In this document: positions 1 through 64,000 of the stretch, piece after piece | Numbering within the stretch: the stretch's first letter is position 1 | How the letters are laid out: the number at the start of each line of letters is the position of its first letter | DNA from: Dehalococcoidia bacterium | Lineage (GTDB): Bacteria > Chloroflexota > Dehalococcoidia > SM23-28-2 > RBG-16-64-32 | NCBI GenBank assembly: GCA_963665775.2 | Contig: CAXXTF010000002.1 | Coordinates: 192,001 to 256,000, forward strand | DNA: 64,000 bases | Direction of reading: 5' to 3' | Made by a program: the position numbers and the translations under genes | The notes under the pieces: generated by a model | Database searches by the model: none | What the model was told of the DNA's origin: nothing | Seen by the model: the letters and a program-made list of their open reading frames with translations, nothing else

Positions 1-812
1 GGCCATGGCACGATCGCTTGCGGTGCTGGCGGCCGGTAGCCGAGAGCGCTATGCGGGCGCACCTCGTTGTAGTTCCGTCGCCACCGCTCGCAGAGGACCT
101 GTGCTTCCAGCACCGTGTCGAACACCTCCCCATTCAATAGTTCATCACGTAGCTTCCCATTGAACGACTCGATGTAGCCGTTCTCCCAGGGGCTCCCGGG
201 CTCGATATACAGAGTCTGCACGCCTACCCGCTCTAGCCAGGTCCGGAGCGCACGTGCCGTGAACTCTGGCCCGTTGTCCGAGCGCAGGTAGCGAGGCGTC
301 CCGCGCTCGACGAAGAGCTGGGCCAGCTCTGCCAGCACGTCATCACTGGTGATCTGCCTCGCCACCTGGATAGCCAGGCACTCCCTTGTGAACTCGTCCA
401 GCACCGTCAAGAGCCGCAGGGGACGGCCGTCGCTGGTGCTGGTAAACACGAAGTCGTAGCTCCAGACGTGGTTGGGCTCAGTCGGCCTGAGCCTAACGCA
501 GGAGCCATCGGTCAGCCATAGCCGCCTCCGCTTCGGCTGCTTCGCCGGCACCTTCAGCCCTTCCCGCCGCCAGAGTCGCTCTACCCGCTTGTGGTTCACC
601 CGAAAACCCTCCTCTCGCAGCAGGGCGGTCACCCGTCGGTAACCGTAGCGCCCGTACTCGGTCGCTAGCTCCACCATCCGCCTCAGCAGCCTCCCTTCAT
701 CGTCGGGAGGAGAACCCCACCGCCGCTGCGTCGATCGCTCCTGCCCCAGAACCTGGCAGGCCCGGCGCTCCGAGACGACCGCGTGGCCCAACGCATTCCG
801 CACCCAGGCCAC
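1..812 (-). CDS. IS3 transposase OrfB (DDE integrase core), 3' end outside window
   Basis: Collinear with ORF 62728..63591 (WSYDF, LDEFTRE, SDNGPEF, PWENGYIESFN motifs). Confidence 0.9.
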   Translation of the reverse strand, partial: MAWVRNALGHAVVSERRACQVLGQERSTQRRWGSPPDDEGRLLRRMVELATEYGRYGYRRVTALLREEGFRVNHKRVERLWRREGLKVPAKQPKRRRLWLTDGSCVRLRPTEPNHVWSYDFVFTSTSDGRPLRLLTVLDEFTRECLAIQVARQITSDDVLAELAQLFVERGTPRYLRSDNGPEFTARALRTWLERVGVQTLYIEPGSPWENGYIESFNGKLRDELLNGEVFDTVLEAQVLCERWRRNYNEVRPHSALGYRPPAPQAIVPW

Positions 813-835
813 CGCCTGCCGTCTCTTCGCCGGGC

Positions 836-1114
836 TCAGAAGTCTCCCTGCACCGCCTCCTTAAGGATGGCGTTGTCCAGGGAGAGGTTTGCTACCAGCT
901 TCTTCAGCCGCAGGTTCTCCTGCTCCAGCTCCCGCAGCCGCTTGGCCTGCTCCCTCCTCAGGCCGCCATACTCCTTCCGCCAGCGGTAGTAGGTCTGCTC
1001 TGCCACGCCCAGCTTCCTGCAGACCTCTGGCACGGCCAGGCCCTTAGCCAGCCCAACCTCCGCCTCCCTCAACTTGTTGATGATCTCCTCTGCCGTGTGA
1101 CGCTGCCTGCCCAA
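836..1114 (-). CDS. IS3 transposase OrfA (HTH)
   Basis: VCRKLGVAEQTYYRWRKEYGG HTH followed by LRELEQEN..LKKLVA coiled coil, typical of IS3 OrfA. Confidence 0.92.
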   Translation of the reverse strand: MGRQRHTAEEIINKLREAEVGLAKGLAVPEVCRKLGVAEQTYYRWRKEYGGLRREQAKRLRELEQENLRLKKLVANLSLDNAILKEAVQGDF

Positions 1115-1192
1115 GCCTTCTGCCCCCTTTCTCTGGTCCAGAACCCCTGATTACTAACATTGGGCCTGGACTCGTTTTCGGGGGCAAGGTCA

Positions 1193-1429
1193 GAGGAGGA
1201 TGGCGCCGAGGTACTGCGTAAAGTCCAGGAGGCTCGGCAGCGACCAGGGGAGCACGGCGACATGCAGCCCCTCAATGTCGCGCTCGCTTCGCCAAATCAC
1301 GAAGTACCCGAAGAAGGTCTGAAAAGCCAGTGCGGCCACCACGGGCAGCAGCAGGAGATAGGGAATCCAGCGTTTACGTACCTTTAGTAGTTCGGCGGCC
1401 AGTACGTTAGCCGTCGGTATTGGTGTCAC
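1193..1429 (-). pseudogene. ABC-2 type permease N-terminus, interrupted by IS3 copy 1
   Basis: VLAAELLKVRKRW + hydrophobic helix, overlaps the ATPase gene end; frame stops at the TGA of the IS terminus. Confidence 0.8.
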
Positions 1430-2387
1430 CGGTGACTTCCAGGAAGAACTGCTCCAGGCTACCCTCGCGGGGACGTAGCTCGGACAGGTATATCTGATGC
1501 TCGGCCAGGACCCGGCTTAGCTCCGCCGCCCGTTCCCGCGGCGCCTCGACCACCAGACGGTCGTCCTGCCGCTTGACGCCGCCGCCCACCCAGTCCAGGT
1601 CATTCAGCACCTGCACCGCCTTGTCTGGGTCGGTCACCTGCATCTCCAACGCCTCGCCCTGGCGCCGCAGCGTCGTAATTGACTCCTGGGTGAGGAGGTG
1701 GCCCCCTTTGACGATGCCTACGTGGTCGCACATCTGCTCCACCTCACCCAGCAGGTGGCTGGACACGAAGACCGTCTTCCCGATCTGAGTCAGCTCTCTG
1801 ATTAGTTGCCGGAATTCGCGCATCCCCGCCGGGTCTAGCCCGTTGGTGGGCTCGTCCAGGACTACGAGCTCTGGATCGTGGACGAGAGAGGCGGCCAGAC
1901 CCAGCCGCTGTTTCATCCCCTGCGAGTAGGTGCGCATCTTGTCGCGACTGCGGCTCAGTAGCCCCACCAGCTCCAGGACCTCGTCGATCCGCTTGGCTGT
2001 TGCGCCGCCCGACAGTGCCGACCAAACGCGCAGATTGTCGCGGCCCGACAGGTGAGGGTAGTACGATTGCCCTTCCAGGAGGGCACCCGTGCGACGCAGC
2101 GCTTCGGACAAATGCGTCCGCGTATCCAGGCCGAACATCTCCACGTGGCCGCGTGTGGGTGCGATCAGGCCCAGGATGAGCGCGATGGTGGTCGTCTTGC
2201 CGGCGCCGTTAGGGCCCAGGAAGCCGTAGACCTGACCGCGGCGGACCTCCAGGTTCAAGTCGTCCAAAGCCAGCAGCCGTCCGTACCGCTTGGTCAGGCC
2301 CACCGTCCGGAGGACGACATCGAGGTCACCACCTGGCCTACCAGCGGCAGGCAGCGCAGCCTCAGGGCTTTGGGTCCGCCGCGTCAC
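1407..2387 (-). CDS. ABC exporter ATP-binding protein (BcrA-like)
   Basis: Walker A GPNGAGKTT, signature YSQGMKQ, Walker B VVLDEP, H-loop SSH; start re-called to GTG 2387 (uncertain). Confidence 0.9.
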   Translation of the reverse strand: MTRRTQSPEAALPAAGRPGGDLDVVLRTVGLTKRYGRLLALDDLNLEVRRGQVYGFLGPNGAGKTTTIALILGLIAPTRGHVEMFGLDTRTHLSEALRRTGALLEGQSYYPHLSGRDNLRVWSALSGGATAKRIDEVLELVGLLSRSRDKMRTYSQGMKQRLGLAASLVHDPELVVLDEPTNGLDPAGMREFRQLIRELTQIGKTVFVSSHLLGEVEQMCDHVGIVKGGHLLTQESITTLRRQGEALEMQVTDPDKAVQVLNDLDWVGGGVKRQDDRLVVEAPRERAAELSRVLAEHQIYLSELRPREGSLEQFFLEVTGDTNTDG

Positions 2388-2681
2388 GACCCCAACGGAG
2401 ACCGGATTACAGCGCAAGTGACGATAGTCCCGGCCCCAGCGTTTGGCGGTGGCCCCTTTGAGCTCAACGCCGTGGGGTTCGTCGGCGGTTCGATCCACTT
2501 TTTTAAGAGTTGGCAGGGCAGAGAGTTGGCGCCCGTGGTACACACCGCTACCTTCGAGGTCACCGACAGCGGGAACAATGCGGTGACTGCCCAAGGCACG
2601 ATACCCGTCGGCAAGACCGATACCGATAGCTTCATCCTTCTGTCCTTTCCGGATCGCGGCCCTCTCCGCTTGAGCCACTAA
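2388..2681 (+). pseudogene. Possible C-terminal remnant of an Ig-like/beta-sandwich surface protein
   Basis: Frame reads DPNGDRITAQVTIVP...TATFEVTDSGNNAVTAQGTIPV; no own start codon. Confidence 0.4.
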
Positions 2682-2820
2682 TTACCCTACGGCGATTATA
2701 CGTCGGATTCCCGCCTCGGGAATCGGTCAACTCTCCCCGTGGGGGCTCGAAATACATCCGTATCTGCGAGGGTCCCATCGCTACAGGCCCTCTCCCGGAA
2801 TATCTGCCCCACGACAAGCA

Positions 2821-2842
2821 GACACTAAGTCTGCATCGTGTG
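2821..2842 (-). repeat. Palindromic putative recombination site (spacer GCAGAC on - strand)
   Basis: GACACTAA GTCTGC ATCGTGTG. Confidence 0.65.
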
Positions 2843-2930
2843 CGCCTGAGCCGTCACTCTTAGAGGGTCATGCCACGTTGACGCTCGAGAACATCTCGCC
2901 GGTCATGACGAGCGTGCGGTCGCCCCCGGC

Positions 2931-4415
2931 CTAGCGCCCCAGATCTGCGGACGGCGCTGGCCGGGGCGTGGGTGTGGCCGCCGGGGTGGGCTCCGGCGCT
3001 GGCGACGGCGATGGCGGCGGCGGCGGCGTGGCCGCTGGCAACGGCGTCTCGCTTGGTAGCGGGGCCGACGATGGCGTCGGCGAGGGCGCCGGCGGGGTCG
3101 ATCGGCTCTGCTCCGGAGTAAGTGTCGGGGATGGCGCGGGCAGCGGCGCCGGTGGACGGGGCGCAGGTGGTGGTGGTGGTGGCGGTGGGGTCGAGGGCTC
3201 CGTTTCCAGCCGGTAGGTGGCGTCGAACCAATCCCAGACGATGCCCGAGAGCCAGCTCCCGAAGGCGTATCCGGTCGCCTCCGTTCGCGCCCGCTGTGAA
3301 AGGTAGGTGATGGCGTATGATTTCTCCTCACCGTCGGCGCCTGTGAAGGTTACGAGTCCGGCATCGTTGTTCACCCAGCCATCCGTATCCCAGTAGTAGC
3401 CGATTTTGTGGGCCACCGTGGCGGCCGAGGGCAGCCGACCAGGCAGCATATAGTTGAGCCCCGGCTTGATCTCCCGTAGACGTGAGAGCGTGTAAGCCGT
3501 CCACTCCGGCTCGAACATCTCGCCGCGGTAGAGCCTCGTAAGGACGGCGTTTGTCTCCAGGGCGGTGAGCAGGTTGTTCTGGCTGCCGTCCCCATAGTAG
3601 GGGAGGTGATCGAATATGGACGCCTCCATCCCCCAGGAGCGCATCATCTCGCCGGCCTGCGCAACGCCCGTCCAGTGCGAGCCGAACACCGTATCGAGCA
3701 GCTGCTTCACCTGCGGTGGATAGCTGTGGCCGATGCCGACGGCGATATTGTAGGCGACGGGCGAAGGGCTGGCCCGACCCGCCTGGAACTCATCCACGGC
3801 CGCGAACAGGGCGAACATGTTGATCGTGCAGCCGGTGCGCTGGGCGACGTTCCCGCTAATCGAGATGGTCTGGTCGGTTTGCAGGTCCGTCACCGCTATC
3901 GCCACCTCAATGTCGCCAGCGAGCGCTCGGTAGGCCTCGATCTGTCCGGCCAGAGTGTCCCTCAGGGCCAGGAACTCGGTGGAGGGGTCCACGTTCTCTG
4001 CGATGTCTCCCAGGGTTGGCGCCGCCTGCGGTCCGATCGGCTGGTCGCCGCCAGCGGTCACCAGGGTCGGTGCGTTCGCCGGACCGGGCGCTAGCGGGAT
4101 GGGGGACCGGGTCGGGATGGGGGTGAGCGTCGGCGAGAGCGCCGCTGCCGGCTCGCCCGCTGGGCTGGCGACGGCGGAGACCAGGGCCAGCGTCCCCGCC
4201 GTGGCTGTCAGGGCGGCCACCAGCGTGCCCAGGCCCAGGGCCAGCCTGCGCACTCTTGTCCGGCGCTTTCCCGGGCCTGCTCGCGCTGGCTCTGGCCTCG
4301 CCATCCCGGCTTCCCGCCGCTCCAGCCTGGGCCTAGCACGGTCCAGCAAGAGCCAAAGAAACAGCGCCGCCAGCAGCGCTAGGAACAGGAACCCGCTGTC
4401 CTTGCCCAGTTTCAA
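2931..4415 (-). CDS. Membrane-anchored class A beta-lactamase-like (serine hydrolase fold) protein with Pro-rich tail
   Basis: IAVTDLQT, VAHKIG, VNNDAGLV and YAITYL blocks fit the Beta-lactamase2 fold; two N-terminal hydrophobic segments; P/S/T-rich C-terminus. Confidence 0.75.
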   Translation of the reverse strand: MKLGKDSGFLFLALLAALFLWLLLDRARPRLERREAGMARPEPARAGPGKRRTRVRRLALGLGTLVAALTATAGTLALVSAVASPAGEPAAALSPTLTPIPTRSPIPLAPGPANAPTLVTAGGDQPIGPQAAPTLGDIAENVDPSTEFLALRDTLAGQIEAYRALAGDIEVAIAVTDLQTDQTISISGNVAQRTGCTINMFALFAAVDEFQAGRASPSPVAYNIAVGIGHSYPPQVKQLLDTVFGSHWTGVAQAGEMMRSWGMEASIFDHLPYYGDGSQNNLLTALETNAVLTRLYRGEMFEPEWTAYTLSRLREIKPGLNYMLPGRLPSAATVAHKIGYYWDTDGWVNNDAGLVTFTGADGEEKSYAITYLSQRARTEATGYAFGSWLSGIVWDWFDATYRLETEPSTPPPPPPPPAPRPPAPLPAPSPTLTPEQSRSTPPAPSPTPSSAPLPSETPLPAATPPPPPSPSPAPEPTPAATPTPRPAPSADLGR

Positions 4416-5130
4416 TTGTTGCGATCCCTCTGACTACGCTCCACTTCTTCGTAGAGCATGGCAGCCAGGATCATCCGGTCGACGAGGAACGACTGGCGTG
4501 TGGCCTCAGTCATGAAGGCCTCCGGATGATGACAGCACCTATCATGCTATGTAGAACGCGGGCACGCGATGTCAGTTTCAGGTGCGTCCCGCTGGGCTGG
4601 TTGCTTGCTGTCCCAGTGGTTCTGTCAGATCTCAGGGCTCAAGCGCCGCCAGGACCGTGTTCCTGGCCTCACGACGCCCGCCCTCAGATTCGGAGGGGGT
4701 CGGTTTCTCGCCCTCCAGCATGCCCCGATATGGCTCAAGCCCTGAGTTCTGACAGATCCCGAAGAGTAAATGACTGCTTAGGCCTGCCACCTAGCCGGAG
4801 TCAAGGCGCCAAAGGTTCGCGCTGGTGGCTGCCAATGCCGCACAGTTGCCGAGAACGTGGGAGAAACGGGGAGCGAATCGGCCGGACCTGCCCGAATCTG
4901 GCTCGAGGGAGCGCCTGGCACACACTAGAACGAGCGAGGTGCTGTGCACAGGCGCTCTGACTATTGCCGCCCTACAGGATAACCGACGGACCTTTTCAGA
5001 CACATAATATGGCCAAGAAAATCATTCAAAAGCGTATAATTGGGTCCAGACAGATGAATTTCGGCAACCTTCTCGGTCATCTCGGGCGGAAGCAAGGCGT
5101 CCGTGACCGACAGTTTGTAGCTATAGCCGA

Positions 5131-6579
5131 GTGACAGGTGAGAAGCGGCCGTTGACACAGACCGACGAAGCAGGCTCCGAGCGCCGGTCGATAATTTGCC
5201 GCGTCTGCGGCACGGTTAACGGATACGGCAAGACCTTCTGTCAGGACTGTCGGAGCCGATTAGAGGCCGGGCGTGTGGTTAGCGAGGGCGAGGCGTTGCG
5301 CCATGATGCAGCTCAGGAGCGCCGCGCCCGCCGGGGACGCTGGCGTCACCGCGTTCTTGTGTGGCTGCTGACCGGCTCAGTAGCTGGCCTTCTGGCAATT
5401 TTCCTTGCCCCAGCGCCGTCTTCGCCCCTGCCGTCCGGATCCACAATGACCAGCTCTAGTTCTAACCCTGGCGAATGGGCAATGTATGGCTATGACCTGG
5501 CACACACGCGATCTATGCCGGAGCAGCAGCCTCACTCAGGTCGTCTAAAGTGGTCCGTCAACCTGGAAGCATCGCTCGTCGCGGCCCCCGCCGTGGTCGG
5601 TGGCTTGGTTTATGTCGCCACCAGCGACAGTCGAGCCGTAGCCTTGGATGTAACCAGCGGGGCAGTGCTCTGGGAGACGCCGCTGGGGGCACCGGCCAAC
5701 GGCACGCCGGCGGTGGACAGCGAGAGGCTCTACGTTGCCCTGGCTAATGAGCGTTTGACGGCCCTGGACAGGGAGACGGGAGAAATCCTGTGGTCGTTTC
5801 GGGCGCCCGGCCCTCTTGAATGGTCACCGGTAGTGGTGAATGGGGCGGTCTATGTGCTGAGCGCCGTCGCCGGCCGGCTGACCGGCGTGGATGCTGTGAC
5901 AGGAGAGAAGTTGTGGGAAGGGGACGTTAAGAAGAGCTGGCCGGGTTCCGCGGTGACCTGGACTGGCGACAGGATGCTGGTGGCGACTGGCGACCAGATT
6001 TTCTACTTTGATGTCGGTTCTGGCGAGAATTTCTTCACCTACCATCTTGCGCTGGGGAACGTGGTGGGCGCGCCGGCAGTGCTGGAGCGCACGGTATATG
6101 TCGCCGTTGACATCGGCACCATTCTGGCGCTGGCTATCGACGCGAAGGTGCCCTTCTGGGAGCGCCCGACTCGAGGCATATGGGGGAATCTTTACGTCTT
6201 GGGTCTGGCACCGCGACCACCAGTGTCCAGCGGTCTCATGTGGTTCTACTTCGTAGGCGAGTCCCTGCTGGCACCGCCAGCTGTAACCGAACGGGCTCTC
6301 TACTTTGGCACTCGTAACGGCAAAGTGGTGGCTTTGGACCTAGAGTCTAGAGAGCCGAGATGGACATACCAAGGTGCAGGAGCCGTCCTGGGTGCTCCGG
6401 CCGTCGCTGGCGACACGCTCTACGTAGGAGCAGGCGATCACCTCTACGCACTTAGCTCTGACACGGGCGACGTGAGGTGGAGCTTCCAGACTGCAAATAG
6501 GATCGGTAGTGATGTCGTGATCACAGCGGAAGCGATTTACGTGGTCGATGAAGGGGCGACCCTCTACGCAATCGAGTAG
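5131..6579 (+). CDS. PQQ-binding-like beta-propeller repeat protein with N-terminal zinc ribbon and TM helix
   Basis: CRVC..CQDC, TM helix, repeated PAV..G.VY...ALD..TG..LW blades. Confidence 0.88.
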   Translation: MTGEKRPLTQTDEAGSERRSIICRVCGTVNGYGKTFCQDCRSRLEAGRVVSEGEALRHDAAQERRARRGRWRHRVLVWLLTGSVAGLLAIFLAPAPSSPLPSGSTMTSSSSNPGEWAMYGYDLAHTRSMPEQQPHSGRLKWSVNLEASLVAAPAVVGGLVYVATSDSRAVALDVTSGAVLWETPLGAPANGTPAVDSERLYVALANERLTALDRETGEILWSFRAPGPLEWSPVVVNGAVYVLSAVAGRLTGVDAVTGEKLWEGDVKKSWPGSAVTWTGDRMLVATGDQIFYFDVGSGENFFTYHLALGNVVGAPAVLERTVYVAVDIGTILALAIDAKVPFWERPTRGIWGNLYVLGLAPRPPVSSGLMWFYFVGESLLAPPAVTERALYFGTRNGKVVALDLESREPRWTYQGAGAVLGAPAVAGDTLYVGAGDHLYALSSDTGDVRWSFQTANRIGSDVVITAEAIYVVDEGATLYAIE

Positions 6580-7273
6580 GCGCTATTCGCCAGTGAGCCA
6601 GGTGGAAGCGGCCAACGTACCATCTGGGCGTATTCCCTTATGTTCGCCGTCAGCAACTTCCGGAATCTGTGTAAGCAGAGCGCGTCGCGGCGGTTTGCAG
6701 GCTAGCGAGGCGCCTGCGGCTAGCTTTGACGGAAGCCCAAGAGACCGCAGATCGTATTCGGAAGCTAGATGCTGATCACTTTGCTCCACCTGCCACACTG
6801 TGCCGGGTTAACCTACTCACGGCTGGAGCTTCGGTCGGCCGGCATCCTCGGGCCGCGGCATCGCTTGGCGACGGACGCATAGATCGCTGCCTACGCAGGT
6901 GTGGCTCCCCACGACGCATCATCGGTTGGCCCGTTCGTCATCGCCTGAATCGAGTCGCAGGCTCAATGCTTTCCTGTACTGCATCGACCTCACCCAGGCA
7001 CACCACTTACCTGAGACGCGAGCAGATCTCGAGCGACGCTTAGGGGGAAGGGAAGACTCCCCGCGAGTCGGTCCGCGCTCTCAGGCGCTTCACCATTCGG
7101 GCCATCTGGCGGCTCTGGCAAGATGTTCCTCGTCTCCTTACAAGCTCCATTCAGCCCGGGCCGATTGAGCACTGATATAGGAGCGTCATTCAGTTTCTTA
7201 TTGTGATTACACGTGGTATTCTTGCGCCGCACGTTGTGGCTGGGCTCTGTGTAACATCCCTGGGAGGTGCCAA

Positions 7274-8443
7274 TTGGATTTTAGCTTCACGCCAGAGCAA
7301 GAGAAGTTCCGCAAGGAGATTGGGCGCTTTGTCCAAGAGAACACGACGCCAGAGTTCCGCGCGGAGAGGCGAGTTCCCATGACGGCTCCTGGCCCTGAGA
7401 CGCTAGCGATGCGTCGGAAGCTTGGCGAGCGCGGGTATCTGGGCATCGGTTGGCCCGAGGAATACGGTGGACAGGGACGTCCAATAGACGATCAGTTCGT
7501 ATTCTACGACGAGATGGAGAAGAACGACATCGATTTTGGTGGCATGACTGTCACCTCCTTGGGAATGGCTCTAGTCCGCGTCGGCTCGGAGGAGCAGAAG
7601 AAGGAATTTCTTCCTAAGATCCTTCGGGGAGAGGTCGAATTCTGCATAGGCTACACGGAGCCGGATGCGGGAACCGATCTGGCTAGTCTCCAGACCGGGG
7701 CCGTGCGAGATGGCGACGAGTACATCATCAATGGGCAGAAGGTCTTTACGACTTTTGCGCATCACGCGACGCACATATGGCTGCTAGCGCGGACGGATTC
7801 TGCGGCGCCCAAACACAGGGGATGTTCACTATTCCTGTTCCCTATGAGCACACCAGGGATAACTGTCCGGCCGCTCTTTACTATGGGTGGCGGCAGGACC
7901 AATGAGGTCTTTCTCGATAACGTTCGTATTCCTGCCGAGTGTCTCATCGGTGAGGAGAACCGCGGATTCTATCATGTCGCCGTGGCGCTTGACTTCGAAC
8001 GCATAACCATCGGTCATTATTCTGCCTTGCGGCGAGATTTGGATCAGCTCATCATTTTCTGTAAGGAGTTTAGCGTCGACGGAAGTTGCCTATTCGATGA
8101 TCCGGCTGTGCAGGATCGGTTGGTCCAATTCCACATCGAAGTCGAGTTGCTCCGACTCATGAACCATAAGGTGGTGTGGATGATCGATCAGGGGCTAGTG
8201 CCGAACGTGGAAGCCTCAGCCCAGAAAATTTGGGGCTCGGAATTGCGGCAGCGCATGGCCAATGAGGCATTGCAGCTGATGGGCTTGTTTGGGCAGCTTG
8301 ACAGGAATTCGCCCTACGCTCCGATAAATGGCAAATATGTGACCAGTTGGCTGCAAAGTCCACTGGGGCGGTTTGGTGGGGGAGTGAATGAGATACAACG
8401 CGACATCATCGCTCGAAGAGGCTTGGGGCTGCCTCGTAGCTAG
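7274..8443 (+). CDS. Acyl-CoA dehydrogenase (FadE26/29-like catalytic subunit)
   Basis: IGYTEPDAGTDLASL, NGQKVFT, GGGVNEIQR motifs. Confidence 0.93.
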   Translation: MDFSFTPEQEKFRKEIGRFVQENTTPEFRAERRVPMTAPGPETLAMRRKLGERGYLGIGWPEEYGGQGRPIDDQFVFYDEMEKNDIDFGGMTVTSLGMALVRVGSEEQKKEFLPKILRGEVEFCIGYTEPDAGTDLASLQTGAVRDGDEYIINGQKVFTTFAHHATHIWLLARTDSAAPKHRGCSLFLFPMSTPGITVRPLFTMGGGRTNEVFLDNVRIPAECLIGEENRGFYHVAVALDFERITIGHYSALRRDLDQLIIFCKEFSVDGSCLFDDPAVQDRLVQFHIEVELLRLMNHKVVWMIDQGLVPNVEASAQKIWGSELRQRMANEALQLMGLFGQLDRNSPYAPINGKYVTSWLQSPLGRFGGGVNEIQRDIIARRGLGLPRS

Positions 8444-8481
8444 GCCAAACGTCCAACGGATAGCTTTGGGAGGCACGCTAC

Positions 8482-9609
8482 ATGAATCTGCAACTCGATG
8501 AAGAGCAGCAACTTCTTAAGAACTCAGCAAGGGATTTCCTTGAAATGGAGTGTCCGACATCGCTTGTTCGTCTGATGGAGACGGATGAGGTCGGTTTTCC
8601 GGCCGACCTCTGGCGGAAAATGTCGGACCTCGGATGGCCGGGTTTCCCGTTCGACGAGGCATATGGAGGTGTTGGCGGAAACCTCATTACTTTGGCCGTG
8701 CTTCTGGAGGAACTGGGCCGAGTTTGTGACCCGACCCCCTACTTCTCCTCAGTTGTCGTCGGCGGACTCACCATTGGCGACGCCGGCAGCGAGGCTCAGA
8801 AAGAGGCGATCCTCCCCAGGCTCTTCAATGGCACTCTACTTATCACCCTGGCACTCGTTGAGGGTCCTGAAGAGTACAGCCCCAAGGGCATTACGGCCAA
8901 TGCGACGAGGTCGGGGGACGGATTTGTCATCAACGGAAAGAAGCTCTTCGTTGAGAATGCCCACATCGCCGATTACGTCCTTACGGCCGTGCGAACAAGC
9001 GATGACCGAGACCAGTCCAAAGGGATAACTCTTTTTTTGGTCGACAAAGACGCTCCTGGACTCTCCCTCAAAAGGCTCTCGACTATCGCCGGCGATAGGC
9101 AGTATGAGGTGCTCTTCGATGGCGTGGAGGTACCTCCCGACCGAGTGGTGGGAGAGCCGGACAACGCATGGCCGCTTCTCTCCAACGTGATCAACAGATC
9201 TGCCGCCCTTCAGTGTGCAGCCCAGGTGGGAAACGCGAAGAAGGTCCTGGACTTGACGATCGATTACGTGAACATGCGTATACAGTTCGGAAGACAGATC
9301 GGCAGCTTTCAGGCTGTTCAGCATAATTGCGCCAACATGTGGATGGATGTGGAAGCGGCCTGGCTAGCCACTTATGAAGCGATCTGGCGATTGAGCGAAG
9401 GCCTGCCTGCAGATGAACAAATCTCCATAGCCAAGGCTTGGACAGGAGACGCCAACACTCGTGTCTGCCTAACCGCTCACCAACTTCACGGAGGTGTCGG
9501 GTTCATGCAGGAGTATGATCTGCAGCTGTGGACACGTAGAGCCAAGGCTATGGAGCTCAAGTGGGGCACGCCTCGTTTTCACAGGAAGAAACTTGCCGGC
9601 ATGCTATAG
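8482..9609 (+). CDS. Acyl-CoA dehydrogenase (FadE27/28-like partner subunit)
   Basis: R.QFGRQIGSFQAVQH, QLHGGVGF; tandem ACAD pair typical of alpha2beta2 enzymes. Confidence 0.92.
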   Translation: MNLQLDEEQQLLKNSARDFLEMECPTSLVRLMETDEVGFPADLWRKMSDLGWPGFPFDEAYGGVGGNLITLAVLLEELGRVCDPTPYFSSVVVGGLTIGDAGSEAQKEAILPRLFNGTLLITLALVEGPEEYSPKGITANATRSGDGFVINGKKLFVENAHIADYVLTAVRTSDDRDQSKGITLFLVDKDAPGLSLKRLSTIAGDRQYEVLFDGVEVPPDRVVGEPDNAWPLLSNVINRSAALQCAAQVGNAKKVLDLTIDYVNMRIQFGRQIGSFQAVQHNCANMWMDVEAAWLATYEAIWRLSEGLPADEQISIAKAWTGDANTRVCLTAHQLHGGVGFMQEYDLQLWTRRAKAMELKWGTPRFHRKKLAGML

Positions 9610-9666
9610 CCGCAGGGCCCCGCTTGTCGTCTCCTGGATTTCTTTGAAACGAGTAAGGAGAGGACC

Positions 9667-9894
9667 ATGTCAAGAGTCAAAGATACCGTTTGTGGTAGAG
9701 ATCTCGATACGGATCTTATCGACACCCCAGTCGGGCAGACTCGGTTTGGTGCGGCGGAAGTTGACCCAGCGATGGGCACCAAGCGCTTCCATGAAGGTGC
9801 TTGGTACTACTTCTGCAGCCTAGCCTGCCGCGGCAAGTTCGGCTCCAACCCTTCCTTGTACCTACAGGGTGACCAGATCGGACGGGATGGGTAA
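9667..9894 (+). CDS. YHS-domain small protein
   Basis: KDTVCG...YYFCSLACRGKF; RBS AAGGAG. Confidence 0.8.
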   Translation: MSRVKDTVCGRDLDTDLIDTPVGQTRFGAAEVDPAMGTKRFHEGAWYYFCSLACRGKFGSNPSLYLQGDQIGRDG

Positions 9895-10011
9895 TTCACG
9901 CTTCGTATGCAGCCGCTCCAGGTTGGCAGTGGGGGGAAGAGCGGCAGTCGTCAGGGTTTGACGGAGCGTGGCGGGTCAACCAGATGCTTTGAGAAATAAG
10001 GAGAGCGGGGC

Positions 10012-11169
10012 TTGGAAACGCTGAGAGACAAGGCGGCCATCATAGGAATCGGGGAAACGGACTTCTCGACGAACTCGGGACGGACGGAACTAAAGTTGGC
10101 AGTGCAAGCAACACTTGCCGCGTGCGAGGACGCTGGGATTGAGCCGACCGCCATCGACGGGATGGTCCGCTACGATATGGATGAGGTAGATCAACTCGCT
10201 TTGGCCACAACCCTCGGTGTAGCGAATCTCCGGTTCATCGCCGAGACAGGTTATGGCGGCGGTGGCGCCTGTACGACGGTAATCCTGGCAGCGATGGCTG
10301 TGGCTACGGGTCAAGCGGATGTGGTGCTTTGTTGGCGATCGTTGAATGAGTACTCCGGCCGAAGGTTTGGTCAACCTCAGACAGATGTCATACGCGTGGG
10401 CGGAGAGCCGCAATTCCATAGACCCTACGGAATCATGAGCCCGGCACAACTGATAGCGATGATGGCCCGCAGGCATATGTTTCAGTACGGGACCACAAGC
10501 CGTCAGTTTGGCTCCGTGACAATGAACAGTCGCGCCTACGCCTCAAATAATCCCAGGGCGCGCTTCTACAAGAGGCCTTTGACGTGGGACGAATACGATC
10601 TGAGCAGGGTAATCGCCGATCCAATACGAACATACGACTGCTGCCTCGAGTCCGACGGAGCAGTGGCTATTCTGGTCAGTCGAGCCCAGTCGGCTGGTGA
10701 CTTCAGGCAGCAGCCGGTGTACGTAATGGGCGGGGCTTGCAGCTCCGGACGGACGGGAGCGACCATGGTGAACTTCTACGTAAAGGATATGACCGTTTCG
10801 GAGGAATGTCAGGCAGCCGGAGAACAGCTCTGGAGGATCGCAGGGGTTGGCCCAAAGGAGATCGATGTGGCCCAAGTTTACGATCACTTCTCCCCGCTGG
10901 TACTCATGGCGCTGGAAGATTATGGCTTCGTGAAGAAGGGGGAAAGCGGCCCATGGGTCGAAAGTGGCGCTTTGGGACCCGGAGGAGATCTTCCAACCAA
11001 CACGGCAGGAGGGCTCGTAGGGGAAGCCTACATTCACGGAATGAACCTGATCTCTGAAGCAGTTCGGCAGATTAGAGGAACATCGCCAAACCAGGTTGCG
11101 AACGCGGAGCTCTCGTTCGTTTCGGCTGGGAATGGGGTTCCTACCTCAGCCCTGATATTGCGCAAGTGA
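10012..11169 (+). CDS. Thiolase-like lipid-transfer protein (Ltp2-like retro-aldolase)
   Basis: AAIIGIGET, DCCLESDGA, YDH and YIH motifs. Confidence 0.88.
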   Translation: METLRDKAAIIGIGETDFSTNSGRTELKLAVQATLAACEDAGIEPTAIDGMVRYDMDEVDQLALATTLGVANLRFIAETGYGGGGACTTVILAAMAVATGQADVVLCWRSLNEYSGRRFGQPQTDVIRVGGEPQFHRPYGIMSPAQLIAMMARRHMFQYGTTSRQFGSVTMNSRAYASNNPRARFYKRPLTWDEYDLSRVIADPIRTYDCCLESDGAVAILVSRAQSAGDFRQQPVYVMGGACSSGRTGATMVNFYVKDMTVSEECQAAGEQLWRIAGVGPKEIDVAQVYDHFSPLVLMALEDYGFVKKGESGPWVESGALGPGGDLPTNTAGGLVGEAYIHGMNLISEAVRQIRGTSPNQVANAELSFVSAGNGVPTSALILRK

Positions 11170-11189
11170 ACACGCGAAGAACGAGGTGA

Positions 11190-11459
11190 GTGACGATGGC
11201 GATACAGTTATCACGCCCACTACCGCAGCCTGATCTCGATACCGAGCCGTATTGGGAAGCGGCCCGACAGCATAAGCTAGTTGTTCAGCACTGCCCAAAG
11301 CAGGGGATCTATCAGCATCCCCCTAAACCGCGTTTGAAGGGCTGCGGTTTCGACTTTGAATGGAAAGAAGTGAGCGGCAGGGGACGAGTGTACTCGTTCA
11401 CGATCATCTATTTGAATGGTCCCACGGCCTCGGCGAAGAACAAGGAGGAAGTGCGATGA
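11190..11459 (+). pseudogene. DUF35/ChsH2-type zinc-ribbon-OB protein, C-terminally truncated
   Basis: RPLPQPDLDTEPYWEAA...SGRGRVYSFT then loses similarity; 89 aa versus the 136 aa paralog at 22682. Confidence 0.75.
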
Positions 11460-12385
11460 TCACAGGGCGCGACATCCTACTAACGGAGCAGCGGGGGCAT
11501 GTCTATATCCTAACAATTAACAGGGAGGAGCGCCGGAACGCATCCAGCCTCGAGCTATCGGATCGCCTTGGGGAGGAGTGGGAGCGCTTTGATGAGGATG
11601 AAGATCTGTGGGTGTTGATCCTCACGGCAAAGGGGGATGTGGCTTTTTCAGCGGGCCATGACATGAAAGAGGATGTCGAGGGCGACGTCCGAGGTGGACC
11701 TCGGGGCGGCATGAAGCAAACCCCACGCCGCAAGCCTCACCCATGGGTATCGACCTGGAAACCAACGATAGCTGCGATCAACGGATACGCACTGGCTGGC
11801 GGTTGGGAGCTTGCCCAGCGTTGCGACGTGCGCATAGCTGCGGAACATGCCACCTTTGGAATCCCGGAGATAAGGTGGAACTTGCCTGCAGGCTTCGGCG
11901 CTCAGCTGTCGCAGTTGCCCACTTGGGCAATCGCCGCCGAGATGTTGCTTTGGGGGCGACCGATTAGCGCGCAGCGGGCCTACGAGATAGGTTTCGTCAA
12001 TAAGGTGGTCCCTAAAGAGAGACTCATGGAGGAGGCCTCAGAGTGGGCTGAATACATGTGTACCCTAGGTCAGGAATCAGTGAGAGGCCACAAGCGACTG
12101 CTGCACTATGCTCGCTTTGTTCCACCCTCAGAGATTCAATCTCTAACCGAGGACATCTTTTATTGGTGGCCGAAAAAGCGAGGTGTCGTTCTCGATGAAG
12201 ACGTCGGAGCTCGGGCCTTTGCCGAAAAGCGGCAGCCTAACTTTAGCGATCAGTTCAACCCCCCTAAATTTCATTGCCCAAAATGCGGCTCCGAATACGT
12301 GGTAAGCAAGAATCGCAATGGCTCGCTTATGTGCTGCGGTGAAATCGCGAAGGAAGGTCCCCTTCCCCTCTCGCAAGCATGGTGA
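11456..12385 (+). CDS. Enoyl-CoA hydratase/isomerase with C-terminal CxxC...CC domain
   Basis: FSAGHD, KPTIAAINGYALAGGWELA..CD, FGIPE; start ATG 11456 after AAGGAGG, ATGA overlap with upstream ORF. Confidence 0.9.
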   Translation: MITGRDILLTEQRGHVYILTINREERRNASSLELSDRLGEEWERFDEDEDLWVLILTAKGDVAFSAGHDMKEDVEGDVRGGPRGGMKQTPRRKPHPWVSTWKPTIAAINGYALAGGWELAQRCDVRIAAEHATFGIPEIRWNLPAGFGAQLSQLPTWAIAAEMLLWGRPISAQRAYEIGFVNKVVPKERLMEEASEWAEYMCTLGQESVRGHKRLLHYARFVPPSEIQSLTEDIFYWWPKKRGVVLDEDVGARAFAEKRQPNFSDQFNPPKFHCPKCGSEYVVSKNRNGSLMCCGEIAKEGPLPLSQAW

Positions 12386-12473
12386 GCGAAGGTGAGGAAC
12401 GGCCTCGATCCGCAGAGCGATCCGAGAGGCTCAAGTACGAGGAAGTAAAGAGGAATGACCGCCGAAGTCCGGC

Positions 12474-12501
12474 TTGACACCCTATGATATGGGACTAGAA
12501 T
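12474..12501 (+). promoter_or_regulatory. Sigma70-like promoter
   Basis: TTGACA-16bp-TAGAAT upstream of the amidohydrolase operon. Confidence 0.55.
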
Positions 12502-12692
12502 TGTTTTATTGGATGCTCCCGCTAACAGGTTGTAGCGGCTAGATCGGAGAGACCTGATGGTCGATCCGGATACCTTAGAGGCTCGACCCGGCACGGCCCA
12601 ACGTGGTCTAACGTGAGGGGTGCCGGGTTGATCGCTGATGTAGGATGGATTCCTAATCTACGCGACGGAAGGAAATTGCTGGGAGGTATACG

Positions 12693-13706
12693 ATGGCGGA
12701 CCTAGAAGTAATCGATACCCATACGCACATCGCGCGCTCCAAGGCGCATGGCAGAGAATATGGGCGATACCAATTAGCGCGGTTCAGGGGCGGCGTGGGA
12801 CCACTCGACTACCCGTATCCGCTTAGTCAGGTAGAACCGCCCGTTTACGGTACCGTAGACGAGTTTCAGCAGCTGATGGCCGAGACGGGGGTGGCCCACA
12901 TGAACTTCCTTATGTTCACGTGGGCCGGCTTGTATTACCACGACGGTCGTTACACTTTGCCTGACGAGCCGAGCCGCCGCGCCAAGGCAGACGAAGAGCT
13001 GAAGACCAGAATAACCGAACGGCTTAGGGACAATAACGAATGGGCGGTGAACACCGTCAAGGAGCACAAGAACCTAAGCTTCTTTTGTGGAATTGATCCC
13101 GTAGTGATGGACGAGAAAACCCTCGTCGCTGAGGTAGCGGATAAGACCACTCGAGGAGCCCTGGGGGTCAAGATGGTGCCAGACGACTCTGGTGTCCCCG
13201 GTAACGACCGGCGGCTGTGGCCCGTTTACGAGTATTGCCAGTCCAAGGACATACCTATTTTGAGTATGACCTCGAGCCGGCCCGGGGCCCCGTCGCGCCC
13301 CGCTAACTTTGCGGAGGCCCTAAGAGACTTCCCACGATTAAAGCTTATCTGCGGTCACGCTGGCGGAGGTGGCGAGGGCGAAGCCGAGGTTGTGGAACTT
13401 ACTAGTAAATACGAGAACGTTGCCGCCGAATTCACCTCCTTTATGAGGGTTACGGATGATCAGATGGAGGAGATGGCGCAACGTATCCGCCGCATAGGGA
13501 TCGATCGAGCCATGTTTGGCACCAACTTCCTTTATTCCGAATTGATTCCTCTTGACGAGCCGGTAGAGGGAGAAAAACCGAAACCGCTTCAATTTACGGA
13601 GACGAAGAAGGCTCTCGAAGTCCTAAAGAAGCTCCCCCTAAAGGACGCGGAGAGAGAACAAATCGCGAGTAAGAATTTCAGACGCATAACTGGGTTAAAG
13701 GCCTGA
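12693..13706 (+). CDS. Amidohydrolase family protein (Amidohydro_2)
   Basis: IDTHTH metal motif, GVKM, HAGG, MFGTN. Confidence 0.85.
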   Translation: MADLEVIDTHTHIARSKAHGREYGRYQLARFRGGVGPLDYPYPLSQVEPPVYGTVDEFQQLMAETGVAHMNFLMFTWAGLYYHDGRYTLPDEPSRRAKADEELKTRITERLRDNNEWAVNTVKEHKNLSFFCGIDPVVMDEKTLVAEVADKTTRGALGVKMVPDDSGVPGNDRRLWPVYEYCQSKDIPILSMTSSRPGAPSRPANFAEALRDFPRLKLICGHAGGGGEGEAEVVELTSKYENVAAEFTSFMRVTDDQMEEMAQRIRRIGIDRAMFGTNFLYSELIPLDEPVEGEKPKPLQFTETKKALEVLKKLPLKDAEREQIASKNFRRITGLKA

Positions 13707-13769
13707 GGTCGGAGAGTGGCGACGTAAAGTGCTGAACTCGCCCGACTAGCAGTTGGCGGAGGGCAAACA

Positions 13770-16193
13770 ATGCCTCAAGTATTTGAAGGTCTGCGCGTAA
13801 TCGATTTTAGCTCAGGTATGGCCGGCTCCATCGCGACGATGGTGATGGCAGACAATGGCGCGGAGGTCGTCAAGGTGGAGCCCCCGACGGGAGATCCATT
13901 TCGCTCGCTGCCCGCCTGGCGGCAATGGCATCGGGGGACGAAGGGCGTCGTGCTTGACCTGCAAACTGAGGTGGGGGTAGAGCAAGCCCAGCGACTCGCT
14001 GCTAGTGGCGACGTGATTGTACAGAGCTTCCGGCCAGGTGTGCCTGACGGCCTAGGTATAGGGTATGAAACCTTATCTGCAAGCAATCCGGGCCTCATCT
14101 ATTGCTCCATTACGGGCTTCGGGCAAAAGGGGCCGTATGCAAATTACAAAGACTATGACGCTCTCGTGCAAGCCAAGGGCGGGCGAATGATGGACTACCA
14201 GAGTGCAGCCGAGCGGGAGGGTCCTACTTTCACCGCTGTACCGGTAGCGACCTTTGCTGCCTCCCAGTTCGCATTGCAGGGTATCGTGGCCGCCCTTTAT
14301 GTTCGGGGGCGAACGGGACTAGGTCAGCGGGTGGATACAAGCGTGCTTCAGGGCCTCGGCTTCTACGACATGTACAACTGGCTCAGCGTCCAGCTGCACG
14401 ATCGCTTCCCCGAAACCTATCCCGCCCTATCCACCACCGTATCCGCCAGCATGGGCGGCTCTTATTTCTATCTGGTTGCTCCCACTCAAGACGGACACTG
14501 GCTCCAGTTCGCAAACCTGGCCAGCCATCTGTTCCGCGCCTTCGTGCAGGCCGTCGATCTGGAGGAGGTCTTCAATGCGGCGGGGACCATGGAGGGGACA
14601 TTAGTCCCGCTCGGCGGTGCCACCGAGGAGTTGTGGGAGGTGCTCCTGTTGAAGATTCAGGAGAAGTCGCTGGCCGAGTGGATGGATATCTTTATGCCCA
14701 ACCTAAACATCGCGGTGGAACCGCTTCTCCACACCCAACAAGGGATGGAACACCCTCAGATGCTCCATAACGGGCATGTCATTGAGGTTGAAGACCCTCA
14801 GGCTGGCAAGACCCGGCAGCTGGGTCCGCTTGTAACCTTCAGCGAGACGCCCTCGAAGATTCAGGGGCCTGCTCCAACTCTAGGCCAGCACACCCAGGAG
14901 CTTCTATCGCAGCCCGACCGCTCGGTTCAGGCGCCTATGCCTGTAGTCGGGGCCGACGCGCTCCCTCGTCATGCCCTGGAAGGCGTGACGGTACTCGAGT
15001 TGTCCAGCTATCTTGCTGCCCCTCTTAGTACCAGTCTGCTGGCCGACTTGGGAGCGCGCGTCATCAAGATCGAGAACCTGGAGGGCGATCCGCTACGAAC
15101 CATTCAGGGCTGCCAAAGGACGGTGCAAGGCAAAGAGAGCCTCGCCCTCGATTTGAAGGCGAGTGAAGGGAGAGAGGTTCTCTACAAGTTGGTGGAGCGG
15201 GCTGACCTCCTCATGCACAACTTTCGGCCCGGTGTCCCTGAGCGGCTTGGCATGGATTACGGTACCCTATGTAAGCTGAATCCAGGCCTCGTCTACGTAT
15301 ACTCCGGGTCCTACGGCTCCAGCGGACCCTACTCCCTTCGCCCCGCGTACCATCCGATCCCCGGTGCCATCTGTGGCGGCGCTTTGAATCAGGTTGGGCA
15401 AGGCACACCGCCTCCGCCAGGCACTTCTTTATCTCTCGATGACGTAAAGCGTTATTCCCGCAGACTGGCCAGAGCCAATGAGGGAAATCCAGACCCCAAC
15501 TCAGGCCTTGTTACCTGCACCGCCTTGCTCATGGGCCTTTATACCCGCGAGCGAACTGGGAAAGGCCAGTATATCGAGACCACGATGCTTTGCGCCAACG
15601 CCTACGTTAACTCCGATGATTTCATTCGATATGAAGGTAAGCCAGATCGACGCCTGCCAGACGCAGAACTCCACGGTCTGAGTTCCCTCTACCGATTATA
15701 CCCTTGTAGGGAAGGTTGGATATTCCTGGCTTGCCTCCTCGATGAGGAATGGGAGGCCCTTCGTCTGGCCCTGGGTTCGGAGGAGCTACAGAGGGACAAG
15801 CGGTTCGCTAGCCATCAGTCTAGACTTGAGCACGACGCCGAGCTGGGTGCCCTCCTATCACGGGCCTTTGAAGAGAGGGATGCCCCCGATTGGGAGAAGT
15901 ACCTGGCCGAATATGATGTCCCGTGCGTAGTTGCGGACGCCGGCCGCTACTACGCCTTCTTCAATGAAGACCTCCACATTGAGGCTAATGGTATGGCGAC
16001 CGAAGTGGAACACCCAGTTTATGGGAAGTACAAACGTCACTCCTCGAACGTGTCACTCTCTCTGACTCCGGGTGTTGTAGGCCCCGGCAATCGCGCTGGC
16101 GAGCACTCACGCTTAATCCTAGAGGAACTGGGCTATAGCCCATCGGAGATTCGGCAGCAGAAGGCGAAGGGCGTTGTCACCTGGCCTGAATAG
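13770..16193 (+). CDS. Family III (CaiB/BaiF) CoA-transferase, two fused domains
   Basis: Two LEG.RV.D/E...LADxGAxVxKxE repeats, SFRPG/NFRPG, AP.LGQH. Confidence 0.93.
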   Translation: MPQVFEGLRVIDFSSGMAGSIATMVMADNGAEVVKVEPPTGDPFRSLPAWRQWHRGTKGVVLDLQTEVGVEQAQRLAASGDVIVQSFRPGVPDGLGIGYETLSASNPGLIYCSITGFGQKGPYANYKDYDALVQAKGGRMMDYQSAAEREGPTFTAVPVATFAASQFALQGIVAALYVRGRTGLGQRVDTSVLQGLGFYDMYNWLSVQLHDRFPETYPALSTTVSASMGGSYFYLVAPTQDGHWLQFANLASHLFRAFVQAVDLEEVFNAAGTMEGTLVPLGGATEELWEVLLLKIQEKSLAEWMDIFMPNLNIAVEPLLHTQQGMEHPQMLHNGHVIEVEDPQAGKTRQLGPLVTFSETPSKIQGPAPTLGQHTQELLSQPDRSVQAPMPVVGADALPRHALEGVTVLELSSYLAAPLSTSLLADLGARVIKIENLEGDPLRTIQGCQRTVQGKESLALDLKASEGREVLYKLVERADLLMHNFRPGVPERLGMDYGTLCKLNPGLVYVYSGSYGSSGPYSLRPAYHPIPGAICGGALNQVGQGTPPPPGTSLSLDDVKRYSRRLARANEGNPDPNSGLVTCTALLMGLYTRERTGKGQYIETTMLCANAYVNSDDFIRYEGKPDRRLPDAELHGLSSLYRLYPCREGWIFLACLLDEEWEALRLALGSEELQRDKRFASHQSRLEHDAELGALLSRAFEERDAPDWEKYLAEYDVPCVVADAGRYYAFFNEDLHIEANGMATEVEHPVYGKYKRHSSNVSLSLTPGVVGPGNRAGEHSRLILEELGYSPSEIRQQKAKGVVTWPE

Positions 16194-16349
16194 GTCGTAT
16201 CCGGAAGGGTAGAGGTGGCTGGAAGGGTTCGCTGAAACGTGAAGCGCGTATGCAAAGAAGGCATAGCTTAAGGCCAGGTTCGGGCATGGGTCCGCGTTAG
16301 GTTGGATGACTGGCTAGCCTCGTAGTAACTTTACCTGGAGTAGCAAGAG

Positions 16350-17501
16350 ATGGCGAAGCACCCCCTGCATGAAGTGGCTATCGTCGGAGCCTACAATACT
16401 AAGCAAGCCCGCGTGTTGGAAGGACACACCCAGGACACCATCACGCTGGAGGCCATTCGAGGCGCTCTCAATGATGCTGATCTAAAGCCTTCCGATATAG
16501 ACGGCGTTACAGTCCGCGGAGGAGCGTTGACCTCTGCGCATCTCATTTATCTCATGGGGTTGGGTCCGGCCTGGCAAGGAGGCGGTGAAGTGGCCATCCA
16601 AGGCATCCTTGAGGCCGCAGCCGCCATCAGCATGGGACAGTGTCATACCGCTGTCATCGCCGGGGGAAACGCAGGTGCCTATACGGAGCGAGACTCTACG
16701 GCCCCCTGGACTAGGCCCAGCAACGAGTTTGTAGAATGCTGGGGCCTCTTTACCGCAGCCGAGTTCGCACTGATCGCCCGCCGCCATATGCACTTATACG
16801 GCACTAGGCCGGAGCACCTCGCCACAGTGGCTGCTACGATCCGGAATAATGGTCACATTAATCCCGAAGCGGTCTATCACGGAAGGGGTCCCTTCACCGC
16901 AGAAGATGTCCTGAACTCTCGAATGGTGGCAGACCCGTTTCACCTTCTGGACTGTTGCATGACCTCCGAGGGAGCAAGCGCTCTCATTCTTACCACCGCT
17001 GAACGAGCCAAAGATATGAAGCTGAAACCGATCTTTATCTTGGGAGGTGCCCTCGAAACACGCGGGCCGCTCTATACCCTTCCCCCTTCCTTCGATCTTG
17101 CCGGCTGGGTGGGACGAGAGGCGGCCAAGAAGAGTTTTCGCATGGCGGGGATAGGCCCGGAAAACGTGGATGTCTGCGAATTCTACGACCCCTTCTCATT
17201 TGAGATCATTCGTCAGCTAGAGGCGTTCGGATTTTGCGGCGAAGGCGAGGGGGGAGATTTCGTCATGGGGGGGAACATCGAGCTTACGGGCAAATACCCC
17301 GTCTGTACCGATGGTGGCCTCATGTCCCACAGCCATCCCGGCACCGCCCAGTCAATCCAAAAGGTCATCGCCGGCGTTCGCCAGCTTAGGGGAGAGGCTG
17401 GGGACCGGCAAGTGCAAGATGCCAAGATCGCTATGTGTACGTACGGCGGGGGTGGTGCTCTCTTCGACCACGTTCTGTTGCTTGGAACCGAGATACCTTG
17501 A
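16350..17501 (+). CDS. Thiolase-like protein (SCP-x type)
   Basis: DCCMTSEGA, YDPFS, TDGGLMSHSH. Confidence 0.9.
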   Translation: MAKHPLHEVAIVGAYNTKQARVLEGHTQDTITLEAIRGALNDADLKPSDIDGVTVRGGALTSAHLIYLMGLGPAWQGGGEVAIQGILEAAAAISMGQCHTAVIAGGNAGAYTERDSTAPWTRPSNEFVECWGLFTAAEFALIARRHMHLYGTRPEHLATVAATIRNNGHINPEAVYHGRGPFTAEDVLNSRMVADPFHLLDCCMTSEGASALILTTAERAKDMKLKPIFILGGALETRGPLYTLPPSFDLAGWVGREAAKKSFRMAGIGPENVDVCEFYDPFSFEIIRQLEAFGFCGEGEGGDFVMGGNIELTGKYPVCTDGGLMSHSHPGTAQSIQKVIAGVRQLRGEAGDRQVQDAKIAMCTYGGGGALFDHVLLLGTEIP

Positions 17502-17763
17502 TGAGGAACGTCCGGACCCCCTCTGCTCGCACTGACTGGCGCCTGGGGGCCTTTCTCTTCGCTACCAAGCACCCTCGGGCGGCGGCCGGTCCCTTGACGA
17601 GCTCACCCTTGCCCGCAGCCTATAGTGTCACCAATATACCGAACGAGCTCATATTCTTGACAGCGCATCCTGAAAGCAGTAGCGTAACCCGTGCACCGCA
17701 CGGTTGGCCCTCACGGGCAGAGTATCAAGAGAGGAGAGAGCCGATAGCACGGCTGGTTCACCA

Positions 17764-18954
17764 ATGGAGCAGGCTCTAGCCGGTATTAAGATTCTCGACC
17801 TGACACACCACGTGGCTGGACCGTACGCCACAAGGCTGCTGGCTGGCTACGGGGCCGAGGTAATCAAGATAGAGCCGCCGGGCACTGGTGATCCGACGCG
17901 GCTCTGGGGCCCCTTCCCTGGCGATGAGCCGCATCCCGAAAAGAGCGGCTTTTTTCTCGTTCTCAACACCGGTAAGAAGAGCGTAACCCTTAACCTCAAA
18001 ACGAAAACCGGCGTTCGCATCTTCGAAGAGCTGGCAAGGACCGCCGACGCCGTCGTGGAGAACTTCTCACCGGGAGTGATGGCTGCCTGGGGGTTGGGCT
18101 GGCACGAACTACATGAGCTTAACCCCAAGTTGTCGATGGTATCTATCTCGAACTTTGGGCAGGACGGGCCGTACCGGGACTATAAGGCTAACGAGCTCAT
18201 GGCCTTCGCCATGGGCGGTATGATGAGCACGACGGGCGATCCCGATCGGGAGCCCGTCAAGAATTTCGGTCATGCAGCGGAGTATATGGCGGGGCTGAAA
18301 GCCTCATCGGCTGCGATGACGGTCATATACGGAGCGACGGCCCACGGTGGTGGACAGCACGTAGACCTGTCGATCCAGGAGGAGATGGTGGCATCTCTGG
18401 AATCGAGCGGGCCTATCGCCTTCAACTACGGTTACGACGCCGTGCGCAGTGGCAGCTATTCGCGTGCCGCCATGGCCATCTACCCGTGTAAGGATGGCCA
18501 TATGATGTTCTGGTGTCTGGATCGAAACATTCCCGCCCTGTTCCGGGGAATGGGATCTCCTGAGCTTATCGACGACCCAAGATTCAGCACTGCCGCCGCC
18601 CGCCAGGAGAATGATGACATCCTTAACGCACTGATCATAAGCTGGTGCGCCGAACGCACGAAAAAGGAGATATACGAGATCGGTATACAGGAGCAGGTTC
18701 CGGTGGGGTATATGGCCATGCCCGATGAGCTGCTGGAGTGGCCGCCCTTGCGCGACAAGGGTTTTTGGCAAGAGGTGGAGCATCCCTTCGCAGGTACCTT
18801 GAGCTATCCAGGAGGTCCCAGCTTAATGAGTGAAGCGCCCTACGTGGTTAGCCGGGCACCGCTGTTGGGCGAGCATAACGAAGAGGTGCTATGCGGCCGT
18901 CTGGGCTATACCAACCTCCAGCTGTCTCAGCTAAGAGCGCTCGGAATCATTTAG
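17764..18954 (+). CDS. Family III CoA-transferase subunit
   Basis: ALAGIKILDL, GAEVIKIEPP, ENFSPG, APLLGEHN; start re-called to ATG 17764. Confidence 0.92.
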   Translation: MEQALAGIKILDLTHHVAGPYATRLLAGYGAEVIKIEPPGTGDPTRLWGPFPGDEPHPEKSGFFLVLNTGKKSVTLNLKTKTGVRIFEELARTADAVVENFSPGVMAAWGLGWHELHELNPKLSMVSISNFGQDGPYRDYKANELMAFAMGGMMSTTGDPDREPVKNFGHAAEYMAGLKASSAAMTVIYGATAHGGGQHVDLSIQEEMVASLESSGPIAFNYGYDAVRSGSYSRAAMAIYPCKDGHMMFWCLDRNIPALFRGMGSPELIDDPRFSTAAARQENDDILNALIISWCAERTKKEIYEIGIQEQVPVGYMAMPDELLEWPPLRDKGFWQEVEHPFAGTLSYPGGPSLMSEAPYVVSRAPLLGEHNEEVLCGRLGYTNLQLSQLRALGII

Positions 18955-18966
18955 GAGACGCTTGCA

Positions 18967-20286
18967 ATGACACCTTTGCCACTTCAAGGAGTGCGAGTCG
19001 CTGATCTGACAATGGCCTGGGCGGGACCCCATGGCACCCAGCAACTAGCGGACATGGGTGCGGAGGTAATCAAGATTGAGGGGCCCAATAACCATGACTT
19101 GATACGGGCGATAGTGTTCGGCGGCTTATCCGCCACGGATGTCGGGCACCCTTACAACAAGAGCGTCTACTTCAATGAATTTAGCCGAAACAAGCTGGGG
19201 CTATGCCTCAACCTGGCAGACCCAGAAGGCCGCGAGCTGTTCTTGCGTTTCGTGGCGATCTGTGATGTGGTCGTCGAAAACTACCGCGCCGATGTGATGG
19301 ATAAGCTCAACCTGACCTATGAAGTGTTGAAGCAGGTGAAGTCAGACATCATCGTGGTAACCCAACCTGCCTTCAGCAAAACCGGTTCAGAAAGAAATCT
19401 GGTTGGTTACGGTCCCAGTATAGAGGCGGCAGCCGGAATGCAAGGTCTATCTGGCTACCGGGACGGTGGTCCCCAGAAGACCGGCTTCACCTATTGCGAC
19501 GCTCTGGCCGGATTAGGCCTGGCCAACGTCCTTATGCTTGCCCTTCTCTATCGACAGCGCACAGGGAAGGGCATATATGCCGAAGGGTCAATGCGGGACA
19601 CTACATTAGGTGTCATTGGCGAAACGTTCATGGAGTGGCAGATGAACCGGCGTTACCCACCCCGCCTGGGCAATCGCCACGCTTGGATGGCTCCGCACGG
19701 TTGCTATCCCTGCAAACCGCTGCCCCCCGAAGAGGGACGTCCAATCCATCGAGCACGGGGGTCTTCGGGTGAGAAGAGCACGGACCGCTGGGTCACGATA
19801 GCTGTAGGCAGCGACGACCAGTGGCGAAGCCTCTGCGAGGCGATGGGAATGGCCGAGCTTGTTGAAGACGGGCGTTTCGCTGACGCCGTCAGCCGCTACG
19901 AGCACCAGGACGAGCTAGACGACATCGTTGCCGCATGGACGCGAGAGCATGGCGATTACGAGCTGATGCACCTACTCCAGGCTCGCGGAGTGCCTGCCGG
20001 CGCCGTACTGACCCCGCTTGCCATTTCCCAGGATCCCCATTTAGAGGCGCGGGATGTCTTCGAGGTGGTCGAGCATCCCGACTTTGGCCCCAACAAGGTG
20101 ACGCGTCCTAGTGCTCGACTTTCGGAAAGCCCGGCGCATGTCCGCCGTCCCGCGCCCTGTTTCGGTGAGCACAACGATTATGTACTCGGCGACCTTCTCG
20201 GACTTTCAGGGGATGAGATTCAGGCTCTGGAGGAGAAGGGCATTATCTCCTCAGTACCCAAGAGATATGGTGTCGGGACGTTGTAG
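18967..20286 (+). CDS. Family III CoA-transferase subunit
   Basis: PLQGVRVADL, LADMGAEVIKIE, TYCDA (catalytic Asp position), APCFGEHN. Confidence 0.92.
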   Translation: MTPLPLQGVRVADLTMAWAGPHGTQQLADMGAEVIKIEGPNNHDLIRAIVFGGLSATDVGHPYNKSVYFNEFSRNKLGLCLNLADPEGRELFLRFVAICDVVVENYRADVMDKLNLTYEVLKQVKSDIIVVTQPAFSKTGSERNLVGYGPSIEAAAGMQGLSGYRDGGPQKTGFTYCDALAGLGLANVLMLALLYRQRTGKGIYAEGSMRDTTLGVIGETFMEWQMNRRYPPRLGNRHAWMAPHGCYPCKPLPPEEGRPIHRARGSSGEKSTDRWVTIAVGSDDQWRSLCEAMGMAELVEDGRFADAVSRYEHQDELDDIVAAWTREHGDYELMHLLQARGVPAGAVLTPLAISQDPHLEARDVFEVVEHPDFGPNKVTRPSARLSESPAHVRRPAPCFGEHNDYVLGDLLGLSGDEIQALEEKGIISSVPKRYGVGTL

Positions 20287-20628
20287 CCCGGGAGAGGCAC
20301 AACGGAGAGGGTCCGGGGGCGAGACCACTTCCGCTATCTTCTCGCAGAGGACGCATTCCTATGCCCGGCTGCCCAGCGAATGCGCCGCTTCACCGCGGTC
20401 ACGACGCTCTCTGGCCTGACCTAGGCCGCGTAGCTGAATCCGTTACAGACACCAGTGCCTACCTTCATCCCTCCTATCCCATCCAGAAGGCCACTTCGGC
20501 AGCGGCTCCTGCCAACGGGGCACAAACTAGATTGGATTCAACTATTCCCGCCATCCGCATGGTGGTGGCCTTTGAGGCCGCCAAGCGCACGACGCAATCC
20601 CCCCGGGGCTGGCCAAGCACAATATTGG

Positions 20629-21579
20629 CTACTGCCTCAGTCGCGGGTCCAAGACGTCTCGCATGGCGTCGCCGAAGAGGTTAAAGCCCAGCACGGCCAG
20701 GCTAATGGCCACCCCCGGGAAGATTGCCAGCCACGGCGCAGTTTCGAAGTACTGGCGTCCAATCCCTGAGAACATACCTCCCCAGCTAGGGTTCGGGGGT
20801 GGCGTACCCAAGCCCAGAAAACCGAGGGAAGCTTCGATGAGAACGACGTATCCGAGCGAGACAGTTGCGATAACAATCACTACCGGGAACACGTTAGGCA
20901 CGATATGCTGCAAGACCAGCCTAACGGGACTGGCTCCGAGCACTCGGGCCGCCTCCACGTACTGTAGGTTTACAATCCCCAGAGCAGCCCCCCTCACTAT
21001 CCGGGCAGTGCTGGGAATCATCAAGAATGATAGGACTACCACGACGATGACCGGAATAGAATGCCAAACCAGCGGCATATCGATGAACCAAATATGAATA
21101 CCAGAGCTGAACACCGCAATTAGAGCCATGGCCAGTATTAGACCGGGAAAAGCCAGAAGGGCATCCACTATTCGCTGCACAAGGAGATCAAAGATGCCGC
21201 CTATGTAGGCCGAGATGACGCCCAGCAGCATACCGAGCAGGGATCCTGTAAAAATGGTGATCAAGCCGGTGTACAGGGATGGGCGAGCCCCGTGGATGAC
21301 GCGGCTCAGTTGGTCGCGGCCCAGATTGTCCGTGCCAAAGGGGTGGGTAAGACTCGGACCGGTCAGCTGGTTCGGCGGGTCGACTCCCAGTGGGTCGTGG
21401 GGTGCAATCCAGTCTGCACCCAAAGCCAGCACTACCATAAAGATGAGAACTGCGCCCCCGAAAGCTCCGAGCGGATTCGTTCGAGCGAACCTCCACACCG
21501 ATCGAATTACTAGTGAAGGCAAGGCCCTCCTCTCGAGTATTCTCTCGTCGAAAGCGCCTAATTTCGCCCCTGCTGCCAT
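20629..21579 (-). CDS. Peptide/nickel ABC permease (DppC-like)
   Basis: HPFGTDNLGRD, YVEAARVLGA, GDAMRDVLDPR. Confidence 0.95.
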   Translation of the reverse strand: MAAGAKLGAFDERILERRALPSLVIRSVWRFARTNPLGAFGGAVLIFMVVLALGADWIAPHDPLGVDPPNQLTGPSLTHPFGTDNLGRDQLSRVIHGARPSLYTGLITIFTGSLLGMLLGVISAYIGGIFDLLVQRIVDALLAFPGLILAMALIAVFSSGIHIWFIDMPLVWHSIPVIVVVVLSFLMIPSTARIVRGAALGIVNLQYVEAARVLGASPVRLVLQHIVPNVFPVVIVIATVSLGYVVLIEASLGFLGLGTPPPNPSWGGMFSGIGRQYFETAPWLAIFPGVAISLAVLGFNLFGDAMRDVLDPRLRQ

Positions 21580-21591
21580 ATGTCAGGCTCC

Positions 21592-22545
21592 TCAAGTAGC
21601 GAACTTGATTCGAGGGTCGAGCCAGCTGTAGATCAGATCCACCGCCAGGTTTACGAAAACGAAGACCGCCCCGAAGAAAAGCGTAACTCCTTGGATCAGG
21701 GTGTAATCTCGTTTGAGGACCGCGTCATAAGCTAGGTACCCGACACCCTGGAAATTGAAAATGATCTCGATGATGAGCGAGCCAGTCAAAAGGTTAGCAA
21801 GTTGAATGCCCTGAAGGCTAACCACTGGCAGCATACTATTCTTCACAACGTGACGAGAGGTGATCGTATATCCTCCAAGCCCCTTGGCCTGGGCCGTACG
21901 GATGTAGTCTTGGCGCAAAACCTCCAACACGGACGATCGCACCATTCTCACGCTGGTAGCAAATGTGCTGATGGCGATGATGGCAGCAGGTAGCAGAAAT
22001 TGTCGCAGGTTTGTCATTGGATCGTCAAAGAAAGGCACGTAAGTTAGGGGAGGCAGGTATCCCAAGTATTTCGCTCCTAGGACGATCACGAGGGTAGCTA
22101 TCCAAAACGTGGGGACTGACAGGCCGCTAATGGCTATAAACCTCAAGATGTAGTCGACGATGCTGTTTTGCCGGGTCGCGGAGATGATTCCAACAATCAG
22201 AGCCAAGGACTGGCTCATAACGAAGGCCATGATGCCTAGTTCTAATGTAATGGGTAGGTGCTTGATAATTAGCCCGGTCACATCTTTGTCTGACCATAGG
22301 GAGCGGCCGAGGTCGCCACGAAAAACGTCAGCCAACCACTCAGGATACTGAACATATACTGGCACGTTGAGCCCCAGCTTCTCGCGCAGAGCTTCCACAT
22401 CCTCAGACCGAAAGTAGGGAGACTCGTAAAGCTGTATCAGGATCACGTCCCCCGGCATAAGCCGCACCATGGCGAACACCATACTGCTTAAGATGAGCAA
22501 GGTGGGGACGATGAGGAGCAGTCTCCGTAGCAGGTATTGCTGCAT
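21592..22545 (-). CDS. Peptide/nickel ABC permease (DppB-like)
   Basis: YLLRRLL, QDYIRTAQAKGL, LDPRI. Confidence 0.95.
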   Translation of the reverse strand: MQQYLLRRLLLIVPTLLILSSMVFAMVRLMPGDVILIQLYESPYFRSEDVEALREKLGLNVPVYVQYPEWLADVFRGDLGRSLWSDKDVTGLIIKHLPITLELGIMAFVMSQSLALIVGIISATRQNSIVDYILRFIAISGLSVPTFWIATLVIVLGAKYLGYLPPLTYVPFFDDPMTNLRQFLLPAAIIAISTFATSVRMVRSSVLEVLRQDYIRTAQAKGLGGYTITSRHVVKNSMLPVVSLQGIQLANLLTGSLIIEIIFNFQGVGYLAYDAVLKRDYTLIQGVTLFFGAVFVFVNLAVDLIYSWLDPRIKFAT

Positions 22546-22681
22546 TATCGATTATCTCGGGCGTCCCGCTGCGGCTCCTGGTGCACCGCATGCTGGACAG
22601 GCTACTCTACTGAAGTGGAAATAGACCCTTATCAGTTACTTTACGCTAATTCTACTCCTAGAGATCCAATGCGAAGGACCA

Positions 22682-23092
22682 TCACAGGGCCATAGGCCTG
22701 AAGAAGGGAAGAACGATCTCTTCCGAGGCTGGACGAAAGTCAACCTCTACCGGCATGCCTATGTGCACCTCTGAAGGGTCGCAGTCAACGATGTTGGTAA
22801 GGATCTGGTATCCGTCCTGCAGATCAACGATGGCCACAACGTATGGCGCCTCAAAGGCAGGAGTCTGGGGTCGCCAGACCACGGTGTAGCTGTACACGTT
22901 TCCCCGACCAGATCCTCTCACCCACTCCAGACTTCCAGAAAAACAGTGAGAACAGACTAGCTGGGGGATAAAGGTCAAGCCCCCACAATCGCGGCATTTC
23001 TGCACACGGAGTTCTCCCGTCCTGCAACCATCCCAAAAGGGCCGCGAGATCGTAGTCGGAGTCGGAAGGGGTTTTGACGGCCCCGTAATCAC
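22682..23092 (-). CDS. DUF35/ChsH2-type zinc-ribbon-OB-fold protein
   Basis: PFWDG, CRDC..CSHC, SGRGNVYSYT, IGMPVEVDF. Confidence 0.9.
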   Translation of the reverse strand: MITGPSKPLPTPTTISRPFWDGCRTGELRVQKCRDCGGLTFIPQLVCSHCFSGSLEWVRGSGRGNVYSYTVVWRPQTPAFEAPYVVAIVDLQDGYQILTNIVDCDPSEVHIGMPVEVDFRPASEEIVLPFFRPMAL

Positions 23093-23227
23093 GCCTCCTC
23101 AATTTTTAGGTAGCAGGCATCGGCCAATCCGAAAGGGACTGGGCCCATCGATCAGGTCAGTGGCTCGGTTGTCACCTCGCCCTCGACCGGCAATCCTGTG
23201 GTCCCGTCGTCGCCATTCCCGTGCCCG

Positions 23228-24919
23228 CTACAGGTCAAGCCACATGTCGTCGTGCTGCTCGTATGCCCAGATGAGAGTGGGGAAGGTATGGTCCTTAAGG
23301 AAATTCCACTTGGCGGCAAGCCGCGTGTTGAAGCAAATCGGGATGACGGCAGCCTGATCAAGGATGCGACGCTGAATGTCGAGGAGGATCGACCGGCGAG
23401 CTGGTTCATCTGTCACGAAAGTGGACTGCTTATCGATCATTTCGTCCAACACGGGGTCTGAGAAGGCATGGCCTGCCGCCTGGCTCCCGCCGGTACGGTA
23501 ATGCGCTAGTAACTCGCTGGTGGTCGTCGCCAAGCCCAAATCACCAATATCTATGCCCATAAAGTCGCCGGTGGCGAAGTGAGCAATAAATGTCTGAACA
23601 TCAAGTGGCGTCAGCGACTCCACGATAATGCCGACATCCTTGAGCCGGGCCTGTATTAGTTCGCCCTCTGCAATCACATTGGCGGCATTGCGGACGAATC
23701 CCGGAATTCTAAGTTCGTCGATTCCGGCCGCGTCGAGGAGCTGTCGTGCCCCCTGCGGATCGAATCCCAGCAGGTCATCAACCTCTGCATCCGGCAGAAG
23801 CCAGTCCGGACCTGGCACAGACACCGGGGGCGCAATGAAGCCTGCTCCGAAGTACACCGTATCGATTATCTCCTGGCGGTTGATCGCCTTGGATATGGCC
23901 TGCCGCACACGGAGGTCATCAAGCGGCGGGAACGTAGTCTTGACATCTATTCGCTGGAGCAGCCAGGCAAAGCCTTCGACCAGCTCGATATCTGGTAGCT
24001 CTTGCACCAATGCTTCAAAGTCTCTGATGTCCGTATTAGTGATGTGCGACTTCTGCTGGCGGAAAGCGGCCTTTAGAATTGATCTGTCCGAGAAGCGCGG
24101 AAACACCAGTTCGTCTGGGTACGGCAGACCCGGAAGGAAATACTCCGGGTTCTTGCGGAGCCTAGCTATCTGGTTGGGAGTCCATTCTTCACTTATCCAA
24201 GCTCCCGTTCCGATAGTAGGGCCTTCCTTAAGGTCGCCCGTGACGTCTACCGCCTCGTGGGCCACGATCTTGTTATGCGCATCGGTAAGGTCGGCCAGCA
24301 AGTCTGCGTTGACCGGATCGGACACGAGGCGCAAGGTGAGATCATCGGTCGCGGAAATCGTCTTCAGAGTCCCCAGGTTGCTTCTCGTCTTGAGGGATTC
24401 CATCTGAGTCTCGAAGCTGAAGACCACGTCTTCGGCCACTAACCCGCGCCCATTCACTGGGGAAATGTTGTGCCATTTGACGTTGGGGCGCAGCTTAACT
24501 ATATAAGTGTCATCTTCCGGGATCTCCCAGCTCTCCGCGACGTCCCCAAGAACTTCCGTGGTCAGTCTAGGGACTTCGGGGCCCGTATTGATTTTGAACA
24601 GCCGGCTGTAGGCGACGCCTGGACCCGCACTAGTGAACGCCAGGGCGAACTCATCCCACGGGTCCTGGGTTGCGGCTTCTGTGCCCGATCGTCCCAGGAG
24701 TATCGTTCCGCCGCTCTTGGGCCCCGCCGGGGTCGGAGTCGCCGTGGCGGCAGGGGTAGTGGCGCTGGGGGTGGTAGGGGACGGCGACTCATCATCGTCC
24801 CCGCAACCCACAACGGCCGCCGCGCCCAGGCCCATGGCGCCCATGGCGGTCCCTTGTAGCAGGCGACGCCGGTTTATTTTGCGGTTCCAGTACCTTTGCC
24901 AGTATCCACCGTCTTTCAT
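23228..24919 (-). CDS. ABC family-5 substrate-binding lipoprotein, Tat-type signal
   Basis: RRRLLQG + lipobox VVGC, AESWE, IGTG, DLRVRQAISKAINR; start re-called to ATG 24919. Confidence 0.92.
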   Translation of the reverse strand: MKDGGYWQRYWNRKINRRRLLQGTAMGAMGLGAAAVVGCGDDDESPSPTTPSATTPAATATPTPAGPKSGGTILLGRSGTEAATQDPWDEFALAFTSAGPGVAYSRLFKINTGPEVPRLTTEVLGDVAESWEIPEDDTYIVKLRPNVKWHNISPVNGRGLVAEDVVFSFETQMESLKTRSNLGTLKTISATDDLTLRLVSDPVNADLLADLTDAHNKIVAHEAVDVTGDLKEGPTIGTGAWISEEWTPNQIARLRKNPEYFLPGLPYPDELVFPRFSDRSILKAAFRQQKSHITNTDIRDFEALVQELPDIELVEGFAWLLQRIDVKTTFPPLDDLRVRQAISKAINRQEIIDTVYFGAGFIAPPVSVPGPDWLLPDAEVDDLLGFDPQGARQLLDAAGIDELRIPGFVRNAANVIAEGELIQARLKDVGIIVESLTPLDVQTFIAHFATGDFMGIDIGDLGLATTTSELLAHYRTGGSQAAGHAFSDPVLDEMIDKQSTFVTDEPARRSILLDIQRRILDQAAVIPICFNTRLAAKWNFLKDHTFPTLIWAYEQHDDMWLDL

Positions 24920-24959
24920 GGCGTCATTCTCCCTCCCTTGCAACATCGCTAACAAGCAG

Positions 24960-24988
24960 ATGCTAGTGCTGGCCCTAAGCTATGTCAA
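24960..24988 (-). promoter_or_regulatory. Sigma70-like promoter for the binding-protein gene
   Basis: - strand TTGACA-17bp-TAGCAT. Confidence 0.55.
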
Positions 24989-24992
24989 GTCT

Positions 24993-25014
24993 CGCACGCT
25001 AGGTCCTGTGATGT
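24993..25014 (-). repeat. Degenerate putative recombination site (spacer CAGGAC on - strand)
   Basis: CGCACGCTAG GTCCTG TGA matches 51104..51122 at 17/19; overlaps inverted repeat AGGTCCTG-N8-CAGGACCT (25001..25024). Confidence 0.5.
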
Positions 25015-25089
25015 ATCAGGACCTGTGAGACAAGAGAGGGGGTGAGGTCTTAGCGAGTCTGGCTAGGGACTCCCGACAGCATACCCTTC

Positions 25090-26043
25090 TTAATCGGACG
25101 TGCTGAGCTCGGCGAGGAGTTGCAGAGCGCGGTTCGTAGACATCCTTCTATCGGTTTCGGTGCCCACTACGGTGCAGATAAGTTCATCCACACCGGTGGC
25201 GGCAATCTTCTGGACCTGCTGCGCCACCGTATCTTCGTTGCCGGAAATCACGATCGATTGCAGCATCGCTTGACTCATCAGGCTTTGGGTTGCCTCGGGG
25301 AAACCGGCGTCTAGGAACATTTGCCGGTAGAATGGGAGCCGCGGGTAGATGGCAAACTGCTTCATCGCTGCCTCATGAACCTCCTCGGCCTGCTCGTGCA
25401 CGCAAACGCCGACATGCATGACCATCTTCGGCCTCGGCCTGCCGGCCCTAGCGGCTCCAGCAGACAAGGCTGGAAGGGCAACTTGTTCCATATAGGGGAG
25501 CGGGCACACCCAGCTTATGGCTCCGTCGGCCAGCTCTCCAGCCAGCTCGAAGGATCTCCGCCTCAGGGCCGAGGCCATTACCAGGATATCGTGGGACTGA
25601 CCCCAGTCTCCCCGCACCCTGAAGAACTCCCCCTCAAATTCTACCTGGCCTCCCTGCTGAAGGGCTGCCTTGAGGATCTGTAGGTATTCGCGAAGGTGTC
25701 CCAGCGGCCTCCGATAAGGGATTCCCCACGTGTTCTCGACAGAGGCTTTGTGGCTTGGCCCCACGCCGAGGCGGAAACGGCCCGGCGCCAACTCCGCCAC
25801 GACCCTGGCCTCCTGGGCAAGAGCGAAGGGGTGCCGCGGGTAAGTAGGGACGATGGACGTGCCCAGCCTTATACGCTGGGTGCGCGTCGCTGCGATGGTG
25901 AGGACGGTCACTGAGTCGGGCAGGACGCCTCCGACGGTCATCCAGGCGGCATCGATTCCTAGCTCTTCCGCCCGAACCACAGCATCGATCGCTGCTGGCA
26001 CGGTCGGCTCTGCGATCTGTACGCCGATGAGTAAGCCCTTCAC
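25090..26043 (-). CDS. LLM-class flavin/F420-dependent oxidoreductase
   Basis: AEELGIDAAW, RIRLGTSIVPTYPRHP, GRFRLGVGPSH, LAGELADG. Confidence 0.92.
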   Translation of the reverse strand: MKGLLIGVQIAEPTVPAAIDAVVRAEELGIDAAWMTVGGVLPDSVTVLTIAATRTQRIRLGTSIVPTYPRHPFALAQEARVVAELAPGRFRLGVGPSHKASVENTWGIPYRRPLGHLREYLQILKAALQQGGQVEFEGEFFRVRGDWGQSHDILVMASALRRRSFELAGELADGAISWVCPLPYMEQVALPALSAGAARAGRPRPKMVMHVGVCVHEQAEEVHEAAMKQFAIYPRLPFYRQMFLDAGFPEATQSLMSQAMLQSIVISGNEDTVAQQVQKIAATGVDELICTVVGTETDRRMSTNRALQLLAELSTSD

Positions 26044-26266
26044 GGCGACATTGTACTGGCGGCTGACTCGATGGGACAAGTGTGCAGGCCAAAGAAAGCG
26101 AAATAGTGAGAGGGAAAGGCTGGGTTACCCCCTGGATTTCCAGACTCCTAGCGGGCCACCTACTCGGGCCGGCCCGCCGCGGTTGGGCCGGATCGTGGCT
26201 CGCCCCGCGCTGGGTGGTCTTCATCACGAGTACGAGTGGCTGGCCGCATGACGATTTCAGATACGG

Positions 26267-26662
26267 ATGAGATTTTGGCCAATCGGGATTCCTATTGGCC
26301 CTGACACGTCACTCGTCATCGCCGAAATCATTCTTTCAGCCGTCGATAACGATGCATGTGGCGCAGGCTTGGGTTTCCGTTGGTACGACGATTACGAGCT
26401 TCCGGGGGTCACGAGGGGCGAATGTGAACAGGCCTTAGTGCGGCTCGAAACGGCGCTTCTTGAATTCGAACTGGGGCTGAACGTCTCAAAGACCGAGATT
26501 CTCGAGCTGCCGATGGCTCTTGAGGACGAATGGGTAGACGTCTTGAGAGACTTTGAGTTTAAGCGTACGGCTCCGGAGCAACTCGAGGACCTGACCACGT
26601 TCTTCTCGCGGGCGTTCGAGTTCACGGGGAGATTATCGGCCACGCACCCCAGGAACTGGTAG
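26267..26662 (+). pseudogene. Reverse transcriptase fragment (Abi/unknown-group, defence-type RT)
   Basis: GIPIGPDTSLVIAEIIL, RWYDDY catalytic loop, LGLNVSKTEI; N-terminal RT motifs and C-terminal domain missing. Confidence 0.8.
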
Positions 26663-26802
26663 ACGTGGGCAGCGGTGAAGGAGGAAGGATCATCGGGTAG
26701 TCTCTTAGGCGTGGACGGGTTGTGAGCAAGTACCAAAAACTGGACTCCGGGGACTGCGTCTTCGCTTGATCCTACCAGCATCGATGTACCTGGCGCCATA
26801 TC

Positions 26803-26820
26803 CACGATCGACACATAGTG
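26803..26820 (+). repeat. Palindromic putative recombination site (spacer CGACAC)
   Basis: CACGAT CGACAC ATAGTG; 15 bp identical to 58106..58120. Confidence 0.75.
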
Positions 26821-27030
26821 TGGTCACCGTGCTGGCCCCTAATAGGCCGCATTGTACCGTCGATCCTCAAGCCCCGTATTTAGCCAGAGTACGTCCAGGC
26901 CGTATACGGCTGGGCCACTATTACTGGCCGTTTTCATGCCCCGTGACTTGACCTCGGACGTTGCGCCCTCTGTTTGCCGGAGCGGGACAAATAGCTTTCA
27001 GCTATTTCGTGTATAATCACTGCATATAGT

Positions 27031-27051
27031 AATTATGTGGTCGATAGTCAC
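27031..27051 (-). repeat. Possible 7-bp-spacer variant of the site
   Basis: - strand GTGACTAT CGACCAC ATAATT. Confidence 0.35.
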
Positions 27052-27127
27052 AGGCGCGGCGCCATCGGTCAGTAGGGCAGCCGAGGTCTCCTGACTATAA
27101 TCGGCCCTAGGCAGGACAGCGTGCAAG

Positions 27128-29692
27128 ATGATCGTGGACAGCAACACAGCTAAGATCACGCTAACAGAAAAAAAGAGCGACGGTAAGGTCGTTCCGTCCT
27201 TCTGCCACCTATGCGTCTATGGTCAGTGCTCCACACTGGTGCACGTAGTGGACGGCGTGGCGGTGAAGGTGGAGGGGAACCCAGAGGCACCTCATAACCA
27301 GGGGAGGCTCTGCGCCAGGGGCAACGCCAACCTGATGGAGCTGTACGACCCCTACCGGGTCAAGGTGCCCTTGAAGCGGACCAATCCGGAGAAGGGCCTG
27401 GATGTGGACCCCAAGTTCGTAGAGATCTCCTGGGAAGAGGCGCTGGAGATAGTGGCCGAGAAGCTCAGGGCCGTAAAGGAGGAGGACTCCCGGCAGTTCC
27501 ACTCCAGTGGGGGAATGGCCGACCAGGGGCTGGCTCGAGGCGAATTTCAAGCGTTTTTCGGTGGCGCCCCGATGCACATGTTCGGCGGGGTCGCTGCCTG
27601 TGGCAGCTCAGAGCATGCCGTATCGGCCTGGGCCCATAACGCGCACGTATCTGGATATGACCCCGACTACGTGGAGCTGCTTGCGCTCCAGGGCACCAAT
27701 GCCGGCTTCGGGACCTGGATTGGAGCCGCCGCTGGGGGTGGCGTGAGTCGGATAGCCGACGCCCGGGCCGAGCGTGGTGCCAGGATCGTTAGTATCGATC
27801 CCCGCTGCGGCGAGGGGAGCAACAAGGCGAACGAGTGGATCCCCATCCTACCAGGCACGGACCTGGCCTTTAACCTGGCCGTACTACACGTCATCCTTCA
27901 CGAGCTGAACCGGTTCGACGTGGAGTTCATCAAGCTTCACACCAATGGGCCATACCTCATCCAGTCCAACGGCTACTACCTGAAGGATGCGAACGACAAG
28001 CCGCTGGTATGGGACGCCGCCGCTCAGGTCGCTAGACCCTTCGATGATCCGGAGATCAAGGACTTTGTCCTGGAGGGGACCTACGAGGTAGACGGGGAGG
28101 CCTGCAATCCCGCCTTCCACCTGCTGAAGGAACGGATGCTCCCTTATACCCCGGAGTGGGCCGAGCAGATCAGCACCGTGCCCGCTGCCCAGATCAGACG
28201 CTTTGCCGCCGATTTCGTGAAAGCGGCGAGGATCGGTACCAGCATCAAGATAGACGGTGTCGAGTTTCCGTTCCGGCCGGCCGCTATGATCGGCTATCAC
28301 GGCTCCCAGCGCCACTACAACGGCCCCTTTACCACCATGTCACTGCGCCTAATAAACGCCATGGTTGGCAATTTCGATGTGCCGGGTGGCAACAAGGGAT
28401 GGGCTCGCGAACCGCTGATTAATTACGACACCCCCGCTCCCTCGGACGGGATGCTGGAGTTTATCCCGCGATCCGCAATCAAGTTTCCTCCGGACCCTGA
28501 CCTCAAGCAGTTCTACCCGCTGGCCGTAGACACACACATTGTCTGGTTGAACTATATTCAGACAGATCCCGAGATGCAGGAGCGGTTCAAGGTCCCGTAC
28601 ACCCTAAAGGTGCTCTGTCTGGGGGGTACTAACCCCTTCGCCAATCAGGGCGATCCCCACCAGACTGAGGGGGTCATGAGGGCCATCGACTTCATCTTCA
28701 CGATATCCATTCATATCGACGACCCAGCACTCTTCGCCGATGTGGTACTTCCGGAGGACTGCGCAGCGGAGCGGCTGGAGGCCCGGCAGTACTCCGCCAT
28801 GTTCCAGATTGGGGTGGAGATGATGCTGCTGCGGCAACCTGTTGTGCCGCGTCTATACGATACCAAGCACCCCGACGAGATGGCGATGGAACTTGCCGAT
28901 AAGCTGGGCATGCTCTATGGGGAGGATGGCTACATCGACTACATGAACAGTGTCCTCCCCCGACGTGGAAACCCGGCCCGGCTGGACATCAACAGAAAGC
29001 CAATGCTGGAAGAGCTGGTCGACGTCCGCCTGAGGTCATGGTCTGGCGAGGACAAGGGGCTGGGATGGTTCAGCGAGCATGGACTCCTGGCTAACAAACT
29101 GCCTGTCGAAAAAGACTACCATTGGGCCCCCCTATCTGGGCGGCGCTTTCCTATCTACTTCGAGCCGGTCAAGGAGTTGGGTGACGTTCTGAAGAGCCGG
29201 GTCAAAGAAGAATACGGGTGGGACTGGGACACCTCGTGGTACGATGCGCTACCTCGCTGGGAGCCCTGCCCTGAGCATCGCGATGAGCTGTGGCCGCCGG
29301 GCTTCGATCTGTACCTGATCAACTACAAAACGCCCTACAACACCAATAGCCAGACCGCAGGCAACCCCTGGCTAGCCGAGGTGTACGAGGCTGATCCATA
29401 CTTCCTGCGGGCCTGGATGAACGAGGAGACAGGGAAGAGGATGGGGCTGCGTGATGGCGAAAAGGTATGGATTGAGTCTACGGTCAACAAGGTGGAGGCA
29501 CGAGTAAAGCTCAGCGAAACGGTCCATCCTCGGGTGGTTGCGATCGGTGGGGCTCAAGGCAGCCATGCGACCAACCCGTTCGCCAAGAAGGGGATCAGCT
29601 ACGCTAGCTTACTACCGCAACAACCGGAGAATATCAATCCCATGCTCTGTAACCTTGAGTGGTGCACCCGCATAAAGGTCACGAAGGCGTAA
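27128..29692 (+). CDS. Bis-PGD molybdopterin oxidoreductase catalytic subunit (PadB/PsrA-like)
   Basis: CHLC...C...GRLCARG FeS motif, KRTNPEKG..DPKFVEISWEEA, WIPILPGTD, ADVVLPE; no Tat signal. Confidence 0.9.
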   Translation: MIVDSNTAKITLTEKKSDGKVVPSFCHLCVYGQCSTLVHVVDGVAVKVEGNPEAPHNQGRLCARGNANLMELYDPYRVKVPLKRTNPEKGLDVDPKFVEISWEEALEIVAEKLRAVKEEDSRQFHSSGGMADQGLARGEFQAFFGGAPMHMFGGVAACGSSEHAVSAWAHNAHVSGYDPDYVELLALQGTNAGFGTWIGAAAGGGVSRIADARAERGARIVSIDPRCGEGSNKANEWIPILPGTDLAFNLAVLHVILHELNRFDVEFIKLHTNGPYLIQSNGYYLKDANDKPLVWDAAAQVARPFDDPEIKDFVLEGTYEVDGEACNPAFHLLKERMLPYTPEWAEQISTVPAAQIRRFAADFVKAARIGTSIKIDGVEFPFRPAAMIGYHGSQRHYNGPFTTMSLRLINAMVGNFDVPGGNKGWAREPLINYDTPAPSDGMLEFIPRSAIKFPPDPDLKQFYPLAVDTHIVWLNYIQTDPEMQERFKVPYTLKVLCLGGTNPFANQGDPHQTEGVMRAIDFIFTISIHIDDPALFADVVLPEDCAAERLEARQYSAMFQIGVEMMLLRQPVVPRLYDTKHPDEMAMELADKLGMLYGEDGYIDYMNSVLPRRGNPARLDINRKPMLEELVDVRLRSWSGEDKGLGWFSEHGLLANKLPVEKDYHWAPLSGRRFPIYFEPVKELGDVLKSRVKEEYGWDWDTSWYDALPRWEPCPEHRDELWPPGFDLYLINYKTPYNTNSQTAGNPWLAEVYEADPYFLRAWMNEETGKRMGLRDGEKVWIESTVNKVEARVKLSETVHPRVVAIGGAQGSHATNPFAKKGISYASLLPQQPENINPMLCNLEWCTRIKVTKA

Positions 29693-29919
29693 GTAATCGA
29701 AACCCCTGGCTAAATACTGGCCAGCGTACGATAACTTCCCGTTGCCGACCTCTGGGAGAAGCCGGGGGATGTCGGGATTGACTGCCTCTCGGCGGTTGAG
29801 GAACTCCTTGCCAGGGCCCTCGGCCGAGGCGATCGCCCATGTGAGGCCACCGAAGTTTCACCGCAGGTTTACCGCAATTTCAAATCGAGCCCTTTAGCAA
29901 TTGGTCCCCTCAGCGAGGC

Positions 29920-30672
29920 CTACTTCAGTTGTGTGGCGGAGTTCCACCGTGTCTCAAGTTCCGCCAGTGTTCTGGCCTTGATATCTTGAACCTCCGCCAC
30001 CACTGATGCTTTCTTCCCCAGATCCTTGAATGACGCGCCACTGAAGAACAACCTATTATCAACTACGAGAAATCTGTCGTGGAAATCGTTGAGACCTGCA
30101 CGGCAATCGAGGTTCGCCCCTATCTGCTGAACGAATTTGGAGGCCTCGATTACGAAGTCAGCGGGGGCATTCTGCTGCCGCGTGAGAATCCTGATCTCGA
30201 CGCTAGCAGCGACATTGGAAAGCAAGGAGAAGAGAGACCGATCCACGTATGGATCTACCGCGAACACCAGACGTGACGCCGGCTCCACAATGTCGCGCAG
30301 AAACACATACGCCGAGTGCGGAGTTCCGGGCTCGATGAGATGCTCGTCAGGTGTAACCGGCAGCATCGCCTGGCCCTCCTTCAGGCGATTTTCGACGAGA
30401 GCGAATGCTTCTAGAAGGCGCTCGGCTTTGCCACTGATTTCCAGATGACGGTTTCCAATAGCCCCCAAGATAACGGTCATCGGGTGCAGGATTCTGTCGA
30501 TCTGCCGGTAGTCTTTAGAATTATCCTCAAAGGTGGTGCTAACCCACTCGTCGATATCGTTCTTAAGTATGTACCACTGCGATTCCAGTTCCCAACCGGG
30601 TCCCGTTTGCAGCAGCTTATCCAGCCAGCCCCGAAACGTCCCAACCGCTTGTAGCGCGGCCTCTTGGCTCAT
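29920..30672 (-). CDS. Hypothetical protein with C-terminal PLD-like nuclease domain
   Basis: VDPY, FHDRFLVVD, SGASFKDLG. Confidence 0.65.
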   Translation of the reverse strand: MSQEAALQAVGTFRGWLDKLLQTGPGWELESQWYILKNDIDEWVSTTFEDNSKDYRQIDRILHPMTVILGAIGNRHLEISGKAERLLEAFALVENRLKEGQAMLPVTPDEHLIEPGTPHSAYVFLRDIVEPASRLVFAVDPYVDRSLFSLLSNVAASVEIRILTRQQNAPADFVIEASKFVQQIGANLDCRAGLNDFHDRFLVVDNRLFFSGASFKDLGKKASVVAEVQDIKARTLAELETRWNSATQLK

Positions 30673-30711
30673 GGTCCGTTTCCCCCTCCGCTTTCACGCG
30701 TGTCGGCCCGG

Positions 30712-31800
30712 TCAAGATGATCCGAGCGATCGAGGGCCGGTGGCGCATATTGGGCAGAGAGGGGATATGAAGAGGTCCTCCGGCCTCACCCTTAGGCCCT
30801 TGGCGAGCTTTCGAACAGTGGTCGGACGTGGTGATTGCCGCCCGGCTTCGATCAGCGCCACCGTCGACTGAGTCACCCCAGCAAGCTCGGCCAACTCGCG
30901 CTGAGTCAACACCTTCCTCAGGCGCCACTCACTCAATTTTATTGAAATAGCCATATGGGTTGTTCCCGATGGTTTGACCGCAGGCGGCGCGGCGGGAGAC
31001 GCCTGCGATTGGGGCGTTGACGTCAGATCTGCTGCAAGTTTGATCGCGGATGGAAGGGTCGTCGTTTCCGGACTGGTTTCGGTGGCTTGTAGCCGCCCGC
31101 TATGGGTCTCAATGAGGGCATCGTAAGTTGACCTACGCTCGGAGTCGCCAAGCACCGCGAAGGCTTCCTCTACTTCTGCCAGATCTTGAGCGGACCCTGG
31201 GTCAGTGCCAGCGAGGTTACTGTACTTTTGCGCCAGGTACTGATAGGCAATCGCAACTATCTCTGGCTCCGCGTGGTGCTCGAGGTGAAGCTCCGCATAG
31301 TAATCTTTGTCCTCGAAGGCTCCCTTGGAGTGCAGCCGCCCGAGAGAAGCGAGGAGGGCCAAGGTCACGAGCCCAGCAAGAGTCGCGCTGGAGGCCAGGA
31401 TGATGGTCCGACGCCAGTCGGCAAGGTGGTCCGACAGATCCCCGAGCCCTGACCAATGGTCAAATAGAGCCACCCCTAGGGCGAGCGAGGCCACCAACGT
31501 TAGGACCCACCAGGCGTCATAGGCGGTGTGCCGGAGAGCGCCGGTTAGGTTTCCGAGAGCGGTCCGGCGTCGCCGTGTTGCAGGCGTATCCGTGGAGCCC
31601 TGGAGCTGGAGCACGCCGATGGCTGACATAGCCTCGTTGAGTTGGTTGAGCCGCGCTCCGGCTGTGAGGTCCGTGCTGGCGGCGTTGTGGCATCTGTTGG
31701 CGAGGTGCCAGTAGCACCGTTCAATGATGCTGATATCGGCGGAGGGCAATACCCTGAGCACTCGGTAGAAATTACGGTCTTTGGTGATTTCCGCTTGCAT
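30712..31800 (-). CDS. Membrane protein with two degenerate J-domains and a C-terminal XRE HTH
   Basis: NFYRVLRV..AD..I..Y..LA and DYY..L...AY..LA.KY...EAFAVLGD.ERR..YD; LTQRELAELAGVTQSTVALIEAG. Confidence 0.7.
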   Translation of the reverse strand: MQAEITKDRNFYRVLRVLPSADISIIERCYWHLANRCHNAASTDLTAGARLNQLNEAMSAIGVLQLQGSTDTPATRRRRTALGNLTGALRHTAYDAWWVLTLVASLALGVALFDHWSGLGDLSDHLADWRRTIILASSATLAGLVTLALLASLGRLHSKGAFEDKDYYAELHLEHHAEPEIVAIAYQYLAQKYSNLAGTDPGSAQDLAEVEEAFAVLGDSERRSTYDALIETHSGRLQATETSPETTTLPSAIKLAADLTSTPQSQASPAAPPAVKPSGTTHMAISIKLSEWRLRKVLTQRELAELAGVTQSTVALIEAGRQSPRPTTVRKLAKGLRVRPEDLFISPLCPICATGPRSLGSS

Positions 31801-32298
31801 GTTCCAACCCCGAAGGACATACGCCAGACAGGCACCGGCCAGTGCCCTCTGATGCAGGGCCCTAGATATAATTCAACGTCATATCGGCGAATTCATTACT
31901 ACGACGCGTGAGGAGACGCTTTCGAAAGCAGTAGGCGGTCCCCGGCGACATCAGTGATCGCCAGGCAGATGGTTCGGGCTGGGCAGCCGGATGCCCACCA
32001 TATCCCTGCTAATCCTGAGCGGAGCGATCCAGAAACCGCCTCAATAGTTCGAGTTGGTCGTCGCCGGGTTCGGCGAGGTCAAAGGCCCCGACATAGCTAA
32101 TCGTGTCGCCATCCTGAGGAATATAGCCGCCCCAACCGGGCACCCTGCGGAACTTCGCATTTGGCGCAGCCGCCGTCAAGCTATGCGCACCTGTGGGGGC
32201 TCAAAATACGCGCTGATACCCCCGACGTTCGATTTGGCTGCTTAGTACCCGCTGCTCGGCCACCTGGTGGGCCTCGCTCCAAGGCCCAGGGGAAGGGA

Positions 32299-32316
32299 CA
32301 CTATTCAGCCATAGCG
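32299..32316 (+). repeat. Palindromic putative recombination site (spacer TCAGCC)
   Basis: CACTAT TCAGCC ATAGCG; 32303..32321 identical to 60225..60243. Confidence 0.75.
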
Positions 32317-32454
32317 TGCGGCTTCGTGGTATGAGCCGCAGCAGGCCGGCCCAGAATCCTCACAACGTCTTGTACCAAGATCTCGTCGTTCGCCTTCGAA
32401 TGATTTTCTTGTCAAAGAACCCCAATAAGTTAGCGCTACTATAGCTTGTCTCAA

Positions 32455-32482
32455 TTGACCGTATATGATATATGCCTAACAT
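32455..32482 (+). promoter_or_regulatory. Sigma70-like promoter
   Basis: TTGACC-16bp-TAACAT upstream of the binding-protein gene. Confidence 0.45.
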
Positions 32483-32521
32483 CAGCCTTAGAGTGGGCTG
32501 ACGTTCACGTAAGGAGTTACC

Positions 32522-34327
32522 ATGGAAGAGAAAAACGGTTACTGGCAACGATACTGGCGCAGGAGGCTGACCCGGCGCACTTTGCTACGCGGCACGGCGC
32601 TGGGCGCAGCCGGCCTGACGGCAGCGGCAATCGTCGGTTGCGGGGATGATGAAGAGGGGGTGGCGAGCCCGACGGCGACCCCTGCCGCCACGACTCCTTC
32701 TGCCACGACGCCTTCCGCCACGGCGACACCGGTGATCAAGCGGGGCGGCCTCCTACGAATAGCCAACCGTTCACCGATCGCCTCCTTTGACCCTAACAGG
32801 TCCACCGGCGGCGGGTCGCTGAACACCTTGGATCTCATTTACAGCCGGCTATTCAAGATGGCCTCGGGGCCCGGTACCCCGGTGTGGACGAGCAAGACGG
32901 AAGGGGACTTGGTCAAGTCCTCCGATATCTCCCCCGACGGGCTCGTCTATACCTTCAAGCTCAGGGATAACGTAATGTTCCACCCACCCGTGAGCCGGCT
33001 CATGACAGCCGACGACGTGATTTTCTCCTGGCGACGTTTCAAGGGGGAGATTCCCGGCACTGAACCCGCCGCCGAAGTACAAAGACTTGCCTTTGTCAAA
33101 TCGGTGGAAAAGGTCGACGGCCTGACCGTACGCTTCACTTTGGACGAGCCCATCGGCACTCTCTTTGCCCAGCTCGTAAACCCCCACAGCCTGGCCATCT
33201 TTCCCCAGGAGATCGGCACGGCCTTCGACTCGGCGACGGAGGCAGCGGGGTCGGGACCGTTCATGCTTGAGAAGCACGACATCGGCAGCGTGGTCACTGT
33301 CCGTAGGAACCCCGATTGGCACTTTGGGCCCGATAAGCCCTACCTGGATGGGATCGAGCAGTTCATCATCCCTGAGTACGCCACCCAGTTCACCCAATTC
33401 CTTGGCGGAAATCTTGACCGGCTGACGGCCGTGCGGCCTACGGACTTAAAGCGAGTGATGGACACGGTGGAGGACGTGGTACTGGACATCTATTCCGGAG
33501 GATCGGTGCACGTTGTCGCCTTCTCCGGGAACGAGCCGGCGGCTCCCTGGACAAACCCGCTGGTGCGGCAGGCCCTCTCCATGGCCATCGATCGCGAGAC
33601 CATGGCCGAGGCCGCCTACGACTACACGGGTCTCAAGGCCCTGGGTATAGACGTTGAACCCGTCATAAATAACTTCTTCCCTTCGGGATACACGGACTAT
33701 TGGCTTAACCCACGAGGCACCGTGATTAAGCCGGAGAACGCCCGCTTCTTTAGCTTCGACCAAGAGGGGGCCAAGAACCTCCTGGCGCAAGCCGGCTATG
33801 GGGACGGATTCAGTGCTAAGTTCCACTATGTTACGACCTTCCCCTCGGAATACACGAAGATGGCCGAGCTGATGGTCCAGTATTGGGGCCAGATCGGAAT
33901 CAATTTTACACTGAGTGCGATCGACTACAGTGCTGACTACGCCCCAAAGATTCGCAAAGGTGACTTCGAAGGCCTGGCCTATATCATAGCGGGCGGCTCG
34001 CCCGACCCGGTGGATTTAGTGTCATTCATGTATGCTAAGGACGGCCCGCGCAATCCTAGCCGGGTCGACGACCTCGCCATCCAGGCCGCAATCAAGAAGA
34101 TCCAGCTTAATCCAAGTGAGGCCGAGCGGATTCAAGGATCCCTGGACCTGCAGAACGGACTCCTGCCTGAGAATATGTACTACATACCGACTCCAGGGGG
34201 CTCGGGCCCCGTGATTAACGCTAACCAAGCGTACATGAGAAACGTAATAGAGTATCACACGGTTGGAGGTTCGGGCGTCTACACAAACTCGGTCAACTTC
34301 CCCAACTTCTGGAGGGCCGACGTTTAG
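32522..34327 (+). CDS. ABC family-5 substrate-binding lipoprotein, Tat-type signal
   Basis: TRRTLLRG + IVGC, YTFKLR, GSGPF, VRQALSMAIDR. Confidence 0.93.
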   Translation: MEEKNGYWQRYWRRRLTRRTLLRGTALGAAGLTAAAIVGCGDDEEGVASPTATPAATTPSATTPSATATPVIKRGGLLRIANRSPIASFDPNRSTGGGSLNTLDLIYSRLFKMASGPGTPVWTSKTEGDLVKSSDISPDGLVYTFKLRDNVMFHPPVSRLMTADDVIFSWRRFKGEIPGTEPAAEVQRLAFVKSVEKVDGLTVRFTLDEPIGTLFAQLVNPHSLAIFPQEIGTAFDSATEAAGSGPFMLEKHDIGSVVTVRRNPDWHFGPDKPYLDGIEQFIIPEYATQFTQFLGGNLDRLTAVRPTDLKRVMDTVEDVVLDIYSGGSVHVVAFSGNEPAAPWTNPLVRQALSMAIDRETMAEAAYDYTGLKALGIDVEPVINNFFPSGYTDYWLNPRGTVIKPENARFFSFDQEGAKNLLAQAGYGDGFSAKFHYVTTFPSEYTKMAELMVQYWGQIGINFTLSAIDYSADYAPKIRKGDFEGLAYIIAGGSPDPVDLVSFMYAKDGPRNPSRVDDLAIQAAIKKIQLNPSEAERIQGSLDLQNGLLPENMYYIPTPGGSGPVINANQAYMRNVIEYHTVGGSGVYTNSVNFPNFWRADV

Positions 34328-34462
34328 AAGGGCCTTCAGCGGGGTATTTATGGAGCAAAGTGGCAGCATCTCCTTCTACCTAGCAAGGGCGGTGTAGACT
34401 ACCCGTGCTTCTGGAGGGCCGACGGCGAGAAGGGGTCCGGGTAGGACACCCAAAGGAGTTCA

Positions 34463-35410
34463 GTGCAGCGTTACTTAGCTAGACGGCTTCTCCTGGTGAT
34501 CGTGACCCTGATCGGGGTGTCGATGGTGGTGTTTATGGCCGTCCGCTTCTTGCCGGGGGACGTTGTTGTACAGCTAGCTGCGGAGCTGGGCGCCTCTCCC
34601 GAGTTCCGTGCGGCCATAGAAAAGAAGTATTCCCTGGGCGAGAACCTTCCCCAGCAGTACTTTGAATGGGCGGGCGATGTCCTATCCGGCGACCTGGGAA
34701 CCTCAATCATTAGCACTCGGCCCGTCGTAGATGAGCTGAAGGTCCGGCTGCCGCCTACTTTCCAGCTCGGCCTGATGGCCATGACCATCGCGCTGATCAT
34801 CTCCCTGCCGGTGGGCATTCTTTCCGCCATCCGTCAGGATTCTTTTATCGACTTTGTGGCCCGCAGCTTCGCTATCGGCCTGCTGGCGACGCCCAGCTTC
34901 TGGATCGGCCTCCTGGCCATCAGCTACGGGTTCATCTGGTTGGGCTGGACGCCGCCGTTGCGGTATCACAATCTGTGGGAGGACCCGGTGGCCAACATTA
35001 AGCTAATGTGGGTGCCGGCCCTCATCCTAGGCACTCACATAACTGGTACGGTCATGCGCCTGACCCGTTCGACGATGCTCGAAGTCCTCCGCCAGGACTA
35101 CATTCGGACTGCTTGGTCCAAGGGCCTTCGGGAGCGCGTCATTGTCACCCGGCACGCGCTGCGCAACGCTATTATCCCGGTGATTACTGTCATCGGTATG
35201 CAAGTCCCACTGCTGTTGGGTGGTACGGTTATCCTGGAATTCATCTTCTCGATCCCGGGAATGGGTAGTTACTTCTTGCTCTCCATTCAGCTAAGGGATT
35301 ATCCAGTGGTGCAGATCGTTGTCTTGATCTCGGCCGTGGCCGTAGTTATGAGCAATCTCGTCGTCGATCTGGCCTATTCGCTCTTCGATCCGCGGGTTCG
35401 TTACGCGTAG
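34463..35410 (+). CDS. Peptide/nickel ABC permease (DppB-like)
   Basis: QDYIRTAWSKGL, DPRVRY. Confidence 0.95.
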   Translation: MQRYLARRLLLVIVTLIGVSMVVFMAVRFLPGDVVVQLAAELGASPEFRAAIEKKYSLGENLPQQYFEWAGDVLSGDLGTSIISTRPVVDELKVRLPPTFQLGLMAMTIALIISLPVGILSAIRQDSFIDFVARSFAIGLLATPSFWIGLLAISYGFIWLGWTPPLRYHNLWEDPVANIKLMWVPALILGTHITGTVMRLTRSTMLEVLRQDYIRTAWSKGLRERVIVTRHALRNAIIPVITVIGMQVPLLLGGTVILEFIFSIPGMGSYFLLSIQLRDYPVVQIVVLISAVAVVMSNLVVDLAYSLFDPRVRYA

Positions 35411-35415
35411 AAGTC

Positions 35416-36312
35416 ATGGCTAGCGAATCGACTGTCTTAAAAGAGATCAGCCGTCCGGTCGATCTTACCCGCTGGGCAAAGGGGCTGTTACGTTTCGCCA
35501 GGCAGAAACCGCTCGGCACTTTCGGGGCCGTTGTTATCCTTATATTCCTCCTAGCGGCAGCGTTCGCAGACGTCGTAGCGCCCTATCGCTTCGACGACTT
35601 CGACATTCCGGGACGCTTCAGCGCGCCCAGCATCCACCACTTCTTTGGCACCGATGACCAGGGACGTGACGTTTTCAGTCGTATAATCTACGGGGCCCGC
35701 ACATCGGTCTTCACCGGCTTTGGGGTGGTGGCCATAACGACGGTGCTGGCCACTACCATCGGAATAATCTCCGGCTATTACGGCGGACTGGTCGACCTCA
35801 TCATGCAGCGCCTGGTCGATGTCTGGATGTCGTTTCCCGCGTTGGTCTTCCTTATTTTGTTTGCGTCGATCGTTGGGACGAGCATATTAACGCTCACCCT
35901 CGTGATATCCGTTCTGTTTGTGGCCCGCTCCTCACGGGTCATACGCAGCGCCACGCTGACGATCAAGGAAAATACGTACGTTGATGCTGCCAGAGTCCTC
36001 GGCTGCCGTGACATGCGCATCGTGCTACGTCACATTCTGCCGAACGTGGTTCCCATCATCCTCATTACAGCCTCTATCCAGATAGGTGCTGTCATCCTGA
36101 TCGAGTCGTCGCTATCTTTCCTTGGCTATGGTATTCCGCCCCCCTTCCCTTCCTGGGGCCGTATGCTTAACGAATCCCGGCTCGACATGATAAATCACCC
36201 GTACCTAGCCCTATTTCCAGGAGCAGCGATCGCTCTTACGGTGTATGCGTTCAACATGTTTGGCGACGCCCTGCGGGATGTACTGGATCCCCGTATGCGC
36301 GGATCAAGTTGA
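35416..36312 (+). CDS. Peptide/nickel ABC permease (DppC-like)
   Basis: FGTDDQGRDVFSR, GDALRDVLDPR. Confidence 0.95.
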   Translation: MASESTVLKEISRPVDLTRWAKGLLRFARQKPLGTFGAVVILIFLLAAAFADVVAPYRFDDFDIPGRFSAPSIHHFFGTDDQGRDVFSRIIYGARTSVFTGFGVVAITTVLATTIGIISGYYGGLVDLIMQRLVDVWMSFPALVFLILFASIVGTSILTLTLVISVLFVARSSRVIRSATLTIKENTYVDAARVLGCRDMRIVLRHILPNVVPIILITASIQIGAVILIESSLSFLGYGIPPPFPSWGRMLNESRLDMINHPYLALFPGAAIALTVYAFNMFGDALRDVLDPRMRGSS

Positions 36313-36931
36313 GGCAATGCATCCCTGTTTCTCGCTGACCCCTTTACCATCGGAGCCGGATGGTGGATGCCCTAGAGGTCTAGCCGCTCCGCCCTTGCCA
36401 GCCGGATGGGAGAGTGGGCACGGTTGCCGGATCCACGATCCGGGCCGCTATCCACCCGGCCCTCCAGATACGCTCTGCTCCGGGCAACAAGGCGGAACGA
36501 AGTCTGTGCCACACATTACGATGTTGACAGGAGGCGGTCTGGGAGTATTCTGGTTCCGCTAAGACACCTCTAACCACATCCGGTACTTATACGCCCAGGA
36601 ATTAAAGTAGCGCCAATAGGCCAGCGAGGCTGGGGGATGTCTCTCCTACGCGCAGCGCTGGCCGTCTCACGCGACCTGGGCATCCGCCCCCTCGTGGTGC
36701 GAGTCCTCTCCCAGCGAGATCCCGTCTCCGACTTAAACCCAATGCGTCTGAATCCTGACCGTAACGGAGTGCGTTTTCCTCGGGGTTCCTGAATCTGCGC
36801 CGTCGCGCCTAGAGCTAGATGCTTGGCAAGCAATCGGTCTAGACCGATTGACCTGTTTAGATACGGAACAGGTTCTGCCGATATCTCGGCACTCAAGCAA
36901 GCCACGAATGGTCATCGTCGTGATTCATGGT

Positions 36932-36953
36932 GACACCATTAACTCATAGTGTC
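36932..36953 (+). repeat. Palindromic putative recombination site (spacer TAACTC)
   Basis: GACACCAT TAACTC ATAGTGTC. Confidence 0.8.
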
Positions 36954-37231
36954 GTCGAGTCGTCGGCACTGGAGGGGGCCTGACGTAACATGGGGCCGTG
37001 GGCGATTGCGCATTCTGTGGCCGCAGGCCCGCTCCAGACTTTGCCGTGACTGCATGCGCCAGCGATCCGGAAGACGGTTCTTCGCACTGGCGGCGGGAGG
37101 TCTTGCCGGTCTGCCTGCGCTGCCACCGAGCGCTGGCGCATGCGGGTCCTGAAGGGCGGAAGCTGAAGACGACGGGTGAGCGCTGGTGGCTCGGGCACGG
37201 GCATGGGCAGATTGAGTCGAAAGGAGCGCCA
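36938..37231 (+). repeat. About 300-bp imperfect direct repeat, copy 1 (copy 2 at 61683..61976)
   Basis: Collinear from ATTAACTCATAGTGTCG through the zinc-finger ORF. Confidence 0.9.
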
Positions 37232-37243
37232 AGCGCGAAGTGA
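36998..37243 (+). CDS. Small CxxC..CxxC zinc-binding protein, copy 1
   Basis: CAFC...CLRCH; frame and cysteines conserved in copy 2. Confidence 0.7.
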   Translation: MGDCAFCGRRPAPDFAVTACASDPEDGSSHWRREVLPVCLRCHRALAHAGPEGRKLKTTGERWWLGHGHGQIESKGAPSAK

Positions 37244-37300
37244 TTGCCTTCCGGTGGTACACTCTGATTCCTATCGGACGGGCCAGAGGGAGGCCGAGTT

Positions 37301-37387
37301 ATGAGAGGGTGGGCCATCTGGGGGGCGACGGTGGCGATACTGCTGCTGGGCAACGCTATCGTCTGGCTGATGGTGGCTAATCCGTGA
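37301..37387 (+). CDS. 28-aa hydrophobic peptide
   Basis: GGGAGG RBS; MRGWAIWGATVAILLLGNAIVWLMVANP. Confidence 0.4.
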   Translation: MRGWAIWGATVAILLLGNAIVWLMVANP

Positions 37388-37436
37388 ATTGGTCCTTGAA
37401 CGGTCTCGGCTCCAGGCTAGAGTCTGAGCGTTCTGG

Positions 37437-37455
37437 CACCATGGCCAAAATCGTG
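37437..37455 (-). repeat. Palindromic putative recombination site, 7-bp spacer (TTTGGCC on - strand)
   Basis: CACCAT GGCCAAA ATCGTG, 2 bp from the stop of the last core gene. Confidence 0.55.
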
Positions 37456-37457
37456 AT

Positions 37458-38369
37458 TCACATACCAGTGTCCAGACCCCTTTCCGCTTCTGCTTTCAGG
37501 ACCTCCAAGAGGTGCCCGCCCAACTCCCCCATCTCTCGATCATAGGAAACCGGCACCCAGTCCGCTGGGTCCTCTCGGATACGCCTCGCGGATTCAGCGT
37601 CTTCCTCAACCTCTTCCCACACGAGCGCCCGGGCCTTATCCACCGGGAAGACGCTCTCCCGTCGCCAGGCATTGCTGGGCGAAGCGCCATCCTTCATCTC
37701 GTCGAGTAGGTCCTCGATCAAGGGCCGGTCGTACTCCGAGATCTGCCTGACAATGCCGGTGGCGAACCCTTCAGCGAAGTCGAGCCCGATCGCCCTGCTC
37801 TCGTCGACCAAGTAGCCGTAGATCGCCTTCACGTCGCCCGCTAGTCGGCGGGCGCGGCCGATATGAAACTCCAGCGCCTCCGCTATCCGCTCATCGAGCT
37901 GAATGCCGCCCTTCTTGCCGAATGGCGATCGTTCTTTATTGCCCCAGATGCCCAGGCGGACGGTGCCGACGGTGACTCGCAGTTCCAACGGTTCGCCGGG
38001 CTTGAGGTTAGGATTCTTCACCAGCAGGGCGTCGGCGACGGCGGGGTCGAAGACGATGGCCTCCTCCAACTCGACGAGCGCCCGCTCGAACCAGAGGATG
38101 CGGTCCCGCAACAGGAGCTGCCTCCGAGCTTGGTCGACAAGCCGGGTCAGAAGATCCAGGTTCTCCAGGAGCGACTTGTATCGGCCGATTACGGTGTTGT
38201 AGCGGGTGCCTTCCTGGGGGTTCAGCGCCCGAACCATTTTGTGGCGGTCGCCCGGCGAGAGCACCGGCTCCTTGCGGAGGCCATCCTCGATGTCCAGGCG
38301 CGCCTTCTTTTCTGGCGACAGGCCGCTAATGATCTCTTGCAGGCGCTTCTCTGGCGACGTCATGGGCAC
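37458..38369 (-). CDS. Hypothetical helical protein
   Basis: 303-aa ORF abutting the upstream gene; no recognised motif. Confidence 0.7.
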   Translation of the reverse strand: MPMTSPEKRLQEIISGLSPEKKARLDIEDGLRKEPVLSPGDRHKMVRALNPQEGTRYNTVIGRYKSLLENLDLLTRLVDQARRQLLLRDRILWFERALVELEEAIVFDPAVADALLVKNPNLKPGEPLELRVTVGTVRLGIWGNKERSPFGKKGGIQLDERIAEALEFHIGRARRLAGDVKAIYGYLVDESRAIGLDFAEGFATGIVRQISEYDRPLIEDLLDEMKDGASPSNAWRRESVFPVDKARALVWEEVEEDAESARRIREDPADWVPVSYDREMGELGGHLLEVLKAEAERGLDTGM

Positions 38370-38756
38370 CTATCCTCTCGGCTTCCTCCGGACGCTGTCC
38401 TCCAGGGCTCGCAGCCGTTCATCGAGGGTGCCTTTCTCCAGGAGGTTAACGCTTACTTGGGCCAGGTAGGCCAGGGTGCGGGAGCGTGCGATCGAGTTTT
38501 CTTGCGACAGGGTGTCTACGACTGCGACTTCGATGAGCCTTCGGATCTGGCCGACGGTCTCCAGCCCTTCGATGTCATAGGCGCTGGAGACGGCCTTCTC
38601 CTTGCGTCTGCGAAGGCCGCCCAGCCGCCTGGCCTCTGTCACCTCCTCGGCGTGGTCCGGCGAGTGCCAGAGGCAGAGGTCGCCGTCCTGCAAGGGAGCG
38701 GCCCGACAGGGTGTACCGTCGTCTTTGACGAACTTACAGGTACGAGCCGCCACCAT
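38370..38756 (-). CDS. Small Cys/His protein (HGGxSTG-like, terminase-small-subunit-like)
   Basis: C-x5-G-x2-C-x10-C-x2-H followed by ARRLGG and a helical tail. Confidence 0.6.
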   Translation of the reverse strand: MVAARTCKFVKDDGTPCRAAPLQDGDLCLWHSPDHAEEVTEARRLGGLRRRKEKAVSSAYDIEGLETVGQIRRLIEVAVVDTLSQENSIARSRTLAYLAQVSVNLLEKGTLDERLRALEDSVRRKPRG

Positions 38757-38861
38757 TGACCACCTCTGCTAATCGGGGCCCTCGAAACGAGGCAGACCCC
38801 CGGAGGGGCCTGCCGTGCGCGCTATTCGGTTGTTGTGGGAAGTTCAGGCGGTCTCGAAGTC

Positions 38862-39281
38862 CTACGGCCAGTGGCCCTTGGGGCACCCCTGTGGCTCGAC
38901 GCCCTCCGGCGCCTGGAAGGGCTCCTGGCAGGCCGAGCAGAAGAAGAGTCCGTCCTCTAGATGGCTGATCAGGCCGTTGACCCGGTTGCCGTTGGACTTT
39001 GATGGCTTGATGGCTGCCTTCTTCGGCTTGGCCTCCTCGCTGCCAGCCAGGCTCCAGAAGCGCCAGCCGTTGCAGGACTTGCCGCCCATGACGGCGCTGC
39101 CGGCGGAAGATGGGCTGCTGTACTCGTGGCCGTCCTTCAGCCGGTAGCGGATACCGTCGTCTGCTTCGACCACCTCCGCCGTATACTCCTGGCCCTTGTA
39201 GCGGGCCACGAGACGCGTTCCAGGTGGTAGGTTCCTGTTCTCGATGGGCATGACGCCCCTCCTCTGAACTTGGTGCTCCAT
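38862..39281 (-). CDS. DUF2924/RAMA-like DNA-binding protein with C-terminal zinc ribbon
   Basis: LVARYKG, YSSPSSAGSAVMG..CNGWRFW, CSAC..CPKGH. Confidence 0.7.
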   Translation of the reverse strand: MEHQVQRRGVMPIENRNLPPGTRLVARYKGQEYTAEVVEADDGIRYRLKDGHEYSSPSSAGSAVMGGKSCNGWRFWSLAGSEEAKPKKAAIKPSKSNGNRVNGLISHLEDGLFFCSACQEPFQAPEGVEPQGCPKGHWP

Positions 39282-39305
39282 AACTCACTCTGGCCGGGAA
39301 CGAAG

Positions 39306-40550
39306 TCAACGGGTCTTCCCCTCCTTCTCGGCCTTAAGGCCGGTGAATGACTCCCAACGGGCGATCGCTATCCGGCAATAGTGTGGGTCCAGTTCTAGGC
39401 CATAGCAGACCCTCCCTGTCCGCTCGGCGGCGATGAGGGTGGTGCCGGAACCGAGGAAGAGATCGAGGACGATGTCGCCCGGTCGGCTGCTGTTCTCGAT
39501 GGCCCGCTCCACCAGGGCCAGTGGCTTCATCGTGGGGTGCAGCTCCGACTCCGATGGGCGGGGGATCGTCCAAACGTCACCCTGATCGCGGTCGCCGCAC
39601 CAGTGGTGCGCGGCTCCCTCCCGCCAGCCGTACCAGATGGGCTCGTAAGCGCGCTGGTAGTCAGCCCGGCCGAGGGTGAAGCGATCCTTGGCCCAGATAA
39701 TGGTGTCCGACCAGTGGCCGCCAAGTTCCTCCAGGACACGGGAAACTGTCGGCCACTCCTTCGTGGACATGCAGACGTAGAGGGCTCCCTCGACACTGGT
39801 CAAGAGATTCTTGGCCCAAGCCCGGCAGAACGCCTCCCACTCTTCAGGCTCAAGAGCGTCGTTCTTGATTCGGCGCTTGCGGGTGCCGCGCTGCTGGCCA
39901 CCGTGGTCCCCATAGCTCACGTTGTACGGCGGGTCCGTGAAGGCCAAGGAGGCCTGCCGTGTGTCTGCCAGGCGGCCAACGTCGCCGCCCTCGGTAGCAT
40001 CGCCGCACATGATGCGATGGTCGCCGAGTTGCCAGACCTCGCCGCGCTCAACGCCAGGGTCTGGTTGGGCTGCCTCCAGGGCTGCATCGAGGTCAAACGA
40101 CTCGGGGCGGTTCCGTTTCTCGCGGCTGTCGAGGGTGCGGAGCAGGTTCTTGATTTCGTCCTCCGCGAAGCCGGTGAGAGTAATGTCGACATCGGGGGTG
40201 TCCTGGAGATCGGCGAGAAGGCGGGCCAGTAGCTCCTGGTCCCAGTCACCGGCGATGCTGTTGAGAGCCAGGTTCAGGAGCTTGGCCTGCTCGGTAGTAA
40301 TGTTGAGGTAGATGACCGGCACCGTGTCTAGGCCGAGCCGGCGGGCAGCGAGGAGGCGCTGGTGACCGCCGATGACCACCGAGTCCTGGCGCCGGGCGAT
40401 GATGGGGTCAACTAGGCCAAACTCCCGGATGCTGCGGGTGAGCGCATCCAGTTCGGTATCAGAGATGCGGCGGGGGTTAAAGGGGTCGGGGCGCAGATCT
40501 TCAACGCATACGTAATCGACCTCAAGCTCGTCACGAATGCTGCTGGGCAT
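39306..40550 (-). CDS. ParB-N domain fused to N6A/N4C DNA methyltransferase
   Basis: NPR, IGGHQRL; HRIMCGD, TDPPYN, HPTMKP, DLFLGSGTT. Confidence 0.92.
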   Translation of the reverse strand: MPSSIRDELEVDYVCVEDLRPDPFNPRRISDTELDALTRSIREFGLVDPIIARRQDSVVIGGHQRLLAARRLGLDTVPVIYLNITTEQAKLLNLALNSIAGDWDQELLARLLADLQDTPDVDITLTGFAEDEIKNLLRTLDSREKRNRPESFDLDAALEAAQPDPGVERGEVWQLGDHRIMCGDATEGGDVGRLADTRQASLAFTDPPYNVSYGDHGGQQRGTRKRRIKNDALEPEEWEAFCRAWAKNLLTSVEGALYVCMSTKEWPTVSRVLEELGGHWSDTIIWAKDRFTLGRADYQRAYEPIWYGWREGAAHHWCGDRDQGDVWTIPRPSESELHPTMKPLALVERAIENSSRPGDIVLDLFLGSGTTLIAAERTGRVCYGLELDPHYCRIAIARWESFTGLKAEKEGKTR

Positions 40551-42964
40551 CAGAGCACGTCCTCGGTTTGAATGGGCGGTCTCGACTTCTCTTCCAGTTC
40601 ATGGGCGGCTTTGCTGAGACGGTCCCGGTCTGCGCGGCCGACAAACGTTTGCCAGGCCGCTCGTCCCGCAATAACAGTCTCTCCTGGCCCAATCGGGAGC
40701 GCCGGAAATTCCAGTTCCTCCGCCAGCGCGAACGCGTAGGTCTGTAATGGTTGTTTGTCTGTGTCGGGGTGATCCTTGATGCGGTTCAACCGTTCAACCG
40801 CGTCCGCCTCAGCTCCGGTTTCTATATCTATATCCAGAGTGAGGGGCGGTTGAATGCCCGGTTGAATGGGGGTTTCAACCGCGCTTTCAACCGGCTCCTC
40901 GGATTCGGGATGTACCTGTTGATCACCATCCGGTTGAACGGTTGAACGGGAATCCTGCTGGTCGGAGCACACGAGCTCCTCAAGCCTTTCGGGGGTAGGC
41001 AGTGCCGGATGATCGTCCGGTGGAGGTTCGCCCGGTACGAGCCTTGCCGGCTGCCCCTTCTTTGTCTCGAGGTTAACAATATGGCCAAGGGAGATCGCGC
41101 GTTTCACTCGATACCACGAGGTATCCCGGGCCAGCCCAAGCTTCTCGCCGACCGCCTTGATAGTGAGGGGGTGCTGCCCGTCGTAGAGTTCGTGTACGGC
41201 GGCGATGGTCTCCCGAACCTGCTCTGTGAGTCCGCCGCTGGCCGATGCGGAGAAGGTATCGAGCAGAATCTGGCGGGCCACACGGTAGTCGTCGATCTCG
41301 GCGATGATCCTTCCGATGGAGTCACGTTGTCGCTGTATCTGATACAGCAGCGCAACGGTCTGGATTACCGTAAGGAGCTGGCGGAAGTCCCTCCGCATCC
41401 GCACTAATCGGTCGGGCACCGCATTAGCGAGGGCGTGCGCGAATGGAATCGTGACCGTACGGTCGCCGGCGATTTCAAGCCAGCGCTGCAGGTCGATGAA
41501 GGGCGTAAGGTCGTATGCAGGATCGACTCCGTTGACGCTCGCCGCGTGAGATAGGAGGACGGCTCGTGTCTGTCCGGGAGTATCGTCGACAGTCACTGCG
41601 AGGAGGCGGGTGCCCATCTGCTCCCCCAGCCGCCTGGTCGATGTCGTAATCAGCCCGGTGGGGCCGGGCTTTTCGATCCTGCGGGTCTTGAATTGGCCTG
41701 TGGCTGGGTCCTTCTCTACGACGTCGTAGCACATGACGAAATCGGAGGCGATCGAGCGGACGGCGGAAGCGGCCGGCCCGTCTTCCGGGATGGAATCGGC
41801 CTCGCACACGACCACTATCCGATGGGCGAAATCGGCGTCAGCGTAGACAAGGGCTCTGGCGCTGCCCGCCTTCTCCAGGTGATAGGCTTCAGCGGGCATG
41901 AGCTCCAGGGCGGCGTCGACGGCTCGGTTCTTGCCGGCGCTCGAAGGGGCGATGAAGGCGAGGTTTAGTGGCCGCTCCAGGAGGCGTGAAGTGAGGGAAA
42001 TGTAGGCCAGTAGTGGGGGCGTCAGATTGCCCGCGTAGCCACTTGAACTAACGGCCTCTCCAATCTTGTCGAGGAGATCAAGGGCCTGCAAGAGTTCGCG
42101 CACATGTGAGTAGAGCCTTCTAGCCTCGTCGCTCAGCGCGTCGGCCCGGATTTCAGATGCGGGCCTAGCTGAGGCCATCAACATCTCCAATCGAGCCCGA
42201 AACCGCACTGGGTCTCGCTCAACTGCTAGCCACAGGGCGTTCGGGTCTTTTGCCTCTGCCGGGGCCTCGATCATCCGGACATCGGGAAGGTCGGCGGCTA
42301 CCCCGGAAACGAGGCTGTCGCCGCCGCGATCCGGCTCGTGCCAGACGTAGACCTCGTCGATTCCCGCCGCATGGGCTCTCCAAGCCTCCTTCCAGGTACT
42401 CGCCCCGGGAATGCCGAGGGCGGCCAGGCCAGCATTCCAGAGCGTCCAGGAGTCGGATTCCCCCTCCACGAGGATGAGCTTTCCCTCGGATCGTGCCTTG
42501 TCGAGCCGCCAGAGGCCGTAGGGAACGGCCTTGTCGCCCCGCCGCCACGCGAACCGAGGCTCACTAGCAAGACTGAGCCTCTTCCGGAGCGATATGATCT
42601 CTCCGTTTCCGTCCAGGTAGGGCACGTCGACACATTTTGTCCTTCCAGAGCCGAAGATTCCCTCCGCGACGCCGAGTGATCTCAGGAATTCGACCGAGAG
42701 ACCCTTTGCCTCAGCGAGTTCGGACAGGGACAAGCCGGTTGGCCCACGATCAGGTAGCGGGATACCGAGGCGCTGGGCGAGGTCCAACGCGCCGCCACCC
42801 ATACCGCAGACATCGCAGTGCCAAACGGCCTTCGCTTTGTTCCAGCGGGCTGATGGGTGCTGATCGTCGTGCGCTGGGCAGAGGAACCGGATTTCTCCCC
42901 GTTCGGGCTTTCCCTGGCGGGCCATCACAGCTGCCTCGATTTGGGCTAGGAGGTCAGGATCCAC
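40550..42964 (-). CDS. Zinc-finger/TOPRIM primase with P-loop NTPase domain
   Basis: CPAHDDQHPS..CDVC, LVEGESD, EPDRGG, KDPN, APSSAGKN. Confidence 0.85.
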   Translation of the reverse strand: MDPDLLAQIEAAVMARQGKPERGEIRFLCPAHDDQHPSARWNKAKAVWHCDVCGMGGGALDLAQRLGIPLPDRGPTGLSLSELAEAKGLSVEFLRSLGVAEGIFGSGRTKCVDVPYLDGNGEIISLRKRLSLASEPRFAWRRGDKAVPYGLWRLDKARSEGKLILVEGESDSWTLWNAGLAALGIPGASTWKEAWRAHAAGIDEVYVWHEPDRGGDSLVSGVAADLPDVRMIEAPAEAKDPNALWLAVERDPVRFRARLEMLMASARPASEIRADALSDEARRLYSHVRELLQALDLLDKIGEAVSSSGYAGNLTPPLLAYISLTSRLLERPLNLAFIAPSSAGKNRAVDAALELMPAEAYHLEKAGSARALVYADADFAHRIVVVCEADSIPEDGPAASAVRSIASDFVMCYDVVEKDPATGQFKTRRIEKPGPTGLITTSTRRLGEQMGTRLLAVTVDDTPGQTRAVLLSHAASVNGVDPAYDLTPFIDLQRWLEIAGDRTVTIPFAHALANAVPDRLVRMRRDFRQLLTVIQTVALLYQIQRQRDSIGRIIAEIDDYRVARQILLDTFSASASGGLTEQVRETIAAVHELYDGQHPLTIKAVGEKLGLARDTSWYRVKRAISLGHIVNLETKKGQPARLVPGEPPPDDHPALPTPERLEELVCSDQQDSRSTVQPDGDQQVHPESEEPVESAVETPIQPGIQPPLTLDIDIETGAEADAVERLNRIKDHPDTDKQPLQTYAFALAEELEFPALPIGPGETVIAGRAAWQTFVGRADRDRLSKAAHELEEKSRPPIQTEDVL

Positions 42965-43238
42965 GGGGTCCCTCCACCAGATCGATGTCTATTCCCACAA
43001 CCTCGTCGGTTCGCTCGCCCACATTGGCCCTTGGCCACCGCTCCCACCAGTTGGTGATCGTATCGGAATCTTTCGAAGCGTACTTTAGGCCATGTGCGGT
43101 GAGGGGATGCTTGCCTGACAAAGGGCAGATCTCACCTTTTGGGCATTGGCAGACTCCAACATCGTCAGTCCACCAGATCGGCAGGAGGCACGCGCCCTCG
43201 CGGGCGCGTGCCAGGGCGGCCTGCTGCAGAGGGTTCAC
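42954..43238 (-). pseudogene. Bifunctional primase-polymerase (Prim-Pol) N-terminal fragment
   Basis: CQC...C..GKHP...HG...AS.D...I..WW...P.ANVG...IDID, then stop at 94 aa. Confidence 0.75.
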
Positions 43239-43459
43239 TACCGGTTAAGCCTCCGAAATGGCGGCCCGTCGTCCACTCCACCCGGGTGATGGCGCTTTCT
43301 TGCGCGATACCGGCGATCGCGCTCGAGCCTTCGGGTGCGACGTTCCTGTTCTTTCTCAAGTTTTCGCTGTGCCTGAGCTTCCCTCATGGCCGTGACATCG
43401 GCCTCAAGTCCTGGTAGGGGCGGGTTAACCATGTCGACCAGATCAATCTTGCTTCTCAT
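43238..43459 (-). CDS. Small basic hypothetical protein
   Basis: GGAGG RBS; 1-bp overlap with the next gene. Confidence 0.5.
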   Translation of the reverse strand: MRSKIDLVDMVNPPLPGLEADVTAMREAQAQRKLEKEQERRTRRLERDRRYRARKRHHPGGVDDGPPFRRLNR

Positions 43460-43571
43460 GGAACACCTCCAAGCCCACTCGTGCCGGCTACATTCGACCG
43501 ACGGTCGCCAGTCGTTAAGTCGGGCGCTATCATGTCAGGCAGGATGGCAGCCACTGCGCGAATCTCTGGTA

Positions 43572-45188
43572 TCACAGCTGTAAGACCCTTCGCGCCACTG
43601 TGTAGTTCTGACCTTCACGGGTGCCCCTGCAAGTCGAGACTACGGAGGGGAATCGGTATTCAACGACCGCGCTGGCGTGCTTGCGGCCGTCGCGCAGTTC
43701 CGTCTGCACCGTGATGCGTCTAACGAGCAGACGCACGATTTCTTGACGCTCCTCATCGCGGAGCCCTCCATCCAGGCGGCGGGTTATTTCGGCCAGGAGG
43801 TCGGGCGTCACCTCCAGCGCCTCCTCCGGATCTTCCTCGGGGCCCAAAGCAACAAGCCGCCGCTCTATCTCCGTCCGCTTGGAGGCGATCTCGCCCAAAC
43901 AGGTTTCCAGTTCTTCTGGGGTGAGATGCCCCCGAATGCGGAGGTCAAGGGCCCTCTTACGCTGCTGGTCGAGGTCGCGAATTGCAGCGGTAAGCGTGAT
44001 GGACTCCGCCTCAGCAACGGCTGCCTGGCCGCCGCCGCAGGATTCGATCGCCAGCTCGTCGAGCAGCTCGCCTGGGCTTCGGAGAAAGCGTTCGATGTCG
44101 GACCAGATGAGGGGCTCGATGGTATCGCCTCTGACCGACTTCCCATTGCAACGTCCCTCTATGGGGCCGCGCTCGACTAGCTGGCCGTTGCAGCGATACC
44201 AGGCGGCGCCGTTGCTCGTGCTGCCACAGTAGTTCAGGCCACAGATCCCGCAGCGGATTACGGAACGCAGTAGATAGGTTCGCTTGCTGTTCTTGGGGAT
44301 GATTCGATTGCGGGCCAGGGTTTCCTGGGCGGCGTACCAGACATCATCCGACACCAGGGGCTCGACAGGGGCAGAGATGACTTCCCGCCCGCCTACCCGG
44401 CTGCTACGCCGCCCAAATTGCAGCACGCCGCGAAACACAGGATTGACCACCAGGTTGCGAATGCGACCTGGTCGCCATATTCCTTGCGTTCGTTGGTCAC
44501 GGATGCCCCGGCCGTCTCGCTCGTATACTGTGGGAACACAGAGGAGGTTCAATTCATTCGCAATCCAGCGGCAGCTCTTACCTTCTACGCCCAACCAGTG
44601 GTAGATCCGGCGAACCAGGTGGGCGGCACTCCAGTCGCCCCAGATGAGGGTCTCGTCTGGCATGAGTCGGGCGGTCTGACGTCGTCCTTCCACTCGGTAA
44701 CCTAGGGGCACGATACCGCCGGTGTAGCGGCCTTCCCGTGCGGCGCGGTCCATGCCCCGAGCTGAGTCCGCTAGGAACTGGCGTCGCGCATAGCCAGCCA
44801 TGATGGACTGGAATCCAAAGATCGTCCGGTCGCCCAGCGATTCAGCGACCCCGATCAGCTCAATGCCCAGCAGGTCAACGAAGAGGTTGTAGGTGGTCAG
44901 GAGGTCGACCTCCTCACGGCCGAGCCGGCTCGCCCGCAGCACGATTATCTTGAGGAACTTCCCGGCTTTCGCGTCGGCGATCAACTGGCCGCCGGCGGGG
45001 CGTAATGCCATGGGTATCGTTCCGGAGAGGCCGTCGTCATCGTAGTAGCGGTAAAGGCGGTAATGGGGGTTCTGAGCGAGGAAGCGATCGATGGCCTCCC
45101 GCTGCGTCTTGATGGTCTCGCGGTCGCGCTGGTCATCGCTTGAAACCCGGAGATACGCCGCCACGGGGATGGCTTCTTGGTCTGTCAT
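43572..45188 (-). CDS. Large serine recombinase
   Basis: YLRVSSDDQ, DDGLSG, SRLGR, GGIVPLGY, zinc ribbon CGIC..YRC, coiled coil. Confidence 0.95.
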   Translation of the reverse strand: MTDQEAIPVAAYLRVSSDDQRDRETIKTQREAIDRFLAQNPHYRLYRYYDDDGLSGTIPMALRPAGGQLIADAKAGKFLKIIVLRASRLGREEVDLLTTYNLFVDLLGIELIGVAESLGDRTIFGFQSIMAGYARRQFLADSARGMDRAAREGRYTGGIVPLGYRVEGRRQTARLMPDETLIWGDWSAAHLVRRIYHWLGVEGKSCRWIANELNLLCVPTVYERDGRGIRDQRTQGIWRPGRIRNLVVNPVFRGVLQFGRRSSRVGGREVISAPVEPLVSDDVWYAAQETLARNRIIPKNSKRTYLLRSVIRCGICGLNYCGSTSNGAAWYRCNGQLVERGPIEGRCNGKSVRGDTIEPLIWSDIERFLRSPGELLDELAIESCGGGQAAVAEAESITLTAAIRDLDQQRKRALDLRIRGHLTPEELETCLGEIASKRTEIERRLVALGPEEDPEEALEVTPDLLAEITRRLDGGLRDEERQEIVRLLVRRITVQTELRDGRKHASAVVEYRFPSVVSTCRGTREGQNYTVARRVLQL

Positions 45189-45501
45189 CGCTAAGCCTCC
45201 TGCCCGAACGGTGGCCGCTTTGGGAGCCCGAGGACTACACGCAAGGCCGCCAGCATGGCCCGTTCGTCAGGGTCGTAGTAACGCTCTAGTAGGGGGGCTG
45301 AATCAAGGCGTCCAGGCCTCGATTCCCTCCAATCGTTTTGCGACAAGCGAAACCCCCTTCCGAGGCCGGGCCTGCCAGCGAGGCCACCAGAAGGGAGTCA
45401 GAGGAATATTCTTCTTCTGCTTGCCCTGGTTAGCAGGCCCAGACGTTTAGGTCTTCACCTGCCTTGGCGTGACTAACATCGTCACAATGTGACGCGGCAC
45501 G

Positions 45502-46743
45502 TCACGAAGAGACGCGACCCAGATCAATGCTCCAGAAGACGGGCTCGTGGGGGTGGTAACTGAAATCGGAGCCGCGGACGATGGAGTTTCTCAGATATTG
45601 GGCCATGCGAGGAAGAACCTCTTCAATGGCTTGATATACCCGCTGAAGGGCGTGCCAGACACTGCTGCGGGCGCGCTCCGATTGAGCTACCACTTTCCGA
45701 GGCTTGCCTCGAATGCCAAGAGCTCCCGCCAAATGATCGCGAATCGTCTGCAATTCGTGTTCTTCTGCATCAGAGAGGCCGAGGCTGCCCTTCTTAGCAT
45801 CAAGTTCCTCGATTCGCCGCTGGTATTGCTGGCGCGCCTCTCTATCTACCAGGTCTTCATTGTCGTACCCGGTCGACGACGCCAGGGCAGCTAGATCCTC
45901 GTTGCCGGTGCGGGTAGTGGGTAGGTGCCCTTCAGCCAAGGCGACGAGTTCCATGGCTCGAAATGTCCGTCCGGGATGCTGCAAAAGGTGCGCTAGATAG
46001 AGCATCCTGACTCGATGGGGAATGGTCTCAAGCTGGTTGTCATAGACGAGTTCCCACAGTTTGCCCCGCCTGCGTAGTGAATACGGAGTATTGATGGCCT
46101 GCCCGGGGCCACCTAGGGCAAGACCTGAGAAGTCGAAGTGAAGTTCGGTCCCCTCCAGGCGCATGGCATGGCCGAGCGGCAGCCAGTTGCCGGGCGGACT
46201 CCAACTTGGGCTCTCCTGACTAAGGACAAAGAGTACGGCTGTTGGCTCGCGGGGAAGGTTCCTGTCGAAGACTGAGATTGCGTCCGGCCAGCACGCCCCT
46301 CGGAGGAGATACGCGGGCCGTGGCCCGGTCGGCGGTGAGGCAAGGCCCAGGCTCCAAGAGCGGCCACGGATTACTTCGGCTGGAGTGGCCTCGGTTTGAA
46401 GCGCGACTCCCAATTTCTTCGCGATAGTGCCGGGATCGACGCGCCACTGCCACAGACTGCTGGGCTCCAAGAAGACACGACCGTTGTTTGGGCAGGGGAT
46501 GAATGGCCGCGGCGGTAATCCTCCTGATTCGAGGAACAATACCCGCTCTGAATGCGGTTCATCACACTCCTCGCATGATACGCGATCCAGCGCTGATGAC
46601 CGCAGCAGGAACCCCGCTTCCTCCAGACTATCCACGGCTCCAGCAGGCCAGAGACTGGCTTCGTTCGCCAGCACTACCCTGGGCGCGTCCCCCGCCAGGT
46701 CAGCGCGGCGAAGCAGGTCGTTAACGATATCGATGAGCGTCAC
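45502..46743 (-). CDS. Hypothetical protein (Cys cluster, probable C-terminal DNA-binding region)
   Basis: CEECDEPH..CP; overlaps upstream gene by 4 bp. Confidence 0.7.
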   Translation of the reverse strand: MTLIDIVNDLLRRADLAGDAPRVVLANEASLWPAGAVDSLEEAGFLLRSSALDRVSCEECDEPHSERVLFLESGGLPPRPFIPCPNNGRVFLEPSSLWQWRVDPGTIAKKLGVALQTEATPAEVIRGRSWSLGLASPPTGPRPAYLLRGACWPDAISVFDRNLPREPTAVLFVLSQESPSWSPPGNWLPLGHAMRLEGTELHFDFSGLALGGPGQAINTPYSLRRRGKLWELVYDNQLETIPHRVRMLYLAHLLQHPGRTFRAMELVALAEGHLPTTRTGNEDLAALASSTGYDNEDLVDREARQQYQRRIEELDAKKGSLGLSDAEEHELQTIRDHLAGALGIRGKPRKVVAQSERARSSVWHALQRVYQAIEEVLPRMAQYLRNSIVRGSDFSYHPHEPVFWSIDLGRVSS

Positions 46744-47945
46744 GCGAGGACGAGGTCGGGCACCTGTTCAAGGCCCGAATCAACCAGCACTTTGCGAATC
46801 ACGCCGTCCATGCCCTCCTGATCCAAGAGGCAACCATTGCGGGTCAGAGTGAAAGTCCGCGTCCTGCCTCGACGTCGCTTGCCCAAGGGGCGGAAAAAGG
46901 CTTGGAGCTTGGCCTTGTCAACGTCCATCAGGGCTAGAGGGTATCGGTCGGTTTGGGGGCCGGGACTGGTCGCGAAGTACTTGTCGGCTGCGAAGATGAC
47001 CCCAAGCCCGGCAGGGCCACCGACCTGCAGGATTAGTTGTCGACCTCCGTCCCGGTCGCGTAGATGTATCCACTTCACTTCGATGCTCTCGAGGCCAGTG
47101 GATGCGTCGATAACGAACGAGAAGCCCGCTTCCTTCAAGAGATCGAGGCGATAGGCCCTTTCGGCGCCTGGGTCGGCCCCGAGGTCGATACCCAGAATCG
47201 TTCTGGCGAATATCTCTTGCAGGTCCCGGACCTTGTCCTTCGCACCCTGGCAAAACGTTTCGAGCATGTGGCGGTCAGGCGAATAGAAGAACAGGAGATC
47301 CGTCGCGGGTCGGTACTTGCGGCGCACTAGCTTCTCTTCCTCGTACTCAAGCATCGTCTGCCCATAGTCTTCGGGGTACGCGATGTATAGATACCCGGTG
47401 GATCGTTGCAGCCATTCCACATGGCAGTGTTGACCGCGACCCTCCCGCTGAAGTAAATACCCCGTTAGCTGTGCCGACAGGCGCTTCCACCCGGCTTCAC
47501 TCGTATCGGGCTCAGCTTCCGGTATGCCGCGTCTGCGACGCCAATACCGTGCGTTTAGGGTGTCGGCACCTCGAAAGCGGAGGATGTCGGCAAAGAGATC
47601 CTCACGGTTTACAAGGGCCCATATGGCAACGTCGTAGGCACCATCCAGATCAGTAAGCACTCGCGTAAGGTCTTCACCCTGGAAGCGCGCCTCCTCGTAG
47701 AGAAGCCGCATCCCTTCAACGTCCGCAAGTTCGTATACATCTTGGAGGTCTTGGTCTAGGTCTGTCTGCTGGGCGGATGGAAGTCGTTGAAGCGCATCGC
47801 AAAGGGCTTCGACATCCGCATCTTCTTGGTGGAGACAGGGGACGTCTAACAGGGGTCGACGTGCTCCGAAGTACTCGCGCACGAGCGCCCAGGAGATATG
47901 GTGGAGGACCCCTTTTCTAGAGAATGCGTAGCGGCGCTTCGACAT
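46740..47945 (-). CDS. Hypothetical protein
   Basis: 401-aa ORF coupled to 45502..46743. Confidence 0.7.
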   Translation of the reverse strand: MSKRRYAFSRKGVLHHISWALVREYFGARRPLLDVPCLHQEDADVEALCDALQRLPSAQQTDLDQDLQDVYELADVEGMRLLYEEARFQGEDLTRVLTDLDGAYDVAIWALVNREDLFADILRFRGADTLNARYWRRRRGIPEAEPDTSEAGWKRLSAQLTGYLLQREGRGQHCHVEWLQRSTGYLYIAYPEDYGQTMLEYEEEKLVRRKYRPATDLLFFYSPDRHMLETFCQGAKDKVRDLQEIFARTILGIDLGADPGAERAYRLDLLKEAGFSFVIDASTGLESIEVKWIHLRDRDGGRQLILQVGGPAGLGVIFAADKYFATSPGPQTDRYPLALMDVDKAKLQAFFRPLGKRRRGRTRTFTLTRNGCLLDQEGMDGVIRKVLVDSGLEQVPDLVLA

Positions 47946-48028
47946 GGGTCCGGTGCTCTCGTGGTACGGCTAGCTTACCAATGTTGGCTCTATTCTAACC
48001 CATCTTGGACAGGGCGTGTAGGCACTTT

Positions 48029-48046
48029 AGCTAAAATGCCATAGGG
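48029..48046 (+). repeat. Degenerate putative recombination site just downstream of the recombinase gene
   Basis: AGCTAA AATGCC ATAGGG. Confidence 0.45.
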
Positions 48047-48059
48047 CAGCGCCCATGAG

Positions 48060-48998
48060 TTAGAGGCCTATTGCCGCCGCCACCTTATCCCAGCCTCGAT
48101 CCTCCTGTCCCTCTAGCCGTCGCAAGTAAACCGTCGTCACTGCGAGCGAGCTGTGATCCAGGAATTGGCTGACGTCCTCCACAGATTCACCGGCGTCTCG
48201 TCGCAGCTTGGCAGCCGAGTGACGGAGGATGTGAACACCAGCGGGCGGGAGGTCGGCCTTCCGGAGATAGTACCGTAGGTTCCCATAGAAGGTTCCGCTG
48301 GTCAGGTCGTGGCCTCCTCTAGAGTGCTGCGAGGGCCACAGCGACTCCTCCGGACTCATCGTGTATAGATTCTTGCCCCAGGCTGCGAGGGATCGCTCGA
48401 TTGCCTCGAATGCTGGTCGTGGAAGTTCTCTCTTCCCCTGTTTGCCACCCTTGCCTCGGTAGGTGTAGAACAAGCCGCCTGTCTGCAAGATGTCCCCTGC
48501 CTTGAGGTTCAGCACCTCGGAGCGGCGGCGACCAGTCAGCGTCAGGGTCAGGATGATTGCCCGGTCGCGGAGGACAGCTGGGGAGTCCGGAATTACCTCC
48601 AGCAGGCGGCGTATCTCCTCGGCGCTCAGTCCTCTCGGAGGGCTGGGTGAGGTTCTTGGCCGCTCGATCTCGTCGCACGGGTTCGAGGATACGATCTTCA
48701 TGCGGATGAGGAAGCGGTAGAACGAGCTCACGCAGGCAAGCCGGGCACCCACTGTGATCGACGAGGGCTTCTTACCGGAAGGACCGATGCCGTGTGCGAA
48801 GCCGAACACCTCCTGGCTCGTGATCTCGTTTGGAGGCTTGCCCATCGAGCCAAAGAAGTGCTGCAGCATTCTGGAGTAGCTCTCTACCGTGCGACTGGAG
48901 CCACTGCGGCGTTCCTTCTCGGCGAGGAAGGCATAGAAGGCCTGCTGCCAGCCCGGCGTCCGCTCGTCGAAGAGTACAATATCGTCAGTCATGCTCAC
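48060..48998 (-). CDS. Tyrosine recombinase (XerC/D-like size)
   Basis: SAM-like N-domain; TGRRRSE (R), GKGGK (K), HILRH, LDH and TTVY (Y) all intact. Confidence 0.95.
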   Translation of the reverse strand: MSMTDDIVLFDERTPGWQQAFYAFLAEKERRSGSSRTVESYSRMLQHFFGSMGKPPNEITSQEVFGFAHGIGPSGKKPSSITVGARLACVSSFYRFLIRMKIVSSNPCDEIERPRTSPSPPRGLSAEEIRRLLEVIPDSPAVLRDRAIILTLTLTGRRRSEVLNLKAGDILQTGGLFYTYRGKGGKQGKRELPRPAFEAIERSLAAWGKNLYTMSPEESLWPSQHSRGGHDLTSGTFYGNLRYYLRKADLPPAGVHILRHSAAKLRRDAGESVEDVSQFLDHSSLAVTTVYLRRLEGQEDRGWDKVAAAIGL

Positions 48999-49035
48999 CT
49001 CTTGTTCTCAAGTCAGTAAGCATGTTCGCTCTGAC

Positions 49036-49059
49036 GCACACGAAGTCAAGTTAGTGTGC
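49036..49059 (-). repeat. Palindromic putative recombination site upstream of the recombinase (spacer CTTGAC on - strand)
   Basis: GCACACGAA GTCAAG TTAGTGTGC, 8/9 arm symmetry. Confidence 0.75.
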
Positions 49060-50156
49060 ACTACTGGTGCGGGTCTGGTGATTTGCGGACGGTGATAGAA
49101 TGCCCCTGGAATGCGCACGGGATCGCTCACGAGGGGAGGACACTCACGAGACGGTTGAACGCCGGCGCTACCAAATGGATCGTCCTTCCTCTGATGCTTA
49201 TGATCGCCGTCGCGGCGGCATCGAGCGGTTGTGCTGGTGGCGGCGATGAGGGCGGCCCTGCAGGTGGGACCCCGACTCTAGCTCCCACAGACAGCCCAAC
49301 GCCCGAATCTACGCTAACGTCCACGCCGACAGCTGCACCGACGATCTCGCCTTTCTCTTCACCGACCGCGACTCTCCAGCCGACATCTACCGCAGTTCCG
49401 CCGCTCGGCTTCACCATCCATTTCATCGACGTCGGCCAGGGCGATGCGACTCTTATTGTCACCGACACCGGTGAGACTTTCTTGGTGGATGGTGGGCGCA
49501 GTAAGACTCGGATCAGGGACCGTCTCGACCGACTTGGAATTGACGAATTGGACGCGATCCTGGTTACCCACCAGGACATAGACCACTTTGCGGGTCTGAT
49601 GGCGGTTCTCGAGGACTATGACATTGAACGGATCTACTGGAACGGCGCGCCAGATGGCTCGACCTTCGACAGCTTCATGACTCTATCCTTGGACGAGGGC
49701 GCGGAGATTTCCGTGATCGGCCGGGGCGACGTGGTCAAGCTGGGAGGAATGGAGATTCAGGTGCTCCACCCAGGTGGGCTAACGGGCGACAAGAACATCG
49801 ACTCCATCGTCCTTCTTGTCCAATGCGGGACAGTTGAGTATCTGCTGATGGGCGATGCGGAGATGGAGTCCGAACAGTCCATGATCGCGGCGGGAATGCT
49901 AGAGGATGTCGAGGTGCTAAAGGTGGGGCACCATGGCTCACGAACCTCAACGTCTGAGGCATTCCTGGATGTTGTCAGCCCCGAATATGCCGTAATCAGC
50001 GCGGGACTAAACAGCCAGTACGGCCATCCCCATCAGGAGACACTGGATGTGCTGAACTCAGCTGGCGTTCAGATCTTCCTTACTGACACGACGGAGGACC
50101 CAGACGGTGTGACGCTGACAACGGACTGCAGCGAGGTCTTGGTCGTTGAACCGTGA
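49056..50156 (+). CDS. ComEC/Rec2-like metallo-beta-lactamase-fold lipoprotein (true start probably about 49155-49194)
   Basis: FIDVGQGDA, THQDIDH, MGDAE, KVGHHGS, YGHPH; signal peptide and P/T linker. Confidence 0.9.
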   Translation: MHYWCGSGDLRTVIECPWNAHGIAHEGRTLTRRLNAGATKWIVLPLMLMIAVAAASSGCAGGGDEGGPAGGTPTLAPTDSPTPESTLTSTPTAAPTISPFSSPTATLQPTSTAVPPLGFTIHFIDVGQGDATLIVTDTGETFLVDGGRSKTRIRDRLDRLGIDELDAILVTHQDIDHFAGLMAVLEDYDIERIYWNGAPDGSTFDSFMTLSLDEGAEISVIGRGDVVKLGGMEIQVLHPGGLTGDKNIDSIVLLVQCGTVEYLLMGDAEMESEQSMIAAGMLEDVEVLKVGHHGSRTSTSEAFLDVVSPEYAVISAGLNSQYGHPHQETLDVLNSAGVQIFLTDTTEDPDGVTLTTDCSEVLVVEP

Positions 50157-50159
50157 ACC

Positions 50160-50181
50160 ACCACTATGGCGCAATAGTGGT
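50160..50181 (-). repeat. Palindromic putative recombination site (spacer TGCGCC on - strand)
   Basis: ACCACTAT GGCGCA ATAGTGGT, perfect 8-bp arms, 3 bp after a stop codon. Confidence 0.8.
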
Positions 50182-50290
50182 CGCCCGTTGAGGTAGTCCC
50201 GAATCCCGCACGGGCGGCTTCCGGATGTAGTGGCTGTACAGCGTTGAAGCGTCGTCGTACTCTCGATCTTTTCTGTTAATCTACATCTCG

Positions 50291-51091
50291 ATGGCTCAGC
50301 AACCCGATTATTCCCTCCTAGACCGTCCGGAGATCATCTCGATCATGTTTCACCCACGACCGGAATGGTCGAGCCCTCCCTCTGGTGCCACCGATCATCT
50401 GGTGCCTGTGGCAGAAGGCGTTGCAGTAGCCTGCCGCTTCTATCGCAACGATAAGGCAGCCCCCTCCATCCTCTACTTCCATGGCAATGGCGAGGTGGTG
50501 AGGGATCACGACTCTATCGCCCCTTTTTATCAGCGGTCGGGTCTCAACCTATTCGTCGCTGACTATCGCGGCTACGGCGCTAGCGGGGGCCTCCCCAACT
50601 TCTCAACGATGCTCTCCGACGCTCGTCGGATCTTCGAGGCCTTTCGGGAGACGCTGGTCACTGAAAGCTGTGATGCTGCTCACTTCGTCATGGGCCGCTC
50701 CCTCGGCGCACTATCGGCTGTGGAGGTGGCGGCCCATTTTGGCCGGCAGCTCCGGGGACTCATCATCGAAAGCGGCGCTGCTGGTACTAGCGGCTGGTCG
50801 CGTTTTGCTCCCTCGGACGGTGACCCCTCCGCATGGCAAGAACTGCAACGGCTGCATCTGGCGAAGGTACAATCCATCACTATTCCGGTTCTGTCCATCC
50901 ATGCTGAGCTAGATGAGCTCATTCCGTTGGCCCAGGCCGTGGAATTGCAAGAGATCATCGGGTCGAGCCAGAAGCAATTGATCGTCATCCCGGCCGCAGG
51001 CCACAACGACATCATGCATGTCGGAATGGAGCAGTACTTCACAGCTCTAAGGAAGTTCATCTTCGGGACTATGCGTGACCAAACCAGATGA
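50291..51091 (+). CDS. Alpha/beta hydrolase
   Basis: FHGNGE, DYRGYG, GRSLG, D and AGHND triad. Confidence 0.92.
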   Translation: MAQQPDYSLLDRPEIISIMFHPRPEWSSPPSGATDHLVPVAEGVAVACRFYRNDKAAPSILYFHGNGEVVRDHDSIAPFYQRSGLNLFVADYRGYGASGGLPNFSTMLSDARRIFEAFRETLVTESCDAAHFVMGRSLGALSAVEVAAHFGRQLRGLIIESGAAGTSGWSRFAPSDGDPSAWQELQRLHLAKVQSITIPVLSIHAELDELIPLAQAVELQEIIGSSQKQLIVIPAAGHNDIMHVGMEQYFTALRKFIFGTMRDQTR

Positions 51092-51105
51092 CGCCATTCC
51101 GAGCG

Positions 51106-51127
51106 CACGCTATGACCTGTGAGTGTC
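51106..51127 (-). repeat. Palindromic putative recombination site (spacer CAGGTC on - strand)
   Basis: CACGCTAT GACCTG TGAGTGTC, 14 bp after a stop codon. Confidence 0.65.
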
Positions 51128-51138
51128 ACCTAGGCCGT

Positions 51139-51174
51139 TCGGAGATGCTGCACGGGACGATGCAGCATCTCCGA
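51139..51174. repeat. Perfect 14-bp inverted repeat
   Basis: TCGGAGATGCTGCA-N8-TGCAGCATCTCCGA. Confidence 0.85.
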
Positions 51175-51199
51175 GAATCACTGCCAAGGAGCCTCGCTC

Positions 51200-51285
51200 A
51201 TGCCTAATAAAGATCTCGAGAAACGCCTCTGGGACGCGGCCGATGAGTTGCTCGCAAACTCGAAGCTGAAGCGACTAAGTACGTT
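51200..51285 (+). pseudogene. hsdM: Type I R-M HsdM N-terminal remnant
   Basis: AAGGAG RBS, DLEKRLWDAADELLANSKLK, then similarity lost. Confidence 0.7.
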
Positions 51286-51507
51286 CTACGGCACAGGCTC
51301 CAGAATGACGACTGGGATCTCGCGCTTGGTGCGCGCCTGTCCGGTTCTGCGCCCTGGCGTGGATAGAAGCAGCCTCTGGATGGGTTCCGGACCGCTGGCG
51401 AAGGTGAAATCCCACATATGACCGTCGGTGCCGTCGCTCTCGAGATAGCGGGTGACGTGGTCCTTGACCCAGTCGCGGAGCAGAGTGGGAACGGAAGATT
51501 CAGGCAT
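51286..51507 (-). pseudogene. Deazaflavin-dependent nitroreductase (DDN-like) with internal deletion
   Basis: DWVKDHVTRYLESDG..LLLSTPGRRTGQART joined directly to KREIPVVILEP. Confidence 0.75.
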
Positions 51508-51533
51508 CCGCTGCTTCCTTTCGGTCGGCGAGG

Positions 51534-54146
51534 CTAAGCCGTGGATCTGTCTGCGAACCACGACGCCAGCTGGGTCTGGTTCGTCTCAATCCACTTCACG
51601 TTCAGCCGGATGCGCTCCAGCGATTGCCAGACGGTCCTCTTCGCGGCGGGGACTGGGTGAGCCTCGAAGAACTCCTCGACCTCCTGAGCACGCTTCAATG
51701 TAGCGAAATCACCCGTGATGGCAACCAATCGCATGATTGCGAAGCCACCGCGGGCGTACCGTCGATCTAGCTCCGCCCAATTGTCCTTAGCCCACTGCCA
51801 CGTCAGATCGCGTCCGTGCCGGTTCGCGGCGGCCGACACGACCACCATCGGGGTATCCTGCGAGCGCACTTCGGGCGAGAGGGAGCGTTCCAGTGTCTCC
51901 TGGATCAACTCCGGTTGCCGGAAACGGGTGAGCGCCCCCAGGAGCCGCATGCGCTCCTCATGCAGGTTCGCCCGCTTCTCCAAATCCCATAGCCTATCGT
52001 AGGTGGAGCGGTCTCCCTGTTCGGCCGCCAGGTTGTATACCGTGCCCCGAATGTCCGGATGCAGGGAGCCGAAATCTCCGGTCAGCCGTGCGAAGCGCTT
52101 TTCGGCTTCAACCAGGATGTCACGGTCGCCGTAGGAGCCCGCTTGCCCTAGCACCGTGCTCCGTAGCAGGGAGTCCAGGTGCAGCTCTCCCGGCCGGGCA
52201 TCCCAGCCCACGCGCTGGATAATCCCGCTAAAGAGCGACCGGGCGAAGGCGTTAAACCGGGACAGGAATGGGGCATCGAGCAACAACGCCTCCAGTGAGC
52301 GCAGATTGCCCGATAGGTCGCTCCATACCGAGACGTCGTTCTCGTCCGTGTATGCCTCAATCAGCGAGAGATAGATTATGGCGGGAATGAAGCCGGCCCG
52401 CATGAGGGCGAAGGCATCGTTCTGGAGCCCGAGACGATCGGCGGCCGGCAGTTCCAGCGTCTTCACGGCCGAGCCCAGCCTATCCCACTCAGCCGGCGAA
52501 TAGTTCACGCGGAAGAAGCCGGTCTCCCCGGCGTTCACCTTGATCCAGTCCAGAGGATGTGAAGGCGGGTCGTTGCGCAGGCTCACCGATGCCCGCGGCC
52601 CGTCCATCAGCTGGGCGGCTGTCTCCGCTGAACGCGCCGTGATGACGCTGATCGGGACCTGCCAGGTAGTCTGGTCTTCGTCATCCTCGCTGAGGAGATG
52701 ATCATAGAGGAAGCGGCGCTGGGACAGGTTCAGACGCACCTCGGAGTCGCCTCGCTCGGCTTCGACTTGAAGCAGGGGGTAACCAGTCTGCTTGACCCAT
52801 GAGTCCATTATGGCGGTGACCGGCCTGGCAGAGGCTGCCTCCAGGGCGGCCCAGAGGTGCTCAGTCCGGGCGTTGGCATACTGGTGGGCGGCGAGGTAGG
52901 CGCGAAGTCCGTCGCGGAACGTTTCAGCACCCAGCATCTCCTCCAGCATGTGCAGGATGGCAGCCCCTTTTCGGTAGCTGATGGCATCGAACAGCTCTCG
53001 GATCTCGGCCGGATTTCGCACCTTGGCTTCGATGGGATGGGAGGCCCGAAGGCCGTCCAGGTTCAGCCCGACGTTGGTGTCCTCGTAGATGAACTGGGTC
53101 CACATGTGCCAATCGCGGAACAGATGATCGACGGCCTTGGTGCCCATCCAGGAGGCGAAGCTCTCATTTAGCCACAGGTCATCCCACCACTCCATGGTAA
53201 CCAGATCGCCGAACCACATATGCGCCATCTCGTGCGCTACCACTTCGGCGATGCGCTGGCGGGTGTTGGCGGCCGAGTTCGCGGGATCATACAGGAGAGC
53301 CGTCTCCCGATAGGTAATCGCGCCCCAGTTCTCCATCGCGCCAGAGGCGAAGTCCGGGATAGCGATGTGGTCTAGCTTGGACAGCGGGTAGACGATGCCG
53401 AAGTAGTCGTTGAGGTAGGCGAGCAGTCCGACTGAGGTCTCCAGGGCGAACCGTCCCTGCTCCTCACTGCCGCGGGTTGCCCATACCCTTACCACAGTGC
53501 CGTTCGCTGCTGTCGACTCCACCGAGGCGAAGTCCCCGACGATGAAGGCCAGAAGATAGGTTGACATCTTGGGCGTCTGAGCGAAGCGGACCGCCTTCAT
53601 GCCGCTTGGCAGGGGGGTCTCCCCCTCCACATTCGTATTCGAGATTGCGGCCAGATCGGCTGGGACGATCAGAGTCACGTCAAAGATCGCCTTGATGTCT
53701 GGCTCATCCCAGCACGGGAACGCGCGACGGGCATCCGTCGCCTCGAACTGAGTCGTCGCTATGAGGCGCTGCTGGCCCTGGCCGTCCGCATACTGACTCC
53801 GGTAAAACCCCCGGAGCTGGTCGTTGAGCGTGCCGCTGAACTGGATACTGAGCTTGGCGTCTCCCCTGGGAATCGTGTCGCTAAAGGAGAAGCTGACGGT
53901 CTCGTGGGTTTCGTCCAGGTCGATGCTTGTGGCTGACTGCGTTACGCCTCCTGTGGGGACGATCTGCGCGCCGGCGATCTGGAGCTCCGCCGCGTTGATC
54001 GTGATCTGAGTGGTGGGGGCTGCCACCTCTATGTCTATGATCTCCTCGCCCTTGAAGGAGAACCCTTTCAGATCCACAGTGAGAGTGAGGCTGTATCTTG
54101 TGGGGCGTGCGTCTGAGGGCAGCCGAAAGGGAGAGGGTGTGGCCAT
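51534..54146 (-). CDS. M1 family zinc aminopeptidase (puromycin-sensitive/PepN-like)
   Basis: TQFEATDARRAFPCWDEP, GAMENWG, HEMAH..WLNES, ERAP1-like C-terminus. Confidence 0.96.
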   Translation of the reverse strand: MATPSPFRLPSDARPTRYSLTLTVDLKGFSFKGEEIIDIEVAAPTTQITINAAELQIAGAQIVPTGGVTQSATSIDLDETHETVSFSFSDTIPRGDAKLSIQFSGTLNDQLRGFYRSQYADGQGQQRLIATTQFEATDARRAFPCWDEPDIKAIFDVTLIVPADLAAISNTNVEGETPLPSGMKAVRFAQTPKMSTYLLAFIVGDFASVESTAANGTVVRVWATRGSEEQGRFALETSVGLLAYLNDYFGIVYPLSKLDHIAIPDFASGAMENWGAITYRETALLYDPANSAANTRQRIAEVVAHEMAHMWFGDLVTMEWWDDLWLNESFASWMGTKAVDHLFRDWHMWTQFIYEDTNVGLNLDGLRASHPIEAKVRNPAEIRELFDAISYRKGAAILHMLEEMLGAETFRDGLRAYLAAHQYANARTEHLWAALEAASARPVTAIMDSWVKQTGYPLLQVEAERGDSEVRLNLSQRRFLYDHLLSEDDEDQTTWQVPISVITARSAETAAQLMDGPRASVSLRNDPPSHPLDWIKVNAGETGFFRVNYSPAEWDRLGSAVKTLELPAADRLGLQNDAFALMRAGFIPAIIYLSLIEAYTDENDVSVWSDLSGNLRSLEALLLDAPFLSRFNAFARSLFSGIIQRVGWDARPGELHLDSLLRSTVLGQAGSYGDRDILVEAEKRFARLTGDFGSLHPDIRGTVYNLAAEQGDRSTYDRLWDLEKRANLHEERMRLLGALTRFRQPELIQETLERSLSPEVRSQDTPMVVVSAAANRHGRDLTWQWAKDNWAELDRRYARGGFAIMRLVAITGDFATLKRAQEVEEFFEAHPVPAAKRTVWQSLERIRLNVKWIETNQTQLASWFADRSTA

Positions 54147-54502
54147 AGGTTATCTTCCCTTAACTATACCGGTCATGCGAGAGGTAGTAGCCCGGGCCGC
54201 CGTGCGCGGACCCACCGCCTCGTGGGCTTTGTGCATCCTTGCGGCCCTCTCGGGTGCCTATGTTTCTAGCAGGCAGATTATATAGCGCCCCTCCGAAGCT
54301 GAGTCAATGGCGTGTCCCGACTCCTGCCACCGGTACATGTTGTACGTCGTGGGGCAGCTATTCCCTATCCAAAGTCAGGAATCCCTCTTAGCTCCAACGC
54401 AGCACCTGCCATGGCTGAAGCCAAAGATATGCGAAAGTGAGGCGGATCAAGTGGGTATAGACTATCCCGATTCCTGCCTTCATCGCTCGGTCGCGTACGA
54501 TG

Positions 54503-54520
54503 CACTATCCACACATAGTG
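54503..54520 (+). repeat. Palindromic putative recombination site (spacer CCACAC)
   Basis: CACTAT CCACAC ATAGTG. Confidence 0.8.
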
Positions 54521-54582
54521 TTGCTTCGGCGGTGAGCTGACCAGACTCGTCGGCGGCCTCGGAGGGTTTCTGGCTCTGAGCC

Positions 54583-55452
54583 TTAGCCGTCCGCTAAGAA
54601 CGCCTCCACTACCTCCAAGAAGCGGTCCAGCTGTTCGTGGTGGACCCAGTGACCAGCGCCCTCGATAACTGCCGAGCGATAGAAGGGGAGTGCGCGGGCT
54701 CTTGCCTGCCACTCCGGATGAGCGGACCAGCTCTCGCCTCCAGCTACGAGCAGCACGGGCGCTCGAATGTTGGCCCAAAGCTCCTCGCCCCCGTCAGGGT
54801 GCAGACCGCCTGCGACGAGGTAGTTATCAAACTTCCACGAGTAGGTGCCGTCTTCGTTTTTCCGGATGCCATGAAGGGCCAAATGGCGAGCGATACCGGG
54901 GCTGACTCGCGGGTTCACCTCAATTATTCGGCGAGTAGCTTCCTCTACGGAAACATGCCTGCGCAATCGTCGTCGCTCCCCGTGGCGCCTGCTGTCGATC
55001 CAATGCCGCATTCGTGCAGGGGGAGCCATGCCGTCCGGGCTGTGAGCGACCACGGGAGGGCCGAGTCCCTCGACCGCTATCACTTTCGACACTCTCTCCG
55101 GAAATACTCCGGCATACTGCAGGGCGATATTTCCGCCGCGGGAGTAACCCATGATGGCAAGTGAACCCTCAATCGTTTCCGCTAGAGTCGCAATGTCCAA
55201 GACAAAATCAGGTGTCCCGTAGGAGCCATCTGTAACCCACTCACTATCGCCATGACCCCTAAGATCGGGAGCGTAGATCGTATAGCGGTTCTTGAGCGTC
55301 CGCGCCACGAAATCCCAGCTTCTGCAGTGCTCCCTGCTGCCATGGATAAGCAGGAGCGGAGGGCCGCCGCTTTCACGCCATACCACGTAGTGCAGCCGGA
55401 GCCGCTGAGATTCATAGAAGTGCGACTCGGGCTCATCGAGGCCGAAGCGCAT
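54583..55452 (-). CDS. Alpha/beta hydrolase
   Basis: LIHG, DLRGHGDS, GYSRG, AGHWVHH. Confidence 0.92.
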   Translation of the reverse strand: MRFGLDEPESHFYESQRLRLHYVVWRESGGPPLLLIHGSREHCRSWDFVARTLKNRYTIYAPDLRGHGDSEWVTDGSYGTPDFVLDIATLAETIEGSLAIMGYSRGGNIALQYAGVFPERVSKVIAVEGLGPPVVAHSPDGMAPPARMRHWIDSRRHGERRRLRRHVSVEEATRRIIEVNPRVSPGIARHLALHGIRKNEDGTYSWKFDNYLVAGGLHPDGGEELWANIRAPVLLVAGGESWSAHPEWQARARALPFYRSAVIEGAGHWVHHEQLDRFLEVVEAFLADG

Positions 55453-55526
55453 GGAATGTCACCCTAATCTTCATGTCATCATATTGATGGAAACGTCTGG
55501 GGTGGAGAATAACATATCTGGGGGGA

Positions 55527-55544
55527 GGCTATGCAGACATAGTG
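55527..55544 (+). repeat. Palindromic putative recombination site (spacer GCAGAC)
   Basis: GGCTAT GCAGAC ATAGTG. Confidence 0.7.
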
Positions 55545-55744
55545 GTCCCGGCTAACAGGCGGCGGCTCAGGAAAACGGTCCGTCTTTCCAGGGACAGCGA
55601 CACACTATCCGGTTGAAATGTAGCTGGGGCCTCCATGCCTAAACGATTGGCGGCCACTAAGACTAGATGCCGACTATGGGCGATTTCCGAACGTAGGGAG
55701 CGTGATCGCTACCGCGCCTCACGCTTCCCCCGAAGCGCGCCACA

Positions 55745-56950
55745 CTACGCCACCAGTCCCCGGTCCATCAACTCTCTGATCTGTCCCTCTGTATAGCCGA
55801 TCTCCGCCAACACCCCGGCAGTGTGCTGGCCTACCTCGGGGGCCGGAGTGGGAGTCGGGAAGGCCTGGCCAGCGACTTTTATCGGAGTGGCCACCATCTT
55901 TAGCTGGCCGATGCCGGGCCGTCGCTGGTCTACGATCATCTCTCTGGCCTTGAAGAGCTCAGTGTTTTCGACCTCGTCCCGCGGATAGTACGGTGCCCCG
56001 GCGATGTTGTAGTCGACAAAGATCTCCGTCCACTCTTCCCTCGTCCTCGTGCGAAACACTTTGACCAGTTCTTCGCGCAGCTCACCATCGGCGGAGGCCA
56101 GCTCCATGCGGCTCGCGCTCCAATCACCCCGACTGGCTAGGTCCGGCCGCCCCACGACCTCACAGAAATGCTCCCAGAAGTGCTGCTCGATGGACTGAAG
56201 CAGGATCCACCCGTCGTCTTTCGTCTGGTAGTATCCGGCCTTGGCCGATCGTCCTGCCTTCGAAGCGGGCGAGCCGAGATCCGCGCCGTTCAGGACCGGG
56301 AGCATCTCCAGCCCAAGGGCCATGAGGGTTGAGTCAGCGCAGGAGATGTCGAGGTAGGCGCCCTCCCCGGCGTCCCGGGCCTGGATGAGCGCTGCACATA
56401 TGCCGAGCGCCGCCATCCAGCCACCGTAGATACCGCCGCGGGGATACGAGGAGGTCGGGCGGTCCTGGACGGCACCATCGTCCCCGGAGGAGGGCGGAGG
56501 GGCCATGCCGGTAACGGCATCGAAGCCGCCGCCATGGCTGGCCAGCTGGGCGAAGGGTCCGGTCTGGCCGAATCCGGTTACCGAGCAGTAGACGATCCTG
56601 GGATTGACGAGGCTAATCCGGTCATAGCCCAGACCGAGCTTGGCCAGTGCGTCAGGCCTAGCGCTTTCCACGAATACATCGCAGCTGCTGGCAAGATCGT
56701 AGACGACCTGCCGCCCCTCATCCGTCCGGAAATCGACGGCGATATCGCGCTTGTTCCGGTTGAAGCAGAGGAACGAACGCATCATTCCGGCCAGCTCGCC
56801 GGTGCCGCTTCCGGTTCTCATGTAATCGCCGATCGTGGGCTCCTCAACCTTGATCACGTCGGCGCCCATATCGGCGAGAAGCATCGTCGCTAGGGGACCG
56901 GGCAACAGTCGCGAGAGATCAAGAACCTTGATCCGATTGAGCAGACGCAC
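55745..56950 (-). CDS. Family III (CaiB/BaiF, AMACR-like) CoA-transferase
   Basis: LDLSRLLPGP, LADMGADVIKVE, NRNKR, TGFGQTGP, APEVGQHT. Confidence 0.9.
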   Translation of the reverse strand: MRLLNRIKVLDLSRLLPGPLATMLLADMGADVIKVEEPTIGDYMRTGSGTGELAGMMRSFLCFNRNKRDIAVDFRTDEGRQVVYDLASSCDVFVESARPDALAKLGLGYDRISLVNPRIVYCSVTGFGQTGPFAQLASHGGGFDAVTGMAPPPSSGDDGAVQDRPTSSYPRGGIYGGWMAALGICAALIQARDAGEGAYLDISCADSTLMALGLEMLPVLNGADLGSPASKAGRSAKAGYYQTKDDGWILLQSIEQHFWEHFCEVVGRPDLASRGDWSASRMELASADGELREELVKVFRTRTREEWTEIFVDYNIAGAPYYPRDEVENTELFKAREMIVDQRRPGIGQLKMVATPIKVAGQAFPTPTPAPEVGQHTAGVLAEIGYTEGQIRELMDRGLVA

Positions 56951-57169
56951 AGGTGACCTCCTTGGTTCATCACGGCAAGGCAGAGTGCAGCGAAATCGTA
57001 CCGGCGCCTCGGTGGCAGGCCAACGGACGTCGATAGCGCAGCCCCCCGGCGTCCGGCGCGATGACCATGCGGACGCACCGCACGTTCGAGCCGATGCGCC
57101 GAGAATATGCTAGGTATGGTGACCTGTCAACCGAAGCCTGCTTGGAGCGGCAGAGCCTGGCTGTTACCA

Positions 57170-57187
57170 CACGATGAAGTCATAGTG
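57170..57187 (+). repeat. Palindromic putative recombination site (spacer GAAGTC)
   Basis: CACGAT GAAGTC ATAGTG. Confidence 0.75.
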
Positions 57188-57276
57188 CGGGCCTCGGCCC
57201 CGCCATACTAATTCAGCGTTGAGGATCGCTATCAAGCCATGTATGATGGCCTCGACACTCGAACAAGGCACTGGCC

Positions 57277-58014
57277 ATGAATGCCCGCAGTCCGCTGACC
57301 GCAGCTGTTTTAGCGCTAATACTTATTGTTATTGGGGCTTGTGGGGGTAGCGAAAGGGCAGCTACGATCCTGCCAACGGCAACGCCGGTCGAAACCAGCA
57401 CGGCTCCAGCTGAGCCAACAGCCAACCCCAAGACCTCTAGCCCCGCTGCAACTGCTGTCGAAGGTGATGAGCTTGTTGAGCGGCTACCGGAGGCACTCCT
57501 AGCTTTGGAGGATATGCCGGCAGGGTGGACAGTGAGGGTGATAGTCGACGATGAAGAGGACGACGGCTCGACCATTTGCGGCGTGGCCTCCGGGCAGTTC
57601 TCCAGAGACGCATTCGCACGTTTCACTGCCGATTTCCAGAAAGCTGAGTTCGGGCCTTTCTTGGATCAAGTGGTCGATTACTTTCCAGAGGGCGAGGCGG
57701 AGCGGGTCATGGCGGAGTTCAGTGATGCCTTTCGCTCGTGTACTGAATGGACTGTGATCGAAGAGGATGGGACGGAAACCACCTGGCGGCTCGGTCCCCT
57801 ATCGTTTCCCAAGATCGGTGATGAGACGTTCGCATTCCGAATGTCCACGGTGACGTTCCTCGGCGCTGTGGAATTGGATTTCATTACTTGGCGACGGCAG
57901 GACATTGTTGTCGTGATAGCGCATACTAGCATCGGATTTGAGGGCATCGATGGAGAACAAACCGAGGCATTCGTGCGGCGCGCAGACGAGAAGTTGAGAG
58001 CTTTCTTGGATTAG
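57277..58014 (+). CDS. Lipoprotein (PknH-like extracellular sensor domain)
   Basis: Lipobox IGAC, LL.LEDMPAGW, two Cys, P.IGDET. Confidence 0.7.
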   Translation: MNARSPLTAAVLALILIVIGACGGSERAATILPTATPVETSTAPAEPTANPKTSSPAATAVEGDELVERLPEALLALEDMPAGWTVRVIVDDEEDDGSTICGVASGQFSRDAFARFTADFQKAEFGPFLDQVVDYFPEGEAERVMAEFSDAFRSCTEWTVIEEDGTETTWRLGPLSFPKIGDETFAFRMSTVTFLGAVELDFITWRRQDIVVVIAHTSIGFEGIDGEQTEAFVRRADEKLRAFLD

Positions 58015-58103
58015 GCGCCGCAGCGTTCCTCACCTCGTCTGGACATCAGCTTTCCCTCTGTTGCGGCCCCGCCGCCGTGTCGCAGCATGGAGTTTGAATG
58101 GGC

Positions 58104-58127
58104 CCCCACGATCGACACATCGTGGGG
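58104..58127 (+). repeat. Palindromic putative recombination site (spacer CGACAC)
   Basis: CCCCACGAT CGACAC ATCGTGGGG, perfect 9-bp arms, between convergent genes. Confidence 0.8.
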
Positions 58128-58205
58128 TTACCACACGGCGCGAGCCAGGCCGGATGACATCCCTCGGCCGGCCACGCCAGGTCTGCGGCGTTACGCGCTT
58201 GCTGA

Positions 58206-59360
58206 TTATTGCCACAGTGCTAGGAGCGTCTGTTCCAGCTCCACCTTTTCCCGCCGATAACGCTTGGAGGGGGGCTCCAGCGTTACTCTGGGGCCCGGCA
58301 TGCCGTAGAAGTTCCCCGAGGCATATGCGGCCATACCGTCGCCCACCTCTACATAGCAGAAGCCATGGCCCGTGAACCGGGTTGCGGTGCTCTCTCCTGC
58401 GATCTCTGCCGCTACGTTCGCCGCCACCACGCGGGCCTCCTCGTCCGCAAACACTCCGGCCTTGGGAAGGTACATGCCGATCGGCAATCTGACAGCCGTC
58501 ACGTCGCCGATGGCGAAGACCCCAGAGTAGCGCGTCTGGAGGGTTGTCGGGTCAACGGGGACCCAGCCTGAAGCGTCGACGAGCCCGCTCTCTCGCACCG
58601 CCGCCGGCGCGATGTGTGGCGGCACGCCCACCAGCAGGTCGAAGGAGGTGTCGTCTAACTCGAATAGAATCCTTCTGGAGGCGGGATCTATCTTCATCGG
58701 AATCTGCTCCCAGTGAAGCTCAATGTCCCGCTCTTCAAGCATCTCGATGAGGGCGGTTCCGAGATTGGCGCCGGCTACGAGCATCGGCTGGTCCTCGGGG
58801 GTGTAGAGGGCGATCTCTGTCCGCTGCCGGACACCCCGGTGGCGAAGGAGCGATTCAATGAGGAAGGCCGCTTCATAGGGCGCGGACGGGCAAGAGAAGG
58901 GGGTTCTGCTTACGAGGACGACGATGCGACCGCCGTTGAACTCGTTGAGCGTTCGCTGTATCTGCAGGGCGCCATCGCTCTCGTATAAATTGAGCGCCGA
59001 TTCCGCGAAGCCTGGAACCGCCTGGGGATTCGTCTCGGTCCCCAGGGCCAGGATGATATAGTCGCCCTCCAGGGTGCCGGCTGTGGTCTGCACGGTCTTG
59101 GCAGCCGGGTCTATCGCCTGAATCTCCGCCTGAACCACTTCGATGCCGGTGCTCGCCAACCGTGATAGCTCGCGTTCTCCGTCCCTCGGATCCTTCCTCT
59201 CCCCTGTCATGACCCATAGGTTGGACATGCAGAGCGAGAAGGCGTGCCTCCTTTCGATCACCACTATGCGGTGCTCGGCCGGCGATAGCCTTCGCAGGTG
59301 GCTGGCCGCCGTCAGGCCACCGATGCCGCCGCCCAAGACTAGTATCGTTTTCCTGCTCAT
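58206..59360 (-). CDS. FAD-dependent oxidoreductase (sulfide:quinone oxidoreductase-like)
   Basis: LGGGIGG, CPSAPYE, FAIGD, PKAGVFA, GFCYVE; start re-called to ATG 59360. Confidence 0.88.
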   Translation of the reverse strand: MSRKTILVLGGGIGGLTAASHLRRLSPAEHRIVVIERRHAFSLCMSNLWVMTGERKDPRDGERELSRLASTGIEVVQAEIQAIDPAAKTVQTTAGTLEGDYIILALGTETNPQAVPGFAESALNLYESDGALQIQRTLNEFNGGRIVVLVSRTPFSCPSAPYEAAFLIESLLRHRGVRQRTEIALYTPEDQPMLVAGANLGTALIEMLEERDIELHWEQIPMKIDPASRRILFELDDTSFDLLVGVPPHIAPAAVRESGLVDASGWVPVDPTTLQTRYSGVFAIGDVTAVRLPIGMYLPKAGVFADEEARVVAANVAAEIAGESTATRFTGHGFCYVEVGDGMAAYASGNFYGMPGPRVTLEPPSKRYRREKVELEQTLLALWQ

Positions 59361-59370
59361 TGCCGCCTCC

Positions 59371-59694
59371 CTAGCCGAAGGTGAGGACGCGGTCCGCCTC
59401 CTCCGTAAGTCGCACCAGGTCATCCATAGTGGACATGGGACACACGGCGCTTGCGTCCATCTGACGCAGGCGCAGGCACGTGCCACAGCTCAGGGCGACG
59501 CCCCCCAGCTCGTCGAAGCGCAGCAGCAGCCTTTGGACATCCATGCGTTCGTCCCCGATGCCCTCTATCTCGACGGCCGGTCCCAGGAGGAAGACGTTCG
59601 CCTCATGGCCGCGAGACAGGGCGGCCGAACCGAAGCGAAGGGCGTTCCACACCGTCTCAGTTTCGGTCGTATTGATCACCAGCAGGTACTTCAT
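59371..59694 (-). CDS. DsrE-family protein
   Basis: WNALRF, VFLLGPAVE, CGTC..R, ADRVLTF. Confidence 0.85.
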   Translation of the reverse strand: MKYLLVINTTETETVWNALRFGSAALSRGHEANVFLLGPAVEIEGIGDERMDVQRLLLRFDELGGVALSCGTCLRLRQMDASAVCPMSTMDDLVRLTEEADRVLTFG

Positions 59695-59895
59695 GGCACC
59701 TCTCCCTTCGCGCTGGCGGACCAGCCCCTGCAATAGAGCAAATCGACCTTCATGTTCACCTCCATAAGTTTAGGTATACCGCTACCATGATATCCCTATG
59801 GCAAGGCTGCTGTGACCAATCCGTGACGTGTCGCTTGACGAGCCGAGGGGCGATAGCCTAATTTACGCATCGACTTCTCAACTAATTTGGGGGGT

Positions 59896-60084
59896 ATGTC
59901 TCTTATGGGCAAGATGGTCGAATGCAACAAGGTGAACCCAGCCAGCGGCTGCAGCGACGTCGTTCGCGGTGAGACTGAGGAGGAGCTCCTGAAGAACGCG
60001 GCGGAGCACGCGAAGGAGCACGGGCTCGTAGAGGTAACGCCAGAGCTTATGGAGAAGATGAAGGCCAACATCGAGAAAGAGTAA
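59896..60084 (+). CDS. DUF1059 small metal-binding protein
   Basis: C...GC...RGETEEEL....EHA..HG. Confidence 0.8.
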   Translation: MSLMGKMVECNKVNPASGCSDVVRGETEEELLKNAAEHAKEHGLVEVTPELMEKMKANIEKE

Positions 60085-60220
60085 CACCCGCGAGCCGCTC
60101 GGGCTCCCGAAAATCCCAACGCTATCAAACCTATGTTAGCGCCCGCCTGGTATGTCACGGCAGGCTGGTTAAGTCAGCCACCACGGCCTGGCTAATTTCA
60201 ACGATAAAGAGGGGATGGCT

Positions 60221-60238
60221 TACCATTCAGCCATAGCG
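60221..60238 (+). repeat. Palindromic putative recombination site (spacer TCAGCC)
   Basis: TACCAT TCAGCC ATAGCG. Confidence 0.75.
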
Positions 60239-60376
60239 TGCGGTCCGGCTGACACTGCTTACAGTGAGCATGCTGCGCGAGACAGAACGAGGGAGCCTGT
60301 GACCTTTGACGGGTGCCTCAGGCAGGACTAGACTTGCCTCACGGCAGGGCCGCGCCGAGAAATTAGGAGGTACTCA

Positions 60377-60592
60377 ATGGCTCATCGGTTTGAGCATAAA
60401 GGATTTCAAGTCGAGATAGATCCTGACCGTGAGGGAGGACCGCGGATGAGGATTGCGGATAGCGAGATTCCCGTCCGACGGATTGGCAACCAGTTTATCA
60501 CCCCCTTACTTCCATATGTGAAAGCGGAGGACCTGACTGATTTAGCGAGGGCAGTAGTTGAGCAGTCCCGAGACTTCGAGACTCATGAGTGA
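60377..60592 (+). CDS. Tyrosinase caddie/copper chaperone-like protein (MelC1-like)
   Basis: HKGFQVEI..MRIADSEIPV..Y..DLARAVVE pattern; directly upstream of the tyrosinase. Confidence 0.6.
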   Translation: MAHRFEHKGFQVEIDPDREGGPRMRIADSEIPVRRIGNQFITPLLPYVKAEDLTDLARAVVEQSRDFETHE

Positions 60593-60614
60593 CAGGCAGT
60601 AGTCCACGGAGGAG

Positions 60615-61529
60615 ATGAAGATGGTGATCCGAAGAAACGTGAGACACTCTTCCGATTCCGAAAAGCGAGAGTTTATTGCTGCCCTGCTAAGTCTCAAAGT
60701 TGAAGTCGGACCTGATGGGATTAGTACTTATGATCGGCACACACGCTGGCATATGGAAGCCATGGCCAAGGCGACTGATCCCGCGAGGCCTTGGTGGGAG
60801 CAGAACCAACCGCATCGAGGTCCAGCGTTTCTACCATGGCACCGGATGTTTCTTCGCTCGGTAGAGTGGGAACTCCAACGCGTTTCTGCAAACCCTAATC
60901 TAGGCATCCCTTATTGGGACTGGACTCAAGATGCGGCTAATCCAGCAAGTTCTCCTATTTGGGACCCCAGCCTCCTGGGTGGCAACGGCGACATATCGAA
61001 TAACGATGTCGTGACGACAGGCCCTCTCTCGAATCCGCTAACCTGGACAACTGTTCAACCACAGATCTCGCAACAGGGAGACCTGCTCGGCTTTCAGCCA
61101 GGAGGAGGTCTTCGCCGCAGATTTACCAATTCTATCGGTGTCCCCACGCAGGACGAAGTTGACCAGGTGCTCAATATGAGCGTCTATGATACGGACCCAT
61201 TGGATTCAACATCCACAGGCAGCTTCCGCAACACACTGGAGGGTTGGGTAGGGCCAGGCCTTCACAACCAAGTGCATGCATTCGTTGGTGGAGACATGAT
61301 GGCAGGCACTTCCCCCAACGATCCCGTCTTCTATCTGCACCATTGCCAGGTAGACCGAATTTGGGCCATCTGGCAGCGACGCTTTCCGAATAATCCCTAC
61401 ATTCCAGAAATTGGCGCCTCTGCTGGTCACAACCTTCGTGATCCCATGTTCCCATGGGATGGCCAGGCAACCAGCAAGCTGGTGACTCCTGAGGGGATGT
61501 TGAATCTGGGGAGTGTCATATACGCATAG
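60615..61529 (+). CDS. Tyrosinase (type 3 copper, MelC2-like)
   Basis: WH..HRGPAFLPWHR (CuA), IPYWDW, LHNQVH..SPNDPVFYLHH (CuB). Confidence 0.95.
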   Translation: MKMVIRRNVRHSSDSEKREFIAALLSLKVEVGPDGISTYDRHTRWHMEAMAKATDPARPWWEQNQPHRGPAFLPWHRMFLRSVEWELQRVSANPNLGIPYWDWTQDAANPASSPIWDPSLLGGNGDISNNDVVTTGPLSNPLTWTTVQPQISQQGDLLGFQPGGGLRRRFTNSIGVPTQDEVDQVLNMSVYDTDPLDSTSTGSFRNTLEGWVGPGLHNQVHAFVGGDMMAGTSPNDPVFYLHHCQVDRIWAIWQRRFPNNPYIPEIGASAGHNLRDPMFPWDGQATSKLVTPEGMLNLGSVIYA

Positions 61530-61676
61530 CATACGGTTAATAGGGGCGCCCACGATGGCTGGCAACCTGACCTGGTTGGACACGGACGCAATCTTGGCAC
61601 GCCTCACCGGGCCCCACCACCTTAGCCCGTTGTCGGCCGAAGAAGAACCATGTTCCCTCCCGCACAGCGCCCGGGA

Positions 61677-61698
61677 GACGCTATTAACTCATAGTGTC
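61677..61698 (+). repeat. Palindromic putative recombination site (spacer TAACTC)
   Basis: GACGCTAT TAACTC ATAGTGTC. Confidence 0.8.
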
Positions 61699-61976
61699 GC
61701 CGAGTCATCGGCGATCGACGGGGCCTCACGTACCATAGGGTCATGGGCGATTGCGCGTTCTGTGGCCGCAGCCCCGCTCCAGACTTTGCCGTGACCGCAT
61801 GCGCGAGCGATCCGGAAGACGGTTCTTCGCACTGGCGGCGGGAGGTCTTGCCGGTCTGCCCGCGCTGCCACAGAGCGCTGGGACAAGCGGGGCCTGAGGG
61901 GCGGAAGCTGAAGACGACCGGTGAGCGCTGGTGGCTCGGGCACGGGCGCGGAAAGATAGAGTCGAAAGTAGCGCCA
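61683..61976 (+). repeat. About 300-bp imperfect direct repeat, copy 2
   Basis: Collinear with 36938..37231. Confidence 0.9.
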
Positions 61977-61985
61977 GAGGGTTAG
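61743..61985 (+). CDS. Small CxxC..CxxC zinc-binding protein, copy 2
   Basis: Near-identical protein to 36998..37243. Confidence 0.7.
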   Translation: MGDCAFCGRSPAPDFAVTACASDPEDGSSHWRREVLPVCPRCHRALGQAGPEGRKLKTTGERWWLGHGRGKIESKVAPEG

Positions 61986-62077
61986 GTGAGTCTCCCTTGG
62001 GGAGTTAAATTCTGGCGATTAGCCACTGCCCTGGGACGGCCTTGTGTCGCCCGCATCTCTCATATTCGCTGGACGTT

Positions 62078-62698
62078 ATGATAGGTGTGATTCGCCAAAG
62101 GCCCCCTGTATCGCCTAGATGGCTCCTCATCATCGCTGCGACCGCCCTTCTGGCGTTGGCCTGCGGCCGTGGCCAAGAGCCCACCACCACTGTCCCTCCA
62201 GCCGCCAGTGAGTCGACAGCTGGGGGCACTCCGACGCCGGCACTGACCCCCTCGCCTACGCCTACCTCTACGCCTACTCTGACACCTTCGCTGGTCTCGA
62301 CACCTAGCCCGATGCCGAGCCCCACACCGGGTGTCGAGCCTGACTATACCCCGTTCCCGCCGCCGGGCCTTACTGACCTTCAGGTAAGGGAGCTAATCCA
62401 GCGCGCTTATCTGGTGGCATTCAATTTGAATGTTCCGTACCCTGCTTACTGGGCAGGAGAAACAACATGGACAGCCGTCGTGTACTTGGAACCGAATATT
62501 TACCGGCTCTACGTTGGCGCAGACGGCTCCTACGATGCTCGCATCAACAACGTGCGCCCGCCTGAGGGAACGTTTCGTACGATGATAATTGGGATAGACT
62601 ACGGAAATACGAACATCGGCGAAGTGTTTGACGCCTATTTGGTGGGCGCCCAACGGCGGATCAACGAGGATTATGCCGCATATGCTGCTGCTACTGGG
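62078..62698 (+). pseudogene. Lipoprotein interrupted by IS3 copy 2 (continues after 63975)
   Basis: Lipobox LALAC, P/T linker; frame resumes as YDDTFVSF once the IS and one TGGG are removed. Confidence 0.75.
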
Positions 62699-62727
62699 TG
62701 ACCTGCCCCCCTAAACGCTACCACAGG

Positions 62728-63591
62728 CTATGTTAGTGTGGCCATCGCCGTAGTCTCCAGGGATGGCGCGGTGGAGCCCGGCCATGGCACGATCGCTTGC
62801 GGTGCTGGCGGCCGGTAGCCGAGAGCGCTATGCGGGCGCACCTCGTTGTAGTTCCGTCGCCACCGCTCGCAGAGGACCTGTGCTTCCAGCACCGTGTCGA
62901 ACACCTCCCCATTCAATAGTTCATCACGTAGCTTCCCATTGAACGACTCGATGTAGCCGTTCTCCCAGGGGCTCCCGGGCTCGATATACAGAGTCTGCAC
63001 GCCTACCCGCTCTAGCCAGGTCCGGAGCGCACGTGCCGTGAACTCTGGCCCGTTGTCCGAGCGCAGGTAGCGAGGCGTCCCGCGCTCGACGAAGAGCTGG
63101 GCCAGCTCTGCCAGCACGTCATCACTGGTGATCTGCCTCGCCACCTGGATAGCCAGGCACTCCCTTGTGAACTCGTCCAGCACCGTCAAGAGCCGCAGGG
63201 GACGGCCGTCGCTGGTGCGGGTAAACACGAAGTCGTAGCTCCAGACGTGGTTGGGCTCAGTCGGCCTGAGCCTAACGCAGGAGCCATCGGTCAGCCATAG
63301 CCGCCTCCGCTTCGGCTGCTTCGCCGGCACCTTCAGCCCTTCCCGCCGCCAGAGCCGCTCTACCCGCTTGTGGTTCACCCGAAAACCCTCCTCTCGCAGC
63401 AGGGCGGTCACCCGTCGGTAACCGTAGCGCCCGTACTCGGTCGCTAGCTCCACCATCCGCCTCAGCAGCCTCCCTTCATCGTCGGGAGGAGAACCCCACC
63501 GCCGCTGCGTCGATCGCTCCTGCCCCAGGGCCTGGCAGGCCCGGCGCTCCGAGATGACCGCGTGGCCCAACGCATTCCGCACCCAGGCCAC
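62728..63591 (-). CDS. IS3 transposase OrfB
   Basis: YGYRR, WSYDF, SDNGPEF, ESFNG, RPHSALG. Confidence 0.95.
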   Translation of the reverse strand: MAWVRNALGHAVISERRACQALGQERSTQRRWGSPPDDEGRLLRRMVELATEYGRYGYRRVTALLREEGFRVNHKRVERLWRREGLKVPAKQPKRRRLWLTDGSCVRLRPTEPNHVWSYDFVFTRTSDGRPLRLLTVLDEFTRECLAIQVARQITSDDVLAELAQLFVERGTPRYLRSDNGPEFTARALRTWLERVGVQTLYIEPGSPWENGYIESFNGKLRDELLNGEVFDTVLEAQVLCERWRRNYNEVRPHSALGYRPPAPQAIVPWPGSTAPSLETTAMATLT

Positions 63592-63614
63592 CGCCTGTCG
63601 TCTCTTGGCCGGGC

Positions 63615-63893
63615 TCAGAAGTTTCCCTGCGCCGCCTCCTTTAGGATGGCGTTGTCCAGGGAGAGATCGGCTACCAGCTTCTTCAGCCGCAGGTTCTCCT
63701 GCTCCAGCTCCCGCAGCCGTTTGGCCTGCTCCCTCCTCAGGCCGCCGTACTCCTTCCGCCAGCGGTAGTAGGTCTGCTCTGCCACGCCCAGCTTCCTGCA
63801 GACCTCGGGCACAGCCAGGCCCTTAGCCAGCCCGACCTCCGCCTCCCTCAACTTGTTGATGATCTCCTCTGCCGTGTGATGCTGCCTGCCCAA
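63615..63893 (-). CDS. IS3 transposase OrfA
   Basis: HTH + coiled coil; G GGA AAC slippery heptamer (63621..63627) just before the stop. Confidence 0.95.
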   Translation of the reverse strand: MGRQHHTAEEIINKLREAEVGLAKGLAVPEVCRKLGVAEQTYYRWRKEYGGLRREQAKRLRELEQENLRLKKLVADLSLDNAILKEAAQGNF

Positions 63894-64000
63894 TCCTTCT
63901 GCCCCCTTTCTCTGGTCCAGAACCCCTGATTACTAACATTGGGCCTGGACTCGTTTTCGGGGGCAAGGTCATGGGTATGACGACACGTTCGTGTCTTTCG

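What the first reader, a model, noticed from the sequence alone, without database searches (positions are those of the whole stretch)
2821..61698. Family of lox/dif-like palindromic sites partitions the region into gene cassettes: candidate new integron-like system
Seen: at least 13 clear intergenic copies of CAC(T/G)A(T/A)-N6-(A/T)T(A/C)G(T/C)G at 2821, 26803, 32299, 36932, 49036, 50160, 51106, 54503, 55527, 57170, 58104, 60221 and 61677. Weaker or 7-bp-spacer copies lie at 4563, 6796, 7227, 24993, 27031, 37437, 48029, 57227 and 61551. Arms are 6-9 bp and the asymmetric spacer ends in C in one orientation. Sites lie just after stop codons (50160, 51106) and between convergent genes (58104), positions that argue against transcription-factor boxes. 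Known: inverted arms around a 6-8 bp directional spacer is the architecture of tyrosine-recombinase core sites (loxP, dif, pdif). Inference: the adjacent tyrosine recombinase (48060..48998) captures or shuffles cargo using these sites. They are not attC sites and do not match proteobacterial dif, and I do not recognise a described system with this consensus.
Basis: partly seen in the sequence, partly recalled or inferred. Interest (0 to 1): 0.95.

Follow-up and report, generated by a model that had tools for sequence, protein, structure and literature searches.

The report
Ordered recombination sites flanking swappable gene cassettes
A mobile element in a Dehalococcoidia genome carries a Xer-like recombinase next to a row of 20-bp palindromic sites whose distinct 6-bp centres keep the same order across genomes while the genes between them differ, so it looks like a natural system for swapping gene cassettes.

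Summary
The motif ACAC(T/G)A(T/A)-N6-(A/T)T(A/C)GTGT occurs at 14 places in the window, against 0.25 strict matches expected by chance. The spacing is strictly 6 bp.

Genome-wide there are about 56-65 sites. They cluster in 4-5 regions and lie mostly outside ORFs.

The 6-bp centres fall into about 11 recurrent classes with a fixed cyclic order and orientation. That order runs around a backbone of Xer-like tyrosine recombinase, large serine recombinase, primase and ParB-methyltransferase. Cargo between the same pair of centres is unrelated between copies, and one slot in another genome is empty (97 bp). Homology between copies stops at the sites: 16 of 542 repeat ends, 0.46 expected.

Loci from other Chloroflexota genomes follow the same order (28 of 29 adjacent pairs), usually upstream of a homologue of the recombinase.

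Best reading: these are double-stranded Xer-type core sites whose centres act as addresses, so related elements exchange cassettes in register. The closest known system is the Acinetobacter dif-module/pdif system, not integrons. No recombination was observed directly. I rate it a new variant of a known kind, of high interest.

The parts
2822..2841 (-). site ACACTAA GTCTGC ATCGTGT (GCAGAC class, inverted relative to the main array). It bounds the beta-lactamase-like cassette.
   Evidence: Homology to C1 778331-776554 (97.8%) starts here.
2931..4415 (-). cargo: beta-lactamase-like protein (494 aa). In the C1 copy the same cassette sits between the CCACAC and GCAGAC sites.
   Evidence: Pfam Beta-lactamase2.
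26802..26821 (+). site CCACGAT CGACAC ATAGTGT
   Evidence: Homology to C1 782060-785035 (97.8%) starts exactly here.
27128..29692 (+). cargo: molybdopterin oxidoreductase, found right of CGACAC in 3 copies
   Evidence: Pfam.
32298..32317 (+). site ACACTAT TCAGCC ATAGCGT
32522..36312 (+). cargo: peptide ABC transporter genes (SBP_bac_5 plus two permease-sized ORFs) in the slot TCAGCC->TAACTC
   Evidence: Pfam.
36933..36952 (+). site ACACCAT TAACTC ATAGTGT
   Evidence: About 300 bp to its right is 89% identical to the flank of the site at 61678.
36925..39309 (-). backbone small genes (142, 303, 128 and 191 aa; no family), conserved in the other copies and in G036
39365..39384 (+). site TCGCTAT CCGGCA ATAGTGT, inside the 3' end of the ParB-methyltransferase ORF
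   Evidence: Four identical copies in the genome.
39306..40550 (-). backbone: ParB_N + N6/N4 DNA methyltransferase
   Evidence: Pfam, NCBIfam, PHROGs.
40550..43238 (-). backbone: primase-like 804 aa (CHC2 zinc finger) and Prim-Pol 94 aa
43572..45188 (-). backbone: large serine recombinase (538 aa), the likely integrase of the whole element (inferred)
   Evidence: Pfam Resolvase + Recombinase + Zn_ribbon_recom. It recurs near the tyrosine recombinase in other loci.
45502..47945 (-). two genes (413 and 401 aa) without a Pfam family. Homologues (28-37% identity) follow the recombinase in several other loci.
48060..48998 (-). Xer-like simple tyrosine recombinase (312 aa) with catalytic residues conserved; the proposed enzyme for the sites
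   Evidence: 25 homologous loci with sites.
49038..49057 (+). first site ACACGAA GTCAAG TTAGTGT, 40 bp upstream of the recombinase start
   Evidence: Identical next to the C1 and C2-60.9k copies.
49056..50156 (+). cargo: metallo-beta-lactamase-fold protein
   Evidence: No paralogue in the genome.
50161..50180 (+). site CCACTAT GGCGCA ATAGTGG
50291..51091 (+). cargo: alpha/beta hydrolase (Hydrolase_4)
51107..51126 (+). site ACGCTAT GACCTG TGAGTGT (weak right arm). This is the most widely conserved centre in other genomes.
51534..54146 (-). cargo: M1 aminopeptidase
54502..54521 (+). site GCACTAT CCACAC ATAGTGT
54583..55452 (-). cargo: alpha/beta hydrolase. The whole cassette 54503-55544 recurs at C2 981415-980368 (96.7%) between the same two centres.
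55526..55545 (+). site AGGCTAT GCAGAC ATAGTGG (weak left arm)
55745..56950 (-). cargo: family III CoA-transferase
57169..57188 (+). site ACACGAT GAAGTC ATAGTGC
57277..58014 (+). cargo: 245-aa protein, no family
58106..58125 (+). site CCACGAT CGACAC ATCGTGG
58206..59486 (-). cargo: FAD-dependent pyridine nucleotide-disulphide oxidoreductase
60220..60239 (+). degenerate site TTACCAT TCAGCC ATAGCGT
   Evidence: sequence read. The class and position fit the order.
60615..61529 (+). cargo: tyrosinase-domain protein
61678..61697 (+). site ACGCTAT TAACTC ATAGTGT

Best explanation
The 20-bp palindromes are double-stranded core recombination sites: two 7-bp inverted arms around a 6-bp crossover region. 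They are used by the element-encoded Xer-like tyrosine recombinase (48060-48998), probably acting as a homodimer on each site. The arms are shared by all sites. The non-palindromic 6-bp centre differs from site to site and acts as an address. Productive strand exchange would need matching centres, so only equivalent sites of two related elements recombine. One exchange at address i fuses or cointegrates two elements, and a second at address j resolves them. The cargo between i and j is thereby swapped in register. This keeps the order of addresses fixed while the cargo turns over.

The sites belong to an integrative element of about 26-28 kb, whose backbone holds a large serine recombinase, a primase/Prim-Pol and a ParB-methyltransferase. 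The element is present in several partly tandem copies in this Dehalococcoidia genome.

Shown: the motif, its spacing, its clustering, the ordered centres, the unrelated cargo, homology breaks at the sites, and the association with the recombinase across genomes. Inferred: that this recombinase binds and cuts these sites, that matching centres are required, and the cointegrate-and-resolve route.
For: (1) The motif is far above chance and spacing is strict: 65 pairs at 6 bp against 3-13 at seven other spacings.

(2) The sites cluster. There are 10 strict sites in this 64-kb bin and 10 in one other bin, while most bins have 0. 39 of 65 sites lie outside or at the ends of ORFs, although crude ORFs cover 91% of the genome.

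(3) The centres recur in classes (10, 8, 6, 5, 4, 4, 3, 3, 3, 3 and 2 members) with unrelated flanks.

(4) Order and orientation are conserved. In all sources, 60 of 64 same-orientation neighbouring pairs follow the order, and 3 of the 4 exceptions are cyclic wraps. Shuffles give a mean of 16 and a maximum of 29. In the 43 loci from other genomes alone, 28 of 29 pairs follow it, against a shuffle mean of 6.9 and maximum of 15.

(5) Cargo between equal centre pairs is unrelated between copies and genomes. Slot length ranges from 97 bp (empty) to 7.7 kb.

(6) Homology between copies stops within 0-2 nt of the sites. 16 of 542 low-copy repeat ends fall within 5 bp of a site, against 0.46 expected.

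(7) In 19 site pairs with homology on one side only, the arm on the homologous side has 9 mismatches, the centre 2, and the far arm 19. This fits a crossover in or at the centre.

(8) The recombinase is Xer-like and keeps the R, K, HxxR, H and Y catalytic residues when aligned with XerD. Xer-type sites have 6-bp central regions (passages of PMC13141974).

(9) In 25 loci with recombinase homologues (62-78% identity) there are 44 sites at 6-bp spacing, against 0-5 at spacings 4, 5, 7 and 8. 36 of the 44 lie upstream of the gene, and the first is often 52-86 bp from its start.

[quoted passage not shown] Module replacement through a cointegrate has been proposed there.
Against: No recombination product, circle or alternative junction at a site was seen. 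The only data available were assembled contigs of public runs. These merely break at the sites, as expected for repeat boundaries.

Binding of this recombinase to these sites is untested.

Two relatives (G002, G017) have ordered sites, but no recombinase homologue was found at E<=1e-60. They are 86% complete and split into 240-340 contigs, so this is weak evidence.

The arm-mismatch trend rests on non-independent pairs.

One cargo gene (homologue of C2 346472-347506) appears in different slots in G000 and in G002/G017. In-register exchange alone does not explain that.

The canonical order was derived from G000. In addition, the contigs L026-L042 were chosen because they held two or more sites that I had already seen listed, so the order test on other genomes is not fully blind.

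A second family of tyrosine recombinases also lies inside some site clusters and could be the enzyme, or a second one.
Confidence: 0.62

Rival explanations
1. The palindromes are operators of a repressor encoded by the element, in the manner of the many intergenic 'stoperator' sites of some temperate phages (a comparison I recall, not from a call). Cassette boundaries coincide with them only because short repeated sequences favour homologous or microhomology-mediated exchange between element copies.
For: The sites are palindromic and mostly lie outside ORFs. One lies 40 bp upstream of the recombinase start and could autoregulate it. Several backbone proteins have no assigned function and could include a DNA-binding protein. 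No recombination was observed directly.
Against: An operator model does not explain why each 6-bp centre is conserved exactly when its flanks are unrelated. It does not explain why centres keep one order and orientation across genera. Site-to-gene distances vary, and sites lie after stop codons and between convergent genes. Exchange driven by repeats should homogenise the sites, not keep 11 distinct centres. The consistent neighbour is a tyrosine recombinase.
Confidence: 0.12
2. An integron-like capture platform. Free circular cassettes, each carrying one site, are inserted at or next to the recombinase-proximal site and excised again, with exchange of a single strand as for attC x attI.
For: The recombinase is divergent from an adjacent array of compact cassettes holding one or a few genes. 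Cassette-sized units bounded by sites recur elsewhere.
Against: The recombinase is not an IntI (52 bits against a cut-off of 265). The sites are 20-bp duplex-type palindromes with no attI/attC dichotomy. Capture at one end would let each site travel with its cassette and scramble the order. Instead the centres are positional and the cargo varies. Cassettes lie in both orientations.
Confidence: 0.1
3. The sites are used by the host's own chromosome-dimer Xer system or by another recombinase of the element (the second tyrosine-recombinase family, or the serine recombinase). The adjacent Xer-like gene would then only be a passenger or a regulator.
For: pdif sites in Acinetobacter are used by host XerCD. 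G002 and G017 have sites, but no homologue of this recombinase was found. Other tyrosine recombinases lie in the clusters at C2 341-360 kb and 1438-1450 kb.
Against: Sites cluster upstream of homologues of this recombinase in 25 loci, including an actinobacterial MAG. Site counts are highest in genomes that carry it (G000, G039, G015, G025). Serine recombinase sites normally have 2-bp crossover centres, not 6-bp spacers (my own knowledge, not from a call).
Confidence: 0.1

Closest known systems
dif modules / pdif sites of Acinetobacter Rep_3 plasmids (XerC/XerD)
   Same: Many Xer-type sites with a 6-bp spacer flank discrete accessory modules. [quoted passage not shown] Module replacement is proposed to run through cointegrate formation at one matched pair of sites and resolution at another (passages of PMC13141974 read). 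The present element shows the same logic: matched centres at homology breakpoints and partly tandem, cointegrate-like copies.
   Different: Here the two arms are alike, so there are no distinct XerC and XerD halves. Orientation therefore comes only from the centre, and sites are directly repeated rather than alternately inverted: 64 same-orientation neighbouring pairs against 7 switches. A dedicated recombinase is encoded beside the array. About 11 centres keep a fixed order across genera. The host is Chloroflexota, and the carrier is a chromosomal integrative element, not a Rep_3 plasmid.
Integrons (IntI, attI, attC cassettes)
   Same: A tyrosine recombinase gene is divergent from an array of compact accessory-gene cassettes separated by imperfect palindromes.
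   Different: The recombinase is not an IntI. The sites are 20 bp and of duplex type, not folded attC. The sites are positional rather than cassette-borne. Cassettes lie in both orientations.
Engineered recombinase-mediated cassette exchange with heterospecific lox/FRT spacer variants
   Same: Identical arms combined with different, mutually incompatible spacers define slots that can be exchanged without scrambling. Only titles and abstract starts of such papers were seen, in the listing; the principle is from my own knowledge.
   Different: That is a laboratory design using 13-8-13 sites and Cre or Flp. Here the arrangement is natural, uses 7-6-7 sites, and spacer incompatibility is inferred, not measured.

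Membership tests
Integron | Integrase of the IntI family | tested here: not met
   NCBIfam integron-integrase models score 52 bits (cut-off 265) and 32 bits (cut-off 435). XerD/XerA/XerC models score about 110 bits.
Integron | Cassettes each end in their own attC (a folded imperfect palindrome much longer than 20 bp), and a distinct attI lies next to intI | tested here: not met
   All sites are one 20-bp type (7-6-7), including the one next to the recombinase. Centres are positional while cargo varies. No attC model was run.
Integron | Cassette array adjacent to and divergent from the recombinase gene | tested here: met
   The window layout shows it. 36 of 44 sites in 25 homologous loci lie upstream of the gene.
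dif modules / pdif | Sites made of distinct XerC- and XerD-binding arms resembling chromosomal dif | tested here: not met
   Both arms fit one half-site matrix, ACAC(T/G)A(T/A). The chromosomal dif of this organism was not identified.
dif modules / pdif | 6-bp spacer between the arms | tested here: met
   65 pairs at 6 bp against 3-13 at other spacings in G000. 44 against 0-5 in the related loci.
dif modules / pdif | Adjacent sites inversely oriented (alternating C and D modules) | tested here: not met
   64 neighbouring classified pairs are in the same orientation and 7 are in opposite orientation.
dif modules / pdif | [quoted passage not shown] | tested here: inconclusive
   All 19 site pairs with one-sided flank homology share the centre with at most 1 mismatch each (2 centre mismatches in total). 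This is comparative evidence only. No event was observed.
dif modules / pdif | Catalysed by host XerC/XerD | not testable with these tools
   Here a dedicated Xer-like gene accompanies the arrays. Which enzyme acts on the sites is unknown.
XerC/XerD/XerA chromosome-dimer resolvases | Score above the equivalog cut-offs | tested here: not met
   About 110 bits against cut-offs of 220-335.
Tyrosine recombinase superfamily (simple, Xer-like type) | SAM-like N-terminal domain, catalytic domain, and the R-K-HxxR-H-Y residues | tested here: met
   Pfam Phage_int_SAM_1 + Phage_integrase. The alignment to XerD 1a0p shows the R, K, HxxR, H and Y positions conserved.

The most novel reading that the evidence does not exclude
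This is a natural multi-address cassette-exchange platform. One Xer-like recombinase recognises a single arm sequence, and at least 11 mutually incompatible 6-bp centres label fixed slots of a mobile element. Related elements in different cells and genera can then swap any slot's cargo in register. That would be a natural counterpart of engineered heterospecific-lox cassette exchange. It would also be a ready-made set of orthogonal sites for one small recombinase.
Probability: 0.42. Interest if true: 0.88.

Novelty: new variant of a known kind. Interest (0 to 1): 0.78.

Why it matters
If confirmed, this extends module shuffling at Xer-type sites well beyond its known range. So far it is known only from Acinetobacter plasmids that borrow the host XerCD. 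Here it would operate in uncultured Chloroflexota, with homologues in an actinobacterial MAG, using a dedicated recombinase and symmetric arms.

The new organising principle is a conserved, ordered series of spacer addresses that keeps cargo slots in register. That would explain how these small genomes turn over accessory metabolic genes such as hydrolases, CoA-transferases, oxidoreductases, peptidases and transporters.

It also makes spacer specificity of a tyrosine recombinase directly testable on about 11 natural variants. A compact recombinase with many orthogonal sites could be useful for genome engineering.

Tried and rejected
**Public reads.** One search found 6 runs holding 0.95-0.99 of the stretch and 9 runs holding small shares (0.05-0.10). 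I laid 4 runs (X10, X13, X1, X3) on 46000-64000. All were assembled contigs. Contigs break at the sites (for example the piece 54519-55534), which only reflects repeat boundaries. None of the 15 joints listed lies at a site; 105 more joints were not shown. There is therefore no verdict on excision or circles. The small-share runs gave only short, diverged pieces and say nothing about habitat.

**RNA genes.** No tRNA gene and no Rfam family lies in the window, so tRNA-linked integration and known RNA motifs do not explain the sites.

**GC skew.** It gave no clear origin or terminus. I did not identify a chromosomal dif, so "the sites mimic the host dif" remains untested.

**Terminator or hairpin reading.** Rejected by inspection: the stems are 7 bp and A/T-rich and no T-run follows. 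I ran no folding.

**Transposon-end reading.** Rejected. Each site is itself a palindrome with the arms facing inward (the order opposite to abutted terminal inverted repeats), and the centres are conserved.

**Phage or conjugative identity of the element.** PHROGs matched only primase, ParB-methyltransferase and integrase families, plus one family of unknown function. I saw no capsid, terminase or conjugation genes among the window proteins scanned. One IMG/VR contig (L043) carries the backbone, but that does not show it is a virus.

**Literature.** Six searches listed no paper describing this system in Chloroflexota, and none describing an ordered series of spacer-distinct sites. I saw only titles and abstract starts, except for PMC13141974, where I read the passages containing 'spacer'. 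Subscription journals and supplementary files were not visible and may hold relevant work.


Full report

The strict pattern CACKAW-N6-WTMGYG matches 17 times on the two strands, at 10 places in the window. A hundred dinucleotide-preserving shuffles gave a mean of 0.25 and a maximum of 2.

I built a half-site matrix from the 44 strict sites in the genome. It has seven informative positions, A-C-A-C-(T/G)-A-(T/A). Pairing two such half-sites in inverted orientation gives 65 hits in the 2.35-Mb genome at a spacing of 6 bp. The seven other spacings tried (3, 4, 5, 7, 8, 9 and 10 bp) give only 3-13 hits each.

In the window the matrix finds 13 sites. A fourteenth, at 60220, has a degenerate left arm but the expected centre. 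One site, at 39365, was missed. None of the nine "weaker" sites is supported. The positional statements (after stop codons, between convergent genes) are correct.

**2. Distribution**

The window is C2:192001-256000 of a two-contig genome with 63% G+C. The sites are not spread evenly. This 64-kb bin and one other each hold 10 strict sites, the two following bins hold 4 each, and most bins hold none.

39 of 65 sites lie outside ORFs or at their ends, although a crude ORF set covers 91% of the DNA. Most of the sites scored as "inside" fall in small, doubtful ORFs. The real exception is the CCGGCA class, which sits in the 3' end of ParB-methyltransferase genes.

**3. The centres are not random**

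The 6-bp centres fall into recurrent classes: CGACAC 10, GAGTTA/TAACTC 8, TCAGCC 6, GCAGAC 5, GACCTG 4, CCGGCA 4, and GTCAAG, GGCGCA, CCACAC and GAAGTC 3 each, with GGGAAC 2. The whole 18-20-mer is often identical between copies whose flanks are unrelated.

The classes occur in one order and orientation. On the + strand of the window the series runs GTCAAG (49038), GGCGCA, GACCTG, CCACAC, GCAGAC, GAAGTC, CGACAC, TCAGCC, TAACTC (61678) and then CCGGCA (just beyond the window). Earlier in the window it runs CGACAC (26802), TCAGCC, TAACTC, CCGGCA (39365).

The same series, or parts of it, is found at C1 767-782 kb and, inverted, at C2 970-981 kb. The series is cyclic around a backbone, with a period of about 27.6 kb between the two CCGGCA sites. 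That period includes a 1.27-kb insertion sequence.

**4. Backbone and cargo**

The backbone lies between CCGGCA and GTCAAG, all on the minus strand. It holds:
- a ParB_N + N6/N4 DNA methyltransferase;
- an 804-aa primase-like protein and a Prim-Pol fragment;
- a large serine recombinase;
- two proteins without a family;
- a 312-aa tyrosine recombinase whose start is 40 bp from the first site.

The cargo consists of ordinary accessory enzymes and transporters, in both orientations.

An all-against-all protein comparison of crude ORFs shows that cargo between the same two centres is unrelated in different copies:
- GTCAAG->GGCGCA holds a metallo-beta-lactamase-fold protein here and two unrelated ORFs on C1.
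- CCACAC->GCAGAC holds an alpha/beta hydrolase here and at C2 980 kb, but a beta-lactamase-like protein on C1.
- GCAGAC->GAAGTC holds a CoA-transferase here but a 181-aa + 245-aa pair at C2 979-980 kb.

**5. Homology stops at the sites**

Three window segments have near-identical copies elsewhere: 2822-4617, 26803-29778 and 54503-55544. Their homology begins or ends at a site. The hydrolase cassette is bounded by sites on both sides, with unrelated DNA beyond.

Most site pairs that share a flank share only one flank. The homology ends 0-2 nt outside the 20-mer. Of 542 distinct ends of low-copy repeats in the genome, 16 lie within 5 bp of a site, where 0.46 are expected.

In 19 one-sided pairs the arm next to the shared flank has 9 mismatches, the centre 2 and the far arm 19. 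This fits crossovers in or at the centre. The pairs are not independent, so the evidence is modest.

**6. Other genomes**

A scan of one genome per species found 25 loci encoding homologues of the recombinase at 62-78% identity. They lie in MAGs labelled Dehalococcoidia, Chloroflexota or Chloroflexia. Two lie in a Thermoleophilia MAG.

These 414 kb contain 44 sites at 6-bp spacing, against 0-5 at spacings 4, 5, 7 and 8. 36 of the 44 lie upstream of the recombinase, and the centres run in the same order. GACCTG (CAGGTC in locus orientation) is seen in about 15 loci.

Among 31 relatives, strict sites are most frequent in G000 (29 per strand). Several other genera have 5-9, with reversed-pattern controls of 0-2. 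The genome behind L007 (G039) has 43+49 strand hits, and many of its contigs end at a site. Contigs fetched from G039, G036, G002 and G017 show the same order with unrelated cargo.

The centres drift slightly between lineages (CGACAC/CGGCAC, TCAGCC/TCTGCC). The preferred arm variant differs too: TAA/TTA in G039 against TAT/ATA in G000.

Taking the order from G000 and testing only the 43 loci from other genomes, 28 of 29 same-orientation neighbouring pairs follow it. There are no orientation switches, and 2000 label shuffles gave a mean of 6.9 and a maximum of 15. With G000 included the figures are 60 of 64, with 7 switches, and three of the four exceptions are cyclic wraps.

Slot lengths range from 97 bp (an empty CCACAC->GCAGAC slot in G036) to 7.7 kb.

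Caveat: I chose contigs L026-L042 because they held two or more sites that I had already seen listed, so this test is not fully blind.

**7. The enzyme**

The recombinase has the SAM-like and catalytic domains of simple tyrosine recombinases. Its best solved relatives are XerD, XerA and a XerC-like protein. It scores about 110 bits on the XerD, XerA and XerC models, far below their cut-offs, and 52 bits on the integron-integrase model against a cut-off of 265. The R, K, HxxR, H and Y positions are conserved in the alignment with XerD.

A large serine recombinase homologue follows it within a few genes in 10 of the 27 loci examined, including one IMG/VR contig. I infer that the serine recombinase integrates the whole element and that the tyrosine recombinase works on the internal sites.

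**8. Evidence against, and gaps**

- No recombination event was seen. The public runs that hold the stretch were available only as contigs, which break at sites as at any repeat boundary.
- G002 and G017 have ordered sites, but no recombinase homologue was found at E<=1e-60. Both are fragmented and 86% complete.
- Other tyrosine recombinases lie within some clusters.
- One cargo gene sits in different slots in different genomes, so in-register exchange cannot be the only process.

**9. Comparison with what is known**

The closest described system is the dif-module/pdif system of Acinetobacter plasmids. I read the passages of PMC13141974 that contain 'spacer'. [quoted passage not shown] They also set out a model in which a module is replaced by cointegrate formation at one matched pair and resolution at another.

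The present system shares that logic but differs in five ways:
- the arms are symmetric;
- the sites are directly repeated;
- a dedicated recombinase is encoded beside the array;
- the carrier is a chromosomal integrative element;
- an ordered set of about 11 centres is conserved across genera.

It fails the defining tests for integrons. Six literature searches listed nothing on such a system in Chloroflexota. Apart from PMC13141974 I saw only titles and abstract starts, and I saw no supplements.

**10. Verdict**

Confidence in the addressed-exchange mechanism is 0.62. The rivals are operator sites plus microhomology exchange, integron-like capture, and action by another recombinase, at about 0.1 each. 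I rate it a new variant of a known kind, interest 0.78.

Noticed in passing
window 1-1192 and 62699-63971: An insertion sequence of about 1.27 kb is present in about 15 near-identical copies on both contigs. It has a 92-aa ORF plus a 287-aa rve/HTH_21 transposase; from that layout (my own knowledge) it looks IS3-family. One copy interrupts the TAACTC->CCGGCA backbone segment.
   Followed up: partly
window 29813-29918: A repeat of about 106 bp (82-85% identity) recurs at C2 1439520, 359434 and 341847 and at C1 838111. At three of these places it lies beside genes of a second tyrosine-recombinase family that sits inside other site clusters. No tRNA gene or Rfam family lies here.
   Followed up: partly
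G000 C1:629757-629786 (outside the window): This is the only site with a palindromic centre (GACGTC). It is part of a perfect 30-bp palindrome, stands alone, and is far from any cluster. It is a candidate for a different role, such as a chromosomal dif-like site or an operator.
   Followed up: no
window 26132-26280: A repeat of about 150 bp (about 80% identity) is present in at least 8 copies on both contigs. Several copies lie next to a 243-aa ORF that has 15 paralogues, so this is probably the end of another mobile element.
   Followed up: no
window 39365-39384 and C2 258994, 970010, 983922: The CCGGCA site lies inside the last 50-100 nt of the ParB-methyltransferase ORF. Homology between copies is lost on the stop-codon side, so the C-terminal tails of these proteins differ between copies.
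   Followed up: partly
window 4500-25000: This 24-kb stretch has no sites and a lower G+C (55-58%). It encodes acyl-CoA dehydrogenases, a thiolase-like protein, three family III CoA-transferases (one an 807-aa double-domain form) and a peptide-binding protein. The window's 401-aa family III CoA-transferase (55745-56950) has 47 BLAST hits among the genome's crude ORFs.
   Followed up: no
L017, L018 (Thermoleophilia MAG): Recombinase homologues at 66-68% identity, together with 6-bp-spaced sites (centre CGCCTC twice), occur in an actinobacterial MAG. This suggests transfer of the system between phyla.
   Followed up: no
G039 contigs (e.g. C2:37, C117:37, C257:19, C299:3, C46:74, C96:40): Many contigs of this co-assembled MAG end within a few tens of bases of a site. 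That is what is expected if the assembly graph branches at sites because flanks combine in several ways.
   Followed up: no
window 60615-61529: A tyrosinase-domain protein is carried as cargo in the TCAGCC->TAACTC slot, an unusual enzyme for a Dehalococcoidia genome.
   Followed up: no

Follow-up and report, generated by a model that had tools for sequence, protein, structure and literature searches.

Genes and sites at the locus

The window, that is the whole 64,000-nucleotide stretch of Dehalococcoidia bacterium DNA analysed here, carries the following genes and one insertion sequence around the sites that are the subject of this work:

36925..39309, minus strand: core-2 small genes encoding 142, 303, 128 and 191 aa
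39306..40550, minus strand: ParB-N/DNA methyltransferase fusion gene (PF02195 and PF01555; phrog_498 at 3.6e-137)
40550..42964, minus strand: primase-like protein, 804 aa (weak CHC2 zinc-finger match; PHROGs DNA primase families)
43572..45188, minus strand: large serine recombinase (Resolvase, Recombinase and Zn_ribbon_recom domains)
45502..47945, minus strand: two function-unassigned proteins of 413 and 401 aa, the latter matching phrog_37634 (unknown function)
48060..48998, minus strand: Xer-like tyrosine recombinase, 312 aa (PF00589 and PF02899), candidate enzyme for the sites
62780..63971, minus strand: IS3-family element with rve transposase at 62728-63591 (Pfam rve, rve_3, HTH_21)

The core-2 small genes are without family match in Pfam, NCBIfam and PHROGs and have paralogues at 50-95% identity beside other arrays of the genome. 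Copies of the ParB-methylase gene with 80-84% identity are found at C2:968844, 983881 and 258953, and a 93% identical copy of the serine recombinase at C1:763303-764868. The 413- and 401-aa proteins gave no match in Pfam or NCBIfam. The IS element is 98.3% identical over 1192 bp to a twin at 1-1192 and, as indicated by a split tblastn match of the 142-aa ORF, interrupts the downstream element's homologue of this gene. The tyrosine recombinase has a two-domain Xer-like architecture and is closest to the XerD, XerA and XerC models, which it matches with ~110 bits and thus under their cut-offs (220-335 bits), as well as to XerD, XerC-like and XerA structures. Alignment to XerD 1a0p revealed identical residues at the positions of the catalytic motifs, which we take to hold the six catalytic residues R, K, H-x-x-R, H and Y.

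There are 14 sites of the form ACACTAT-N6-ATAGTGT in the window, consisting of palindromic 7-bp arms and a spacer fixed at 6 bp. As the arms are palindromic, the orientation of a site is set by its spacer alone. The spacers fall into discrete classes, namely A (GGCGCA), B (GACCTG), C (CCACAC), D (GCAGAC), E (GAAGTC), F (CGACAC), H (TCAGCC), I (TAACTC) and J (CCGGCA):

2823..2840, minus strand: site D (CACTAA GTCTGC ATCGTG), inverted relative to D at 55527-55544
24997..25014, plus strand: B*, degenerate B-like site (CGCTAG GTCCTG TGATGT), assigned by alignment with other B sites
26803..26820, plus strand: site F, left series (CACGAT CGACAC ATAGTG)
32299..32316, plus strand: site H, left series (CACTAT TCAGCC ATAGCG)
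36934..36951, plus strand: site I (CACCAT TAACTC ATAGTG), left end of a 24.7-kb element
39366..39383, plus strand: site J (CGCTAT CCGGCA ATAGTG), inside the 3' end of the ParB-methylase gene
50162..50179, plus strand: site A (CACTAT GGCGCA ATAGTG), first site past the recombinase gene
51108..51125, plus strand: site B (CGCTAT GACCTG TGAGTG)
54503..54520, plus strand: site C (CACTAT CCACAC ATAGTG), left end of a shared C-D cassette
55527..55544, plus strand: site D (GGCTAT GCAGAC ATAGTG), right end of the shared C-D cassette
57170..57187, plus strand: site E (CACGAT GAAGTC ATAGTG)
58107..58124, plus strand: site F, right series (CACGAT CGACAC ATCGTG)
60221..60238, plus strand: site H, right series (TACCAT TCAGCC ATAGCG)
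61679..61696, plus strand: site I (CGCTAT TAACTC ATAGTG), right end of the 24.7-kb element

Thus, the window reads D (inverted), then B*-F-H-I (left series), J, the core genes, and A-B-C-D-E-F-H-I (right series), the latter in a single orientation and beginning beside the tyrosine recombinase gene. Contigs assembled independently from 4 public runs (2 studies) span the right-series sites A, B, E, F, H and I with 0-2 differences. Searching the window for CACTAT-N6-ATAGTG with up to 2 mismatches yielded 11 matches at spacer length 6 as compared to 0-3 at lengths 3-5 and 7-10; in the whole genome, with up to 1 mismatch, there were 36 matches at length 6 versus 0-4 per contig at other lengths.

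All sites listed in a previous sequence-only reading of this DNA are present, although its coordinates were 2-6 bp off and its site at 24993 is the degenerate B*, whose spacer differs by 1 nt from B and which overlaps a perfect 8-bp inverted repeat (25001-25024). Sites A (50162), C (54503), E (57170) and J (39366), and the assignment of D (55527) to the right series, are additional to that list. The same reading rightly noted three exact matches, of 15 bp (26802 and 58106), 19 bp (32303 and 60225) and 17 bp (36938 and 61683), all present in two copies only; 0/100 shuffles yielded 2 such matches. Its observations that left and right series agree in order and orientation, B*-F-H-I recurring within A-B-C-D-E-F-H-I, and that the D (GCAGAC) pair is inverted also hold.

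Homology breaks and cargo turnover

The DNA between paired sites is unrelated, as had been claimed: self-BLASTN of the window returned only the IS copies and a 303-bp repeat (36929-37231 versus 61674-61976, 89% identity) starting at site I. The left copy of this repeat begins 5 bp ahead of its site I, which lies within the last codons of ORF 36925-37353 (minus strand), whereas the right site I is followed by the repeat and the head of a second core-2 module. The cargo names proposed earlier are backed by Pfam for the Mo-enzyme, DnaJ-HTH, ABC transporter parts, SQR-like protein, DsrE and tyrosinase; PLD, DUF1059 and melC1 had no Pfam match in the window cargo.

Homology to paralogous loci frequently ends at the sites. 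Paralogous BLASTN alignments end within 10 bp of a site at 23/60 class sites, as compared to 4.3 on average and 9 at most for shifted controls (n=58). The cassette-side flank of D at 2823 matches C1:776554-778331 with 97.8% identity over 1796 bp, and this homology stops at the site, as does that of the left flank of H at 60221, which is 91% identical to that of C2:462032. To the right of F at 26803, the window matches C1:782060-785035 with 97.8% identity over 2976 bp from site offset 0 onwards; the left flanks are unrelated. The C-D cassette (54503-55544) matches C2:981415-980368 at 96.7%, and each copy has a site at either end. In the C2 copy, the D site is chimeric: its left arm is GGCTAT as in the window and its right arm TTAGTG as in C2:353959, whose right flank runs on at 98% into the next slot.

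Genome-wide, 12 spacer classes recur 2-11 times among 80 sites (up to 2 mismatches). When the 40-bp flanks of same-class site pairs (n=725) were compared, both flanks were shared in 6 pairs, only one in 19 and none in 700. Flank homology was detected for 22/525 same-spacer pairs, always on the same side, and for 27/15,406 different-spacer pairs, 24 of these 27 representing the coding-region J position. At J, both flanks are conserved across elements and the spacer varies (CCGGCA, TCGACA, CGCACA, CCGGGC, GCTTCC). Arms travel only weakly with the homologous flank, being identical in 9/19 pairs on the homologous side versus 5/19 on the other. Cargo differs between arrays: in a crude count of ORFs of at least 80 aa from 9 arrays, compared with 15 array regions, 31/179 cargo ORFs had a homologue in any other array region. 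Cargo is not strictly faithful to its slot, since clusters 35 and 36 are found in slot C-F of G029, whereas in G031a they fill slot A-B and the one after it.

The spacers had also been proposed to be orthogonal, which is not clearly the case. Classes C/F and D/M are each 1 nt apart and the mean pairwise Hamming distance is 4.09 versus 4.5 expected at random, so selection for orthogonality is not obvious.

Spacer order in other loci and genomes

The sequence-only reading had expected spacer order to outlast cargo in other arrays. In arrays beside homologous recombinases elsewhere, order and orientation are indeed kept and cargo differs: the same classes recur beside 59-91% identical recombinases in other genomes, and on C1 a 91% identical recombinase is followed by A B C D F. 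In 8 recombinase-linked arrays besides that of the window (G000 C1, G015, G029, G033, G040 and three in G031), 42 reference-class pairs were concordant in order and 0 discordant, and 44/44 labelled sites had the same orientation, counts that are not independent because the compared genomes are related. The B spacer occurs upstream of the recombinase in 16/25 loci, including 2 loci of a Thermoleophilia MAG, and the recombinase is followed by B and C in G187, G365 and G288. An A or A-like site adjoins the recombinase gene in other genomes too.

The order is conserved, albeit with exceptions. Class G is placed between F and H at G000 C2:345952-348195, but separates D from E in G040 and precedes E in G031b, and scrambled arrays occur at G000 C2:984-1024 kb and 1435-1441 kb. 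Motif counts (up to 1 mismatch) are 36, 9, 8, 10, 4, 6 and 6 in 7 recombinase-positive genomes, as compared to 0-3 in 33/34 recombinase-negative genomes, the exception being G017 with 7. Few or no motif matches were found in the examined flanks of ~62-70% identical recombinases in G134, G136, G155, G171, G194, G203, G218, G230, G232, G246 and G387, several of these flanks being shortened by contig ends.

Comparison with known systems and candidate mechanism

The closest known system are the Acinetobacter pdif modules, i.e. dif modules with XerC/XerD sites on Rep_3 plasmids. There, crossovers were mapped within pdif sites, recombination involves identical or nearly identical spacers, one spacer mismatch did not block it, and single modules are proposed to be exchanged via cointegrate formation and resolution between same-spacer sites (PMC13141974). 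Both systems place gene modules between Xer-type sites, putative ones here, with 6-bp spacers, with cargo varying among otherwise related replicons; however, pdif sites have distinct 11-bp XerC and XerD arms (PMC13141974), alternate between C/D and D/C and rely on host enzymes, whereas here the arms are palindromic with 7 conserved bp, array sites are all co-oriented and a putatively dedicated recombinase gene heads the array. Further differences are the conservation of spacer-class order across genera and the chromosomal integration in Chloroflexota of elements that also carry a serine recombinase.

Integrons (IntI, attI, attC) likewise have a tyrosine recombinase gene heading a one-directional, variable cargo array bounded by sites. 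However, the recombinase scored 52 and 32 bits against integron-integrase models with cut-offs of 265 and 435. Moreover, attC sites fold as imperfect palindromes and measure roughly 60-140 nt, and most integron cassettes consist of a single ORF that lacks a promoter, all facing the same way. The present sites, in contrast, are simple and 18-20 bp long, each position has its own spacer, and a slot contains one or several genes in either orientation. Xer-dependent integrating elements (IMEX) and single-recombinase Xer systems (XerA, XerH, XerS) resemble the present one in the 6-bp spacer and in the relatedness of the recombinase to XerD, XerA and XerC; they differ in that scores fall far under the equivalog cut-offs (110 versus 220-335 bits) and in having one dif-like site rather than many per element, and here there is no link to chromosome dimer resolution. 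In the engineered heterospecific lox/FRT sites used for RMCE, one recombinase acts on the same arms with spacer variants meant to react only with themselves, and a double crossover swaps the DNA between two different addresses. One recombinase, common arms and differing spacers as addresses would also describe the present system, in which this specificity is predicted. Whereas lox sites have 13-bp arms and an 8-bp spacer and engineered sets usually comprise 2-4 addresses, the natural array offers 9 or more addresses per element and 15 or more classes in total, its arms being conserved over 7 bp.

The ACACTAT-N6-ATAGTGT sites are most likely the core recombination sites of the candidate Xer-like recombinase. 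That is, the best explanation, to which we assign a probability of roughly 0.68, is that they serve the recombinase encoded at 48060-48998 on slotted mobile elements that exchange cargo. Alternatively, they could be used by another enzyme, be it a host Xer-type one, as in the case of pdif sites and IMEX elements, or another element-borne one, the adjacent tyrosine recombinase only integrating and excising the element. This appears unlikely, even though the genome encodes at least 8 further tyrosine recombinase homologues (25-32% identity), host XerC/XerD act in the pdif system (PMC13141974), and co-occurrence cannot separate the recombinase from the serine recombinase or host Xer, as it is linked with the sites on one element. 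An A or A-like site is located ~70-104 bp from the recombinase start codon in G031a, G029, L049 and L054, and B at -93 in L048. In 33/34 related genomes lacking the recombinase, the motif stays near background, and palindromic arms suit one recombinase rather than a XerC/XerD pair. Large serine recombinases use longer sites with a 2-bp crossover, which counts against the serine recombinase as the enzyme, and none was seen in the examined parts of the G015, G029, G033 and G040 arrays.

It is improbable that the sites instead bind a non-recombinase protein (repressor, partition/silencing protein or methylase) or represent insulators or terminators, their order reflecting descent and cargo being replaced otherwise. 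Dimeric DNA-binding proteins, too, typically recognise palindromic arms set a fixed distance apart, the arms are short (7 bp), and the element-encoded proteins include a ParB-N/methylase fusion and HTH proteins. However, this would leave unexplained the discrete spacer classes across genera in unrelated flanks (700/725 pairs share none), the uniform spacer orientation (44/44), the homology breaks and the chimeric D site. At both B (51108) and F (58107), the neighbouring genes converge on the site, which sits between their stop codons, an arrangement that does not suit an operator or promoter. No T-run follows the sites in flanks inspected by eye. Tandem duplication of one element followed by divergence and chance resemblance, leaving functionless sites, is disfavoured and we regard it as highly improbable. 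Tandem related modules are present, with 89% identity in the 303-bp repeat and 70-84% in core-2 genes, but there is no BLASTN similarity between paired sites beyond 303 bp although the 18-bp sites match, while neutral divergence would wipe out 18-bp islands first; moreover, the classes recur in other genera and another phylum.

Returning to cargo-exchanging elements, the cassette-slot idea of the sequence-only reading is retained in that order and orientation are kept, cargo varies and homology breaks at sites, whereas clear orthogonality and a symmetric layout are not. Rather than two symmetric slot sets around one recombinase, the two series are better understood as a tandem resembling a cointegrate, in which a complete 24.7-kb element (36934-61696) adjoins both the tail and the head of another element that has decayed. 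Both would belong to an element family integrated in Chloroflexota, whose core comprises the ParB-methylase, primase-like protein, large serine recombinase and tyrosine recombinase. Counted from the recombinase gene, the site row would run A, B, C, D, E, F, (G), H, I and then J inside the ParB-methylase gene, the DNA between sites representing slots whose gene content varies by element copy.

We infer the acting enzyme, the dependence on spacer identity and a two-step exchange from these sequence patterns. As with other tyrosine recombinases, recombination would be efficient only between matching spacers, so that sites within one array would be mutually inert and each would react with its namesake in a second element. 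A single crossover at a matching site would then fuse two elements. The window may capture this fused state, that is the 24.7-kb element between the two I sites set in the remnant of a related element, whose tail B*-F-H-I would lie on the left and whose head, the second core-2 module hit by the IS, on the right. A second crossover at another matching site would resolve the fusion and swap the segment between two addresses, and such a two-step exchange would also hold the order of addresses fixed. Sites in fixed order with different 6-base centres look like a natural system for swapping cargo slot by slot.

Spacer classes and the two series of sites

The three exact matches that the sequence-only reading had quoted between the two series hold up: each is present exactly twice (a 15-mer at 26802 and 58106, a 19-mer at 32303 and 60225, a 17-mer at 36938 and 61683), whereas two matches never arose in 100 shuffles. 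Comparison of the ten quoted places with one another revealed the common form CACTAT-N6-ATAGTG. With up to two arm mismatches, a spacer length of 6 yielded 11 window sites as compared to zero to three for lengths 3–5 and 7–10. Across the whole genome (two contigs, 2.35 Mb), in which the window occupies positions 192001–256000 of contig C2, 80 sites were found at up to two mismatches and 36 at up to one; the other spacer lengths gave 5–25 sites per contig, and 0–4 at up to one mismatch. A count table of 60 oriented sites extended the conservation by one base on each side, resulting in the 7-bp palindromic arms ACACTAT and ATAGTGT. The 80 genome sites do not have a random assortment of spacers by any measure: each of twelve canonical spacers is present at 2 to 11 sites, for example CGACAC (11 sites), TAACTC (7) and TCAGCC (6). 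We labelled the classes A (GGCGCA), B (GACCTG), C (CCACAC), D (GCAGAC), E (GAAGTC), F (CGACAC), G (GGGAAC), H (TCAGCC), I (TAACTC) and J (CCGGCA); further classes occur in the arrays of other genomes, namely K (TCGACA), L (CGCACA), M (GCCGAC), N (CGGAAG) and O (TCCCTC). The spacers had been proposed to be orthogonal. They do fall into discrete classes, but these are not clearly orthogonal: C and F as well as D and M are one base apart, and the mean distance between classes, 4.09, does not exceed the 4.5 of random 6-mers.

Sites in and next to the window
2823, minus strand: D, motif match
24997: B*, left series, degenerate relative of B (CGCTAG GTCCTG TGATGT), one spacer base different
26803, plus strand: F, left series
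32299, plus strand: H, left series
36934, plus strand: I, left series
39366–39383, plus strand: J, inside the 3' end of the ParB-methylase gene
50162, plus strand: A, right series
51108, plus strand: B, right series
54503, plus strand: C, right series
55527, plus strand: D, right series
57170, plus strand: E, right series
58107, plus strand: F, right series
60221, plus strand: H, right series
61679, plus strand: I, right series
C2:258995 (same contig, just beyond the window), plus strand: next J

The left-hand partner of B, read at 24993, is thus indeed a relative of B, albeit a degenerate one with one spacer base off. Overlapping this site, at 25001–25024, is a perfect inverted repeat of 8 bp whose loop is 8 nt long (AGGTCCTG ... 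CAGGACCT). Sites B (51108) and F (58107) of the right series lie between convergent gene ends and A lies 6 bp past a stop codon, positions that do not fit operators or promoters; on the location between convergent genes and on the existence of spacer classes, a role of the sites as operator or terminator was rejected.

The DNA between paired sites had been read as unrelated, and self-BLASTN of the window agrees, finding only a 303-bp repeat and two copies of an insertion sequence. The repeat begins 5 bp before each I site (36929–37231 versus 61674–61976, 89%). The insertion sequence is an IS3-family element with an rve transposase, present at 1–1192 and 62780–63971 in direct orientation and with 98.3% identity; its two copies bracket ~62.8 kb holding both site series, and the right copy splits a 142-aa core gene of the downstream element. 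The G+C content of the window is 59.7% as compared to 63.2–63.5% for the two contigs, which fits a region rich in acquired DNA.

The core-2 genes following the left I site, comprising a 142-aa ORF, genes for 303-aa and 128-aa proteins and the ParB-methylase gene, recur after the right I site with 70–84% protein identity. Because they do so, 36934–61696 is best read as one complete 24.7-kb element with an I site at either end. The tail of a second, related element is then represented by the left series B*-F-H-I and its head by the DNA after 61679, which is the arrangement expected if a circular element had recombined at I with a resident relative.

Core genes
Four small core genes without family matches
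39306–40550: ParB-N/DNA-methylase fusion
40550–42964: primase-like protein
43572–45188: large serine recombinase
Two core proteins of unknown function
48060–48998: tyrosine recombinase, 312 aa, SAM-like and catalytic domains

The tyrosine recombinase matches PF02899 at residues 21–100 and PF00589 at residues 124–293, the two-domain architecture of the tyrosine recombinase superfamily. Alignment with XerD (1a0p) pairs TGRRRSE with TGLRVSE, GKGGK with GKGNK, HILRH with HVLRH, LDHSSL with LGHSDL and VY with IY. These XerD motifs presumably hold the catalytic R, K, H-x-x-R, H(/W) and Y, and the residues of the recombinase at the positions paired with R, K, H-x-x-R, H and Y are identical. By domains and motifs it is predicted to belong to the tyrosine recombinase superfamily, among the Xer-like simple recombinases. 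It does not qualify as an orthologue of XerC, XerD or XerA, scoring well under the NCBIfam equivalog cut-offs (102.3 versus 335, 110.2 versus 329.6 and 110.3 versus 220 bits, respectively).

Cargo of the slots
A–B, right: alpha/beta hydrolase
B–C, right: M1 peptidase
C–D, right: another alpha/beta hydrolase
D–E, right: family III CoA-transferase
E–F, right: unknown protein
F–H, right: SQR-like flavoprotein and DsrE-like protein
H–I, right: tyrosinase
B*–F, left: luciferase-like monooxygenase
F–H, left: molybdopterin oxidoreductase and DnaJ-HTH protein
H–I, left: parts of a peptide-type ABC importer

The DnaJ-HTH protein (30712–31800, minus strand) unites a DnaJ J-domain and a Cro/C1-type HTH in one polypeptide, an unusual pairing. 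Between the minus-strand D site and B*, a catabolic cluster (7274–23092) encodes two acyl-CoA dehydrogenases, two thiolase-like proteins, an enoyl-CoA hydratase, an amidohydrolase, a ChsH2-like OB-fold protein and ABC permeases and contains three family III CoA-transferase genes, one of them two-domain; it may represent a very large cargo or host DNA.

Sites as breakpoints of homology

When sites of one class were aligned on their spacers, many cases emerged in which one flank is near-identical and the other unrelated, with the switch occurring at the site. For class D, only the left flank is common to C1:778313, C2:194823 and C2:995600 (C1 and C2 being the two contigs); for class C, only the right flank is common to the window's C site and C2:981398, and for class F only the right flank is common to C1:782060, the window's left F site and C2:1020398. 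The site at C2:977218 joins the left flank of C1:313252 to the right flank of C1:683710. Quantification supports this picture: the end of a paralogous BLASTN match lies within 10 bp of 23 of the 60 class sites, as compared to a mean of 4.3 and a maximum of 9 such sites in 58 controls shifted by 100–3000 bp. Comparison of 725 same-class pairs, drawn from 131 class sites of this genome and its relatives, revealed six pairs with both 40-bp flanks in common, 19 with exactly one and 700 with neither; therefore, the sites are mostly 18-bp islands within unrelated DNA. Among 525 same-spacer pairs, 22 have flank homology, in every case on the same side, as compared to 27 of 15,406 different-spacer pairs. 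The J position accounts for 24 of these 27, having common coding flanks and differing in the spacer alone; three lie elsewhere. These counts are indirect evidence on whether sites need identical or near-identical spacers to recombine.

At the J position, the spacer varies between elements (CCGGCA, TCGACA, CGCACA, CCGGGC, GCTTCC) and both coding flanks are kept, as seen by comparing 39366–39383 with the equivalent positions in three other genomes (G031, G033, G015) and in the Thermoleophilia locus L050. The spacer there forms a small hypervariable patch in a conserved ParB-methylase gene.

The most detailed case is the C–D cassette (54503–55544), a second copy of which, 96.7% identical, occupies C2:981415–980368; each copy has a site at either end. 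The D site of the second copy reads GGCTAT GCGGAC TTAGTG in window orientation. Its left arm GGCTAT is the unusual arm of the window's D site and its right arm TTAGTG is that of C2:353959; from the latter site, the homology of the right flank extends into the next slot at 98%. Such a chimeric site, with the left half apparently from one lineage and the right half from another, would be the expected trace of a crossover between the arms. Arm identity follows the homologous flank weakly (9 of 19 cases versus 5 of 19 on the other side), which is too weak to place the crossover.

Independently assembled contigs from four public runs of two studies, covering the right series, read through sites A, B, E, F, H and I and differ from the window at zero to two positions. 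Sites C and D are unbridged, and contigs stop next to both, as expected because the C–D cassette is repeated. Six runs from two studies contain 93–98% of the sampled words of 52000–61900. When Logan contigs of the runs X4, X6, X7 and X9 were compared with 43000–62900, none of the joints listed lay at a motif site, contigs being unable to show rare junctions; the listed joints had short sides of 20–55 letters or corresponded to the C1 paralogue (45206 to 48079, 1613 letters between).

Ordered arrays in other genomes

The observation extends well beyond the window. Within the same genome, C1:766491–767420 encodes a recombinase 91% identical to that of the window, with a 93% identical serine recombinase beside it, followed by sites A, B, C, D and F, and C2:970011–981398 carries J, I, H, F, E and C on the other strand. 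A second tyrosine recombinase (C2:1438576–1439352), 26% identical to the window's, is placed like cargo, with an I site at 1438330 on one side and a C site at 1440014 on the other. Homologues of the window's recombinase with 59–78% identity are present in 6 of 40 related genomes, and a match was found in 25 of 401 genomes of the class sample, a tally that takes in the window's own genome and the unpublished genome G272.

In the eight recombinase-linked arrays besides that of the window, 42 of 42 pairs of reference classes follow the window order and all 44 labelled sites point the same way. Class G shifts position between genomes, and two regions of the window's own genome are scrambled. Cargo ORFs, called crudely as the longest non-overlapping set of at least 80 aa and clustered by BLASTP (E < 1e-8, at least 50% coverage), vary between arrays: only 31 of the 179 from the nine recombinase-linked arrays have a homologue in any other of 15 array regions. 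Clusters 35 and 36 sit in different slots in two genomes. The comparative check on other genomes bore out the expectation of conserved spacer order with variable cargo.

Of 25 further loci of a species-level genome collection, 16 have the B spacer upstream of the recombinase gene; these belong to MAGs of Dehalococcoidia and other Chloroflexota, with two loci coming from one Thermoleophilia MAG. Often the gene is separated from B by an A or A-like site, and sufficiently long flanks have C on the far side of B. B followed by C is also seen in the genomes G187, G365 and G288. At one locus (L049), the starts of a C and a D site ~8.7–8.8 kb upstream of the recombinase gene are separated by 97 bp only, resembling a slot without cargo. 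The two loci of the Thermoleophilia MAG, which is actinobacterial (L050, L051), encode recombinase homologues of 66–68% identity with a B spacer upstream, suggesting that the element family has been transferred across phyla. A B-site scan of metagenomes with a query of 16 specified bases returned at least 80 loci, many of which may be chance matches by our own estimate for 16 specified bases; among the loci listed, only six (L104, L121, L126, L143, L144, L154) are accompanied, on the side and strand expected, by a recombinase homologue with 55% identity or more.

Matched spacers as proposed addresses for recombination

Taken together, the best explanation of these data is that the sites are crossover sites on a family of mobile elements, recombined by the element's own tyrosine recombinase; we put this at roughly two chances in three. 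The shortness of the conserved arms speaks against it, and the catalyst may also be the serine recombinase or a host enzyme. Seven recombinase-positive genomes contain 36, 9, 8, 10, 4, 6 and 6 motifs, and 33 of 34 recombinase-negative genomes contain zero to three, the exception being the fragmented G017 with seven. This co-occurrence is an association and not proof of the enzyme, because the genomes are related and gene and sites are linked. The seven motif matches of G017 belong to classes C, G and others, in a genome lacking a recombinase match at E <= 1e-30; several lie ~100 bp from contig ends, and short-read assemblies seem to break at arrays. Homologues of ~62–70% identity in eleven other genomes have few or no motif matches in their flanks, some of which are ended by contig ends, and therefore the link between enzyme and motif is limited to a subclade. 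In that ~62–70% identity clade, no alternative palindromic motif was found, the sole repeated palindrome being that of a CRISPR-like array. This array adjoins the recombinase homologue of locus L065 (G194:C2, ~2.7–3.6 kb into the locus), and its repeat, present in at least 12 copies 71–87 bp apart, contains CCACCGC CTTTCG GCGATGG. More distant homologues on an IMG/VR contig (L060, 35% identity) and a Chlorohelix plasmid (L061, 36%) are accompanied neither by the motif nor by another repeated 6-N6-6 palindrome.

Known systems share parts of this design. The attC sites of integrons are long, folded, imperfect palindromes at cassette ends; by contrast, the sites here are simple 18–20 bp sequences in which arms of 7 bp enclose a 6-bp spacer, and units of several genes, in either orientation, fill the slots. 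An integron is rejected on this site form and on the integrase scores (TIGR02249, 52 versus 265 bits; NF011946, 32 versus 435). Cre/lox employs 13-bp arms and an 8-bp spacer, whereas the present motif is enriched at spacer length 6 alone, with 7 bp conserved per arm; engineered cassette exchange with heterospecific lox or FRT sites resembles it in logic only. The closest described system is that of the dif modules on Acinetobacter Rep_3 plasmids, where the XerC and XerD arms of a pdif site, 11 bp each, are separated by a 6-bp spacer (PMC13141974). There, crossovers were mapped within the sites, and recombination took place between sites whose spacers are identical or nearly so, one spacer mismatch still allowing recombination; single modules are modelled to be exchanged through cointegrate formation and resolution between same-spacer sites, and C and D modules alternate, with asymmetric sites in alternating orientation (PMC13141974). 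Both systems have Xer-type sites, a 6-bp spacer and homology between replicons that breaks at the sites. However, the arms here are palindromic and of 7 bp rather than XerC and XerD arms, the sites all face one direction without alternation, a dedicated recombinase heads the array, and hosts and replicons differ. Membership among dif modules is rejected on arms, orientation, dedicated recombinase and the different hosts and replicons, despite the likeness in outline. A dedicated recombinase heading a one-directional array whose spacer-class order is conserved across genera is undescribed for pdif modules, and a full-text search with partial literature coverage returned no paper on arrays in which the arms are identical and the spacers distinct and ordered.

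How would crossover at such sites act? Judging by what is established for tyrosine recombinases, spacers should have to match for strands to be exchanged across them, and sites within one array would thus be mutually inert and reactive with their namesakes in another element. One crossover would fuse two elements, the window at I representing the fused state, and a second crossover at another shared address would resolve them with the segment between exchanged. Such exchange would leave the addresses in their original order, and this would explain why order survives complete cargo turnover; conserved order would then be a by-product of slot-by-slot exchange. Of the cassette-exchange interpretation offered earlier, kept order and orientation and varied cargo are observed, and the mechanism is inferred. 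More tentatively, and at somewhat less than even odds, the family may constitute a natural multi-address cassette-exchange platform, in which one small recombinase, one pair of arms and at least 15 spacer 'addresses' setting the pairing allow elements to fuse and resolve at matches and to trade cargo slot by slot, the J spacer serving as a lineage barcode that limits which elements fuse at the core.

If so, one recombinase together with a panel of natural spacer variants would be of practical use for multiplexed cassette exchange, and the arrays would offer a concrete, testable natural case of spacer identity as address. Modular exchange at Xer-type sites would not be peculiar to Acinetobacter plasmids and would reach Chloroflexota of the environment and, as a trace, Thermoleophilia. 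The persistence of a fixed scaffold in these elements despite the turnover of nearly all of their cargo would be explained as well.

Follow-up and report, generated by a model that had tools for sequence, protein, structure and literature searches.

The region at 49036-61698 of a 64,000-nucleotide stretch of Chloroflexota DNA (hereafter the window) raises the question of what separates its small gene units and what could move them. Our analysis identifies this interval as the cargo-bearing half of a mobile element carried by an uncultured bacterium of the Chloroflexota. In the explanation that we consider likely as a whole, it is the cargo region of a ~24.7-kb unit that runs from a GAGTTA site at 36931 to a GAGTTA site at 61676 and comprises 12 kb of backbone and, set off by nine core-type sites, eight slots for cargo. 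These sites would be specified by their centres, served by an Xer-like enzyme and used to exchange slots between elements.

Inspection of the array reveals nine 24-bp imperfect palindromes at the positions given in a preliminary description of this DNA, all of them intergenic with respect to long open reading frames. Arms resembling ACACTAT and ATAGTGT flank a 6-bp centre whose first base is G. A weight matrix built on the arms only returned exactly nine sites within 49000-61700, including both end coordinates of the region first described, and no additional site of at least 12 bits in that interval; leave-one-out scores for the eight clearest sites were 10.3-22.4 bits. Across the window we counted 11 copies of the heptamer CACTATG versus 4.24 +/- 2.09 expected, a count reached in 0 of 100 shuffles, and an 18-nt degenerate site pattern gave 22 + 22 matches across the whole genome versus 1 + 1 with a reversed control. 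When every centre is read from its G, three sites point in one direction and the remaining six in the opposite one, as first described; the polarity of GTCTGC and GACTTC, whose first base is G whichever strand is read, was set by class sequence and collinearity with other arrays. The (+) sites are s1 (49036-49059, GTCAAG, lying 37 bp before the start codon of the recombinase), s2 (50159-50182, GGCGCA) and s3 (51105-51128, GACCTG, with a degenerate right arm). The (-) sites are s4 (54500-54523, GTGTGG), s5 (55524-55547, GTCTGC), s6 (57167-57190, GACTTC), s7 (58104-58127, GTGTCG), s8 (60218-60241, GGCTGA) and s9 (61676-61699, GAGTTA), and all nine centres differ. Assembly contigs from an independent run present the same arrangement in two stretches, one spanning the polarity switch (48252-53163) and the other s4 through s9 (53136-61788). 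Three runs deviate from the window near s3, at 51057 and 51166, which lie 48 and 38 bp off the site and outside it.

Pfam supports most of the gene families first proposed for the slots; the DDN and methylase assignments are weak, and the proposed melC1 has no family match. Slot 1 encodes a metallo-beta-lactamase-fold protein (49056-50156, +; Lactamase_B, E 7e-19) earlier termed ComEC-like, and slot 2 an alpha/beta hydrolase (50291-51091, +; Hydrolase_4, E 2e-18). Slot 3, where polarity switches, is filled by an 870-aa M1 aminopeptidase (51534-54146, -; Peptidase_M1, E 1e-83; ERAP1_C, E 5e-91) and two gene remnants. One is an N-terminal remnant of ~25 aa from an N6 DNA methylase (HsdM-like; 51200-51289, +) without a Pfam match; when its first 30 aa were used in tblastn, all eight matches listed fell at the N-terminal end of DNA methylases from plasmids, with E values of 1e-2 or worse and 56.5-85% identity over ~20 aa (at least 65% in seven of the eight listed). 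The other is a truncated F420H2-dependent quinone reductase (DDN-like) piece (51286-51561, -) that covers positions 1-40 of the 130 in profile PF04075, a match below cut-off (E 0.0036), and has 82-84% DNA identity to genomes G023 and G002. Slot 4 carries an alpha/beta hydrolase in a duplicated module (54583-55452, -; Abhydrolase_6, E 5e-21), slot 5 a family III CoA-transferase (55745-56950, -; CoA_transf_3, E 2e-92), the CaiB of the earlier reading, and slot 6 a putative lipoprotein (57277-58014, +) with a signal-like N-terminus ending in GAC and no significant Pfam match. Slot 7 (58206-60084) encodes a sulfide-dehydrogenase-type FAD oxidoreductase (-; Pyr_redox_2, E 9e-21; FCSD_central), DsrE (-; E 1e-8) and DUF1059 (+; E 4e-13). 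A tyrosinase (Tyrosinase, E 2e-44) and a 71-aa ORF, the supposed melC1, for which Pfam gave no match, occupy slot 8 (60377-61529, +), whose G+C of 55.3% is the array minimum.

Beside the array lies the gene for a 312-aa Xer-like tyrosine recombinase (48060-48998, -; Phage_integrase, E 5e-19), in which the catalytic set is complete (R158, K in GKGGK 182-186, H256, R259, H282 and Y291). The protein scores 110 bits against the NCBIfam XerD model (cut-off 330), has XerD 1a0p as its closest solved structure (E 1.4e-16) and aligns to XerD and XerA without large insertions. The backbone (36931-45188, -) includes the GAGTTA site at 36931, located by weight matrix; by Pfam and PHROGs its genes encode a small Cys-rich protein, unknowns, a ParB-N6/N4 methylase, an 804-aa primase-like protein and a large serine recombinase. 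Between the two recombinases lie two overlapping genes (45502-47945, -) for proteins of 413 and 401 aa that match neither Pfam nor NCBIfam; the 401-aa protein corresponds to phrog_37634 (PHROGs, E 2e-23), and the order is kept in L021, L022, L027 and L031.

At the other end, s9 forms the border with the next backbone copy, and homology around it is found on the backbone side only. An 80-aa small Cys-rich backbone gene follows (61743-61985, +) and recurs beside GAGTTA sites, with copies found by tblastn at 36998-37231 of the window (90%) and on contig C1, flanks being held in common. Tandem units with same-centre direct repeats are evident around backbone and array, at 36931/61676, 32296/60218 and 26800/58104. 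A comparable layout occurs in G031, where two GGGAAC sites stand 24.3 kb apart with a recombinase between them.

Inspection of the whole genome indicates that the centres recur in a conserved order. GTGTCG is the most frequent class (11 copies), followed by GAGTTA and GGCTGA (8 each), GACTTC (5), GTGTGG (4), GTCAAG, GGCGCA and GACCTG (3 each) and GTCTGC (2, plus 4 on the other strand). With the order of the studied array itself taken as canonical, 28 of 34 adjacent site pairs no more than 12 kb apart are collinear in order and direction and six are not; removal of the array's own eight pairs leaves 20 of 26, and 2000 label shuffles gave a mean of 7.6 and a maximum of 15 collinear pairs versus the 28 observed. 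A neighbouring array (26800-32319, -) presents a GTGTCG site at 26800 and a GGCTGA site at 32296 in the order and direction of s7 and s8. All three genome copies of the s1 class adjoin a recombinase gene or remnant and have homology on the recombinase side only.

This order is conserved between genomes as well. The same centres, order and polarity occur beside orthologous recombinases (59-78% identity) in seven other genomes, with three arrays in G031, two in G040 and others in G015, G029, G033, L034 and L036, and likewise on metagenome contigs, while the cargo DNA differs among these arrays. GGCGCA comes after the recombinase also in G015, G029, G031, G040 and metagenome loci. Orthologous recombinases (66-68% identity) are also encoded in a Thermoleophilia MAG.

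Each same-class site pair in the genome was also examined for where homology begins and ends. Twelve of the 166 pairs have one-sided flank homology and none two-sided; in the one-sided pairs, 74-100 of 100 flank bases match on one side versus 23-33 on the other. The change falls within the 24-bp site, where the arms go with their flanks and the centre is common, and, since the common centre conceals the exact crossover, the site itself is the limit to which breakpoints are resolved. One hydrolase module is present twice, duplicated over the full span between its sites: 54503-55544 and C2:981415-980368 have 96.66% identity, and the match ends at s4 and s5. There, s4 and C2:981395 have the left flank and left arm in common but not the right arm, and s5 and C2:980365 have the right arm and flank in common but differ on the left. 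The right flanks of s8 and C2:462029 have 91% identity. Alignments do, then, stop at the sites, and no listed match overlaps a site in any of the 45 further genomes from the order that gave a match, which agrees with the view first offered of modules of one to three genes set between recombination-type sites with a recombinase adjacent. Related elements are probably able to exchange modules one slot at a time.

Tyrosine recombinases perform strand exchange only between sites with matching centres. Because exchange needs such a match, different sites within one array should not recombine, and equivalent sites of two elements should. We infer that matching centres are required here too, and that a crossover at one centre would fuse two elements, giving a cointegrate or tandem, and a second at another centre would split them, with the intervening slots exchanged. 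The near-palindromic arms common to all sites could allow one recombinase to bind them all, and the adjacent 312-aa recombinase is the presumptive enzyme. Such a two-crossover swap between unlike centres would be akin to engineered cassette exchange, in which one enzyme acts on mutually incompatible spacers and two crossovers swap the stretch bounded by two different sites. The engineered version is artificial and employs two site variants, whereas the natural counterpart here would comprise nine to ten in fixed order.

The closest known system is that of the Acinetobacter dif modules. As described in PMC13141974, these modules (pdif sites, Rep_3/OrfX plasmids) are modelled to move via a cointegrate, the enzymes at work are assumed to be the XerC and XerD of the host, and the system is termed unique to Acinetobacter plasmids; one arm is a XerC site and the other a XerD site, and for this reason the sites must alternate in direction (C and D modules). 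In contrast, the Chloroflexota array has like arms, six successive sites in the same direction and one conserved direction change, and the elements reside in chromosomes. The element also encodes a single Xer-like enzyme of its own, and the centres form a fixed ordered series.

It is unlikely that the recombination sites are real but acted on by another recombinase, the 312-aa enzyme only integrating or resolving the element at its own proximal site. Candidates would be the host chromosome-dimer resolvase, as assumed for Acinetobacter pdif, or the more distant tyrosine recombinases (26% identity) within some other arrays of the genome. Several arrays of this genome lack a nearby copy of the 312-aa enzyme (e.g. 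C2:973183-981395), tyrosine recombinases at C2:341137-342801, 359617-360378 and 1438576-1439352 adjoin sites, and co-occurrence of enzyme and site across genomes does not tell which enzyme acts, because it is expected of any two parts of one element. However, an enzyme encoded in one array can serve other arrays in trans, and eight relatives without an ortholog have only 0-4 strand matches to the site pattern, so a dif-like site of such form is not general in the family. Moreover, a site lies 27-84 bp upstream of the recombinase start at many loci of several genomes (L023, L030, L032, L035, L036 and L041) and 38-58 bp before it in metagenome loci L048, L049, L050, L053, L054, L057, L065, L075, L076 and L113.

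Less probable still is that the palindromes are regulatory or boundary sequences, such as operators, terminators or REP-like repeats, and that the mosaic arose via homologous recombination within them. Their intergenic, near-palindromic character and capacity for short hairpins fit such roles, but inverted arms around an asymmetric 6-bp centre are the layout of a tyrosine-recombinase core site, and an operator or terminator would not require discrete conserved centre classes between arms common to all. Site direction is also constant whatever the orientation of adjacent genes, and 24 bases are short for efficient homologous exchange.

The locus does resemble an integron in that a gene for a tyrosine recombinase points away from an adjoining array of small gene units with variable cargo, and a site lies just upstream of it (cf. 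attI). Integron attC sites are long and folded, and IntI carries a specific insertion. An integron in the strict sense, considered here as a candidate, was rejected: the recombinase scores 52 bits against the NCBIfam IntI model (cut-off 265) and lacks the IntI-specific insertion relative to XerD, and the sites are simple 24-bp double-strand-type core sites rather than attC hairpins. Single cassettes cannot simply be excised here because each site differs from its neighbours, and the units, unlike typical integron cassettes, point either way and retain 70-350 bp of their own upstream DNA, as had been suspected.

The preliminary description had further proposed that a local inversion or fusion near 51285, where the methylase and DDN genes are broken, had joined two halves of an integron-like array, and the two remnants do meet tail to tail at ~51286-51290 in the polarity-switch slot, but this account is largely refuted and highly improbable given these mismatches with IntI and attC and given that the same switch, from GACCTG(+) to the next (-) site, occurs with different cargo in 10 arrays of the seven other genomes, in six of the 12 metagenome loci that extend 8 kb or more upstream and in a second array on contig C1. 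GACCTG(+) is found upstream of the recombinase at 13 of 25 genome loci. Because the switch recurs elsewhere between GACCTG and the next site, it is old, conserved and part of the design rather than a local inversion. The gene remnants at ~51285 show only that the cargo of slot 3 was remodelled by additional means.

Inspection by eye of the intergenic DNA adjoining a 312-aa tyrosine recombinase gene (48060-48998, minus strand) revealed an imperfect palindrome, eight copies of which were aligned to build a weight matrix; a generic repeat finder missed these sites because they are too short and degenerate. With the arms alone scored, the matrix returns nine sites and no more in the interval 49000-61700, bounding eight cargo slots. 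Each consists of arms close to ACACTAT and ATAGTGT flanking a 6-bp centre whose first base is G, where the conserved part of the site spans 24 bp (arms of 7-9 bp plus the centre). Three sites read forward, s1 (49036, GTCAAG), s2 (50159, GGCGCA) and s3 (51105, GACCTG), and six read in reverse, s4 (54500, GTGTGG), s5 (55524, GTCTGC), s6 (57167, GACTTC), s7 (58104, GTGTCG), s8 (60218, GGCTGA) and s9 (61676, GAGTTA). All nine are intergenic relative to long open reading frames, and no centre class is repeated within the array. Leave-one-out scores for the eight aligned sites range from 10.3 to 22.4 bits, the window contains 11 copies of CACTATG versus 4.24 ± 2.09 expected, and an 18-nt degenerate pattern is found 22+22 times in the genome versus 1+1 for its reversed control. 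The preliminary description of a cassette array at 49036-61698 is confirmed as to sites and gene content and partly supported as to interpretation. Its ends are the first and last sites located by the matrix and its gene assignments agree with Pfam, with the DDN piece and methylase remnant of slot 3 as weak matches and melC1 as putative. Four products had no Pfam match at a relaxed threshold: the methylase remnant, the lipoprotein, the small ORF that precedes the tyrosinase, and a 219-aa ORF at 62042. G+C content is below the genome mean of 63.2% in all eight slots (55.3-62.9%), the tyrosinase slot (60242-61675) having 55.3%.

The weight matrix locates dozens more sites in the 2.35-Mb genome, grouped in a few regions, with centre classes that include GTGTCG (11 sites), GAGTTA (8), GGCTGA (8) and GACTTC (5). 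When the flanks of same-class pairs were compared, 12 of 166 showed homology restricted to one side, and no pair showed it on both. The breakpoint falls inside the site, where each arm travels with its own flank and both partners have the same centre. The site at C2:980365 (C1 and C2 denote contigs of this genome), for example, has the left flank of C2:353956 and the right flank of s5, and s4 and C2:981395 share a left flank and left arm, with divergence from the first base past the centre. Comparison by blastn shows the hydrolase module of slot 4 (54503-55544) to be 96.66% identical to C2:981415-980368 and bounded by s4 and s5; homology with a second copy of the recombinase on C1 stops 6 bp past s1, and that with a neighbouring backbone copy begins at s9. 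A second copy of slot 7 (C2:1022346-1022957, 97% identical to 58341-58575 and 59633-60014) lacks ~1.06 kb, so that the 3' part of the oxidoreductase gene is fused directly to the start of DsrE; this loss is a deletion within the module rather than at a site.

The centres also follow a fixed order. That of the studied array recurs inverted at C2:973183-981395 (GAGTTA, GGCTGA, GTGTCG, GACTTC, GTCCGC, GTGTGG), again at C1:767458-782057, and upstream in the window at sites 26800, 32296 and 36931. Among neighbouring pairs no more than 12 kb apart, 28 of 34 are collinear in order and direction (20 of 26 when the eight pairs of the studied array are excluded), whereas 2000 label shuffles averaged 7.6 and never exceeded 15. 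The neighbouring array in the window (26800-36954) has bigger slots with operon-sized cargo, namely a molybdopterin oxidoreductase and an HTH-DnaJ protein between GTGTCG and GGCTGA, and a peptide-type ABC transporter (binding protein and two permeases) between GGCTGA and GAGTTA.

Orthologs of the recombinase (59-78% identity) are present in 6 of 40 relatives searched. The ortholog loci comprise 25 in public MAGs labelled Dehalococcoidia, Chloroflexota or Chloroflexia, together with one Thermoleophilia MAG, and 80 in metagenomes; the same centres in the same order adjoin recombinase orthologs. GACCTG lies upstream of the ortholog in forward orientation at 13 of the 25 genome loci, and GTCAAG lies 38-45 bp upstream of the recombinase in the four closest scanned relatives (81-94% identity), as in the studied array. 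Counting forward and reverse hits, so that a near-palindromic site may count twice, the site pattern gives 6-44 strand hits in seven genomes with an ortholog and 0-4 in eight without; this co-occurrence does not identify the acting enzyme, as both it and the sites are components of a single element. The cargo is a different matter, as the array shares almost no cargo DNA with 46 fetched loci. Homologous blocks running across the sites would have argued against the cassette reading of the preliminary description. Of 64 further genomes from the order that were searched, with up to four candidates scored per genome, 45 yielded a match, and none of the matches listed overlaps a site; such blocks were thus not found. 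The Thermoleophilia MAG, labelled Actinomycetota, has two orthologs (loci L037 and L038, 66-68% identity), which suggests transfer across phyla; few canonical sites lie within 10 kb of them.

The change of site direction after GACCTG had been ascribed to an inversion or a fusion of two arrays at about 51285, where two gene remnants meet. Comparison with other arrays contradicts this explanation. Ten of them (genomes G015, G029, G031 with three, G033 and G040 with two, and loci L034 and L036) present GGCGCA and GACCTG in forward orientation followed by a GTGTGG- or GTGGGG-type site in reverse. The switch from GACCTG to the next site is conserved across these arrays irrespective of cargo, and is therefore not a local event at two gene remnants. 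The slot in which direction changes is usually the largest, at 0.56-10.4 kb in the arrays listed. Of the metagenome loci, 45 of 80 were scanned, hand-picked and mostly with upstream DNA; among the 12 whose upstream DNA reaches 8 kb or more, six have forward sites followed by a reverse GTGGGG, five have only forward sites and one has none.

The interval is the cargo half of a 24.7-kb unit between direct GAGTTA repeats, and portions of other units lie in tandem with it. Both s9 and site 36931 have the same backbone on their right. It encodes a small Cys-rich protein, unknown products, a ParB-N6/N4 methylase, a primase-like protein of 804 aa and a large serine recombinase, after which come two unknown genes and then the tyrosine recombinase. 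The right-hand copy has decayed and is interrupted by an insertion sequence (62699-63971, ~1273 bp) with an rve-type (IS3-like) transposase; at least 11 further full-length copies of it (98-99.7% identity), plus fragments, occur elsewhere in the genome. Between the serine and tyrosine recombinases, two overlapping minus-strand genes encode proteins of 413 aa (45502-46743) and 401 aa (46740-47945) that match no Pfam or NCBIfam family. The pair is kept at the same place in four ortholog loci (L021, L022, L027 and L031; 28-37% identity). The 401-aa member has a match to phrog_37634, a group of unknown function, and the protein atlas neighbours of both are unnamed clusters only, about half of them viral. 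The two could be an accessory or defence pair. A site-like sequence with centre TGCCGG, which lacks the initial G, lies at 39363-39386 within the 3' end of the ParB-methylase gene (39306-40550) and is within the coding region in all four near-full copies of that gene.

Strand exchange by tyrosine recombinases requires matching centres. Nine different centres would consequently block recombination within the array and allow only in-register exchange between elements. A crossover at one centre would generate a cointegrate or tandem of two elements, the state seen here, and a further crossover, at a different centre, would then resolve this state and leave the intervening slots exchanged. We tentatively propose, as a possibility that we rate as less likely than not, that a family of Chloroflexota elements uses a natural set of some ten versions of a single recombinase site, whose centres are mutually incompatible and stand in fixed order, as a shared addressing standard. 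Recombination would then occur only in register, and one pool of slot-addressed modules would be open across genera. The convergence of polarity opposite the backbone in a circular form may mark a direction-dependent step, such as strand exchange coupled to replication of an episome from a backbone origin.

Inspection of the recombinase indicates a simple Xer type, with a complete R-K-H-R-H-Y set (motifs at 158, 182-186, 256, 259, 282 and 291), a SAM-like N-terminal and a Phage_integrase domain by Pfam, and ~300 aa without an arm-binding domain. It scores 110 bits against the XerD and archaeal XerA models. It falls under the equivalog cut-offs for XerC, XerD and XerA, and is thus a relative of these enzymes and an ortholog of none. 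XerD is the closest relative of solved structure (E 1.4e-16), and the alignment with 1a0p covers residues 83-292 with small gaps only. The array does not qualify as an integron. The IntI family is defined by an extra segment in the catalytic domain, and alignment with XerD 1a0p places no such segment in the recombinase. The IntI models fail, at 52 bits versus a cut-off of 265 for TIGR02249 and 32 versus 435 for PRK15417, and alignment with IntI4 (2a3v) is restricted to residues 31-205. The attC sites of integrons are long imperfect palindromes (about 60-140 bp) recombined as folded single strands, not 24-bp core sites. A recombinase-in-trio element, in which three tyrosine recombinase genes are adjacent, was rejected since the 401-aa and 413-aa neighbours lack a Phage_integrase or other family match, and a shufflon or invertible segment built from inverted copies of one site was dismissed as no centre class is repeated in the studied array. 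The nearest relative in the plasmid collection is 36% identical, on a Candidatus Chlorohelix plasmid, and the viral collection holds one contig with a close recombinase and no upstream array. Distant tyrosine recombinases (~26% identity) at C2:1438327-1439352 and C2:340419-342801 lie immediately next to family sites elsewhere, in other arrays, and could represent a second enzyme lineage on the same site standard.

The dif modules of Acinetobacter are the closest known system. Their sites have two different arms (XerC and XerD) around a 6-bp spacer. The sites studied here also have a 6-bp centre between two arms, but each arm mirrors the other and carries the same set of variants, so that two arm types cannot be distinguished. 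Site direction alternates in Acinetobacter, giving C and D modules, in contrast to the three forward and then six reverse sites of the studied array, with the same runs in other arrays. Acinetobacter modules are assumed to rely on host XerC/XerD, and their sites resemble the chromosomal dif. Relatives without the present element show 0-4 strand hits to its site pattern. The host terminus and dif were not located by GC skew. A lone 24-bp perfect palindrome with family arms and a unique palindromic centre (GACGTC) lies far from the arrays at C1:629760-629783 and, judging from its sequence, might be a chromosomal dif-like site; its genomic context is uninformative. Backbone and host range differ as well, with Rep_3/OrfX plasmids in Acinetobacter versus Dehalococcoidia/Chloroflexota MAGs and a backbone of primase-like gene, ParB-methylase and serine recombinase here. 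A cointegrate-then-resolution model has been proposed for the Acinetobacter modules (PMC13141974). Among the literature listed in searches, no such system outside Acinetobacter was found.

The design is unusual in pairing one putative enzyme with ordered, apparently incompatible sites conserved across genera. If the proposed in-register exchange is correct, module shuffling at Xer-type sites would be older and wider than the Acinetobacter plasmids, so far the sole described case, and would here come with a dedicated enzyme and with incompatible sites in a set order. Such exchange would also account for trade in metabolic genes among poorly known soil and sediment Chloroflexota. The centres would form a natural orthogonal site set for a single small recombinase, which would be of practical interest for multi-site genome engineering.

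Contigs from another run (48252-53163 and 53136-61788) have an arrangement identical to the window. Coverage gaps such as those at 60100-61611 (runs X14, X15 and X18) and 57076-59091 (X18), which no contig bridges, were left unused. Long-range joints at 49539-61939 and 53870-61088 were judged spurious, with sides of 21 nt, and a joint at 58569-59632 corresponds to the paralogous slot 7 copy at C2:1022346-1022957. In three runs from three studies, contigs depart from the window at 51057 and return to it at 51166 or 51203, on the far side of s3, and one departing contig runs on for ~2 kb in other DNA. The departure at 51057/51166 is compatible with variation at s3, though not placed inside it, and the departures together point to a strain variant at a slot boundary.
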